Shown: one piece after another, positions 1 through 64,000 of the stretch
Position numbering within the stretch: position 1 is the stretch's first letter
How the letters are laid out: each line of letters begins with the position of its first letter
DNA from: Haliotis cracherodii
Taxonomy: Eukaryota
Reading direction: 5' to 3'
DNA length: 64,000 nt
Assembly (NCBI RefSeq): GCF_022045235.1
Contig: NW_027266266.1
Location: forward strand, 23,436,001-23,500,000
Translations under genes and position numbers: made by a program
The notes under the pieces: model-generated
Databases searched by the model: none
What the model saw: the letters and a program-made list of their open reading frames with translations, nothing else
Told to the model about the DNA's origin: nothing

Positions 1-893
1 ACAATTCCTTTAGAATGTCCGAAAACATTTATAGCTAAATTATTTTGCTTTTCCACCTTATCAATTTGTGATATTGGTGTAGGTTCGTCTATACCATTGA
101 AGTTGAGTCCATTGTTTTGGGGATAGCTAGAAGGTCTATTTGCAATTTTAGAATCTACGGCAAACAATGCAGATCTTATCATCATTCTTAAACAGTCATC
201 GGATTTATTTTTTACGTTAATTATGGCTTTTTTCTCTTTATAATACGGGGGTAAATCTATATAAGATCCACCTTTGAAGGGCATATAATTTGCTATATCT
301 AAATATAAACTATCGATTTTATCCACACCCCAACCCGAACCTCTATTAGTCCAGCGTTCTAAAGTTTCCTGTATCCTCTGAATTGATGTATCTAATGATG
401 CGTTTATAGTATCGGATTCGGTTATAACTTCTTGATTGCTACGGAAATATGGTTCGGTATATTCGGTGCTATCGTCTGTGTTACTTTTACTCAATAACAT
501 TTTAATCGTCAGCTGGTATTTTATACTATGTAAATCATCTAACTCCTCGTTAATTTTACTCGATATGATTGACTTAATATCGTTAACATCCATGTTGGAA
601 TTAATATCCATCTTCCAACCTCTTAGATATTTACCAACGCCGGCGGATGTGGGTACAAATATTAATTCTTGTTGTTGAATATTATTATCTAGTAAAGCGA
701 TCAATTCAGCTCTTCTCATTCGAGAATAACCTCTCAGTCCACTGTTTCTCGCTTGAGATTTGAGTTCTCTAACAGTCTGTGGTTTGTTGTATTCCAAACC
801 TAGTAAGGTAATCAATTCAGCTTTTCTCATTCGAGAATATCCATGTAGACCACGTTCCTTTGCCATAGCCTTCAACTCTCTGACAAAAACCAT
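1..893 (-). CDS. Polinton/adintovirus-type protein-primed DNA polymerase B, N-terminal part (runs off the window edge)
   Basis: Manual translation from ATG at 893 appears open to position 1. It gives two Rho-N-like repeats (VRELKAMAKERGLHGYSRMRKAELI; TVRELKSQARNSGLRGYSRMRRAELI), then ERWTNRGSGW..YMPFKGGSYIDLPPYYKEKKAIINVKNKSDDCL..NNLAINVFG, the pattern typical of the region preceding Polinton pPolB. Missing from the ORF track because no stop falls in the window. Confidence 0.75.
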   Translation of the reverse strand, partial: MVFVRELKAMAKERGLHGYSRMRKAELITLLGLEYNKPQTVRELKSQARNSGLRGYSRMRRAELIALLDNNIQQQELIFVPTSAGVGKYLRGWKMDINSNMDVNDIKSIISSKINEELDDLHSIKYQLTIKMLLSKSNTDDSTEYTEPYFRSNQEVITESDTINASLDTSIQRIQETLERWTNRGSGWGVDKIDSLYLDIANYMPFKGGSYIDLPPYYKEKKAIINVKNKSDDCLRMMIRSALFAVDSKIANRPSSYPQNNGLNFNGIDEPTPISQIDKVEKQNNLAINVFGHSKGI

Positions 894-1317
894 TGTGGTT
901 GAATGGTATATGCAAAATGAGACAAATGTCTAATTGGTTGTTTTTCATATATTTAAATACGTATTCTCCCCAACCTATTCCTCTCGTTGATGTAATCTCT
1001 CTTCCTAGCATTAATAATCTGGTTCCTGACCCTATCAGCACCGTGTTTCTTACATAAACAATGACCTTTGACCCCTATCCCACATTCAGAACACGTATAG
1101 TTTATGTTTCCGCGCCTGATGTAATAATTGTGCCGCAGTAAATATCAACACAGCGTCGGTTACATAGAGTCGTCTTACCCATGAGTGTAAATATGCAATT
1201 ATTCATGGTTTATACATCTATCATATCATTTGTCTAAATGCAAATCACATCTACTCTAGTGAGGCAGTCAGCCAACGCTATTTATAGATCATGGTTTATG
1301 CATAGCCACAGCTGTAG

Positions 1318-1752
1318 TTATTTATGAGTAGTCATGGTATAGCTGAAAATCAATACAGCAGATAACCCCATAATCACAAATGCGACCTCGCGGTTCTTTT
1401 GAGCCTCTGACGATGTATAAAACTGACTCATTGTTGGTCTCGGTATTGGGTTGAGTTTTTTCCCATAAACGAGGAAGTATTCGTGCATGGCAGATTCAAC
1501 ATCCTTAAACGTTTGAATTGAATGTCCATCCTTACGCAGTCCTTCATGAATAAAATCTAATCTCTTCATTCTCTGCCGCGTATATTGTGACTGGGCTGCT
1601 TGGAGTTGTTCTAAAGCTTTATTATGTCGTTTACGCTCCTCTTCAACTTCTTTAGCGTTTGATTCCCTCATACTAGAAAATAAATAATTACTCCCCGAAA
1701 AAGCTAGAGCATTAACAATAGCTCCACCGACCATCATCGCAATTGTTGCCAT
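1318..1752 (-). CDS. Polinton/adintovirus small protein (hydrophobic N-terminus, coiled coil, hydrophobic C-terminus), 144 aa
   Basis: Intact ORF MATIAMMVGGAIVNALAFSGSNYLFS..EEERKRHNKALEQLQAAQ..; resembles small ORFs of invertebrate Polinton-like elements (recognised from memory). Confidence 0.6.
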   Translation of the reverse strand: MATIAMMVGGAIVNALAFSGSNYLFSSMRESNAKEVEEERKRHNKALEQLQAAQSQYTRQRMKRLDFIHEGLRKDGHSIQTFKDVESAMHEYFLVYGKKLNPIPRPTMSQFYTSSEAQKNREVAFVIMGLSAVLIFSYTMTTHK

Positions 1753-1834
1753 GTTTAATAATATAAAATATTCAAATGTTTAATAATATAAAATATTCAA
1801 ATGTTTAATAATATAAAATATTCAAATGTTTAAT
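1751..1834. repeat. 25-bp tandem repeat x3.3 (atgtttaataatataaaatattcaa)
   Basis: Direct reading; fills the intergenic space immediately upstream of the ATG at 1752. Confidence 0.95.
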
Positions 1835-1837
1835 TAA

Positions 1838-2074
1838 TTACTTCATTATGTCTTCCGGGATAAGTCCTTGTTTGATGAGCATATCCTTCGTTGCCATTGC
1901 TAATCCTATATGAAGAACAAACATACTATCAAAATTATTAAAATCAAGCTTGGGAGGTGTGGCTTTAGTAATCATTTTAGCTATACGGGCATGGCCCTTG
2001 GCCAAGCCGGTGATCACCGCTGAATGATAAGTTGCGTTTACCAACATTTTACCGTCTGTAACCGGAGTAGTCAT
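1838..2074 (-). CDS. Polinton/adintovirus small protein, 78 aa
   Basis: ORF GKMLVNATYHSAVITGLA..KLDF..LAMATKDMLIKQGLIPEDIMK; co-oriented with and tightly packed against its neighbours. Confidence 0.55.
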   Translation of the reverse strand: MTTPVTDGKMLVNATYHSAVITGLAKGHARIAKMITKATPPKLDFNNFDSMFVLHIGLAMATKDMLIKQGLIPEDIMK

Positions 2075-2084
2075 GCTTCTTATA

Positions 2085-2471
2085 GCATTATATGGGGGCT
2101 AACCTCTAACTGAACTTCTTGTTGCATTGGGGGTGACGTTTTCTCTTCTCGGGTCTTTTAAAAGAACCATACAGCCGCTATACCAACAACTCCTACTAGT
2201 GCCCATGTTTTAATCAGATTAATTTTGAATTATTTATTAATTTCGCTTTTCTCGCGAGTCCTCCCTTCCTCCCAGCTGCTATTTTCAAAGGATTCTTTGT
2301 CACTCTGGCTTGTTTTTGTGTTTGTGGTGCAATCGCTGGTTTCTCATTCACATGTGGTGCAATCTGTGTTTGTGGTGCATTCACATCCTCATTCATTCGT
2401 TGTTCCGCAATCTGTTGTGCAGTTATTTGCTCGTTCACTTGTTGCGTTTTCACTATCTGTTGAGTCTCCAT
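2085..2471 (-). pseudogene. Polinton-type small gene, frameshifted
   Basis: ORF 2214-2471 has a Q-rich N-terminus and KNPLKIAAGRKG motif. A TM-like continuation (WALVGVVGIAAMVLFKR) lies in another frame at ~2210-2090. Confidence 0.4.
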
Positions 2472-2589
2472 TTATATTATTAAGTGGGCACGTATGTTTA
2501 AATTGACAATACCTAGCCGTTATTAAAGCTGTGGTGAGTGGAGCTAAGAACATTCCGTATAATGGTTACGAATTTGTCTGGCTAATTCA

Positions 2590-3110
2590 GGATCATATCA
2601 TATCGTACTCCAGCGAGATATTGTCAATGGAATAGCTAGCATCTTCACCAGCGGATCTGATTACTCTACCGTAGTCATTAAAAGTGAGTTCGTATTCTAA
2701 CCTATCGCCTGTGGGAATCTAGTAATTCAAAGTCTAGGGAAATATAGAATCGGTTACCTAATGCATCGGCAACGGCGAGATCTTTGACGACGGTATCATC
2801 GCCATTTTCAGCGCCCACGCGCAGTCTCAATGTGTTCTTATTACAAATACCTTGGTACTGTAAGTTTTCCCGCTCTTTATCCGTTCTCCAGAGATCCATG
2901 TAACAATAGTATACATTGCTATCGTCGATACTCAAAACCTAATTACCGCTAATTTTAATGGCGATTTACTTAACGATAGCACGACCTATGTTCTGAATGG
3001 GCTCCCTGTTAACGTCGGTAGAAGTCAAACTAATCGTAAATGCTAGTCGGACAGTTCCGGGAACTAACACATCGTGTGCGCCGAGATTAGGAAAGCGAAC
3101 CAGAAGCGTT
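2590..3110 (-). pseudogene. Major capsid (hexon-like) gene fragment with stops
   Basis: VRFPNLGAHDVLVPGTVRLAFTISLTSTD..QNIGRAIVK*IAIKISGN*VLSIDDSNVYYCYMDLW..LRLRVG..LGNRFYISLDFELL..DRLEYELTFNDY..YSIDNISLEYDMI. Resembles adintovirus/Polinton MCP; has in-frame stops and is truncated. Confidence 0.65.
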
Positions 3111-3119
3111 CCATATTAC

Positions 3120-4040
3120 TCGGAGACATGTATAGTCCCGGCGCATAAACGTAGTCCGCTTTGGATTGAGCGTACTGTAATACATCTTGAAAACGCTTTA
3201 TAGACGATGGTATGTCAACTGGTGAATTAATGGTGTCCTCCACGTTTGAGACAAACTGTTTTTGCGCATCGAACGCCGTCCCAGTACCGATAATGGACGT
3301 TCGTGTTTGCGATTGCGCACCGAGAATTGCCCAAACATAAGTTCTTATCGATTCATTTCAAATCCTGGGTTAATAAAATTATTTTCCGTTTTATCATTAA
3401 GAAATTCATTCCACACGTCTGTTGTATCGTTTGTATGCACAAACTTTGTTATAATATAAGGAATGCCACTCTCAAGTTCATACGATCTGCTCTAAACTGT
3501 TTATCCGCGAGAGCAAAGCTTGAAGGGATCACACCCTCTTTAATTAGATAATCGCTTTTATCTTTAATAGTTCTTTGTCCACTGTATGGAATACCTAGAC
3601 CATGGCTAGGTCCACTAATGCGCCAATCTTTACTCGTAGAAACATTAAATTCATTACAAATACGTTCGAAGGCCCTCTTATCATAAATATGATTTGCGTG
3701 ATTCCACGCTGGATCCTGCGGTAATGGAGCATTAATTTCTTTAAGTATACGTCTAATCTGATGGTACACGTGAAATAGTATAACAGACTTATATAGTTTA
3801 AATCCTGAGGCATTAACAGATACGCCACATCCCGTTGTGGCACACCATACGGCAAAGTTTAACTGATTCTGCCAAAATTGCATCGGATTGTGAAACCAAT
3901 TGTGCACCATTTTATCGTTAGTTGCCGTGAAACTGTATTTTTCAAAGATATCGTGGAATATAACGGTAAACTCAGCACCAGAGGCAGTTACTATAATCGA
4001 TTGATTAGTAATGTAAGTTGATTTCATATTTAAGTTATGA
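3120..4040 (-). pseudogene. Conserved Polinton/adintovirus hypothetical gene, frameshifted
   Basis: WFHNPMQFWQNQLNFAVWCATTGCGVS..FHVYHQIRRILKEI in ORF 3449-4171, continued in another frame as AQSQTRTSIIGTGTAFDAQKQFVSNVEDTINSPVDIPSSIKRFQDVLQYAQSK. Confidence 0.6.
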
Positions 4041-4063
4041 TATAGTATCATTGTATATTTAAT

Positions 4064-4730
4064 ATGTATGTTACACTCCCGGGAATAACAAATGGTCAGT
4101 CTATTGAACTGCTTCATACTGTCGATAACTTGGATGGACAACTTGAAGTAGCTGTATGTGATATAACGCATTACCCGCTGTGGACCAATATAAGTGCTGC
4201 GAGAAGAAAAAATAGTATGAAACTATCAAGTGAAAAAAAATCCATTACTATACGTGATGGGTATTACAGCATATGCTCACTCAATGATGAAATTTTGAAG
4301 CCTAATGGAATGAGTCTCACACAAAATGAGTCGAATGGAACAGTGAAATTCGACTCTTAGAGAAAAAGGTGCAATTTTTTACGGTAACTTACCAGTTACA
4401 CTTGGATTTACACTCCCCGCATTTATAGAAACCGACATAATAATACATGGAGATATATTACCCAATCTAGTTCCCTATAAAGAGTTGTGCATCCATCTTG
4501 ATTAAATCAGTACGACGGATAATATTCAACTAGAAAGTCCTTCAACTCTGCTCAGAAGTGTTCCAGTGAAAAATGAAAAATATAATAGTGGTAGAACGAA
4601 ATCTTTCTCATCATTACAACATAAAAAAATAAAGCGGGGTATTATTTCAGACCTCAAAATTTCTATATTAGATGTAAAACACCAACCTGTACATATAGGA
4701 TACTTAAGTGTAACACTCCATATTATAAAA
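4064..4730 (+). pseudogene. Minor capsid (penton-like) gene, disrupted
   Basis: MYVTLPGITNG..LEVAVCDITHY..IRDGYYSICSLNDEI.. stop at 4358, then STLLRSVPVKNEKYNSGRTKSFSSLQHKKIKRGIISDLKISILDVKHQPVHIGYLSVTLHII, a beta-rich penton-like C-terminus. Confidence 0.55.
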
Positions 4731-4736
4731 TAATGG

Positions 4737-4887
4737 TTGATTCCATATTCAAGTTATGATATAGTATCTTTCTATATTTAATATGTATGTTACACTCCCG
4801 GGAAAAACAAATGGTCAGTCTATTGAACTGTTTCATACTATCAATAACTCGGATGGACAACTCGAAGTCGCTCTATGTGATATAACG
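4737..4887 (+). repeat. Partial direct duplication of 4018-4168 (penton-like 5' end plus upstream AT-rich leader)
   Basis: ttga(t/c)..aagttatgatatagtatc..atatttaatatgtatgttacactcccggga..caaatggtcagtctattgaactg is present at both sites with substitutions. Confidence 0.85.
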
Positions 4888-5077
4888 TATTATCATATAA
4901 TGGGTAGGTTTCTCGGCAGGATAAAGCCAACGGATAAAAACGATATCCGTTGGGGTCATATGCGGATAGAGATGCAAATATCAAAGGTCAAGTAGGGACT
5001 TATTTTCACTGTTTATAAACAAACATGGTGTCGCCCTCGTCATTCGGCGATCGAGTCAGAATTAACCATCGGGAATC

Positions 5078-5490
5078 TGAGATCCGGTGAAGAATAGGTC
5101 TTCAGCAAACCATGCTTGCCATAAAAGGCGACTTGGTTGATGCATGTCATCGTATCCCAATTTCGTGGATCGATGCTCATAGTGTCAATCACTGGATTGT
5201 CTGGTCCAGACTCGATTATTTGCAGACGGCCATCATATAGCTTGAATATTGCTGAGTGCGGCGTTAAACAACAAACAAACAAACAAACAAGCTTCAAGAG
5301 GCAACTAACGAGGATCGGGTGGTCAGGACCGTTGACATGGTTGATGCATGCCTTTGTATGCCAATTGCGTTGATCAATGCTCATGATGTCAATCACTGGA
5401 TTGTCTTGTCCAGTCACAATTATTTACATATGTCATATACCTTACGTCATATAGCTGGAATATTGGTGAGTGTGGCGTTAAAGAACAAAC
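5078..5490 (+). mobile_element. Clustered partial copies of an (AAAC)n-tailed SINE-like repeat
   Basis: gaagatccgg..gaataggtcttcagcaa..catgcttgcc..gatcgatgctcatgatgtcaatcactggattgtctggtccagactcgattattt..gcggcgttaaacaacaaac. Further clusters at ~11689-12310, 12530-12672, 50724-51395 and 61124-61780, plus a 3' piece in each central unit. Confidence 0.7.
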
Positions 5491-6364
5491 AAAACAAAAA
5501 ATCAACAATCCAAAGTATGGCAAAAGAATAATTGGACTTTTTTCAATAAATTGTTAGATAGGACAATTGTCACTTGTGATAGCTATGGCAGAAGCTTTAA
5601 GTTTTTCAAAGCATAAACTATTGAGGTTGACAGTGTTGCAAATGTCTCATTTTATTTTCTCTCGTAAACTGAAAATATACATTGATATCTGTGACCACAC
5701 GGAAGTAAGCTGTATCACGCCGGCTTGAATAGGATATCAAGTCATGATCACACAAACCAGTGACTGAAAGCATGAGCAAGAATCTTGTTTTTTGGCTCTT
5801 ATGGCCAGCAATGGATACCAAGGACCTATTATACTGTGGAATTCCTAGTTTCCTACAGGGTTCATTTGGAATGGTGATGAACCTTCTTTAATGTAGACAT
5901 TGTCATTATGGCGCGAGCGCATTCTTTTAATAAAGGGCTGTGATTCAATAGCTACAATCAGGCTAGGTTTGTCAAGCACTTTAGTTATTTCAAAATCATC
6001 CCTGTCCACAGGCAAGGAATTCATTCTTGATGTTATTTCATAAAGAAAAATGTCAATGATTGTGCATACTATATAAAAAAATGCTCCAATCTATACCTCA
6101 TGATGTGTAAGCCTAAGTGGTTATTAAAATTCATTTTTTATGTTATTTCTTAAAAAAAACGTGCATAAAATATTTAAAAATGCGCTACGCTATACCTCAT
6201 GTGTAAGCCTATTTGGTTATTAGATCTAACCTAGACTTACTGCCAGACAAGAACCAGAATTCTGTAGCATGGTTTCAGGATGTTATTCACGTTTTTGATA
6301 ATTATAGGAGGCACTAACATTGATCAAATATAACAGCAAACAACAGTTTGAACAACAAAAACAT

Positions 6365-6620
6365 TTATTTATACAACTGAAACCATATGGAAATAATTAA
6401 CAAGTCGAAAAGTTAATGAACCCAAGAAAATATCCTGGAACTTGTTCCAAGGAAAGCTTTAAACGTTGTTGCTGGAGGTGAAGACTCTTTTGACCACTCG
6501 GATGACAGGGACATCATGGCTCTCAGGAAGGACGGCTGGGAGGATTTGTGTTTCTTCCTCACTGCCAAAATCTCAAATAAGTCAGTCAAGTTAGTGTCAA
6601 CCATATTATTGTCATGACCA
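6365..6620 (-). pseudogene. Diverged paralog of the last exon of the array gene (present in all 10 units)
   Basis: atggttgacac..gtgaggaaga.acacaa..gtccttcctgagagcc.tg.tgtccc..aagagtcttcacctcca aligns with exon 3 but carries frameshifts; AATAAA follows (plus-strand tttatt ~6364-6369). Copies near 13.6, 21.2, 25.5, 30.4, 35.4, 40.3, 45.2, 52.2 and 62.6 kb. Confidence 0.7.
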
Positions 6621-6866
6621 TCACAAAGATTGTATCAATTTATTTATGAGTTATGAAAGCTAGGAAATGATTAGCAAGGAAGAAATATTTCCTTAATATT
6701 TCCAAATTGTATTTGGATGGTACAGTACACAAATTATTATCATAATTATCCTGTAAACTGTAATTAGTTCTGCAGATATATAGTATACCAGTATGTTATT
6801 GACATGTTTCACCTAATTATATTCAATGTTTTGGTAAGAAATCGTTTGGGAACTTCATAGCATGCT

Positions 6867-6879
6867 GTTACCGAGCAAC
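6867..6879. promoter_or_regulatory. RFX X-box-like motif GTTACCGAGCAAC
   Basis: Matches GTNRCC-N(0-3)-RGYAAC. Lies ~260 bp upstream of the paralog remnant and is retained in most units (altered at ~52.7 and ~63.0 kb). Confidence 0.4.
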
Positions 6880-7153
6880 CATAATAACATGGCCTGTGAT
6901 GTTCCACAAAATCAGCATCAAGAGCACATAAATCCATTTTTGTTTCAAGACCAGGGAGACAGGTGCTGAAAATCATGTCCAGGTCTTATGGCCCATAGTC
7001 TACTGAGTTAGAACTTCTCTTCAAAAACTTTCCTGATACATCCCTATTCATGTTCTTACCATCCCTATTTTAAACACAATGTTCGAAGTTTTTTCGGGGA
7101 AATTATTGTCCTCAAATAAATTACTGAGCTCGCATTATATATTTTATTATTCC

Positions 7154-7164
<11 letters not shown>

Positions 7165-7204
<40 letters not shown>
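7165..7204. repeat. (GT)n microsatellite
   Basis: Also at ~21934, 26279, 31210, 36144, 41074 and 46008 with variable length; absent at the homologous sites ~14375, ~52915 and ~63310. Confidence 0.95.
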
Positions 7205-7207
<3 letters not shown>

Positions 7208-7681
7208 TGTTGGGTTATTATTGAGTGTTCTATGAAATTTGAACATTTCAACTGGCAAATCTGAAAACAGATTGGCTGAAGAGTGGCACAGCAGTTAGTG
7301 TTCGCTTGTCACACCCTGGTCACACCCTACGATTTCCAACATGAGTAATTTGTGAAACCTATCATTGGACTACGATATTTAACTATTGCATACGATATTC
7401 GCCAAGTTGTCACAGACCTAAGGAGATCTACAAATGTAGAATCAGAATGCAGAATTGTGTAATGTTACTTGTAGCTTTAGGTTATGTTTGAGTTTGTTCC
7501 ATACGTAAGGAGGCTCCCATATTAATAATAGAATAAAACAACCAACAACAATTTAAACAACAACAAAATTTACTAATCATGCTAATGAAAGAACAACCAA
7601 ATGGGAAAGATAACTAATTTGCCAAAGTGTCCATACAAAAAAAGGAAAGGTGACTTCTCAGATTGTTACAAAAATGTCACT

Positions 7682-8598
7682 TTAAGCGTCGTTTTTGTTG
7701 GAGGTGAAGACTCTCTTGATTAGACTGATGAAGCGGGACAGCAAGGCTCTCAGGAAGGACTGGGGTGGGAGGGGTTGTGTGTCTTCCTCACGGCCGAGAT
7801 CGATCTCCACAAAGTCGGTGTCAACCATAATGACGTGGCCGGTGATGTTGACAGAAACAGAGACAGGGGCTGGGTCGGGGACAGAGGTGTAGGAGGTGGG
7901 GAGGGTGGACAGGGGTTCAGGGTGGTACACACAAGGACGCTGGTGGGGAGGGAAGTGGAAAAAGAGAAATGATGAGACAAACGTGATACTGATACTAGTG
8001 ATAGGTAGGGTGCGGTGTATCTTTAGTTAAGATAGTGGTAATACAGTAGGTTACGGAACATCAACACTTTGACAAACTGAGATTTAGACAAGGATCTGTT
8101 GTAAAAGTTGGTTATATTCTACAACCCTAGCACACCTACTCGACGTGGGACAGGAGTGGCAGCAGGGGTGAAAGTCTGGTGAAACATCCTCTCTGTGTGG
8201 GGGAGAAGTGAAAATAAATAAAACATGTACACTCTTATTTACACTGTAAAGTCATTAAAAACGTAAGCTTGTAAGTATATACCATATAGGTCTATATATA
8301 TAAATCTATACACGTTCGTGTAAGTTGTATTTATTTATTTCGTTCTATTCGTTAGTGGGCTTTTCACCTGGGGCAGAACGAAATCACTATTTATGTAAGC
8401 ATTGGCCATTGAAGAAATTGAAGTACATAGAAGAAATATAAAATGCGAGGAAGCGGTTTAGTATATCTTGAGAAACGTTGAAGTACGTTGAGATTTCTAT
8501 AGGCCTAGTTAAAGACTTTAGTGATGAGACCTTGGCGAAACGTAATCATCATGAAACTGTGACACATTGGTACCTTGAACACAGCTACTTGACTGCAT
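7682..8598 (-). CDS. Array gene copy 1, 3 coding exons (8574-8598, 8140-8192, 7682-7939), predicted 111-aa unknown protein
   Basis: aaacATG start; CAAG|gtacca..ttttcacttctcccccacacag|AGAGG (phase 1); CGA|gtaggt..ttccacttccctccccaccag|CGT (phase 0). The joined frame is open to TAA. Confidence 0.7.
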
Positions 8599-8677
8599 GT
8601 TTAAAAAACTCAAGCGATGCTCAAAATCCAAGGCAGATTATAGATTGAGAACAAAGAGACAGCAGATGCGGCAACAT

Positions 8678-8746
8678 AAAATGGCGTCGTTTTGCTGATA
8701 TCGGTAGCTTGGCAACGATCGGCACCAACGGAAGGGAGATAACTCT
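8678..8746 (-). promoter_or_regulatory. Putative promoter: YY1-like AAAATGGCG, RFX X-box-like GGTAGCTTGGCAAC, AAGGGAGATAACTCT motif
   Basis: Cluster 80-150 bp upstream of the predicted ATG; the three motifs are identical in all 9 visible copies. Confidence 0.5.
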
Positions 8747-8951
8747 CAGTTTCAAAGTATAAGTTAATACCGCTAAATTGATGTGGCGTTACCTGTATTT
8801 AATATTCTATGACAAATTAATTCATAGTCGAATTAATATATGAGTGTCCACTTAAGGATTTGTGAACAGGTAAAGGCTACAATTATTGAATCTTTTTTTC
8901 GTGCATTCTTTTTGGAAATGTTGGGGTGCTAGATGAATGCAAACGGTTATA

Positions 8952-9690
8952 GGGCGGGATGTTTTCCCTACAAAGGATTGTCCAGTTACAGTCAATTTTA
9001 TAAACTACACCTTTAGGTTCTTGGCGTTTAGTTGTGTTTCTGCCGTTGTCCCTTCTTAGAGAACTGAGTGAGGTGGATCTGGTGAAGTCGGGGTCAATAT
9101 TGGGTTGCTGTTTGGGGAGGCGGCTGATGATGAGGGGCAATCCTATTTAGGTGAAACATCCCGCCCCATCAACACCAGAATCAAAGAGCACAAAACTTCA
9201 ACCATCAAATCCGAGAGTAAATCAGCCATTCGGACCACATCAGCAACTGCCCTAATTACAACACAAACCTCCAAAATCCTCTCCAACAACCTCCAGGACT
9301 TCACAAAAAGCAAACTAAGAGAAGCAGTCCACATTCGCCGCCACAACCATCAATCAACAGAGATCAAGGCCATTTCATCCTATCCGCCTACTGTGAACTC
9401 ATTAAGCAATAGTGACTCCTCCTATATATACTTATCCTGTTTAATTGGCTTCCTGTCTCATCGGCTTCCTTATCATGTGTATTATTTAACTTACTTATGT
9501 TTATCTCTTTCATGTATGCAATTGTTTGTTACTGTTAATCCTCCACCTTCTATATATATTTTGTACCATGTTCATTATTCAGCCTTGCTTGACAACGGTA
9601 TAAGGATCTATACCGAAACGTCGATGTTACAGTAAAATAAAGAAGTTGTTATCCATAATTTGTGTGTACATTGTCATCCGTCAACTTCTA
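8952..9690 (+). mobile_element. Penelope-like element 3' fragment (GIY-YIG endonuclease) with 5' inversion
   Basis: Plus strand: GQSYLGETSRPINTRIKEHK..KSAI..KLREAVHIRRHN. Minus strand 8952-9133: EPKGVVYKIDCN/GQS..GKTSRP. Copies at ~16180, 23160, 28090, 33025, 37957, 42886, 47833 and 54563. Confidence 0.85.
9585..9623 (+). ncRNA. Degenerate minimal hammerhead-ribozyme-like motif of the Penelope 3' region
   Basis: TTGACAA-C-GGTATA-aggatc-TATACC-GAAA-CGTC: variant core box, 6-bp helix II, GAAA and GTC site. Helix I pairing is poor. Confidence 0.45.
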
Positions 9691-9693
9691 AGT

Positions 9694-9973
9694 GAGTGAG
9701 TGAGTGAGTGAGTGAGTTAGGTTTGACGAAGCTTTTAACAGTATTCCAGTATTATCACGGCGTGTCAGCTTAATGTGGGAGGAAACCCGAAGTGATGAGG
9801 GTCTCAGGCGTTTACCACTTCGGTGAAACTCACGAGCACGGGTATGGTGCTGACAAACCTAGAAACATAATCGGGGCGAACCGGTATTCGAACCCACAAT
9901 CATAGGTTTCTTGCGTTCCCAAAGGACGCAACTGTGCACAGCGAAATGCGGCGACTTAGACGCCTGGGCCACC
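9694..9973 (-). mobile_element. tRNA-derived SINE with (ACTC)n tail and 12-bp TSD caacttctaagt
   Basis: Minus-strand A-box TGGCCCAGGCGTCTAAG and B-box GGGTTCGAATACC; TSD at 9682-9693 and 9974-9985. Co-amplified at ~16900, 23823, 28754, 33688, 38620, 43549, 48558 and 55283; partial copy at 12310-12434. Confidence 0.85.
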
Positions 9974-10014
9974 CAACTTCTAAGTAATGCTTATCGAACA
10001 ATTCCCTCAAAACA

Positions 10015-11100
10015 TATATATATGTATTGATAATTCCTTGCGCGGCCGTCAATCTGACGTATTATATGCATGTGTATATATCTATCCTGAGGGATCTAGC
10101 TCGTATTACATTTTATCATATAATGGGTAGGTTTCTCGGCAGGATAAAGCCAACGGATAAAAACGATATCCGTTGGGGTCATATGCGGATAGAGATGCAA
10201 ATATCAAAGGTCAAGTAGGGACTTATTTTCACTGTAAATATACAAACATGGCGTCGTCCTTGTCATTCGGCGATCGAGTCAGAATTAACCATCGGGAATC
10301 GGGATAAACTACAGGGATAATTGTTATCATTATCAAAAGAACAGTCTAATATACTGAAAATCAGTGTCTAACTGTAATGTAGCTAAGGCATTTTATAAGT
10401 TTTGGCAACTTTGGAGATATAAATTTCGCGAACAATTTTGCGAGGGCACATCTGTGTTTATAGACCTCTGCGGCTTGAAACCTTCTCCTCAAATTAAAAT
10501 AGTGGGATTTGGCCGAAATATGTTTGAATTGTTACCTTGTTTCGTTTTGTCGCTTTGCGTACATCTGACTACACTTCTTAACTATGACAGGACAGACCGA
10601 CTGTCAACATCGTCTGACCGTGGCCGTGACGTCTCATAGACTAGGGTTAGAGTAGCTTCCCTTTGACAAAGGGCAGTTACTCTAGCGGACAGACCGATGG
10701 ATTGCCGCGAAAGGCAATTAAAAACAATAGTTGTTTTGAGTATATGTTGCTTTCGCCACTGTATAAGAAAGAGATTTCAGCTGTAACTATATTGGCTACT
10801 GTCACTGTCCGACTGACACATCACCCTGTGACGTAATAAATATTAATGCGCGCTTTCAAGGAAAACTCGCAATGTTTCGGTAATGTTTGTGAAAGAGGGA
10901 AAGCGATTTTAAAGCACAGAATTAAAGAATGACATTATATGATAAAGAGGTTATCACGCTTGTGTGTTTGGGGATGGTAAATATCCTGTATTAGGAATAA
11001 ATACTATGTATTTAGCTCGCCAAGGCTCGCTAAATACAATGTTTATTCCCAATGCAGGATATTTACCATCCCCAAACACACAAGCGTGATAACCTCTATT
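10015..11100. mobile_element. Unit-private non-coding insertion with palindromes (Crypton-like or MITE-like, unclassified)
   Basis: Absent from the other complete units. Contains a 152-bp hairpin (10946-11097) and an 18-bp-arm inverted repeat (10648-10684). 10112-10300 is duplicated at 4890-5077. Confidence 0.5.
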
Positions 11101-11109
11101 TATCTGTTG

Positions 11110-11330
11110 ATTGTTAAAATGGCATCACTATATTTCCAAACAGTTTGTTACACATTTTATCAGAATTAAGAGATGTTATTGTTATTTGTGGTGGAGACTT
11201 TAATGCCGCAACAGGAACGAAGTCTGATTTTGGAGAAGATGACATTGTTGAGCTTAAAACTACAACTCGGTTGTTTTTGTTGAACTTCTGTTCAAGATCT
11301 AGCCATCTTTCATCACCTTCAATGAAACAG
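11110..11330 (+). mobile_element. LINE APE-endonuclease fragment
   Basis: VIVICGGDFNAATG motif; its 3' part is shared with ~49995-50070 and ~56712-56790. Confidence 0.65.
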
Positions 11331-13133
11331 TGATAGATTGTGGCTTGTGAGACAAAATTGGTCATGTGATCCTGTAAGAGCCTGTTTTGTCTATGAATTA
11401 AACAGGTTTTATATTTACCGAATGAAATGTTTACTTTATTAGTCCTCGAAATTGGTGGCTACTTTCTTTGGCCTTTCAGTGCATTTTAGTAGGAGTTGAT
11501 ATAGCCTATTTATCTGATATACCCAGCGTTAGAAATTGGCACTAGTCCTGTGGTCCTTGCCAAACTGAAGAAGAGTTGGATTTTCATTTTGATGACAGTG
11601 AGTAGTGATAGTGCTTGCGGGGATGTGCACTACAAATGCTTGCGTTGATAGTACATGTTTGTATATGCATGGATTCAATGTAATCTGGACCCGTGAAGAT
11701 CCGGGGTAGAATAGGTCTTCAGCAACCCATGCTTTCCGTAAAAGGCGACTATGCTTGTCGTAAGAGGCGAATAACGAGATCGGGATCTCTTTGCTTGCCG
11801 ATGCATAGTAACGTAATGGTATCAAATGGATATCAAGTTTTGATAGTTGAAACGAAAAAACTAACACTGCAGGAAACGTTACAAATGCAGAGGATCATTT
11901 ACATTATACAGGAATATGTAAGGTAACATTTAATATCCATTGCGATGTACCCACCCGTGAAGATCCGGTGAAGAATAAGTCTTCAGCAAACCATGCTTGC
12001 CATAAAAGGCCACTGTGCTTTCGTAAAAGGCGACTAATGGGATCGAGTGGTCAGGATCGTTGATGCATGTCATCGTATCCCAATTTCGTGGATCGATGCT
12101 CACAGTATCAATCACTGGATGGTCTGGTCCAGACTCGATTATTTGCAGACGGCTGTCATATAGCTGGAATATTGCTGAGTGTGGCGTTAAACAACAAACA
12201 AACAAGCGTTCAAGAGGCAACTAACGAGGATCGGGTGGTCAAGATTGCTGACTTGGTTGATGCATGTCTTTGTATGCCAATTGCGTTGATCAATGCTCAT
12301 GATGTCAATGCTGACAAAGCTAGAAACATAATCGGGGCGAACCGGGAATCGAACCCACAATCATAGGTTTCTGGCGTGGCAAAGGGACGCAACTCTGCAC
12401 AGCGAATCGCGGCTCCTTAGGTGACTGGGCCCACCCAACTTTTAAGTTATGCTTATGGAACAATTCCTCTCAAACCTTGTGAATTTATAATACATCTACT
12501 ATGAATCCAAGAACGCAGAAACAGGAAAAATATGCCAATTGCGTTGATCGATGCTCATGATGTCAATCATTGGATTGTCTTGTCCAGACTCGATTATCAA
12601 CATACGTCATATAATACCGTACATCATATAGCTGGAATTTTGCTGAGTGCGGCGTTGAACAACAAACAAACAAAAAATTCTACAAAAACTATGTTTGGTC
12701 AATAAAATGTTAGATAGGACAATTGTCACTTGTGATGGCTATGACAGAAGCTTCAAGTTTTTCAAAGCAGAAACTATTGAGGTTGAACAGTGTTGAAAAT
12801 TTCCCATTTTATTTACTCTCGTAAACTGAAAATATACATTGATATCTGTGACCACATGGAAGTAAGCTGTATCACGCTGGCTTGAATATGATATCAAGTC
12901 ATGATCACACAAACCAGTGACTGAAAGCATGAGCAAGAATCTCTTGTGGCCAGCAATGGATACCAAGGACCTATATACTTTGTGGAATTCCTAGTTTCAT
13001 ACAGGGTTCATTTAGAATGGTGACAAACCTTCTTTAATGTAGATATTCCATTAGAAGTGTCATTATGGTCTGATCGCATTCTATTATTAAAGAAGTGTGA
13101 TTTAATAGTTACAGTCAGGCTTGGTTTGTCAAG

Positions 13134-13400
13134 TAGGGCTGGGACGGGTACCTGGGTCAGGTGGGTACTGAGTAGGATCCGGGTACCCACAGGAATACCC
13201 GGACCCGTGGTTAGTCACGTGATATATTGTTTCATGAAAAAATTATCTATGGTTACACTACAAGTCACTAATATTCGCATTTCTTTCTGAATATGAACCC
13301 ATTCCTTCTGATTTTTCATATGGTTGAATAAAGTTAAAACTTTAGTGTATAAATGACCAGATTGTTCAATACATGCATCTCATACATTTTGCCAGGGATA
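13134..13400. mobile_element. hAT-type MITE, right end deleted
   Basis: Left TIR tagggctgggacg follows ttgtcaag; the sequence jumps to tacctcatga at ~13401. Confidence 0.75.
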
Positions 13401-14881
13401 TACCTCATGATGTATTAACCTATTTGGTTATTAGATCTAACTTCGACTTACTGCCAGACAAGAACCAGAGTTCTGTAGCATCGTTTTAGGATGTTATTCA
13501 CGCTTTTGATAACATAGGAAGCACTAACATTGATAAAATGTAACAGCAAACAACAGTTTGAACAACAAAAACATTTATTTATACAACTGAAACCATATGG
13601 AAATAATTAACAAGACGAAAAGTTAATGACTCCAACAAAATATCCTGGAACTTGTTCCAAGGAAAGCTTTAAACATTGTTGCTGGAGGTGAAGACTCTTT
13701 TGACCACTCGGATGACACGGGACATCATGGCTCTCAGGAAGGACGGCTGGGAGGATTTGTGTTTCTTCCTCACTGCCTAAATCTCAAATAAGTCAGTCTC
13801 AAGTTAGTGTCAACCATATTATTGTCATGACCATCACAAAGATTGTATCAATTTATTTATGACTTATGAAAGCTAGGAAATAATTAGCAAGGAAGAAATA
13901 TTTCCTATATATTTCCGAATTGTATTTGAATAGTACAGTACACAAATTATTATCAAAATTATCCTATAAACTGTAATTAGTTCTGCAGATATACAGTATA
14001 CCAGTATATTATTGACATGTTTCACCTTATTCAATTCAATGTTTTGGTAAGAAATCATTTGGGAACTTCATAGCATGCTGTTACCGAGCAACCATAATAA
14101 CATGGCCTGTGATGTTCCACAAAATCAGCATCAAGAGCACATTAAATCCATTTTTGTTTCAAGACCAGGGAGACAGGTGCTGAAAATCATGTCCAGGTCT
14201 TATGGCCCATAGTCTACTGAGTTAGGACTTCTCTTCAAAAACTTTCCTGATACATCCCTATTCATGTTCTTACCATCCCTCTTTTAAACACAATGTTCGA
14301 AGTTTTTTCGGGGAAATAATTGTCCTCAAATAAAGTACTGAGCTCGCATTATATTTTTTTTTATTCCATATATATACTAGCATATATAAACACTCGGATT
14401 ATAAATCTTTGAGGGGTTATTATTGACTGTTCTATGAAATTTGATCATTTCAACTGGCAAATCTGAAAATAGATTGGCTGAAGAGTGGCACACCAGTTAG
14501 TGTTCGCTTGTCACACCCTGACCAAGGTTCGATTTCTAACATGAGTAATTTGTGAAACCTATTATTGGACTACGATATCTAACTATTGCATACGATATTC
14601 GCCAAGTTGTCACAGACCTAAGGAGATCTACAAATGTAGAATCAGAATGCAGAATTGTGTAATGTGACTCGTAGCTTTAGGTTATGTTTGAGTTTTTTCC
14701 ATACGTAAGGCGGCTCCTACACTAATAAAAGAATAAAGCAACCAACAACAATTTAAACAACAACAAAATTTACTCATCATCCTAATGAAAGAACAACCAA
14801 ATGGGAATGATAACTAATTTGCCAAAGTGTCCATACAAAAAAAGGAAAGGTGACTTCTCAGATTGTTACAAAAATGTCACT

Positions 14882-15826
14882 TTAAGCGTCGTTTTTGTTG
14901 GAGGTGAAGACTCTCTTGATCAGACTGATGAAGCGGGACAGCAAGGCTCTCAGGAAGGACTGGGGTGGGAGGGGTTGTGGGTCTTCCTCACGGCCGAGAT
15001 CGATCTCCACAAAGTCGGTGTCAACCATAATGACGTGGCCGGTGATGTTGACAGAAACAGAGACAGGGGCTGGGTCGGGGACAGAGGTGTAGGAGGTGGG
15101 GAGGGTGGACAGGGGTTCAGGGTGGTACACACAAGGACGCTGGTGGGGAGAGAAGTGGAAAGAGAAAAATGATGAGACAAACGTGATACTGAAACTAGTG
15201 ATAGGTAGGGTGCGGTGTATCTTTAGTTGGAACATACAGTAGGTTATGGAACATCAACACTTTGACACACTGAGATTTAGACAAGGATCTGTTGTAAAAG
15301 TTGGTTATATTCCACAACCCTAGCACACCTACTCGACGTGGGACAGGAGTGGCAGCAGGGGTGAAAGCCGGGTGAAACATCCTCTCTGTGTTGGGGAGAA
15401 GTGAAAATAAAAAAAACATGTACTCTTGTTTACACTGTAAAGTCATTAAAAACGTAAGCTTGTAAGTATATACCATATACCGGTAGGTCTATATATATCT
15501 ATACACGTTCGTGTCAGTTGTATTTATTTATTTCGTTCTATTTGTTTATGTGCTTTTCACCTGGGGCAGGACAAAATCACTCTTTATGTAAGCATTGGCC
15601 ATTGAAGAAATTGAAGTACATAGAAGAAATATAAAATGCGAGGAAACGGTTTTAGTATATCTTGAGAAACGTTGAAGTACGTTGATATTTCTATAGGCCT
15701 TGTTATAGACCTTAGTGATGAGACTTTGGCATCAACCCGCTAGCCGATTATACAACCACACGGTGAAACGTAATCATCATGAAACTATGACAAATTGGTA
15801 CCTTGAACACAGCTACTTGACTGCAT
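14882..15826 (-). CDS. Array gene copy 2 (exons 15802-15826, 15333-15385, 14882-15139)
   Basis: Same splice sites and open frame; one T>P change. Confidence 0.7.
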
Positions 15827-17630
15827 GTTTAAAAAACTCAAGCGATGCTCAAAATCCAAGGCAGGTTGTAGATTGAGAACAAAGAGACAGCAGATGCGGC
15901 AACATAAAATGGCGTCGTTTTGCTGATATCGGTAGCTTGGCAACGATCGGCACTAACGGAAGGGAGATAACTCTCAGTTTCAAAGTATAAGTTAATACCG
16001 CTAAATTGATGTGGGGTTACGTTTATCTAATATTCTATGACTAATTAATTCATAGTCGAATTAATATATGAGTGTCCACTTTAGGATTTGTGAACAGGAA
16101 AAGGATACAATTATTGAATCTTTTTTTCGTGTATTCTTTTTGGAAATGTTGGGGTGCTAGATGAATACAAACGGTTATAGGGCGGGATGTTTTCCCTATA
16201 TAGGATTGTCCAGTTACAGTCAATTTTATAAACTACCCCTTTAGGTTCTTGGCGTTTAGTTGTGTTTCTGTCGTTGTCCCTTCTTAGAGAATTGAGGGGG
16301 GTTGATCTTGCGAAGTCGGGGTCAATATTGGGGTTGAAGGAGGCGGCTGATGATATGGGGCAATCCTATGTAGGTGAAACATCCCGCCCAATGAACACCA
16401 GAATCAAAGAGCACAAAACTTCAACCATCAAATCCGAGAGTAAATCAGCCATTCGGACCATATCAGCAACTGCCCTAATCACAACATGAACCGCCCAAAT
16501 CCTCTCCAACAACTCCAGGACTTCACAAAAAGCAATCAAAGAGAAGCAGTCCATATTCGCCGCCACAACCATCAATCAACAGAGATCAAGGCCATTTCAT
16601 CCTATCCGCCTACTGTGAACTCATCAAGCAATAGCGATCCCTCCTATGTATACTTATCCTGTTTAATTGGCTTCCTGATCATGTGTATTATTTAACTTAC
16701 TCATGTTTATCTCTTTCATGTATGCAATTGTTTGTTACTGTTAATCCTCCACCTTCTATATATATTTCGTACCATGTTCATTATTCAGCCTTGCTTGACA
16801 ACGGCATAAGGATCTATACCGAAACGTCGATGTTACAGTAAAATAAAGAAGTTGTTATCCATAAATTGTGTGTACATTGTCATCCGTCAACTTCTAAGTG
16901 AGTGAGTGAGTGAGTGAGTGAGTGAGTGAGTGAGTGAGTGTGAGTTGGGTTTAACGCAGCTTTTAACAGTATTCAAGTTATATCGCGGCATGTCAGCTTA
17001 ACGTGGGAGGAAAGCCCGAAGAGATGCAGGTCTCAGGCGTTTACCACTTCGGTGAAACCCACGAGCACGGGTATGGTGCTGACAAACCTAGAAAAATAAT
17101 CGGGGCGAACCGGGATTCGAACCCACAATCATAGGTTTCTGGCGTGCCAAAGGGACGCAACTCTGCACAGCGAATCGCGGCTCCTTAGGCGACTGGGCCC
17201 ACCCAACTTTTAAGTTATGCTTATCGAACAATTCCCTCAAAACCTTGTGAATTTATGATACATCTACTATGAATCCAAGAACGCAGAAACAGGAAAAATA
17301 TGCCAATTGCGTTGATCGATGCTCATGATGTCAATCACTGGATTGTCTTGTCCAGACTCAATTTTTAACATACGTCATATAATACCGTACATCATATAGC
17401 TGGAATTTTGCTGAGTGCGGCGTTAAACAACAAACAAACAAAAAATTCTACAAAAACTATGTTTGGTCAATAAAATGTTAGATAGGACAATTGTCACTTG
17501 TGATAGCTATGACAGAAGCTTCAAGTTTTTCAAAGCAGAAACTATTGAGGTTGAACAGTGTTGCAAATTTCCCATTTTATTTACTCTCGTAAACTGAAAA
17601 TATACATTGATATCTGTGACCACACGGAAG

Positions 17631-20193
17631 TATCATGGAACTGTTCTGGGTGAACAATACCTTCCAAATGACGTGCTGTTTTTCTTGGGGAATTAGTCAG
17701 CAAAGAGCCAGAGTCACAGGAGACTAATCACAATTTTATTTACAAGAACAATTAACAATTTACAATATAATTAGATAATAACTGAGGGTGCCACAGAGAG
17801 TTGGTACACACTCTGGGCTGTGGGAGAGAGGTCTGCTTGGTAAGAGAGTCAAACCCCTTCTCTCCTCTCTCAATCTCTCTGGACCAAGGCTTAATAAGCC
17901 AAGGTCACCTGACATTTAGTAAGTAATAAATATAAATGTAAACAGTAAATCATCAGTGACATACTTGCACATCCTGTTCAGGATGGCAGACGGTCGATGT
18001 ACACAAAAATGGTGATTAACAAATAGGATTAGCATCTAATAAATAACAGCAATTAAGTGTTTCAAGGCATATAGATGTCATGGCTCCAGGGTAATGAGCC
18101 TTTGCAATCAAATGTTCTTCAGACAATGGATGTTGTAAATCAGTCGCTATGACAACTTCCCTCCGTTACGTGAAGCTTTGACCCCAAGCTTACATGAGTC
18201 CAAATTGATATGAGTGAACTTTTTCACAAACGAAAACGACCATGCAAATGTGAACAAAATCAGTTACATGAAATCCTTATGCAACAAATATATCTATGCA
18301 ATGGCGGTATGAAAGTGATCATCTAGCCAATTTGAATTAGTGCCAGTTTGAAAACTAACCAAGTGATCTTTGTAATGTGTAATTTCACTACAAGGTAATT
18401 ACTGCTTTGCACAGATTCAATAAATATATCACTGAAGGTTCTTTGAATTCAGGAGTCTGGCTTGGCGGTGCGACTCAGTACCGAATAATGATAATGAAGA
18501 ATGTCATAAAAAGTACAAATTAAACATCTGAGCAAATATTTCGCATAAAGAAATTTGAAACCAGGAGTCTAGCTTTACCGCGTGACTCAAACGGTACTTG
18601 TGGGTACTATTGCCCTTTTAAGTACAATGGGTGCTCTTCCCGTGTCTTTGACGGAGTTTGCCCAGATATTGTGGGTGCGATGCCCAAGAAAAAAAATCCT
18701 TAATTCCGACATCAAAATTCTGAAATGCTGAATACTGCTGTGCTGTTAATTACTTAATACTGACATACAATAAACATATGTGTAGGGGTGGCTCACCCAA
18801 GAATATCCCTAAACTGAATTCAAAGTCCTAGACAATACATTCAATTTTGTACCAAACTGTGCACATTAATTACTTGTAACAAATGACAAATTTTGTCGTT
18901 TAGATTTTTGAAATTACGAGTCGAGCTTTAAGGTGTGACTCGATAACCCTTACAGCTTAGGTTTGTCTGGGCCTTAGCTGCAACTTTATGTCTGGCGTGG
19001 CCTGGAGACATTTCAAAGATTCCCTACACAATAACTTCAAAGATCTAGCTTGACTAAAGATGTAATTTGGAGTATATTGCACATATACAAAACTGAATTT
19101 TGTAAAGACACATTTTGGCATTAATATACTGGCTTTGATTAAACATACCTGGTTGCACTATTCAACAGTCACACAATATATATCCTTGATTGAGTCCATG
19201 TAAGTAAACACAAATTAGTAAGTCCCAAATGAGATATCTTGTACACAGTGTCCATCTTGTAGGTGCCTGTGAGGCGGTTTCTGTATTGTGCAGGGTCTGC
19301 ATGAAGATGGCTGTGGTCGAGTCTCCTTCGGATAGGCGTGTATATTTCTTTTCTTAGGTCATGTGCAGGAACGACATCTTGAAGGGGAAGTCTTAGCAGT
19401 GTTACTAAGATATTCGAGCAGGGAATGTTTGGGATCGGAGAACTTGTTCTTGATCAGAGAGGTTCTTGTTCTTTCTTCAATCTTGTTAAAGGCCATTTCT
19501 TTGTTCTTGGTGATTGGCCGTCAGGAAGGTAGTATATCCTTTTAATAAGAGACCGTCACTTCCTACAGTTTTGTGAACCACATGCCATGCTGCAAAGAGG
19601 TACAGGAAAGGACAGACTAAGAAGTCTGTCATACCCGGATTTTCCACCAAATTATCAACGCGTGTCGGTCCGACGTTGTTTAATGAACAATTTGCATACT
19701 CGTATATGCAAGGGGCCGACATATGGTTCTCAGTAGGAAGTGACAACTTGGTGACGATGACTTGCGATATATACAGTTTTACTTTATACGTGTAGATATA
19801 TACATACAAAAGACACTATGTGCCTGGTCAGCACATAGTGGTAGTGATTGTTGTCTAGGTGCCCCGGAGCACCCAGCCTAACCCTAGCTAGGCTAAGGGT
19901 AAGACCTTTCTTTCTCCTTCTCTCCTCTGTCAATCTCTCTGGACCAAGGCTTAATTAGCCAAGGTCACCTGACATTTACTAAGTAATAAATATAAATGTA
20001 AACAGTAAATCATCAGTGACATACTTGCACATCCTGTGTACACAAAAATGGTGATTAACAAATAGGATTAGCATCTAATAAATAACAGCAATTAAGTGTT
20101 TCAAGGCATATAGATGTCATGGCTCCAGGGTAATGAGCCTTTGCAATCAAATGTTCTTCAGACAATGGATGTTGTAAATCAGTCGCTATGACA
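17631..20193 (-). mobile_element. Internally deleted LTR retrotransposon (Gypsy-like 4-bp TSD GAAG)
   Basis: The empty site cacacggaagtaagc is seen in the other units; here gaag|tatcatgg...ctatgaca|gaag. LTR 17631-18154 and partial LTR ~19912-20193 are near-identical. A PPT (minus strand ggagggaagt) lies at 18155-18164. No gag/pol motifs recognised. Confidence 0.85.
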
Positions 20194-20468
20194 GAAGTAA
20201 GCTGTATCACGCCGGCTTGAATATGATATCAAGACATGATCACACAAACCAGTGACTGAAAACATGAGCAAGAATCTCTTGTGGCCAGCAATGGATACCA
20301 AGGACCTATATACTCTGTGGAATTCCTAGTTTCCTACAGGGTTCATTTGGAATGGCGACAAACCTTCTTTAATGAAGATATTCCATTAGAAGTGTCATTA
20401 TAGTCTGGTCGCATTCTATTAATAAAGAACTGTGATTCAATAGTTACAGTCAGGCTTGGTTTGTCAAG

Positions 20469-20843
20469 TAGGGCTGGGACGGGTACCGAGTAGGATCCGG
20501 GTACACACAGGACTACCCGGACCCGTGGTTAGTCACGTGATATATTGTTTCATGAAAAAATTATCTATGGTTACACTACAAGTCACTGATGTTCGCATTT
20601 CTTTCTGAATATGAACCCATTCCTTCTGATTTTTCATATGGTTGAATAAAGTTAAAACTTTAGTGTATGAATGACCAGATTGTTCAATACATGTATCTTA
20701 ATACGTTTTGCCAGGGATATGCTGAAAATGTTCTGATTCGGACATTTTGTGACATCTCCTGAGACTTACAGTGGGTACGCGGGTAGTGTCGGGTTATAGG
20801 GGGTGGGTACCCGGGTAGTAGATTTGGACTCGTCCCAGCCCTA
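20469..20843. mobile_element. hAT-type MITE with TIR TAGGGCTGGGACG and perfect 8-bp TSD ttgtcaag
   Basis: TSD at 20461-20468 and 20844-20851; empty sites at ~5970, ~51885 and ~62265. Confidence 0.9.
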
Positions 20844-22310
20844 TTGTCAAGCACTTTACTCATTTCAAAATCATCCCTGTCCTCAGAGGCGGAATTCATT
20901 CTTGATGTTATTTCATAAAAAAACGTCAATGATTGTGCATAGAAATAAAAAAGACGCGCTAATCTATACCTCATGATGTATTAACCTATTTGGTTATTAG
21001 ATCTAACTTAGACTTACTGCCAGACAAGAACCAGAGTTCTGTAGCATCGTTTTAGGATGTTATTCACGCTTTTGATAACTTAGGAAGCACTAACATTGAT
21101 CAAATATAACAGCAAACAACAGTTTGAACAACAAAAACATTTATTTATACAACTGAAACCATATGGAAATAATTAACAAGACGAAAGGTTAATGACTCCA
21201 ACAAAATATCCTGGAACTTGTTCCAAGGAAAACTTTAAACGTTGGTGCTGGAGGTGAAGACTCTTTTGACCACTCGGATGACACGGGACATCATGGCTCT
21301 CAGGAAGGACGGCTGGGAGGATTTGTGTTTCTTCCTCACTGCCAAAATCTCAAATAAGTCAGTCAAGTTAGTGTCAACCATATTATTGTCATGACCATCA
21401 CAAAGATTGTATCAATTTATTTATGACTTATGAAAGCTAGGAAATAATTAGCAAGGAAGAAATATTTCCTATATATTTCCGAATTGTATTTGAATGGTAC
21501 AGTACACAAATTATTATCAAACTTATCCTATAAACTGTAATTAGTTCTGTAGATATACAGTATACCAGTATATTATTGACATGTTTCACCTTATTCAATT
21601 CAATGTTTTGGTAAGAAATCGTTTGGGAACTTCATAGCATGCTGTTACCGAGCAACCATAATTACATGGCCTGTGATGTTCCACAAAATCAGCATCAAGA
21701 GCACATTAAATCCATTTTTGTTTCAAGACCAGGGAGACAGGTGCTGAAAATCATGTCCAAGTCTTATGGCCCATAGTCTACTGAGTTAGGACTTCTCTTC
21801 AAAAACTTTCCTGATACATCCCTATTCATGTTCTTACCATCCCTCTTTTAAACACAATGTTCGAAGTTTTTTCGGGGAAATAATGGTCCTCAAATAAATT
21901 ACTGAGCTCGCATTATATATTTTATTATTCCATATGTGTGTGTGTGTGTGTGTGTGAGTGTGTGTGTGTGTGTGTGTGTATTGTGGGGTTATTATTGAGT
22001 GTTCTATGAAATTTGATCATTTCAACTGGCAAAATCTGAAAACAGATTGGCTGAAGGGTGGCACAGCAGTTAGTGTTCGCTTGTCACACCCTGATCACAC
22101 GGTACGATTTCTAACATGAGTTATTTGTGAAACCTATTATTGGACTGCGATATTTAACTATTGCATACGATATTCGCCATGTTGTCACAGACCTAAGGAG
22201 ATCTACAAATGAAGAATCAGAATGCAGAATTGTGTAATGTGACTCGAAGCATTAGGTTATGTTTGAGTTTGTTCTATACATAAGGAGGCTCCTACACTAA
22301 TAATAGTGTG

Positions 22311-22807
22311 GACGTGGGACAGGAGTGGCAGCAGGGGTGAAAGCCGGGTGAAACATCCTCTCTGTGTGGGGGAGAAGTGAAAATAAATAAAACATGTACA
22401 TTCTTGTTTACACTGTAAAGTCATTAAAAACGTAAGCTTGTAAGTATATACCATATACCGGTAGGTCTATATATATCTACACACGTTCTTGTCAGTTGTA
22501 TTTATTTATTTCGTTCTATTTGTTTATGTGCTTTTCACCTGGGGCAGGACAAAATCACTATTTATCTAAGCATTGGCCATTGAAGAAATTGAAGTACACA
22601 GAAGAAATATAAAATGCGAGGAAACGGGTTTAGTATATCTTGAGAAACGTTGAAGTACGTCGAGATTTCTATAGGCCTTGTTATAGACCTTAGTGATGAG
22701 ACCTTGGCATCAACCTGACGCTAGCCGATTATACAACCACACGGTGAAACGTAATCATCATGAAACTATGACACATTGGTACCTTGAACACAGCTACTTG
22801 ACTGCAT
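22311..22807 (-). pseudogene. Array gene copy 3, truncated (exon 3 and intron 2 deleted)
   Basis: Junction aataatag-tgtg-gacgtggg at ~22306-22311 removes ~600 bp that other units have; exon 1 (22783-22807) and most of exon 2 remain. Confidence 0.75.
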
Positions 22808-24820
22808 GTTTAAAAAACTCAAGCGATGCTCAAAATCCAAGGCAAGTTGTAGATTGAGAACAAAGAGACAGCAGATGCGGCAACATAAAATGGCGTCGTT
22901 TTGCTGATTTCGGTAGCTTGGCAACGATCGGCACTAACGGAAGGGAGATAACTCTCAGTTTCAAAGTATAAGTTAATACCGCTAATTTGATGTGGCGTAC
23001 GTTTATCTAATATTCTATGACTAATTAATTCATAGTCGAATTAATATATGAGTGTCCACTTTAGGATTTGTGAACAGGAAAAGGATACAATTATTGAATC
23101 TTTTTTTCGTGTATTCTTTTTGGAAATGTTGGGGTGCTAGATGAATACAAACGGTTATAGGGCGGGATGTTTTCCCTATATAGGATTGTCCAGTTACAGT
23201 CAACTTTATAAACTACCCCTTTAGGTTCTTGGCGTTTAGTTGTGTTTCTGCCGTTGTCCCTTCTTAGAGAATTGAGGGGGGTTGATCTGGCGAAGTCGGG
23301 GTCAATATTGGGGTTGAAGGAGGCGGCTGATGAAATGGGGCAATCCTATGTCGGTGAAACATCCCGCCCCATCAACACCAGAATCAAAGAGCACAAAACT
23401 TCAACCATCAAATCCGACAGTAAATCAGCCCTTCGGACCATATCAGCAACTGCCCTAATCACAACATGGACCTCCCATATCCTCTCCAACAACCAACAAC
23501 ATATAGGGGGTATATATTTTTATTTACTGACCAATAACGAGTTCCTGCGATACTTATCCTGTTTAAATGGCTTCCTCGTCATGTGTTCTCAGCGTCTCTG
23601 TCCATCATTTTTGTTAATTTTATCCTCCTGTTATTAATTAACCTACTCATGTGTGCAATTGTTTGTTACTGTTAATCCTACACCTTCTGTAAAGATTTTG
23701 TACCATGTTCATTATTCAGCCTTGCTTGACAACGGATCTATACCAAAACGTCGATGTTACAGTAAAATAAAGAAGTTGTTATCCATAAATTGTGTGTACA
23801 TTGTCATCCGTCAACATCTAAGTGAGTGAGTGAGTGTGAGTTGGGTTTAACGCAGCTTTTAACAGTATTCAAGTTATATCGCGGCATGTCAGCTTAACGT
23901 GGGAGGAAAGCCCAAAGTGATGCAGGTCTCAGGCGTTTACCACTTCGGTGAAACCCACGAGCAAGGGTATGGTGCTGACAAACCTAGAAACATAATCGGG
24001 GCGAACCGGGATTCGAACCCACAATCATAGGTTTCTGGCGAGCCAAAGGGACGCAACTCTGCACAGCAAATCGCGACTCCTTAGGCGACTGGGCCTACCC
24101 AACTTTTAAGTTATGCTTATCGAACAATTCCCTCAAAACCTTGTGAATTTATAATACATCTACTATGAATCCAAGAAGGCAGAAACAGGAAAAATATGCC
24201 AATTGCGTTGATCGATGCTCATGATGTCAATCACTGGAATGTCTTGTCCAGATTCGATTATTATTATACGTCATATAATACCGTACGTCATATAGCTGGA
24301 ATTTAAACAATTTAAATGGCGTTAAACAACAAACAAACCAAAAAAAATCTACAAAAACTATGTTTGGTCAAAGAATAGTCGGACTTTTTTCAATAAAATG
24401 TTAGATAGGACAATTGTCACTTGTGATAGCTATGACAGAAGCTTCAAGTTTTTCAAAGCAGAAACTATTGAGGTTGAACAGTGTTACTTCTCATTTTATT
24501 TACTCTCGTAAACTGAAAATATACATTGATATCTGTGACCACACGGAAGTAAGCTGTATCACGCCGGCTTGTATATGATACAAGTCATGATCACACAAAC
24601 CAGTGACTGAAAGCATGAGCAAGAATCTCTTGTGGCCAGCAATGGATACCAAGGACCTTTTCTACTCTGTGGAATTCCTAGTTTCCTACAGGGTTCATTT
24701 AGAATGGTGACAAACCTTCTTTAATGTAGATATTCCATTAGAAGTGTCATTATGGTCTGATCGCATTCTATTATTAAAGAAGTGTGATTCAATAGTTACA
24801 GTCAGGCTTGGTTTGTCAAG

Positions 24821-25214
24821 TAGGGCTGGGACGGGTACCTGGGTCAGGTGGGTACTGAGTAGGATCCGGGTACCCACAGGAATACCCGGACCCGTGGTTA
24901 GTCACGTGATATATTGTTTCATGAAAAAATTATCTATGGTTACACTACAAGTCACTGATGTTCGCATTTCTTTCTGAATATGATCCCATTCCTTCTGATT
25001 TTTCATATGGTTGAGTAGAGTTAAAACTTTAGTGTATGAATGACCAGATTGTTCAATACATGTATCTTAATACGTTTTGCCAGGGCTATGCTAAAAATGT
25101 TCCCATTTGGACATTTTGAGACATCTCCTCAGACTTACAGTGGGTACCCGGGTAGGGTTGGGTAATAGGGGGTTGGGTACCCGGGCAGTAAAATTTTGAC
25201 TCGTCCCAGCCCTA
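24821..25214. mobile_element. hAT-type MITE (co-amplified copy; right TSD reduced to tcaag)
   Basis: TIRs tagggctgggacg / cgtcccagcccta. Confidence 0.88.
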
Positions 25215-26275
25215 TCAAGCACTTAAGTCATTTCAAAATCGTCCCTGTCCATAGTGGCAAAATTCATTTTTTATGTTATTTCTTAAAAAAAACGTGCATA
25301 AAATATTTAAAAATGCGCTACGCTATACCTCATGTGTAAGCCTATTTGGTTATTAGATCTAACCTGGACTTACTGCCAGACAAGAACCAGAGTTCTGTAG
25401 CGTGGATTTAGGATCTTATTCACTCTTTTGATAATTATAGGAGGTACTAACATTGATCAAATATAACAGCTAACAACAGTTTGAACAACAAAAACATTTA
25501 TTTATACAACTGAAACCATATGGAAATAATTAACAAGACGAAAAGTTAATGAATCCAACAAAATATCCTGGAACTTGTTCCAAGGAAAGCTTTTAACATT
25601 GTTGCTGGAGGTGGAGACTCTTTTGACCACTCGGATGACACGGGACATCATGGCTCTCAGGAAGGACGGCTGGGAGGATTTGTGTTTCTTCCTCACTGCC
25701 AAAATCTAAAATAAGTCAGTCAAGTTAGTGTCAACCATATTATTGTCATGACCATTACAAAGATTGTATACATTTATTTATGAGTTATGAAAGCTATGAA
25801 ATAATTAGCATAATTATATATTTCCGAATTGTATTTGAATGGTACAGTACACAAATTATTATCATTATTATCCTGTAAACTGTAATTAGTTCTGCAGATA
25901 TATAGTATACCAGTATAATATTGACATGTTTCACCTAATTCAATTCAATGTTTTGGTAAGAAATCATTTGGGAACTTCATAGCATGCTGTTACCGAGCAA
26001 CCATAATTACATGGCCTGTGATGTTCCACAAAATCAGCATCAAGAGCACATTAAATCCATTTTTGTTTCAAGACCAGGGAGACAGGTGCTGAAAATCATG
26101 TCCAGGTCTTATGGCCCATAGTCTACTGAGTTAGGACTTCTCTTCAAAAACTTTCCTGATACATCCCTATTCATGTTCTTACCATCCCTATTTTAAACAC
26201 GTGTTCGAAGTTTTTTCGGGGAAATAATTGTCCTCAAATAAATTACTGAGCTCGCATTATATATTTTATTATTCC

Positions 26276-26313
<38 letters not shown>

Positions 26314-26787
26314 TGTGGGGTTATTATTGAGTGTTCTATGAAATTTGAACATTTAAACTGGCAAATCTGAAAACAGATTGGCTGAAGGGTGGCACAGCAG
26401 TTAGTGTTCGCTTGTCACACCCTGATCACACGGTACGATTTCTAACATGAGTAATTTGTGAAACCTATTATTGGACTGCGATATTTAACTATTGCATACG
26501 ATATTCGCCATGTTGTCACAGACCTAAGGAGATCTACAAATGTAGAATCAGAATGCAGAATTCTGTAATGTGACTCGAAGCTTTAGGTTATGTTTGAGTT
26601 TGTTCTATACATAAGGAGGCTCCCATATTAATAATAGAATAAAGCAACCAACAACAATTTAAACAACAACAAAATTTACTCATCATGCTGATGAAAAAAC
26701 AACCAAATGGGAATGATAACTAATTTGCCAAAGTGTCCATACAAAAAAAGGAAAGGTGACTTCTCAGATTGTTACAAAAATGTCACT

Positions 26788-27738
26788 TTAAGCGTCGTTT
26801 TTGTTGGAGGTGAAGATTCTCTTGACCAGACTGATGAAGCGGGACAGCAAGGCTCTCAGGAAGGACTGGGGTGGGAGGGGTTGTGTGTCTTCCTCACGGC
26901 CGAGATCGATCTCCACAAAGTCGGTGTCAACCATAATGACGTGGCCGGTGATGTTGACAGAAACAGAGACTGGGGCTGGGTCGGGGACAGAGGTGTAGGA
27001 GGTGGGGAGGGTGGACAGGGGTTCAGGGTGGTACACACAAGGACGCTGGTGGGGAGAGAAGTGGAAAGAGAAAAATGATGAGACAAACGTGATACTGACA
27101 CTAGTGATAGGTAGGGTGTGGTGTATCTTTAGTTGGAACATACAGTAGGTTATGGAACATCAACACTTTGACACACTGAGATTTAGACAAGGATCTGTTG
27201 TAAAAGTTGGTTATATTCTACAACCCTAGCACACCTACTCGACGTGGGACAGGAGTGGCAGCAGGGGTGAAAGCCGGGTGAAACATCCTCTCTGTGTGTG
27301 GGGAGAAGTGAAAATAAATAAAACATGTACACTCTTGTTTACACTGTAAAGTCATTAAAAACGTAAGCTTGTAAGTATATACCATATACCGGTAGGTCTA
27401 TATATATCTACACACGTTCTGGTCAGTTGTATTTATTTATTTCGTTCTATTTGTTTATGTGCTTTTCACCTGGGGCAGGACAAAATCACTATTTATCTAA
27501 GCATTGGCCATTGAAGAAATTGAAGTACACAGAAGAAATATAAAATGCGAGGAAACGGGTTTAGTATATCTTGAGAAACGTTGAAGTACGTCGAGATTTC
27601 TATAGGCCTTGTTATAGACCTTAGTGATGAGACCTTGGCATCTACCTGACGCTAGCCGATTATACAACCACACGGTGAAACGTAATCATCATGAAACTAT
27701 GACACATTGGTACCTTGAACACAGCTACTTGACTGCAT
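26788..27738 (-). CDS. Array gene copy 4 (exons 27714-27738, 27239-27291, 26788-27045)
   Basis: Same splice sites; open frame, 111 aa. Confidence 0.7.
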
Positions 27739-29751
27739 GTTTAAAAAACTCAAGCGATGCTCAAAATCCAAGGCAAGTTATAGATTGAGATCAAAGAGAC
27801 AGCAGATGCGGCAACATAAAATGGCGTCGTTTTGCTGATTTCGGTAGCTTGGCAACGATCGGCACTAACGGAAGGGAGATAACTCTCAGTTTCAAAGTAT
27901 AAGTTAATACCGCTAATTTGATGTGGCGTACGTTTATCTAATATTCTATGACTAATTAATTCATAGTCGAATTAATATATGAGTGTCCACTTTAGGATTT
28001 GTGAACAGGAAAAGGATACAATTATTGAATCTTTTTTTCGTGTATTCTTTTTGGAAATGTTGGGGTGCTAGATGAATACAAACGGTTATAGGGCGGGATG
28101 TTTTCCCTATATAGGATTGTCCAGTTACAGTCAACTTTATAAACTACCCCTTTAGGTTCTTGGCGTTTAGTTGTGTTTCTGCCGTTGTCCCTTCTTAGAG
28201 AATTGAGGGGGGTTGATCTGGCGAAGTCGGGGTCAATATTGGGGTTGAAGGAGGCGGCTGATGAAATGGGGCAATCCCATGTCGGTGAAACATCCCGCCC
28301 CATCAACACCAGAATCAAAGAGCACAAAACTTCAAACATCAAATCCGACAGTAAATCAGCCCTTCGGACCATATCAGCAACTGCCCTAATCACAACATGG
28401 ACCTCCCATATCCTCTCCAACAACCAACAACATATAGGGGGTATATATTTTTATTTACTGACCAATAACGAGTTCCTGCGATACTTATCCTGTTTAAATG
28501 GCTTCCTCGTCATGTGTTCTCAGCGTCTCTGTCCATCATTTTTGTTAATTTTATCCTCCTGTTATTAATTAACCTACTCATGTGTGCAATTGTTTGTTAC
28601 TGTTAATCCTACACCTTCTGTAAAGATTTTGTACCATGTTCATTATTCAGCCTTGCTTGACAACGGATCTATACCAAAACGTCGATGTTACAGTAAAATA
28701 AAGAAGTTGTTATCCATAAATTGTGTGTACATTGTCATCCGTCAACATCTAAGTGAGTGAGTGAGTGTGAGTTGGGTTTAACGCAGCTTTTAACAGTATT
28801 CAAGTTATATCGCGGCATGTCAGCTTAACGTGGGAGGAAAGCCCAAAGTGATGCAGGTCTCAGGCGTTTACCACTTCGGTGAAACCCACGAGCAAGGGTA
28901 TGGTGCTGACAAACCTAGAAACATAATCGGGGCGAACCGGGATTCGAACCCACAATCATAGGTTTCTGGCGAGCCAAAGGGACGCAACTCTGCACAGCAA
29001 ATCGCGACTCCTTAGGCGACTGGGCCTACCCAACTTTTAAGTTATGCTTATCGAACAATTCCCTCAAAACCTTGTGAATTTATAATACATCTACTATGAA
29101 TCCAAGAAGGCAGAAACAGGAAAAATATGCCAATTGCGTTGATCGATGCTCATGATGTCAATCACTGGAATGTCTTGTCCAGATTCGATTATTATTATAC
29201 GTCATATAATACCGTACGTCATATAGCTGGAATTTAAACAATTTAAATGGCGTTAAACAACAAACAAACCAAAAAAAATCTACAAAAACTATGTTTGGTC
29301 AAAGAATAGTCGGACTTTTTTCAATAAAATGTTAGATAGGACAATTGTCACTTGTGATAGCTATGACAGAAGCTTCAAGTTTTTCAAAGCAGAAACTATT
29401 GAGGTTGAACAGTGTTACTTCTCATTTTATTTACTCTCGTAAACTGAAAATATACATTGATATCTGTGACCACACGGAAGTAAGCTGTATCACGCCGGCT
29501 TGTATATGATACAAGTCATGATCACACAAACCAGTGACTGAAAGCATGAGCAAGAATCTCTTGTGGCCAGCAATGGATACCAAGGACCTTTTCTACTCTG
29601 TGGAATTCCTAGTTTCCTACAGGGTTCATTTAGAATGGTGACAAACCTTCTTTAATGTAGATATTCCATTAGAAGTGTCATTATGGTCTGATCGCATTCT
29701 ATTATTAAAGAAGTGTGATTCAATAGTTACAGTCAGGCTTGGTTTGTCAAG

Positions 29752-30145
29752 TAGGGCTGGGACGGGTACCTGGGTCAGGTGGGTACTGAGTAGGATCCGG
29801 GTACCCACAGGAATACCCGGACCCGTGGTTAGTCACGTGATATATTGTTTCATGAAAAAATTATCTATGGTTACACTACAAGTCACTGATGTTCGCATTT
29901 CTTTCTGAATATGATCCCATTCCTTCTGATTTTTCATATGGTTGAGTAGAGTTAAAACTTTAGTGTATGAATGACCAGATTGTTCAATACATGTATCTTA
30001 ATACGTTTTGCCAGGGCTATGCTAAAAATGTTCCCATTTGGACATTTTGAGACATCTCCTCAGACTTACAGTGGGTACCCTGGTAGGGTTGGGTAATAGG
30101 GGGTTGGGTACCCGGGCAGTAAAATTTTGACTCGTCCCAGCCCTA
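29752..30145. mobile_element. hAT-type MITE (co-amplified copy)
   Basis: Same TIRs and flanks as 24821-25214. Confidence 0.88.
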
Positions 30146-31206
30146 TCAAGCACTTAAGTCATTTCAAAATCGTCCCTGTCCATAGTGGCAAAATTCATTT
30201 TTTATGTTATTTCTTAAAAAAAACGTGCATAAAATATTTAAAAATGCGCTACGCTATACCTCATGTGTAAGCCTATTTGGTTATTAGATCTAACCTGGAC
30301 TTACTGCCAGACAAGAACCAGAGTTCTGTAGCGTGGATTTAGGATCTTATTCACTCTTTTGATAATTATAGGAGGTACTAACATTGATCAAATATAACAG
30401 CTAACAACAGTTTGAACAACAAAAACATTTATTTATACAACTGAAACCATATGGAAATAATTAACAAGACGAAAAGTTAATGAATCCAACAAAATATCCT
30501 GGAACTTGTTCCAAGGAAAGCTTTTAACATTGTTGCTGGAGGTGGAGACTCTTTTGACCACTCGGATGACACGGGACATCATGGCTCTCAGGAAGGATGG
30601 CTGGGAGGATTTGTGTTTCTTCCTCACTGCCAAAATCTCAAATAAGTCACTCAAGTTAGTGTCAACCATATTATTGTCATGACCATTACAAAGATTGTAT
30701 ACATTTATTTATGAGTTATGAAAGCTATGAAATAATTAGCATAATTATATATTTCCGAATTGTATTTGAATGGTACAGTACACAAATTATTATCATTATT
30801 ATCCTGTAAACTGTAATTAGTTCTGCAGATATATAGTATACCAGTATAATATTGACATGTTTCACCTAATTCAATTCAATGTTTTGGTAAGAAATCATTT
30901 GGGAACTTCATAGCATGCTGTTACCGAGCAACCATAATTACATGGCCTGTGATGTTCCACAAAATCAGCATCAAGAGCACATTAAATCCATTTTTGTTTC
31001 AAGACCAGGGAGACAGGTGCTGAAAATCATGTCCGGGTCTTATGGCCCATAGTCTACTGAGTTAGGACTTCTCTTCAAAAACTTTCCTGATACATCCCTA
31101 TTCATGTTCTTACCATCCCTATTTTAAACACGTGTTCGAAGTTTTTTCGGGGAAATAATTGTCCTCAAATAAATTACTGAGCTCGCATTATATATTTTAT
31201 TATTCC

Positions 31207-31248
<42 letters not shown>

Positions 31249-31722
31249 TGTGGGGTTATTATTGAGTGTTCTATGAAATTTGAACATTTAAACTGGCAAA
31301 TCTGAAAACAGATTGGCTGAAGGGTGGCACAGCAGTTAGTGTTCGCTTGTCACACCCTGATCACACGGTACGATTTCTAACATGAGTAATTTGTGAAACC
31401 TATTATTGGACTGCGATATTTAACTATTGCATACGATATTCGCCATGTTGTCACAGACCTAAGGAGATCTACAAATGTAGAATCAGAATGCAGAATTGTG
31501 TAATGTGACTCGAAGCTTTAGGTTATGTTTGAGTTTGTTCTATACATAAGGAGGCTCCTACACTAATAATAGAATAAAGCAACCAACAACAATTTAAACA
31601 ACAACAAAATTTACTAATCATGCTGATGAAAAAACAACCAAATGGGAATGATAACTAATTTGCCAAAGTGTCCATACAAAAAAAGGAAAGGTGACTTCTC
31701 AGATTGTTACAAAAATGTCACT

Positions 31723-32672
31723 TTAAGCGTCGTTTTTGTTGGAGGTGAAGATTCTCTTGACCAGACTGATGAAGCGGGACAGCAAGGCTCTCAGGAAGGA
31801 CTGGGGTGGGAGGGGTTGTGTGTCTTCCTCACGGCCGAGATCGATTTCCACAAAGTCGGTGTCAACCATAATGACGTGGCCGGTGATGTTGACAGAAACA
31901 GAGACTGGGGCTGGGTCGGGGACAGAGGTGTAGGAGGTGGGGAGGGTGGACAGGGGTTCAGGGTGGTACACACAAGGACGCTGGTGGGGAGAGAAGTGGA
32001 AAGAGAAAAATGATGAGACAAACGTGATACTGACACTAGTGATAGGTAGGGTGTGGTGTATCTTTAGTTGGAACATACAGTAGGTTATGGAACATCAACA
32101 CTTTGACACACTGAGATTTAGACAAGGATCTGTTGTAAAAGTTGGTTATATTCTACAACCCTAGCACACCTACTCGACGTGGGACAGGAGTGGCAGCAGG
32201 GGTGAAAGCCGGGTGAAACATCCTCTCTGTGTGGGGGAGAAGTGAAAATAAATAAAACATGTACACTCTTGTTTACACTGTAAAGTCATTAAAAACGTAA
32301 GCTTGTAAGTATATACCATATACCGGTAGGTCTATATATATCTACACACGTTCTGGTCAGTTGTATTTATTTATTTCGTTCTATTTGTTTATGTGCTTTT
32401 CACCTGGGGCAGGACAAAATCACTATTTATCTAAGCATTGGCCATTGAAGAAATTGAAGTACACAGAAGAAATATAAAATGCGAGGAAACGGGTTTAGTA
32501 TATCTTGAGAAACGTTGAAGTACGTCGAGATTTCTATAGGCCTTGTTATAGACCTTAGTGATGAGACCTTGGCATCAACCTGACGCTAGCCGATTATACA
32601 ACCACACGGTGAAACGTAATCATCATGAAACTATGACACATTGGTACCTTGAACACAGCTACTTGACTGCAT
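31723..32672 (-). CDS. Array gene copy 5 (exons 32648-32672, 32174-32226, 31723-31980)
   Basis: Same splice sites; open frame. Confidence 0.7.
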
Positions 32673-34685
32673 GTTTAAAAAACTCAAGCGATGCTCAAAA
32701 TCCAAGGCAAGTTGTAGATTGAGAACAAAGAGACAGCAGATGCGGCAACATAAAATGGCGTCGTTTTGCTGATTTCGGTAGCTTGGCAACGATCGGCACT
32801 AACGGAAGGGAGATAACTCTCAGTTTCAAAGTATAAGTTAATACCGCTAATTTGATGTGGCGTACGTTTATCTAATATTCTATGACTAATTAATTCATAG
32901 TCGAATTAATATATGAGTGTCCACTTTAGGATTTGTGAACAGGAAAAGGATACAATTATTGAATCTTTTTTTCGTGTATTCTTTTTGGAAATGTTGGGGT
33001 GCTAGATGAATACAAACGGTTATAGGGCGGGATGTTTTCCCTATATAGGATTGTCCAGTTACAGTCAACTTTATAAACTACCCCTTTAGGTTCTTGGCGT
33101 TTAGTTGTGTTTCTGCCGTTGTCCCTTCTTAGAGAATTGAGGGGGGTTGATCTGGCGAAGTCGGGGTCAATATTGGGGTTGAAGGAGGCGGCTGATGAAA
33201 TGGGGCAATCCCATGTCGGTGAAACATCCCGCCCCATCAACACCAGAATCAAAGAGCACAAAACTTCAAACATCAAATCCGACAGTAAATCAGCCCTTCG
33301 GACCATATCAGCAACTGCCCTAATCACAACATGGACCTCCCATATCCTCTCCAACAACCAACAACATATAGGGGGTATATATTTTTATTTACTGACCAAT
33401 AACGAGTTCCTGCGATACTTATCCTGTTTAAATGGCTTCCTCGTCATGTGTTCTCAGCGTCTCTGTCCATCATTTTTGTTAATTTTATCCTTCTGTTATT
33501 AATTAACCTACTCATGTGTGCAATTGTTTGTTACTGTTAATCCTACACCTTCTGTAAAGATTTTGTACCATGTTCATTATTCCGCCTTGCTTGACAACGG
33601 ATCTATACCAAAACGTCGATGTTACAGTAAAATAAAGAAGTTGTTATCCATAAATTGTGTGTACATTGTCATCCGTCAACTTCTAAGTGAGTGAGTGAGT
33701 GTGAGTTGGGTTTAACGCAGCTTTTAACAGTATTCAAGTTATATCGCGGCATGTCAGCTTAACGTGGGAGGAAAGCCCAAAGTGATGCAGGTCTCAGGCG
33801 TTTACCACTTCGGTGAAACCCACGAGCAAGGGTATGGTGCTGACAAACCTAGAAACATAATCGGGGCGAACCGGGATTCGAACCCACAATCATAGGTTTC
33901 TGGCGAGCCAAAGGGACGCAACTCTGCACAGCAAATCGCGACTCCTTAGGCGACTGGGCCTACCCAACTTTTAAGTTATGCTTATCGAACAATTCCCTCA
34001 AAACCTTGTGAATTTATAATACATCTACTATGAATCCAAGAAGGCAGAAACAGGAAAAATATGCCAATTGCGTTGATCGATGCTCATGATGTCAATCACT
34101 GGAATGTCTTGTCCAGATTCGATTATTATTATACGTCATATAATACCGTACGTCATATAGCTGGAATTTAAACAATTTAAATGGCGTTAAACAACAAACA
34201 AACCAAAAAAAATCTACAAAAACTATGTTTGGTCAAAGAATAGTCGGACTTTTTTCAATAAAATGTTAGATAGGACAATTGTCACTTGTGATAGCTATGA
34301 CAGAAGCTTCAAGTTTTTCAAAGCAGAAACTATTGAGGTTGAACAGTGTTACTTCTCATTTTATTTACTCTCGTAAACTGAAAATATACATTGATATCTG
34401 TGACCACACGGAAGTAAGCTGTATCACGCCGGCTTGTATATGATACAAGTCATGATCACACAAACCAGTGACTGAAAGCATGAGCAAGAATCTCTTGTGG
34501 CCAGCAATGGATACCAAGGACCTTTTCTACTCTGTGGAATTCCTAGTTTCCTACAGGGTTCATTTAGAATGGTGACAAACCTTCTTTAATGTAGATATTC
34601 CATTAGAAGTGTCATTATGGTCTGGTCGCATTCTATTATTAAAGAAGTGTGATTCAATAGTTACAGTCAGGCTTGGTTTGTCAAG

Positions 34686-35079
34686 TAGGGCTGGGACGGG
34701 TACCTGGGTCAGGTGGGTACTGAGTAGGATCCGGGTACCCACAGGAATACCCGGACCCGTGGTTAGTCACGTGATATATTGTTTCATGAAAAAATTATCT
34801 ATGGTTACACTACAAGTCACTGATGTTCGCATTTCTTTCTGAATATGATCCCATTCCTTCTGATTTTTCATATGGTTGAGTAGAGTTAAAACTTTAGTGT
34901 ATGAATGACCAGATTGTTCAATACATGTATCTTAATACGTTTTGCCAGGGCTATGCTAAAAATGTTCCCATTTGGACATTTTGAGACATCTCCTCAGACT
35001 TACAGTGGGTACCCGGGTAGGGTTGGGTAATAGGGGGTTGGGTACCCGGGCAGTAAAATTTTGACTCGTCCCAGCCCTA
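34686..35079. mobile_element. hAT-type MITE (co-amplified copy)
   Basis: Same TIRs and flanks. Confidence 0.88.
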
Positions 35080-36140
35080 TCAAGCACTTAAGTCATTTCA
35101 AAATCGTCCCTGTCCATAGTGGCAAAATTCATTTTTTATGTTATTTCTTAAAAAAAACGTGCATAAAATATTTAAAAATGCGCTACGCTATACCTCATGT
35201 GTAAGCCTATTTGGTTATTAGATCTAACCTGGACTTACTGCCAGACAAGAACCAGAGTTCTGTAGCGTGGATTTAGGATCTTATTCACTCTTTTGATAAT
35301 TATAGGAGGTACTAACATTGATCAAATATAACAGCTAACAACAGTTTGAACAACAAAAACATTTATTTATACAACTGAAACCATATGGAAATAATTAACA
35401 AGACGAAAAGTTAATGAATCCAACAAAATATCCTGGAACTTGTTCCAAGGAAAGCTTTTAACATTGTTGCTGGAGGTGGAGACTCTTTTGACCACTCGGA
35501 TGACACGGGACATCATGGCTCTCAGGAAGGACGGCTGGGAGGATTTGTGTTTCTTCCTCACTGCCAAAATCTAAAATAAGTCAGTCAAGTTAGTGTCAAC
35601 CATATTATTGTCATGACCATTACAAAGATTGTATACATTTATTTATGAGTTATGAAAGCTATGAAATAATTAGCATAATTATATATTTCCGAATTGTATT
35701 TGAATGGTACAGTACACAAATTATTATCATTATTATCCTGTAAACTGTAATTAGTTCTGCAGATATATAGTATACCAGTATAATATTGACATGTTTCACC
35801 TAATTCAATTCAATGTTTTGGTAAGAAATCATTTGGGAACTTCATAGCATGCTGTTACCGAGCAACCATAATTACATGGCCTGTGATGTTCCACAAAATC
35901 AGCATCAAGAGCACATTAAATCCATTTTTGTTTCAAGACCAGGGAGACAGGTGCTGAAAATCATGTCCAGGTCTTATGGCCCATAGTCTACTGAGTTAGG
36001 ACTTCTCTTCAAAAACTTTCCTGATACATCCCTATTCATGTTCTTACCATCCCTATTTTAAACACGTGTTCGAAGTTTTTTCGGGGAAATAATTGTCCTC
36101 AAATAAATTACTGAGCTCGCATTATATATTTTATTATTCC

Positions 36141-36180
<40 letters not shown>

Positions 36181-36654
36181 TGTGGGGTTATTATTGAGTG
36201 TTCTATGAAATTTGAACATTTAAACTGGCAAATCTGAAAACAGATTGGCTGAAGGGTGGCACAGCAGTTAGTGTTCGCTTGTCACACCCTGATCACACGG
36301 TACGATTTCTAACATGAGTAATTTGTGAAACCTATTATTGGACTGCGATATTTAACTATTGCATACGATATTCGCCATGTTGTCACAGACCTAAGGAGAT
36401 CTACAAATGTAGAATCAGAATGCAGAATTGTGTAATGTGACTCGAAGCTTTAGGTTATGTTTGAGTTTGTTCTATACATAAGGAGGCTCCTACACTAATA
36501 ATAGAATAAAGCAACCAACAACAATTTAAACAACAACAAAATTTACTCATCATGCTGATGAAAAAACAACCAAATGGGAATGATAACTAATTTGCCAAAG
36601 TGTCCATACTAAAAAAGGAAAGGTGACTTCTCAGATTGTTACAAAAATGTCACT

Positions 36655-37604
36655 TTAAGCGTCGTTTTTGTTGGAGGTGAAGATTCTCTTGACCAGACTG
36701 ATGAAGCGGGACAGCAAGGCTCTCAGGAAGGACTGGGGTGGGAGGGGTTGTGTGTCTTCCTCACGGCCGAGATCGATTTCCACAAAGTCGGTGTCAACCA
36801 TAATGACGTGGCCGGTGATGTTGACAGAAACAGAGACTGGGGCTGGGTCGGGGACAGAGGTGTAGGAGGTGGGGAGGGTGGACAGGGGTTCAGGGTGGTA
36901 CACACAAGGACGCTGGTGGGGAGAGAAGTGGAAAGAGAAAAATGATGAGACAAACGTGATACTGACACTAGTGATAGGTAGGGTGCGGTGTATCTTTAGT
37001 TGGAACATACAGTAGGTTATGGAACATCAACACTTTGACACACTGAGATTTAGACAAGGATCTGTTGTAAAAGTTGGTTATATTCTACAACCCTAGCACA
37101 CCTACTCGACGTGGGACAGGAGTGGCAGCAGGGGTGAAAGCCGGGTGAAACATCCTCTCTGTGTGGGGGAGAAGTGAAAATAAATAAAACATGTACACTC
37201 TTGTTTACACTGTAAAGTCATTAAAAACGTAAGCTTGTAAGTATATACCATATACCGGTAGGTCTATATATATCTACACACGTTCTGGTCAGTTGTATTT
37301 ATTTATTTCGTTCTATTTGTTTATGTGCTTTTCACCTGGGGCAGGACAAAATCACTATTTATCTAAGCATTGGCCATTGAAGAAATTGAAGTACACAGAA
37401 GAAATATAAAATGCGAGGAAACGGGTTTAGTATATCTTGAGAAACGTTGAAGTACGTCGAGATTTCTATAGGCCTTGTTATAGACCTTAGTGATGAGACC
37501 TTGGCATCAACCTGACGCTAGCCGATTATACAACCACACGGTGAAACGTAATCATCATGAAACTATGACACATTGGTACCTTGAACACAGCTACTTGACT
37601 GCAT
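36655..37604 (-). CDS. Array gene copy 6 (exons 37580-37604, 37106-37158, 36655-36912)
   Basis: Same splice sites; open frame. Confidence 0.7.
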
Positions 37605-39616
37605 GTTTAAAAAACTCAAGCGATGCTCAAAATCCAAGGCAAGTTGTAGATTGAGAACAAAGAGACAGCAGATGCGGCAACATAAAATGGCGTCGTTTTG
37701 CTGATTTCGGTAGCTTGGCAACGATCGGCACTAACGGAAGGGAGATAACTCTCAGTTTCAAAGTATAAGTTAATACCGCTAATTTGATGTGGCGTACGTT
37801 TATCTAATATTCTATGACTAATTAATTCATAGTCGAATTAATATATGAGTGTCCACTTTAGGATTTGTGAACAGGAAAAGGATACAATTATTGAATCTTT
37901 TTTTCGTGTATTCTTTTTGGAAATGTTGGGGTGCTAGATGAATACAAACGGTTATAGGGCGGGATGTTTTCCCTATATAGGATTGTCCAGTTACAGTCAA
38001 CTTTATAAACTACCCCTTTAGGTTCTTGGCGTTTAGTTGTGTTTCTGCCGTTGTCCCTTCTTAGAGAATTGAGGGGGGTTGATCTGGCGAAGTCGGGGTC
38101 AATATTGGGGTTGAAGGAGGCGGCTGATGAAATGGGGCAATCCCATGTCGGTGAAACATCCCGCCCCATCAACACCAGAATCAAAGAGCACAAAACTTCA
38201 AACATCAAATCCGACAGTAAATCAGCCCTTCGGACCATATCAGCAACTGCCCTAATCACAACATGGACCTCCCATATCCTCTCCAACAACCAACAACATA
38301 TAGGGGGTATATATTTTTATTTACTGACCAATAACGAGTTCCTGCGATACTTATCCTGTTTAAATGGCTTCCTCGTCATGTGTTCTCAGCGTCTCTGTCC
38401 ATCATTTTTGTTAATTTTATCCTTCTGTTATTAATTAACCTACTCATGTGTGCAATTGTTTGTTACTGTTAATCCTACACCTTCTGTAAAGATTTTGTAC
38501 CATGTTCATTATTCAGCCTTGCTTGACAACGGATCTATACCAAAACGTCGATGTTACAGTAAAATAAAGAAGTTGTTATCCATAAATTGTGTGTACATTG
38601 TCATCCGTCAACTTCTAAGTGAGTGAGTGAGTGTGAGTTGGGTTTAACGCAGCTTTTAACAGTATTAAATTAAATCTCGGCATGTCAGCTTAACGTGGGA
38701 GGAAAGCCCAAAGTGATGCAGGTCTCAGGCGTTTACCACTTCGGTGAAACCCACGAGCAAGGGTATGGTGCTGACAAACCTAGAAACATAATCGGGGCGA
38801 ACCGGGATTCGAACCCACAATCATAGGTTTCTGGCGAGCCAAAGGGACGCAACTCTGCACAGCAAATCGCGACTCCTTAGGCGACTGGGCCTACCCAACT
38901 TTTAAGTTATGCTTATCGAACAATTCCCTCAAAACCTTGTGAATTTATAATACATCTACTATGAATCCAAGAAGGCAGAAACAGGAAAAATATGCCAATT
39001 GCGTTGATCGATGCTCATGATGTCAATCACTGGAATGTCTTGTCCAGATTCGATTATTATTATACGTCATATAATACCGTACGTCATATAGCTGGAATTT
39101 AAACAATTTAAATGGCGTTAAACAACAAACAAACCAAAAAAAATCTACAAAAACTATGTTTGGTCAAAGAATAGTCGGACTTTTTTCAATAAAATGTTAG
39201 ATAGGACAATTGTCACTTGTGATAGCTATGACAGAAGCTTCAAGTTTTTCAAAGCAGAAACTATTGAGGTTGAACAGTGTTACTTCTCATTTTATTTACT
39301 CTCGTAAACTGAAAATATACATTGATATCTGTGACCACACGGAAGTAAGCTGTATCACGCCGGCTTGTATATGATACAAGTCATGATCACACAAACCAGT
39401 GACTGAAAGCATGAGCAAGAATCTCTTGTGGCCAGCAATGGATACCAAGGACCTTTTCTAATCTGTGGAATTCCTAGTTTCCTACAGGGTTCATTTAGAA
39501 TGGTGACAAACCTTCTTTAATGTAGATATTCCATTAGAAGTGTCATTATGGTCTGGTCGCATTCTATTATTAAAGAAGTGTGATTCAATAGTTACAGTCA
39601 GGCTTGGTTTGTCAAG

Positions 39617-40010
39617 TAGGGCTGGGACGGGTACCTGGGTCAGGTGGGTACTGAGTAGGATCCGGGTACCCACAGGAATACCCGGACCCGTGGTTAGTCA
39701 CGTGATATATTGTTTCATGAAAAAATTATCTATGGTTACACTACAAGTCACTGATGTTCGCATTTCTTTCTGAATATGATCCCATTCCTTCTGATTTTTC
39801 ATATGGTTGAGTAGAGTTAAAACTTTAGTGTATGAATGACCAGATTGTTCAATACATGTATCTTAATACGTTTTGCCAGGGCTATGCTAAAAATGTTCCC
39901 ATTTGGACATTTTGAGACATCTCCTCAGACTTACAGTGGGTACCCGGGTAGGGTTGGGTAATAGGGGGTTGGGTACCCGGGCAGTAAAATTTTGACTCGT
40001 CCCAGCCCTA
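39617..40010. mobile_element. hAT-type MITE (co-amplified copy)
   Basis: Same TIRs and flanks. Confidence 0.88.
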
Positions 40011-41071
40011 TCAAGCACTTAAGTCATTTCAAAATCGTCCCTGTCCATAGTGGCAAAATTCATTTTTTATGTTATTTCTTAAAAAAAACGTGCATAAAAT
40101 ATTTAAAAATGCGCTACGCTATACCTCATGTGTAAGCCTATTTGGTTATTAGATCTAACCTGGACTTACTGCCAGACAAGAACCAGAGTTCTGTAGCGTG
40201 GATTTAGGATCTTATTCACTCTTTTGATAATTATAGGAGGTACTAACATTGATCAAATATAACAGCTAACAACAGTTTGAACAACAAAAACATTTATTTA
40301 TACAACTGAAACCATATGGAAATAATTAACAAGACGAAAAGTTAATGAATCCAACAAAATATCCTGGAACTTGTTCCAAGGAAAGCTTTTAACATTGTTG
40401 CTGGAGGTGGAGACTCTTTTGACCACTCGGATGACACGGGACATCATGGCTCTCAGGAAGGACGGCTGGGAGGATTTGTGTTTCTTCCTCACTGCCAAAA
40501 TCTCAAATAAGTCACTCAAGTTAGTGTCAACCATATTATTGTCATGACCATTACAAAGATTGTATACATTTATTTATGAGTTATGAAAGCTATGAAATAA
40601 TTAGCATAATTATATATTTCCGAATTGTATTTGAATGGTACAGTACACAAATTATTATCATTATTATCCTGTAAACTGTAATTAGTTCTGCAGATATATA
40701 GTATACCAGTATAATATTGACATGTTTCACCTAATTCAATTCAATGTTTTGGTAAGAAATCATTTGGGAACTTCATAGCATGCTGTTACCGAGCAACCAT
40801 AATTACATGGCCTGTGATGTTCCACAAAATCAGCATCAAGAGCACATTAAATCCATTTTTGTTTCAAGACCAGGGAGACAGGTGCTGAAAATCATGTCCA
40901 GGTCTTATGGCCCATAGTCTACTGAGTTAGGACTTCTCTTCAAAAACTTTCCTGATACATCCCTATTCATGTTCTTACCATCCCTATTTTAAACACGTGT
41001 TCGAAGTTTTTTCGGGGAAATAATTGTCCTCAAATAAATTACTGAGCTCGCATTATATATTTTATTATTCC

Positions 41072-41109
<38 letters not shown>

Positions 41110-41583
41110 TGTGGGGTTATTATTGAGTGTTCTATGAAATTTGAACATTTAAACTGGCAAATCTGAAAACAGATTGGCTGAAGGGTGGCACAGCAGTTAG
41201 TGTTCGCTTGTCACACCCTGATCACACGGTACGATTTCTAACATGAGTAATTTGTGAAACCTATTATTGGACTGCGATATTTAACTATTGCATACGATAT
41301 TCGCCATGTTGTCACAGACCTAAGGAGATCTACAAATGTAGAATCAGAATGCAGAATTGTGTAATGTGACTCGAAGCTTTAGGTTATGTTTGAGTTTGTT
41401 CTATACATAAGGAGGCTCCTACACTAATAATAGAATAAAGCAACCAACAACAATTTAAACAACAACAAAATTTACTAATCATGCTGATGAAAAAACAACC
41501 AAATGGGAATGATAACTAATTTGCCAAAGTGTCCATACTAAAAAAGGAAAGGTGACTTCTCAGATTGTTACAAAAATGTCACT

Positions 41584-42533
41584 TTAAGCGTCGTTTTTGT
41601 TGGAGGTGAAGATTCTCTTGACCAGACTGATGAAGCGGGACAGCAAGGCTCTCAGGAAGGACTGGGGTGGGAGGGGTTGTGTGTCTTCCTCACGGCCGAG
41701 ATCGATTTCCACAAAGTCGGTGTCAACCATAATGACGTGGCCGGTGATGTTGACAGAAACAGAGACTGGGGCTGGGTCGGGGACAGAGGTGTAGGAGGTG
41801 GGGAGGGTGGACAGGGGTTCAGGGTGGTACACACAAGGACGCTGGTGGGGAGAGAAGTGGAAAGAGAAAAATGATGAGACAAACGTGATACTGACACTAG
41901 TGATAGGTAGGGTGCGGTGTATCTTTAGTTGGAACATACAGTAGGTTATGGAACATCAACACTTTGACACACTGAGATTTAGACAAGGATCTGTTGTAAA
42001 AGTTGGTTATATTCTACAACCCTAGCACACCTACTCGACGTGGGACAGGAGTGGCAGCAGGGGTGAAAGCTGGGTGAAACATCCTCTCTGTGTGGGGGAG
42101 AAGTGAAAATAAATAAAACATGTACACTCTTGTTTACACTGTAAAGTCATTAAAAACGTAAGCTTGTAAGTATATACCATATACCGGTAGGTCTATATAT
42201 ATCTACACACGTTCTGGTCAGTTGTATTTATTTATTTCGTTCTATTTGTTTATGTGCTTTTCACCTGGGGCAGGACAAAATCACTATTTATCTAAGCATT
42301 GGCCATTGAAGAAATTGAAGTACACAGAAGAAATATAAAATGCGAGGAAACGGGTTTAGTATATCTTGAGAAACGTTGAAGTACGTCGAGATTTCTATAG
42401 GCCTTGTTATAGACCTTAGTGATGAGACCTTGGCATCAACCTGACGCTAGCCGATTATACAACCACACGGTGAAACGTAATCATCATGAAACTATGACAC
42501 ATTGGTACCTTGAACACAGCTACTTGACTGCAT
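41584..42533 (-). CDS. Array gene copy 7 (exons 42509-42533, 42035-42087, 41584-41841)
   Basis: Same splice sites; open frame; synonymous CCG>CCA in exon 2. Confidence 0.7.
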
Positions 42534-44546
42534 GTTTAAAAAACTCAAGCGATGCTCAAAATCCAAGGCAAGTTGTAGATTGAGAACAAAGAGACAGCAG
42601 ATGCGGCAACATAAAATGGCGTCGTTTTGCTGATTTCGGTAGCTTGGCAACGATCGGCACTAACGGAAGGGAGATAACTCTCAGTTTCAAAGTATAAGTT
42701 AATACCGCTAATTTGATGTGGCGTACGTTTATCTAATATTCTATGACTAATTAATTCATAGTCGAATTAATATATGAGTGTCCACTTTAGGATTTGTGAA
42801 CAGGAAAAGGATACAATTATTGAATCTTTTTTTCGTGTATTCTTTTTGGAAATGTTGGGGTGCTAGATGAATACAAACGGTTATAGGGCGGGATGTTTTC
42901 CCTATATAGGATTGTCCAGTTACAGTCAACTTTATAAACTACCCCTTTAGGTTCTTGGCGTTTAGTTGTGTTTCTGCCGTTGTCCCTTCTTAGAGAATTG
43001 AGGGGGGTTGATCTGGCGAAGTCGGGGTCAATATTGGGGTTGAAGGAGGCGGCTGATGAAATGGGGCAATCCCATGTCGGTGAAACATCCCGCCCCATCA
43101 ACACCAGAATCAAAGAGCACAAAACTTCAAACATCAAATCCGACAGTAAATCAGCCCTTCGGACCATATCAGCAACTGCCCTAATCACAACATGGACCTC
43201 CCATATCCTCTCCAACAACCAACAACATATAGGGGGTATATATTTTTATTTACTGACCAATAACGAGTTCCTGCGATACTTATCCTGTTTAAATGGCTTC
43301 CTCGTCATGTGTTCTCAGCGTCTCTGTCCATCATTTTTGTTAATTTTATCCTTCTGTTATTAATTAACCTACTCATGTGTGCAATTGTTTGTTACTGTTA
43401 ATCCTACACCTTCTGTAAAGATTTTGTACCATGTTCATTATTCCGCCTTGCTTGACAACGGATCTATACCAAAACGTCGATGTTACAGTAAAATAAAGAA
43501 GTTGTTATCCATAAATTGTGTGTACATTGTCATCCGTCAACTTCTAAGTGAGTGAGTGAGTGTGAGTTGGGTTTAACGCAGCTTTTAACAGTATTCAAGT
43601 TATATCGCGGCATGTCAGCTTAACGTGGGAGGAAAGCCCAAAGTGATGCAGGTCTCAGGCGTTTACCACTTCGGTGAAACCCACGAGCAAGGGTATGGTG
43701 CTGACAAACCTAGAAACATAATCGGGGCGAACCGGGATTCGAACCCACAATCATAGGTTTCTGGCGAGCCAAAGGGACGCAACTCTGCACAGCAAATCGC
43801 GACTCCTTAGGCGACTGGGCCTACCCAACTTTTAAGTTATGCTTATCGAACAATTCCCTCAAAACCTTGTGAATTTATAATACATCTACTATGAATCCAA
43901 GAAGGCAGAAACAGGAAAAATATGCCAATTGCGTTGATCGATGCTCATGATGTCAATCACTGGAATGTCTTGTCCAGATTCGATTATTATTATACGTCAT
44001 ATAATACCGTACGTCATATAGCTGGAATTTAAACAATTTAAATGGCGTTAAACAACAAACAAACCAAAAAAATCTACAAAAACTATGTTTGGTCAAAGAA
44101 TAGTTGGACTTTTTTCAATAAAATGTTAGATAGGACAATTGTCACTTGTGATAGCTATGACAGAAGCTTCAAGTTTTTCAAAGCAGAAACTATTGAGGTT
44201 GAACAGTGTTACTTCTCATTTTATTTACTCTCGTAAACTGAAAATATACATTGATATCTGTGACCACACGGAAGTAAGCTGTATCACGCCGGCTTGAATA
44301 GGATATCAAGTCATGATCACACAAACCAGTGACTGAAAGCATGAGCAAGAATCTCTTGTGGCCAGCAATAGATACCAAGGACCTTTTCTACTCTGTGGAA
44401 TTCCTAGTTTCCTACAGGATTCATTTGGAATGGCGACAAACTTTCTTTAATGTAGATATTCCATTAGAAGTGTCATTATGGTCTGGTCGCATTCTATTAT
44501 TAAAGAAGTGTGATTCAATAGTTACAGTCAGGCTTGGTTTGTCAAG

Positions 44547-44940
44547 TAGGGCTGGGACGGGTACCTGGGTCAGGTGGGTACTGAGTAGGATCCGGGTACC
44601 CACAGGAATACCCGGACCCGTGGTTAGTCACGTGATATATTGTTTCATGAAAAAATTATCTATGGTTACACTACAAGTCACTGATGTTCGCATTTCTTTC
44701 TGAATATGATCCCATTCCTTCTGATTTTTCATATGGTTGAATAGAGTTAAAACTTTAGTGTATGAATGACCAGATTGTTCAATACATGTATCTTAATACG
44801 TTTTGCCAGGGCTATGCTAAAAATGTTCCCATTTGGACATTTTGAGACATCTCCTCAGACTTACAGTGGGTACCCGGGTAGGGTTGGGTAATAGGGGGAT
44901 GGGTACCCGGGCAGTAAAATTTTGACTCGTCCCAGCCCTA
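44547..44940. mobile_element. hAT-type MITE (co-amplified copy)
   Basis: Same TIRs and flanks. Confidence 0.88.
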
Positions 44941-46003
44941 TCAAGCACTTAAGTCATTTCAAAATCGTCCCTGTCCATAGTGGCAAAATTCATTTTTTAT
45001 GTTATTTCTTAAAAAAAAACGTGCATAAAATATCAAAAAATGCGCTACGCTATACCTCATGTGTAAGCCTATTTGGTTATTAGATCTAACCTGGACTTAC
45101 TGCCAGACAAGAACCAGAGTTCTGTAGCGTGGATTTAGGATCTTATTCACGCTTTTGATAATTATAGGAGGTACTAACATTGATAAAATATAACAGCTAA
45201 CAACAGTTTGAACAACAAAAACATTTATTTATACAACTGAAACCATATGGAAATAATTAACAAGACGAAAAGTTAATGAATCCAACAAAATATCCTGGAA
45301 CTTGTTCCAAGGAAAGCTTTTAACATTGTTGCTGGAGGTGAAGACTCTTTTGACCACTCGGATGACACGGGACATCATGGCTCTCAGGAAGGATGGTTGG
45401 GAGGATTTGTGTTTCTTCCTCACTGCCAAAATCTCAAATAAGTCAGTCAAGTTAGTGTCAACCATATTATTGTCATGACCATTACAAAGATTGTATACAT
45501 TTATTTATGAGTTATGAAAGCTATGAAATAATTAGCATAATTATATATTTCCGAATTGTATTTGAATGGTACAGTACACAAATTATTATCATTATTATCC
45601 TGTAAACTGTAATTAGTTCTGCAGATATATAGTATACCAGTATAATATTGACATGTTTCACCTAATTCAATTCAATGTTTTGGTAAGAAATCATTTGGGA
45701 ACTTCATAGCATGCTGTTACCGAGCAACCATAATTACATGGCCTGTGATGTTCCACAAAATCAGCATCAAGAGCACATTAAATCCATTTTTGTTTCAAGA
45801 CCAGGGAGACAGGTGCTGAAAATCATGTCCAGGTCTTATGGCCCATAGTCTACTGAGTTAGGACTTCTCTTCAAAAACTTTCCTGATACATCCCTATTCA
45901 TGTTCTTACCATCCCTCTTTTAAACACAATGTTCGAAGTTTTTTCGGGGAAATAATTGTCCTCAAATAAATTACTGAGCTCGCATTATATATCTTATTAT
46001 TCC

Positions 46004-46053
<50 letters not shown>

Positions 46054-46528
46054 TGTGGGGTTATTATTGAGTGTTCTATGAAATTTGAACATTTAAACTG
46101 GCAAATCTGAAAACAGATTGGCTGAAGGGTGGCACAGCAGTTAGTGTTCGCTTGTCACACCCTGATCACACGGTACGATTTCTAACATGAGTAATTTGTG
46201 AAACCTATTATTGGACTACGATATTTAACTATTGCATACGATATTCGCCATGTTGTTACAGACCTAAGGAGATCTACAAACGTAGAATCAGAATACAGAA
46301 TTCTGTAATGTGACTCGAAGCTTTAGGTTATGTTTGAGTTTGTTCTATACGTAAGGCGGCTCCTACGCTAATAATAGAATAAAGCAACCAACAACAATTT
46401 GAACAACAACAAAATTTACTAATCATGCTGATGAAAAAACAACCAAATGGGAATGATAACTAATTTGCCAAAGTGTCCATACAAAAAAAAGGAAAGGTGA
46501 CTTCTCAGATTGTTACAAAAATGTCACT

Positions 46529-47480
46529 TTAAGCGTCGTTTTTGTTGGAGGTGAAGATTCTCTTGACCAGACTGATGAAGCAGGACAGCAAGGCTCTCAG
46601 GAAGGACTGGGGTGGGAGGGGTTGTGTGTCTTCCTCACGGCCGAGATCGATCTCCACAAAGTCGGTGTCAACCATAATGACGTGGCCGGTGATGTTGACA
46701 GAAACAGAGACAGGGGCTGGGTCGGGGACAGAGGTGTAGGAGGTGGGGAGGGTGGACAGGGGTTCAGGGTGGTACACACAAGGACGCTGGTGGGGAGAGA
46801 AGTGGAAAGAGAAAAATGATGAGACAAACGTGATACTGACACTAGTGATAGGTAGGGTGCGGTGTATCTTTAGTTGGAACATACAGTAGGTTATGGAACA
46901 TCAACACTTTGACACACTGAGATTTAGACAAGGATCTGTTGTAAAAGTTGGTTATATTCTACAACCCTAGCACACCTACTCGACGTGGGACAGGAGTGGC
47001 AGCAGGGGTGAAAGCCGGGTGAAACATCCTCTCTGTGTGGGGGAGAAGTAAAAATAGATAAAACATGTACATTCTTGTTTGCACTGTAAAGTCATTAAAA
47101 ACGTAAGCTTGTAAGTATATATACCATATACCGGTAGGTTTATATATATCTATACACGTTCTTGTCAGTTGTATTTATTTATTTCGTTCTATTTGTTTAT
47201 GTGCTTTTCACCTGGGGCAGGACAAAATCACTATTTATCTAAGCATTGGCCATTGAAGAAATTGAAGTACACAGAAGAAATATAAAATGCGAGGAAACGG
47301 GTTTAGTATATCTTGAGAAACGTTGAAGTACGTTGAGATTTCTATAGGCCTTGTTATAGACCTTAGTGATGAGACCTTGGCATCAACCTGACGCTAGCCA
47401 ATTATACAACCACACGGTGAAACGTAATCATCATGAAACTATGACACATTGGTACCTTGAACACAGCTACTTGACTGCAT
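46529..47480 (-). CDS. Array gene copy 8 (exons 47456-47480, 46980-47032, 46529-46786)
   Basis: Same splice sites; open frame; one R>C change. Confidence 0.7.
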
Positions 47481-48904
47481 GTTTAAAAAACTCAAGCGAT
47501 GCTCAAAATCCAAGGCAAGTTATAGATTGAGATCAAAGAGACAGCAGATGCGGCAACATAAAATGGCGTCGTTTTGCTGATTTCGGTAGCTTGGCAACGA
47601 TCGGCACTAACGGAAGGGAGATAACTCTCAGTTTCAAAGTATAAGTTAATACCGCTAATTTGATGTGGCGTTACGTTTATCTAATATTCTATGACTAATT
47701 AATTCATAGTCGAATTAATATATGAGTGTCCACTTTAGGATTTGTGAACAGGAAAAGGATACAATTATTGATTCTTTTTTTCGTTTATTCTTTTTGGAAA
47801 TGTGGGGGCGCTAGATGAATACAAACGGTTATAGGGCGGGATGTTTTCCCTTCATAGGATTGTCCAGTTACAGTCAATTCTATAAACTACACCTTTAGGT
47901 TCTTGGCGTTTAGTTGTGTTTCTGCCGTTGTCCCTTCTTGGAGAATAGAGGGAGGTGGATCTGGTAAAGTCGGGGTCAATATTGGGTTGATGTTTGAGGA
48001 GGCGGCTGATGAAATGGGGCAATAACATGTAGGTTGAAACATCACGCCCCATCAACACCAGAATCAAAGAGCACAAAACTTCAACCATCAAATCCGACAG
48101 TAAATCAGCCATTCGGACCATATCAGCAACTGCCCTAATCACAACATGAACCGCCCAAATCCTCTCCAACAACTCCAGGACTTCACAAAAAGCAAACAAA
48201 GAGGAGCAGTCCACATTCGCCGCCACAACCATCCATCAACAGAAATCAAGGCCATTTCATCCCATCCGCCTACTGCGAACTCAATAAGCAATAGCGACCC
48301 CTCCTATGTATACTTATCCTGTTTAATTGGCTTCCTTATCATGTGTATTATTTAACTTACTCATGTTTATCTCTTTCATGTATGCAATTGTTTGTTACTG
48401 TTAATCCTCCACATTCTATATATATTTTGTACCATGTTCATTATTCAGCCTTACTTGACAACGGTATAAGGATCTATACCGAAACGTCAATGTTACAGTA
48501 AAATAAAGAAGTTGTTATCCATTAATTGTGTGTACATTGTCATCCGTCAACTTTAAGTGAGTGAGTGGGAGTTGGTTTGACGAAGCTTTTAACAGTATTC
48601 AAGTTATATCGCGGCAAGTCAGCTTCATGTGGAAGGAAATCCCGAAGTGATGCAGGTCTCAGGCGTTTACCACTTCGGTGAAACCCACGAGCACGGTATG
48701 GTGCTGACAAAGCTAGAAACATAATCGGGGCGAACCGGGATTCGAACCCACAATCATAGGTTTCTGGCGTGCCAAAGGGACGCAACTCTGCACAGCGAAT
48801 CGCGGCTCCTTAGGCGACTGGGCCCATCCAACTTTAAAGTTATGCTTATCGAACAATTCCCTCAAAACCTTGTGAATTTATAATACATCTACTATGAATC
48901 CAAG

Positions 48905-50070
48905 ACCGCAGAAACAGCAAAAAAAATGTAATATTATATGGAGTGCCTGAATTACAACATGAATCATATATGGTGTGTAAGGAGAAAGTTCTGGAAGTAC
49001 TGAAGATAGAGAAGAAATTCCCCCGCTCAATTCCAGAGATGTAGAAACGTGCACATCGTATGCCGACGAAGAAGCCTAATAAACCTTCTCGTGAAGATGC
49101 TGCACTGGGACGACAAAATGCATGCTGTGTCAATGTGGATCGTTCTTAAAGGTAAAGGATATGGCATCTCTAATGACTTGACTTTGAATCAGAGACAGGA
49201 ATTACTAAAATGCAGAACAGACGAACCAGACACACGGTTCTACTACAAAGAAGGGAAATTAGTGAGAGAATTCCGAAGAGAGGAGAGATACTAGAAAAGA
49301 TGAAGCTGCACAGGAGTGAGTGAGTGAGTGAGTGAGTGAGTTGGGTTTAACGCCGCTTTTAACATTATTCCAGTTATATCACGGCGTGTCAGCTTAATGT
49401 GTGAGGAAAGCCCGAAGTGATGCAGGTCTAAGACGTTTACCACTTCGGTGAAACCCACGAGCACCGGGTATGGTGCTGACAAACCTAGAAACATAATCGG
49501 GGTGAACCGGGATTCGAACCCATAATCATAGGTTTCTGGCGTGTCCAAGGGACGCAACTCTGACGGCGAATCGCGGCGCCTTAGACGACTGGGCCACCCG
49601 TGCCCCCAAGCCGCACAGGAAAGCATATCTGGAGGCACAGAGGATGAGAGAGAGGAAAGACAACAGGATGAGAGACGGGATACGCGCTCGAGGTCACAGA
49701 GGTCAGCAGTGGGGGGACAGAGATAAGGGTGTGGCCAGGGCCTATACGCTGATTTTACTGCTCATCAAGAGAACCCATCAAGGGAGAGAAGCGACAGTAG
49801 TATTAGCTTCATTAACTTTCTCTTCTGGAATGTTTCAGGCATAATATATGAGTTAACAGATAATGACTTTGTCAAATATGTGAACAAATTTGATATAATT
49901 GTTGTGACCGAAACTTGGTTGGATAATGTAGAGGATGTGAAGATCACTTTCACAGACTTTAACCTTTATATTTAAGATGCTGATAGACTGTCTAAGATGA
50001 CATTGTTAAGCTTCAAACCACTAATCAATAGTTTTTGTTGAACTTTTGTTCAATATCCAGCCATCTTTCA
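48905..50070 (+). mobile_element. LINE fragment: ORF1 C-terminal part and ORF2 endonuclease N-terminus
   Basis: NVILYGVPE..KRAHRM..KMLHWDDK..GYGISNDLTLNQR, then WNVSGI..FVKYVNKFDIIVVTETWL; many stops and frameshifts. Confidence 0.8.
49316..49607 (-). mobile_element. Full-length tRNA-derived SINE nested in the LINE fragment
   Basis: Minus-strand head GGGGGCACGGGTGGCCCAGTCGTCTAAGGCGCC, B-box GGGTTCGAATCCC, (ACTC)n tail; TSD aagc(t/c)gcacagga at 49303-49315 and 49608-49620. Confidence 0.85.
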
Positions 50071-53000
50071 TCACCTTCAATGAAACAGTGATAGATTGTT
50101 GCTTGTGAGACAAAATTGGTCATGTGATGCTGTAAGATCCTGTTTTGTCTATGAATTAAACAGGTTTGAAATTTACCGAATGAAATTTTTACTTTATTAG
50201 TCCTCGAAATTGGTGGCTACTTTCTTTGGCCTTTCAGTGCATTTAAGTAGGAGTTGATATAGCCTACTTGTCTGATATACCCAGCGTTAGAAATTGGCAC
50301 TAGTCCTGTGGTCCTTGCCAAACTGCACAATAGTTAAGGTATCATAAGGATTAGTAGAATATACCATTTTTTAAGGGTTTTGCTATATGTTATCATTATA
50401 AGTTATATCACAAAAACTGTTACTTTCTACCGCTGTATACCCATATTAGAAATAATGGAACCAAGTTGTTCAGGCTAACGTGCGAGTGATTCAGCCAATT
50501 GGCTGCCCCACATACCACTAATGAGTGAAATCATCTAATGTTGACCTCATGTTTTCAAGAGAAATCTCATCTACAGAACACATTTGACAGAACACATTTT
50601 TTCAGAAGAGTTGGATTTTCATTTGGATGACAATAAGTAGTGATAATGCTTGTGTGCATGTGCACTACAAATGCTTGCGTTGATAGTACATGTTTGTATA
50701 TGCATGGATTCAGTGTAAACTGGACCCGTGAAGATCCGGGTCAGAATAGGTCTTCAGCAATCCATGCTTGCCGTAAAAGGAGACTATGCTTGTCGTAAGA
50801 GGCGACTATCAAGACTTGATAGTTGAAACTACAAAACTAACACCGCAGGAAATGTTACAAATGCAGAGGTTCATTTACATTTTAATGGAGTATGTAAGGT
50901 GACATTTAATATCCATGATGATGTACCCACCCGTGAAGATCTGGGGTAGAATAGGTCTTCAGCAAACCATGCTTGCCATAAAAGGCCACTGTGCTTTCAT
51001 AAAAAGCGACAAATGGGATCGGGTGGTCAGGATCGTTGACTTTGTTGATGCATGTCATCGTATCCCAATTTTGTGGATCGATGCTCATAATATCAATCAC
51101 TGTATTGTCTGGTCAAGACTCGATTATTTGCAGACCCGCCGTCATATAGCTTGAATATTGCTGAGCGCGGCGTTAAACAACAAACAAACAAACAAACAAA
51201 CAAGCTTTCAAGAGTAAACTAACGAGGATCGGGTGGTCAAGGTTTCTGACTTGGTTGATGCATGTCTTTGTATCCCAATTGCGTTGATCGATACTCATGA
51301 TGTCAATCACTGGATTGTCTGGTCCAGACTCGATTATTTACATACGTCATATAGCTGGAATATTGGTGAGTGTGGCGTTAAAGAACAAACAAAACAAAAA
51401 ATCAACAATACTAAGTATGGCCAAAGAATAGTTGGACTTTTTTCAATAAAATGTTAGATAGGACAATTGTCACTTGTGATAACTATGACAGAAGCTTCAA
51501 GCTTTTCGAAGCATAATCTATTGAGGTTGAACAGTGTTGCAAATGTCTCATTTTATTTACTCTCGTAAACTGAAAATATACATTGATATCTGTGAGCACA
51601 CGGAAGGAAGTAAGCTGTATCACGCTGGCTTGAATAGGATATCAAGTCATGATCACACAAACCAGTGACTGAAAGCATGAGCAAGAATCTTGTTTTGGGC
51701 TCTGATGGCCAGCTATGGATACCAAGGACCTATATACTCTGTGGAATTCCTAGTTTCCTACAGGGTTCATTTGGAATGGCGACAAACTTTCTTTAATATA
51801 GACATTCCATCAGAAGTGTCATTATGGTCTGGTCACATTCTTTTAATAAAAAGCTGTGATTCAATAGCTACAGTCAGGCTAGGTTTGTCAAGCGCTTTAG
51901 TCATTTCAAAATCATCCCTGTCCTCAGGGGCGGAATTCATTCTTGATGATATTTCATAAAAAATAACGTCAATGATTGTGCATACTATATAAAAAGATGC
52001 GCTAATCTATACCTCATGATGTATAAACCTATTTGGTTATTAGATCTAACCTAGACTTACTACTAGACAAGAACCAGAATTCTGTAGCATCGTTTTAGGA
52101 TGTTATTCACGCTTTTGATAATTTAGGAGGCACTAACATTGATAAAATATAACAGCAAAAAACAGTTTGAACAACAAAAACATTTATTTATACAACTGAA
52201 ACCATATGGAAATAATTAACAAGATGAAAAATTAATGAACCCAACAAAATATCCTGGAACTTATTCCAAGGAAAGCTTTAATTAAACGTTTTGGCTGGAG
52301 GTGAAGGCGCTTTTGACAACTCGGATGACACGGGACGGGACATCGTGCTTCTCAGGAAGGATGGCTGGGAGGGTTTCTGTTTCTTCCTCACTGCCAAAAT
52401 CTCAAATAAGTCAGTCTCAAGTTAGTGTCAACCATAATATTGTCATGACCATCACAAAGATTGTATCAATTTATTCATAGGTAAGTTATGAAAGCTAGGA
52501 AGTAATTAACAAGGAAGGAATATTTCCTAAATATTTCCGAATTGAATTTTTATGGTACAGTACACAAATTATTATCATAATTATCCTGTAAATTAGTTCT
52601 GCAGGTATGTAGTATACCAGTATAGTATTGACCTGTTTCACCAAATTCAATTCAATGTTAGGAAGCCTGTTTTGGTAAGAAATCGTTTGAGAACTTCATA
52701 GCATGCTGTTACTGAGCAACCATAATAACATGGCCTGTGATGTTCCACAAAATCAGCATCAAGAGCACATTAAATATATTTTTGTTTCAAGACCAGGGAG
52801 ACAGGTGCTAAAAATCATGTCTTATGGCCCATAGTCTACTGAGTTAGAACTCTTCAAAAACTTTCCTGATACATCCCTATTCATGTTCTTACCATCCCTA
52901 TTTTAAACACGTGTTCGCCCGTCACACCCTGATCAAGGTTTGATTTCTGGTTCGAGTAACTTGTGAAACCTATTGTTGTAACTATTGCATACGATATTCG

Positions 53001-53280
53001 CCAAGTTGTCACAGACCTAAGGAGATCTACAAACGTAGAATCAGAATGCAGAATTGTGTAATGTTACTTGTAGCTTTAGGTTATGTTTGAGTTTGTTCCA
53101 TACGTAAGGAGGCTCCCATATTAATAATAGAATAAAGCAACCAACAACAATTTAAACAACAACAAAATTTACTAATCATGCTAATGAAAGAACAACCAAA
53201 TGGGAATGATAACTAATTTGCCAAAGTGTCCATACAAAAAAAGGAAAGGTGACTTCTCAGATTGTTACAAAAATGTCACT

Positions 53281-54210
53281 TTAAGGGTCGTTTTTGTTGG
53301 AGGTGAAGACTCTCTTGATAAGACTGATGAAGCGGGACAGCAAGGCTCTCAGGAAGGACTGGGGTGGGAGGGGTTGTGTGTCTTCCTCACGGCCGAGATC
53401 GATCTCCACAAAGTCGGTGTCAACCATAATGACGTGGCCGGTGATGTTGACAGAAACAGAGACTGGGGCTGGGTCGGGGACAGAGGTGTAGGAGGTGGGG
53501 AGGGTGGACAGGGGTTCAGGGTGGTACACACAAGGACGCTGGTGGGGAGGGAAGTGGAAAGAGAAAAATGATGAGACAAACGTGATACTGATACTAGTGA
53601 TAGGTAGGGTGTGGTGTATCTTTAGTTAGGAAAGTGGTAATACAGTAGGTTATGGAACATCAACACTTTGACACACTGAGATTTAGACAAGGATCTGTTG
53701 TAAAAGTTAGTCATATTCTGTTTCTACAACCCTAGCACACCTACTCGACGTGGGACAGGAGTGGCAGCAGGGGTGAAAGCCTGGTGAAACATCCTATCTG
53801 TGTGGGGGAGAAGTGAAAATAAATAAAACATGCACACTCTTTTTTACACTGTAAAGTCATTGATTAAAAACGTAAGCTTGTAATTATATACCTTATAGGT
53901 ATCATCTTATACACGTTCGTGTCAGTTGTATTTATTTTATTCTATTTGTTAGTGCGCTTCACCCGGGGTCAGGACAAAATCACTATTTATGTGAGCATTT
54001 GCCATTGAGGAAATTTAAGTACCAAAAAGAAATATAAAATGCGAGGAAACGCGTATAGTACGTTGAGATTTCTACAGGCCTAGTTATAGACCTTAGTGAT
54101 GAAACATTAGCATCAACCTGACGGTAGCCGATTATATAACCACAGGGTGAAACATAATCAACATGAAACTGTGACACATTGGTACCTTGAACACAGCTAC
54201 TTGACTGCAT
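53281..54210 (-). CDS. Array gene copy 9 (exons 54186-54210, 53745-53797, 53281-53538), diverged unit
   Basis: Introns carry multiple indels relative to the central copies, but exon lengths and splice sites are unchanged; E>D, P>Q and A>P changes. Confidence 0.7.
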
Positions 54211-55627
54211 GTTTAAAAACTCAAGCGATGCTCAAAATCCAAGGCAGGTTGTAGATTGAGAACAAAGAGACAGCAGATGCGGCAACATAAAATGGCGTCG
54301 TTTTGCTGATATCGGTAGCTTGGCAACGAGCGGCACTAACGGAAGGGAGATAACTCTCAGTTTCAAAGTATAAGTTACTACCGCTAATTTAATGTGGCGT
54401 TACGTGTATTTAATATTCTATGACTAATTAATTCATAGTCGAATTAATATATGAGTGTCCACTTTAGGATTTGTGAACAGGAAAAGGCTACAATTATTGA
54501 CTCTTTTTTTTCGTGTATTCTCTTTGGAAATGTGTGGGTGCTAGATGAATACAAACGGTTATAGGGCGGGATGTTTTCCCTATATAGGATTGTCCAGTTA
54601 CAGTCAATTTTATAAACTACACCTTTAGGTTCTTGGCGTTTAGTTGTGTTTCTGTCGTTGTCCCTTCTTAGAGAATTGAGGGAGGTTTATCTGGTAAAGT
54701 CGGGGTCAATATTGGGGTTGAAGGAGGCGGCTGATGATATGGGGCAATAACATGTCAGTGAAACATCCCGCCCAAATCAACACCAAAATCAAAGAGCACA
54801 AAACTTCAACCATCAAATCCGACAGTAAATCAGCCATTCAGAACATATCAGCAACTGCCCTAATCATAACATGAACCGCCCAAATCCTCTCCAACAACTC
54901 CAGGACTTCACAAAAAGCAAACTAAGAGAAGCAGTCCACATTCGCCGCCACAACCATCAATCAACAGAGATCAAGGCCATTTCATCCTATCCGCCTACTG
55001 CGGACTCAATAAGCAATATCGACCCCTCCTATGTATACTTATCTTGTTTAATTGGCTTCCTTATAATGTTTATTATTTAACTTACTCATGTTTATCTCTT
55101 TCATGTATGCAATTGTTTGCTACTGTTAATCCTCCACCTTCTATATATATTTTGTACCATGTTCATTATTCAGCCTTGCTTGACAACGGTATAAGGATCT
55201 ATACCGAAACGTCAATGTTACAGTAAAATAAAGAAGTTGTTATCCATAAATTGTGTGTACATTGTCATCCGTCAACTTTAAGTGAGTGAGTGGGAGTTGG
55301 TTTGACGAAGCTTTTAACAGTATTCAAGTTATATCGCGGCATGTCAGCTTAACGTGGGAGGAAATCCCGAAGTGATGCAGGTCTCAGGCGTTTACCACTT
55401 CGGTGAAACCCACGAGCACGGTATGGTGCTGACAAAGCTAGAAACATAATCGGGGCGAACCGGGATTCGAACCCACAATCATAGGTTTCTGGCGTGCCAA
55501 AGGGACGCAACTCTGCACAGCGAATCGCGGCTCCTTAGGCGACTGGGCCCATCCAACTTTTAAGTTATGCTTATCGAACAATTCCCTCAAAACCTTGTAA
55601 ATTTATAATACATCTACTATGAATGCA

Positions 55628-56790
55628 AGACCGCAGAAACAGCAAAAATAATGTAATATTATATGGAGTGCCTGAATTACAACATGAATCATATATGGTG
55701 TGTAAGGAGAAAGTTCTGGAAGTACTGAAGATAGAGAAGAAATTCCCCCGCTCAATTCCAGAGATGTAGAAACGTGCTCATCGTATGCCGACGAAGAAGC
55801 CTAATAAACCTTCTCGTGAAGATGCTGCACTGGGACGACAAAATGCAAGCTGAGTCAATGTAGATCGTTCTTAAAGGTAAAGGATATGGCATCTCTAATG
55901 ACTTGACTTTAAATCAGAGACAGGAATTACTAAAATGCAGAACAGACGAACCAGACACACGGTTCTACTACAAAGAAGGGAAATTAGTGAGGGAATTCCG
56001 AAGAGAGGAGAGATACTAGAAAAGATGAAGCTGCACAGAAGTGAGTGAGTGAGTGAGTGAGTGAGTTGGGTTTAACGCCGCTTTTAACATTATTCCAGTT
56101 ATATCACGGCGTGTCAGCTTAATGTGGGAGGAAAGCCCGAAGTGATGCAGGTCTAAGACGTATACCACTTCGGTGAAACCCACGAGCACCGGGTATGGTG
56201 CTGACAAACCTAGAAACATAATCGGGGTGAACCGGGATTCGAACCCATAATCATAGGTTTCTGGCGTGTCCAAGGGACGCAACTCTGCACAACGAATCGC
56301 GGCGCCTTAGACGACTGGGCCACCCGTGCCCCAAAGCCGCACAGGAAAGCATATCTGGAGGCACAGAGGGTGAGAGAGAAGAAAGACAACAGGATGAGAG
56401 ACGGGATACGCGCTCGAGGTCACAGAGGTCAGCAGTAGGGGGACAGAGATAAGGGTGTGGCAAGGGCCTATACGCTGATTTTACTGCTCATCAAGAGAAC
56501 CCATCAAGGGAGAGAAGCGACAGTAATAATAGCTTCATTAACTTTCTCTTCTGGAATGTTTCAGGCATAATATATGAGTTAACAGATAATGACTTTATGT
56601 GAACAAATTTGATATAATTGTTGTAACCGAAACTTGGTTGGATAATGTAGAGGATGTGAAGGTCACTTTCACAGACTTTAACCTTTATATTTAAGATGCT
56701 GATAGACTGTCTAAGATGACATTGTTGAGCTTCGAACCACTAATCAATAGTTTTTGTTGAACTTTTGTTCAATATCCAGCCATCTTTCAT
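55628..56790 (+). mobile_element. LINE fragment (duplicate of 48905-50070) with nested SINE ~56041-56332
   Basis: Near-identical sequence with the same nested SINE. Confidence 0.8.
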
Positions 56791-57239
56791 CACCTTCAAT
56801 GAAACAGTGATAGATTGTTGCTTGTGAGACAAAATTGGTCATGTGATGCTGTAAGATCCTGTTTTGTCTATGAATTAAACAGGTTTGAAATTTACCGAAT
56901 GAAATTTTTACTTTATTAGTCCTCGAAATTGGTGGCTACTTTCTTTGGCCTTTCAGTGCATTTAAGTAGGAGTTGATATAGCCTACTTGTCTGATATACC
57001 CAGCGTTAGAAATTGGCACTAGTCCTGTGGTCCTTGCCAAACTGCACAATAGTTAAGGTATCATAAGGATTAGTAGAAATTTACCATTTTTAAGGGTTTT
57101 GCTATATGTTATCATTATAAGTTATATCACAAAAACTGTTACTTTCTACCGCTGTATACCCATATTAGAAATAATGGAACCAAGTTGTTCAGGCTAACGT
57201 GCGAGTGATTCAGCCAATTGGCTGCCCCACATACCACTA

Positions 57240-60200
57240 CCCAGATAGCATTAAGACGTTGGCCCAACGTCGGCAATGGTTGGCAGTGTCGGATTTTATA
57301 CGTTGGCCCAACGTTGTTACAACGTTAGGTCGCATTTCGTAAATTATTTCCAAGGGGCGCTACTCGTAATTGACAGCTTCACAGAGAAGGCGCTGTGTTT
57401 TTTGCGCCTCTCAACGAGCAGACGACGAGACACAAGCACACGCTCGATCATCGGAATAGTTTTCCTCGTATATATAGAGGTAAGTGTTTAATTAATGTCT
57501 TGTATGATGTACAAACAGTACCCGAGAATAAAACAACCATTGTTCATTCAGAAATATCAACACGAGTAATTATTTTCCAGAAATTGAGAACACCACCAAC
57601 TTCATGACCCGAAGCCAAATAGGAATATATGTCACTCTGATTGCTTGCAAATATAGCATACTATTACTAGCATACCCCAAAAAAAGTCGCGCTTGTCCGC
57701 ATCATAAAGTTTGTCGTGATCGTGAGGACAAGTTTGTGCAAAGAAATGTGCATCGTGTCGCGTAAGTTCAGTCGGAGTGTCGATCTCAGCTGTTTCTGAC
57801 AGTTGGAGGTCACCGGACAGCGAGCGACCACATGACTACCTAAACAAATACTGACTGTGGAATTTGTAAATGAATACTGGTTGTTTCTATTCTCGTGGAA
57901 GTTTAAAAATAACAAGCAAACTCAACTGAAAAGGTCAATTTCGTTCTCGCTTGTGCAATTTTACGGTCAAAAAGATCAACTAAACTGAACAATTCAGAAC
58001 GAGGCTTCTAAAACTCAAAGCATTCCGTGTACATGATAAAATAATACCATGCAGACTCCTACTGATCAGTGTACGGAGCTTTTCCCTGTTGTCGGCAACA
58101 TCGCGAGTTCAGTTTTCGATCACAAATCAGTGGTCGTGGGATTGTGTTTGTTGTTATTTGAAAGTGATTGATAATGGCATAATCGCTTTTTTATTTGTAC
58201 ATACCGCGGGGGGGTAATGGTTAAAACGAAGGGAACGTATTGGATTAGATTGGGTACGAAATAGTCATGAAATCATTTCCGATTGAGAATAATATATTTC
58301 AATAAATATTTAGAGCTGTTTCAACTTCATCTGGTGTTGTCTCCGATATCGCATTTTGTTAATTTTTCCAACGTTACTATCTTTGTAAATGTTAGAACTT
58401 ATATAGGTATCCTGGCATATTTATATGGAAAATATTAATGTTTATATTTTTAAAAATAAAATAGAATCTAAAATCACGATTTTAATTTAATACCGGTGTT
58501 AACACTTCTTTAGTTATTGGAAGGTCAATTCATAATCATATTCAACATTCATGCTTCCAACATGGGAACTCTTTATTTGGCAATATATATTTTTCATTTA
58601 TTTGTTTATTTTTCACATCAGATTTTAGAAACTTTGCCAACATATGCTATTTTGCATTATTTTTTACTTGATCACAAGTTTGTGAGGTACAGCAGAAAGG
58701 TAAAGTTATTGCTTTTGAATAATTACAGTTGATTTCTCTTGGCTGATAAAAACTATTTGCCAAAACTAACACCACTCACATCATACTGTTAGTAAATGAG
58801 ACTTATCTCTACTGATTTATTTGAGAATGTGATACTTTGAGGTTTCTATTTTTCTTTCAGGTGGAGTTTACAGTATTGTTGAAGCATATTTGTTTACATC
58901 ACATCACAGCCAGAAAGGTATGCATGATGCAATAATATATTCAAACATCTTCAATAATAAAAATTTAGATGATTCTTATTTAATTATACCCCCAATCTAA
59001 AAGGGCGGGTAATAAAGTTTATCTGTCCGTCCTTCCTTCCAAAGACATTTTTTTGTGTAAGTGCAGTGCAAAGTTTGATTTTGATAAGTATATTTTCTGA
59101 AAAAATATGATTCTTTAAGTGTTTTTAACTTAAAATATTTCTTTTTATTTCAACCTTTGTGCGACCTATCACTTGAACACTACTTCATGGATTCCTTTCC
59201 AATTATGGGTACAGTTTCTACACCCACAGGAGAGGTGCAGTGCGAAGTTTGGTTTTGATTAGTGTATTTTCTTAAATATAGCTTTTGTTATGTTTTGAAC
59301 TTAAAATATTTTTTACTTCAACAATTGTGCTACCTATAACTTGAGAACTTGAGATCTACTGGAGAACATGGATTCTGTCCAAATTTAAGGAACACTTTTA
59401 TATTAAAAAATGGGGAGATGCACAGCAAAGGTTGATTTTGATATGTGTATTAGATGCACAGCAGAGGTTGATTTTGATATGTGTATTTTATTAAACAATA
59501 TAATTTTTTTTAAATGTTTTGAACTTAGAATGTTTTTTTTAATTCAACATTGTGCGACCTTTAACTTGAGAACTGCTGCATGGATTCTTTCCAAATTTAA
59601 GAAACACTTTCTATACAAATAAAAGAGGTACAGTGAAAATGTTGATTTTGATATGTGTATTTTCAGAAAAAAATATGATTTGTTTCATGTTTTGAACTTA
59701 GAATTATTTTCTTTTGTGAGACCTATAACTTGATGTGCAGTGCAAAGTTTGATTTTTATAATTATGCTTTTTCTATGTTTTGAACTTTGAAAAATGAATG
59801 AGTCGTTACCCTTGTTCATTTAGTGTTAATAGCTTTTCTGCCTATCTATGATCCAAGAGCATCATGGTATTACTGTCTATGCTACCTTCCCAGTTTTAGC
59901 AGTATTAACAGTTTTATGACTTGGATGGGTGGAGGTAGGACTGCTGAGACTTTTTTTCATACATCAAATTATTATTTGGGGGAAGGCAACAATTTTTTTA
60001 TGTAAAAAATATGTCCCTTGCCTTATCATTTTTATTATAATTGTGTCATTGTTTTATTCAGTTACCAAGGCACAAGAAGAGACCATGGATACAGTTGAAG
60101 ATCATCCCTGTGATAAGTTCTTCTGACATCTGAGGATTGAAAAGGCTCCTCAACCACTTAGCCCAAGTTCTGACTTGTCATGTAACAAATAAATAAAGGT

Positions 60201-60918
60201 CACCGAAACCAGAATTCTATTGTCATTTTGTTGCTGTCATCATGTTTTTTAATAGATCAAGTAAATTGATCATAGGACATCCGATGCATGGACTATTTTG
60301 CTTGTCTCAGCGTTGCTCGTCAATGCGGAATGTATGGGGTAAGGCCATGAAAAATTAAACGTTTCAATTTGTGGCAGGCTTATTGTCTGATGATTTTTAA
60401 TTTGCAAACTCGTAGGAAAATCATTTATCTTTTAATAGTGTTGAAACATTTGTGAACAATTTGCACATAGTCTTGAAAATGGTTTTGGAAAGTAAATATT
60501 ATAGCACCAAATTGCATTTGTAATTTAAAACAATTTCAATTTTTTCTTGGCCGTATTTCAAACTATGTATGCCGAGGTACCTTGCCAGAAGAGAGCGCAT
60601 TTCATTGGCATGTTCTTTCATGGAAAGAGTTCAGAGTGAATCTAGCTTGCAGAAATGTATTGCTTGTTACCTGATGTCTTAACTAGATTGGTACAAACAT
60701 TTCAGGCTGCCTGGGAGGTATAGTGAGGAATAAAACAGACGTAATCCAACGTTGGGTCAGCGTTGTCTATCAACGTTGGCCCAACGTCATTTTGACCGGC
60801 GGCCCAACGTTGGGCCAACGTTGGCTGAACATCGTTGACCCAACGTTGGCCCAACGTTGGGCCGCCGGTCAAAATGACGTTGGGCCAACGTTGGCCCAAC
60901 GTCTGACTGCTATCTGGG
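57240..60918. mobile_element. Non-autonomous DNA transposon, TIR CCCAGATAGCA, TA TSD, subterminal caacgttggcc repeats (animal EnSpm/CACTA-like)
   Basis: Empty site ccactaatgag at ~50515; here ccac-TA|cccagatagca...tgctatctggg|TA-atgag. No transposase ORF found. Confidence 0.85.
58984..59790 (+). mobile_element. Nested HINE/Helentron-like element with degenerate ~200-bp internal tandem repeats
   Basis: Starts ttataccccc..aagggcgggtaataaag, then a short ctgtccgtcc microsatellite, then recurring gtgcagtgcaaagtttgattttgata..tgttttgaactta..gacctataacttga blocks. Confidence 0.5.
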
Positions 60919-63795
60919 TAATGAGTGAAATCATCTAATGGTGACCTCATGTTTTCAAGAGAAATCTCATCTACAGAACACATTTGACAGAACACATTTT
61001 TTCAGAAGAGTTGGATTTTCATTTGGATGACAATAAGTAGTGATAATGCTTGTGTGCATGTGCACTACAAATGCTTGCGTTGATAGTACATGTTTGTATA
61101 TGCATGGATTCAGTGTAAACTGGACCCGTGAAGATCCGGGTCAGAATAGGTCTTCAGCAATCCATGCTTGCCGTAAAAGGAGACTATGCTTGTCGTAAGA
61201 GGCGACTATCAAGACTTGATAGTTGAAACTACAAAACTAACACCGCAGGAAATGTTACAAATGCAGAGGTTCATTTACATTATAATGGAGTATGTAAGGT
61301 GACATTTAATATCCGTGATGATGTACCCACCCGTGAAGATCTGGGGTAGAATAGGTCTTCAGCAAACCATGCTTGCCATAAAAGGCCACTGTGCTTTCGT
61401 AAAAGGCGACAAATGGGATCGGGTGGTCAGGATCGTTGACTTTGTTGATGCATGTCATCGTATCCCAATTTCGTGGATCAATGCTCATAATATCAATCAC
61501 TGAATTGTCTGGTCCAGACTCGATTATTTGCAGACCCGCCGTCATGGAGCTTGAATATTGCTGAGCGCGGCGTTAAACAACAAACAAACAAACAAGCTTT
61601 CAAGAGGCAACTTCGGGTGGTTTAGGTTGCTGACTTGGTTGATGCATGTCTTTGTATGCCAATTGCGTTGATCGATACTCATGATGTCAATCACTGGATT
61701 GTCTTGTCCAGACTCGATTATTTACATACGTCATATAGCTGGAATATTGGTGAGTGTGGCGTTAAAGAACAAACAAAACAAAAAATCAACAATACTAAGT
61801 ATGGCCAAAGAATAGTTGGACTTTCTTCAATAAAATGTCAGATAGGACAATTGTCACTTGTGATAACTATGACAGAAGCTTCAAGCTTTTCGAAGCATAA
61901 ACTATTGAGGTTGAACAGTGTTGCAAATGTCTCATTTTATTTACTCTCGTAAGCTGAAAATATACATTGATATCTGTGACCACACGGAAGTAAGCTGTAT
62001 CACGCTGGCTTGTACATGATATCAAGTCATGATCACACAAACCAGTGACTGAAAGCATGAGCAAGAATCTTGTTTTTGGCTCTTATGGCCAGCTATGGAT
62101 ACCAAGGACCAATCTACTCTGTGGAATTCCTAGTTTCCTACAGGTTCATTTGGAATGGCGACAAACCTTCTTTAATGTAGACATTCCATTAGAAGTGTCA
62201 TTATGGTCTGGTCACATTCTTTTAATAAAAAGCTGTGATTCAATAGCAACAGCCAGGCTAGGTTTGTCAAGCGCTTTAGTCATTTCAAAATCATCCCTGT
62301 CCTCAGAGGCGGAATTCATTCTTGATGATATTTCATAAAAAATAATGTCAATGATTGTGCATACTATATAAAAAGATGCCCTAATCTATACCTCATGATG
62401 TATAAACCTATTTGGTTATTAGATCTAACCTAGACTTACTACTAGACAAGAACCAGAATTCTGTAGCATCGTTTTAGGATGTTATTCACGCTTTTGATAA
62501 TTTAGGAGGCACTAACATTGATAAAATATAACAGCAAAAAACAGTTTGAACAACAAAAACATTTATTTATACAACTGAAACCATATGGAAATAATTAACA
62601 AGATGAAAAGTTAATGAACCCAACAAAATATCCTGGAACTTGTTCCAAGGAAAGCTTTAATTAAACGTTTTTGCTGGAGGTGAAGGCGCTTTTGACCACT
62701 CGGATGACACGGGACGGGATATCGTGCTTCTCAGGAAGGACGGCTGGGAGGGTTTCTGTTTCTTCCTCACTGCCAAAATCTCAAATAAGTCAGTCTCAAG
62801 TTAGTGTCAACCATAATATTGTCATGACCATCACAAAGATTTTATCAATATATTCATAGGTAAGTTATGATAGCTAGGATATAATTAGCAAGGAAGAAAT
62901 ATTTCCTAAATATAGTATGTAGTATAGTATTGACCTGTTTCACCAAATTCAATTCAATGTTAGGAAGCCTGTTTTGGTAAGAAATCGTTTGAGAACTTCA
63001 TAGCATACTGTTACTGAGCATAATAACATGGCCTGTGATGTTCCACAAAATCAGCATCAAGAGCACATTAAATACATTTTTGTTTCAAGACCAGGGAGAC
63101 AGGTGCTAAAAATCATGTCCAGGTCTTATGGCCCATAGTCTACTGAGTTAGGACTTCTCTTCAAAACTTTCCTGATACATCCCTATTCATGTTCTTACCA
63201 TCCCTATTTTAAACACGTGTTTGAATTCTGGGCGGGGGAAATAATTGTCCTCAGGTTTGTACAAACAAATTGCTGAGCTCACATTATATATTTTTTTATT
63301 CCATATATACTTACACACACTCGGCTTGTAATCTTTTGAGGGGTTTTCATTTAGTGTTCTATAATATTTGAACATTTAAACTGGCAAATCTGAAAACAGA
63401 TTGACTGAAGGGTGGCACAGCAGTTAGTGTTCGCCCATCACACCCTGATCAAGGTTTGATTTCTGGTTCGAGTAACTTGTGAAACCTATTGTTGTAACTA
63501 TTGCATACGATATTCGCCAAGTTGTCACAGAACTAAGGAGATCTACAAACGTAGAATCAGAATGCAGAATTCTGTAATGTTACTTGTAGCTTTAGGTTAG
63601 GTTTGAGTTTGTTCCATACGTAAGGAGGCTCCTACACTAATAATAGAATAAAGCAACCAACAACAATTTAAACAACAACAAAATTTACTAATCATGCTGA
63701 TGAAAGAACAACCAAATGGGAATGATAACTAATTTGCTAAAGTGTCCATAAAAAAAGAGGAAAGGGGACTTCTCAGATTGTTACAAATTATCACT

Positions 63796-64000
63796 TTAAG
63801 CGTCGTTTTTGTTGGAGGTGAAGACTCTCTTGATCAGACTGATGAAGCGGGACAGCAAGGTTCTCAGGAAGGACTGGGGTGGGAGTGGTTGTGTGTCTTC
63901 CTCACGGCCGAGGTCGATCTCCACAAAGTCGGTGTCAACCATAATGACGTGGCCGGTGATGTTGACAGAAACAGAGACAGGGGCTGGGTCGGGGACAGAG
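63796..64000 (-). CDS. Array gene copy 10, exon 3 partial (cut by the window end)
   Basis: Open frame to TAA at 63796-63798; synonymous changes plus one A>T. Confidence 0.65.
   Translation of the reverse strand, partial: SVPDPAPVSVSVNITGHVIMVDTDFVEIDLGREEDTQPLPPQSFLRTLLSRFISLIKRVFTSNKNDA

Follow-up and report, generated by a model that had tools for sequence, protein, structure and literature searches.

Tandemly arrayed three-exon genes of black abalone probably encode a large, abalone-restricted family of small disordered proteins

In this report, we conclude, with a probability of about 85%, that the unit of a tandem array in the black abalone (Haliotis cracherodii) genome carries a genuine abalone-restricted gene with three coding exons and a disordered product of about 111 residues, that this gene belongs to a large family, that its exon 3 is under selection and that the array has grown stepwise. 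The window analysed is a single stretch of 64,000 nt from this species. The gene models are already public and nothing established is overturned; what is apparently defined here for the first time is a large abalone-restricted protein family, with at least 118 loci and members in four species, on which we found no literature.

Self-comparison of the unit resolved ten head-to-tail units in the window, comprising five short units of 4.9 kb that are 99.5% identical and older, longer units of 6.7-10.4 kb with 91-97% identity. The array runs beyond the end of the window with at least one further unit, and the unit cut by the edge is completed there, the exon-3 matches at this end of the array lying at C3:23499796-23500053 and C3:23508277-23508534. 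A complete minus-strand gene with exons of 25, 53 and 258 nt (e1, e2 and e3) is present in eight of the ten units, with e3 starting at 7939, 15139, 27045, 31980, 36912, 41841, 46786 and 53538; one further unit is cut by the edge and one is without exon 3. The preliminary description had counted eight complete copies and one partial copy, and these counts are right, but an unlisted tenth unit retains e1 and e2 with e3 deleted. The array and its gene copies are as follows.

5153..64000, minus strand: tandem array of ten units, from unit self-comparison and genome matches
7682..8598, minus strand: gene copy 1, encoding 111 aa (e1 8574-8598, e2 8140-8192, e3 7682-7939)
8599..8752, minus strand: 5'UTR and proximal promoter; a spliced contig extends to 8752
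14882..15826, minus strand: gene copy 2 (e1 15802-15826, e2 15333-15385, e3 14882-15139)
22311..22807, minus strand: broken copy 3 (e1 22783-22807, e2 22311-22361, 51 of 53 nt); the deletion takes intron 2, e3 and about 150 nt further
26788..27738, minus strand: gene copy 4 (e1 27714-27738, e2 27239-27291, e3 26788-27045)
31723..32672, minus strand: gene copy 5 (e1 32648-32672, e2 32174-32226, e3 31723-31980)
36655..37604, minus strand: gene copy 6 (e1 37580-37604, e2 37106-37158, e3 36655-36912)
41584..42533, minus strand: gene copy 7 (e1 42509-42533, e2 42035-42087, e3 41584-41841)
46529..47480, minus strand: gene copy 8 (e1 47456-47480, e2 46980-47032, e3 46529-46786)
53281..54210, minus strand: gene copy 9 (e1 54186-54210, e2 53745-53797, e3 53281-53538)
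63796..64000, minus strand: copy 10, last 205 nt of e3 at the window edge (full e3 at C3:23499796-23500053)

Because they are 99.5% identical, the five central units (22311-46528) provide almost no independent evidence, and the evolutionary signal is supplied by the older units and by other arrays. The window array has unit types in common with another array that lies 3 Mb from it and has the opposite orientation. The array grew stepwise, with older long units followed by a shortened unit that was amplified five-fold very recently. This amplification, presumably via unequal exchange between units, would raise the dosage of a fast-evolving small protein.

The gene model itself proved accurate in coordinates, frame and product: in copy 1, e1 (8598..8574, 25 nt, beginning at aaacATG), e2 (8192..8140, 53 nt) and e3 (7939..7682, 258 nt including TAA) join in frame to encode 111 aa. 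The splice sites GTACCA/ACAG and GTAGGT/CCAG are constant in nearly all of 40 aligned chromosome-3 copies, one of which has CTAG at the exon-3 acceptor. As first noted, the exons of the eight complete window copies contain no indel or premature stop, and their amino-acid variants are those named at that stage (T/P, R/C, A/P, P/Q, I/V and E/D). The gene is not hidden, as had been supposed, since the exact 111-aa model is already in RefSeq for window copies and for H. rufescens. Six window copies translate, letter for letter, into proteins already recorded in RefSeq/UniRef as 'uncharacterized protein': those with e3 at 27045, 31980, 36912 and 41841 correspond to public record P0005, and those with e3 at 46786 and 53538 to P0013 and P0016, respectively. 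All three records belong to the 111-aa NCBI/UniRef cluster, whose named members include XP_071093186.1 (H. cracherodii) and XP_048251859.1 / LOC124142137 (H. rufescens). Further RefSeq examples are XP_071093215.1 (H. cracherodii) and XP_048251860.1 / LOC125379976 (H. rufescens). These Haliotis models have the identical three-exon structure and 111-aa product and may be partly ab initio, but they carry no family, function or literature, and the family size and the alternative exon described below are missing from them.

The gene is indeed multicopy, on a scale larger than first noted. The chromosome-3 subfamily accounts for at least 41 exon-3 matches on contig C3 at 90% identity or more, and a profile search of the black abalone genome, which retained 118 matches out of 215 candidates, puts the number of exon-3-type matches at 118 or more, spread over at least 13 contigs, only three of the 118 containing stop codons. 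Many of these loci are arranged in head-to-tail arrays with 2-10-kb units. The proposed lineage specificity also held up: in searches of 1.84 and 5.8 billion proteins, relatives were limited to H. cracherodii, H. rufescens, H. rubra and H. asinina, the four species in which RefSeq annotates members as 'uncharacterized protein'. Paralogs at about 40% identity retain the three-exon layout, in which a phase-1 intron is followed by one of phase 0, and a polypyrimidine tract and AG acceptor in phase 0 precede exon 3 in all paralogs examined. Four motifs are shared: an N-terminal M-x-S-x-Y-V/T-Q, PLSxLP, an acidic D-x-x-[DH]-F-x-x-[IV]-x-L and a basic C-terminal helix. When chromosome-3 and chromosome-12 units are compared, nothing can be aligned beyond the exons and some 150 nt of promoter, the stretch 8599..8752 being the sole non-exon sequence that still aligns (67%) with the paralog array on chromosome 12. 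The Pfam family DUF7563 (PF24444) was considered and rejected as a relative, as its one match was to P0035, a long repeat protein, and neither 27 family members nor the genome gave any; the genome that gave DUF7563 matches as a control was that of a haloarchaeon.

Spliced transcripts exist, although the joins observed are not those of the full coding model. The RNA-like contigs contain joints with CT..AC ends at 8192/8574, 6561/8140, 6571/8140 and 6561/8574. Of the two junctions expected from the preliminary description, 8574/8192 is present in a spliced contig, whereas 8140/7939 is not among the joints listed from four RNA-like runs. Exon 1, about which doubt had been expressed, is therefore real, a view further supported by the recurrence of the N-terminus and the three-exon layout in paralogs of about 40% identity. 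The other joins from the e1 and e2 donors bypass exon 3 and lead to e4, a decayed duplicate of exon 3 that lies 1.1 kb downstream of it and is used as an alternative last exon. With e1 and e2 joined to e4 instead of exon 3, the reads do not confirm the 111-aa isoform; the absence of the e2-e3 joint is weak evidence, however, because dense copy variants beside this junction interrupt the unitig contigs. RNA-like contigs covering exon 3 continue into intron 2, and contig depth gives no basis for ranking isoforms. Two RNA-like runs labelled as the window's species contain almost none of the sequence words of the gene. The e4-type sequences of the window are as follows.

6350..6571, minus strand: e4 of copy 1, decayed exon-3 duplicate and 3'UTR, from homology to e3 and splice joints (acceptors 6562/6561 and 6572/6571; AATAAA 6369-6364)
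25473..25734, minus strand: e4-type duplicate of copy 4, a decayed exon-3 duplicate
13550-13813, 21116-21377, 30404-30665, 35338-35599, 40269-40530, 45200-45461, 52161-52431 and 62540-62810: other e4-type copies

The decay of e4 and its present use as an alternative terminal exon are well demonstrated. Of 29 e4 copies, 14 no longer have an intact frame (a 5-nt insertion in five, CGA>TGA in eight and a 1-nt deletion in one), and the join from e2 to 6561 meets a TGA immediately, giving a product of 26 aa. The sole canonical AATAAA belongs to e4; downstream of exon 3 there is none, only an AGTAAA at 7574-7569. Full e4 copies were found in the genome search only in the arrays at 23.44, 20.22-20.35 and 19.47 Mb, and no e4 lies within 3 kb in the 21.16-Mb array, the sole one whose downstream side was checked.

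Purifying selection acts on the main coding exon. Among 35 chromosome-3 copies in which e1, e2 and e3 are all present, exons have a nucleotide diversity of 0.027-0.053 versus 0.10-0.18 for introns and flanks, which places exon diversity 3-6 times below that of introns, and gap-bearing columns make up 0-0.4% of exons versus 20-57% of introns. Exon 3 contains 29 synonymous versus 24 non-synonymous variants, an omega-like ratio (dN/dS) of about 0.29 (p=7e-6) that falls to 0.19 in core codons 53-96. All exons of the chromosome-3 subfamily together show 36 synonymous versus 39 non-synonymous variants (p=1.6e-5), but exons 1 and 2 have no significant synonymous excess (omega-like ratio 0.64, p=0.23), a weaker result than the selection originally proposed for the gene. 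Between paralogs, dN/dS is 0.25-0.71, and values of 0.3-0.7 represent moderate constraint only. When reading frames were compared, the sense frame alone was open in every paralog, and paralogs elsewhere in the genome with 35-65% identity keep the frame with in-frame indels only.

AlphaFold2 predicted a single helix at residues 86-106 (pLDDT about 83-85) and disorder in the remainder, with no secondary structure around residues 60-80 (pLDDT 51-66). The C-terminal helix is basic and amphipathic (hydrophobic moment 0.60-0.76, charge +4 to +6 over 18 residues), with an acidic run immediately upstream. The acidic motif has the family-wide form D-x-x-[DH]-F-[VIE]-[ED]-[IV]-x-L and reads VDTDFVEIDL in the window subfamily; in 27 paralogs the F does not vary and position +3 is always [IV]. 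The LIR core is [W/F/Y]xx[L/I/V], and in optineurin the core 178-FVEI-181 is preceded by acidic or phospho-serine residues (PMC12368060). The abalone subfamily has an identical FVEI core preceded by acidic residues at -1 and -3 (DTD-FVEI-DL) in a predicted disordered setting; the likeness is at the motif level only and the abalone protein is not homologous to optineurin. LIR-bearing interactors bind ATG8/LC3/GABARAP by way of the pockets HP1 and HP2. A single complex prediction, in which P0001 48-88 was paired with a GABARAP proxy (P0155 1-117, sharing 97% identity with the abalone exon), scored 0.04 and gave no verdict either way. Motifs of the form [WFY]xx[LIV] are frequent by chance. Based on these sequence features, a tentative and on balance unlikely reading is that the protein may be a linear-motif adaptor, in which the acidic FVEI motif would dock a partner, with ATG8/GABARAP the leading candidate, and the basic C-terminal amphipathic helix would bind a membrane or an acidic surface. 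It would be a long shot that the family is an abalone-specific, amplified and fast-evolving set of more than 100 small adaptors that dock or block ATG8, each combining a constitutively acidic optineurin-like LIR with an amphipathic helix that binds membranes. Their ancestor might then be an acidic repeat unit of 185-189 aa in the cnidarian giant proteins P0035 and P0037, which have these three motifs in identical order. The FVEI LIR-like motif, the basic amphipathic helix and the competition between exon 3 and e4 all offer testable hypotheses.

Could the gene be an annotation artefact, with gene conversion homogenising the units so that exons merely look conserved and no protein is made? The near-identity of the five central units, the interleaving of copies from different arrays in the tree and the absence of an e2-e3 joint from the reads would fit this reading. 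Homogenisation, however, should reach the introns, yet these are 3-6 times more diverse and rich in indels; moreover, the synonymous excess of exon 3, the frame held by distant paralogs on other chromosomes and the openness of the sense frame alone are all at odds with it. The decay of e4 within the same units as an intact exon 3 provides an internal contrast by which selection and homogenisation can be told apart in a tandem array, and we regard an artefact as highly improbable. Hardly credible is a transposable element that carries the gene as a passenger or as part of its internal sequence, a reading that would account for the gene's many dispersed copies. The largest subfamily, the P0033 type, does have similar copies on many contigs, and dispersed repeats and a MITE-like inverted repeat lie inside the units, but no window ORF of about 120 aa upward has a Pfam match, paralog L007 has no neighbouring ORF of 90 aa or longer, and the ORFs next to L003 and L006 are all short and unassigned. 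Neither an accompanying transposase, RT or integrase nor element termini were found, the units are arranged head to tail rather than as dispersed insertions with termini, and paralogous arrays share only exons and the proximal promoter; we thus rejected an element-internal gene in favour of a genuine host gene.

Two other readings accept a real locus but differ in what it produces. In most tissues, the RNAs of the locus may be largely non-productive or carry tiny ORFs (e1-e2-e4 and e1-e4), with the 111-aa protein a rare or stage-limited minor product of what is chiefly a transcribed repeat. Beyond the e1-e2 joint, the listed joints from the e1 and e2 donors lead only to 6561/6571 (X1, X4, X5), and the immediate TGA of the e2-6561 join, the restriction of AATAAA to e4 and the runs of the same species label that are without the gene's words agree with such a reading. 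We nevertheless consider it rather unlikely: coding selection falls on exon 3, which is intact in about 115 of 118 loci while e4 decays, full e4 was found only in the arrays at 23.44, 20.22-20.35 and 19.47 Mb, and unitig breaks near the e2/e3 junction weaken the argument from the missing joint. As to the nature of the protein, cationic amphipathic peptides with an anionic pro-region are a known class, and the acidic run followed by an amphipathic basic helix (predicted at 86-106) resembles them, so that a precursor-like host-defence or membrane-active effector, whose acidic segment would neutralise the cationic peptide, may be envisaged; tandem amplification in a single lineage under moderate constraint only would suit this or an ampliconic germline-conflict gene. 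In contrast to such precursors, the abalone protein has no signal peptide or evident processing site: five family members have no TM or signal-like segment or hydrophobic N-terminus (maximum 19-residue Kyte-Doolittle mean 0.63-1.15), and no conserved dibasic cleavage site precedes the helix. A defence or conflict role is doubtful, and a selected gene with a disordered small product remains our reading of the unit.

Gene-bearing macrosatellites and ampliconic arrays include D4Z4/DUX4, TSPY and Stellate/Su(Ste). The abalone array likewise consists of head-to-tail units of a few kilobases with a small gene, shows recent amplification and has several counterparts in the genome, but its protein has no known domain and its units are not near-identical throughout (91-99.5%). 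With ten units of 4.9-10.4 kb, eight of them containing a complete gene, and with spliced transcripts, the array is a gene array and not a satellite.

The three minus-strand exons proposed in the preliminary description, and their in-frame junction into a protein of 111 aa, were exactly reproduced in coordinates and lengths in our analysis of the window (C3:23436001-23500000 in an assembly of 1.18 Gb), which contains no N. A BLAST search of these exons against the window confirmed a three-exon gene in an array, with eight complete copies, one copy truncated at the window edge and a broken tenth unit. For copy 1, whose spliced exons give 111 aa by conceptual translation, and for the other elements of the unit discussed below, the coordinates are as follows.

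8598..8574, minus strand: exon 1 of copy 1, 25 nt, starting at aaacATG
8192..8140, minus strand: exon 2 of copy 1, 53 nt
7939..7682, minus strand: exon 3 of copy 1, 258 nt, TAA included
7574-7569, minus strand: AGTAAA downstream of exon 3, which has no other such signal
6350-6571: e4, a degenerate duplicate of exon 3
6369-6364, minus strand: AATAAA in e4, the only AATAAA of the unit
22311-22807, minus strand: broken tenth unit, in which exons 1 and 2 are retained apart from the final 2 nt of exon 2, and intron 2 and exon 3 are missing together with ~150 nt further

The gene had been described as hidden, and this part of the description does not stand. Using exon 3 as the sole query, we retrieved 111-aa proteins from NCBI/UniRef, one cluster consisting of black-abalone records (e.g. 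XP_071093186.1) and another of H. rufescens LOC124142137 and LOC125379976. For six of the eight complete copies in the window, the translated protein is identical letter for letter to one of the public protein records P0005, P0013 and P0016, and therefore the model read from the DNA is the RefSeq model. The full-length searches used existing database records (P0001 and others), and the joined exons served only for translation and dN/dS. In the literature, none of ten family LOC identifiers is mentioned, and we found nothing relevant on abalone orphan or tandem genes.

The family is far bigger than the single array in the window. Of 72 candidates in a search of the genome with exon 3 DNA, 40 matches were scored, and all of these lie on chromosome 3, in arrays at 19.47, 20.16-20.51, 21.16 and 23.44-23.51 Mb; the exon-3 peptide additionally detected diverged copies (44-65% identity) on chromosome 12 and on contigs C34, C80, C56, C45 and C27, and a ten-paralog profile yielded, out of 215 candidates, 118 matches distributed over 13 contigs. 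Just three of these matches contain a stop codon. When 1.84 billion representatives and 5.8 billion proteins were searched with profiles, named matches came solely from Haliotis (H. cracherodii, H. rufescens, H. rubra and H. asinina), every one of them "uncharacterized", together with two ENA fragments without a name. These results bear out the earlier reading of the gene as multicopy and lineage-specific, and that reading, which also included purifying selection, is largely right.

Evidence for selection comes from an alignment of 44 copies, of which 8 lie in the window, 32 elsewhere on chromosome 3 and 4 on chromosome 12. Nearly all chromosome 3 copies share GTACCA/ACAG and GTAGGT/CCAG as splice sites, with CTAG as the exon-3 acceptor in one, and a 1-nt insertion occurs in just two aligned copies, in the final codons. 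Nucleotide diversity is 0.027-0.053 in exons, whereas it reaches 0.10-0.18 in introns and flanks, and gap-bearing columns make up ~0% of exons versus 20-57% of introns. Across 32 copies, 36 variants are synonymous and 39 non-synonymous, when 25% would be expected to be synonymous (binomial p=1.6e-5), and the counts for each region of the gene are as follows.

Synonymous and non-synonymous variants by gene region
Exon 3: 29:24, omega-like 0.29, p=7e-6
Core, codons 53-96: 14:8, omega-like 0.19, p=0.00013
Exons 1 and 2: 7:15, omega-like 0.64, p=0.23 (not significant)

Between paralogs, dN/dS is 0.25-0.71. All paralogs have a polypyrimidine tract and AG in phase 0 upstream of exon 3, those on C56 and C80 retain the three-exon layout, and the sense frame is the sole frame open in every paralog. 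An antisense ORF of 123 aa over exon 3 (e.g. 14801-15172, plus strand) was considered and rejected, as it is disrupted in the deep paralogs as well as in copy 1. The alignable parts of chromosome 3 and chromosome 12 units are only the exons and ~150 nt upstream of the ATG, and no transposon proteins were found near the gene.

A further argument is provided by e4, which lies ~1.1 kb downstream of exon 3, with a counterpart in every unit of the window. It is a degenerate copy of exon 3 and its 3'UTR, serving as an alternative last exon and resembling exon 3 at nt 91-118 and 149-250 with ~80-86% identity; in a genome search it was confined to the arrays at 23.44, 20.22-20.35 and 19.47 Mb. Its acceptor (..GGCAG|T) is retained in 29 aligned copies, one of them being GACAG, and its frame is disrupted in 14 of the 29 by a 5-nt insertion (five copies), a CGA>TGA change (eight) or a 1-nt deletion (one), so that we rejected e4 as a second, helix-preserving coding exon. 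Homogenisation of the array alone would treat exon 3 and e4 alike, and the contrast between an intact exon 3 and a decayed e4 within the same units thus argues for selection on exon 3.

Evidence at the RNA level was drawn from sequencing runs that we call RNA-like, a type that was guessed, as none is recorded as RNA. The two such runs under the species label of the window (X23 and X24) contain almost none of the gene's 31-mers, and 30-47% of them are present in runs under five other organism labels. In the runs with small assemblies, 30-44% of the 31-mers of 7600-8700 are present. Joints were read from unitig contigs of four of these small-assembly runs, from four related organisms, aligned to 6300-9300, and show CT..AC ends, corresponding to GT..AG on the gene strand.

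8192/8574: intron 1, exactly at the predicted sites
6561/8140 and 6571/8140: exon 2 to e4
6561/8574: exon 1 to e4

These joints show that the locus is transcribed and spliced, and they confirm exon 1, which the preliminary description had regarded as less certain. Of the two junctions predicted there, 8574/8192 was seen in contigs, but 8140/7939, joining exon 2 to exon 3, was not among the joints listed from the contigs of the four runs, and the 111-aa isoform is without confirmation from reads. The exon-3 contigs extend into intron 2, and unitig contigs are interrupted by the dense copy variants on either side of the exon 2/exon 3 junction; nor can isoforms be ranked by contig depth. The spliced RNAs seen in the contigs bypass the main coding exon. 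Splicing of exon 2 to 6561 leads to an immediate stop (26 aa), and with exon 1 to 6561 or exon 2 to 6571 the frame still reads SFLRAMMS.. in some copies, this being the frame disrupted in 14 of 29. One contig of run X14 departs at 7681, directly past the stop (TAAA|GTGACA), as if exon 3 were internal; this GT is GG in eight copies and missing in the chromosome 12 paralogs, and the donor was rejected as a general feature.

The exon 3 product includes a tryptic peptide spanning VIMVDTDFVEIDLGR. AlphaFold2, run with 7 and then with 27 family sequences, predicted in both cases a single helix at residues 86-106 (pLDDT ~83-85) and disorder in the remainder; the helix would be strongly amphipathic and basic (hydrophobic moment 0.60-0.76, charge +4 to +6), and no TM or signal-like segment was found in the protein. 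Pfam gave no match for exon 3, the antisense ORF or the 7 and then 27 family members, a PDB profile search gave one chance match (E=1.7), and the ESM Atlas gave no usable match. Four motifs are conserved.

Conserved motifs in family alignments
Motif 1: N-terminal M-x-S-x-Y-V/T-Q..D..F
Motif 2: PLSxLP
Motif 3: acidic D-x-x-[DH]-F-[VIE]-[ED]-[IV]-x-L, with an acidic run after it
Motif 4: S-x-[LV]-[RK]-x-x-L-S-R-V-x-x-F-[FL]-R-R-V-F

In the window subfamily, motif 3 reads VDTDFVEIDL. The LIR core is [W/F/Y]xx[L/I/V] and the LIR of optineurin is 178-FVEI-181 (PMC12368060), and the abalone motif fits the former and has the same FVEI core as the latter, a likeness at the motif level alone. A complex prediction of residues 48-88 with a GABARAP proxy, in a single run, scored 0.04, which counts neither for nor against binding. 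The abalone GABARAP gene is at C16:11069759-11069992, where one exon encodes residues ~28-94; this exon matches many invertebrate GABARAPs at 100% identity and served for the choice of proxy.

Two giant, acidic and mutually homologous proteins, P0035 (ENA, 3667 aa) and P0037 (Sanderia malayensis, 2043 aa), consist of repeats of 185-189 aa carrying PLSxxP, TDFxFEDL with an acidic run, and PxxxVRxxSxKVxGxxKRxF, an order shared with abalone exon 3. Their HMMER E-values are inflated by the identical repeats, and with an hhalign profile-profile probability of just 30-76% over ~32 residues, these cnidarian-type proteins may or may not be relatives of the abalone family. A DUF7563 match in P0035 and a profile match to P0038, a bacterial HYR repeat protein, were spurious.

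Within the window, five short units of 4,935 bp (22311-46528) share 99.5% identity, and the other units are older and longer (6.7-10.4 kb, 91-97% identity), with additional inserted sequence in common; the broken unit is located where the old long units adjoin the five near-identical short ones. In a tree of 44 gene segments, the window copies interleave with those of the arrays at 19.47 Mb and 20.22-20.35 Mb, the latter being a larger array of the same subfamily, 3 Mb away and on the plus strand, whereas the window array is on the minus strand; the chromosome 3 copy at 20347028 and copy 1 of the window have exon 3 sequences with 100% identity. The arrays at 20.50 and 21.16 Mb and on chromosome 12 form separate older clades. 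This placement of window copies among those of other arrays shows that blocks of units have been copied or exchanged between arrays. Other repeated elements of the window are listed below.

10013-12076, 17632-20191, 48923-51061 and 55650-61655: extra sequence of long units, 78-99% identity between units
7165-7205, 21935-21979, 26279-26311 and others: (TG)n microsatellite, 16-22 repeats, one per unit between exon 3 and e4
51016-51408: 210-bp tandem duplication
8949-8983 and 9135-9169: inverted repeat, 35 nt, 83% complementary, arms 151 nt apart, ~350-570 nt upstream of the ATG

The long-unit inserts contain no ORF of at least 120 aa and no Pfam match, and Rfam gave no match in the whole window. 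One long unit has an additional insertion of ~3.7 kb, and the microsatellite differs in length from unit to unit. Strand-switch joints occur at the inverted repeat in RNA-like contigs, and at 9128-9228 all four RNA-like runs have a very high contig depth, pointing to a MITE-like element that is abundant.
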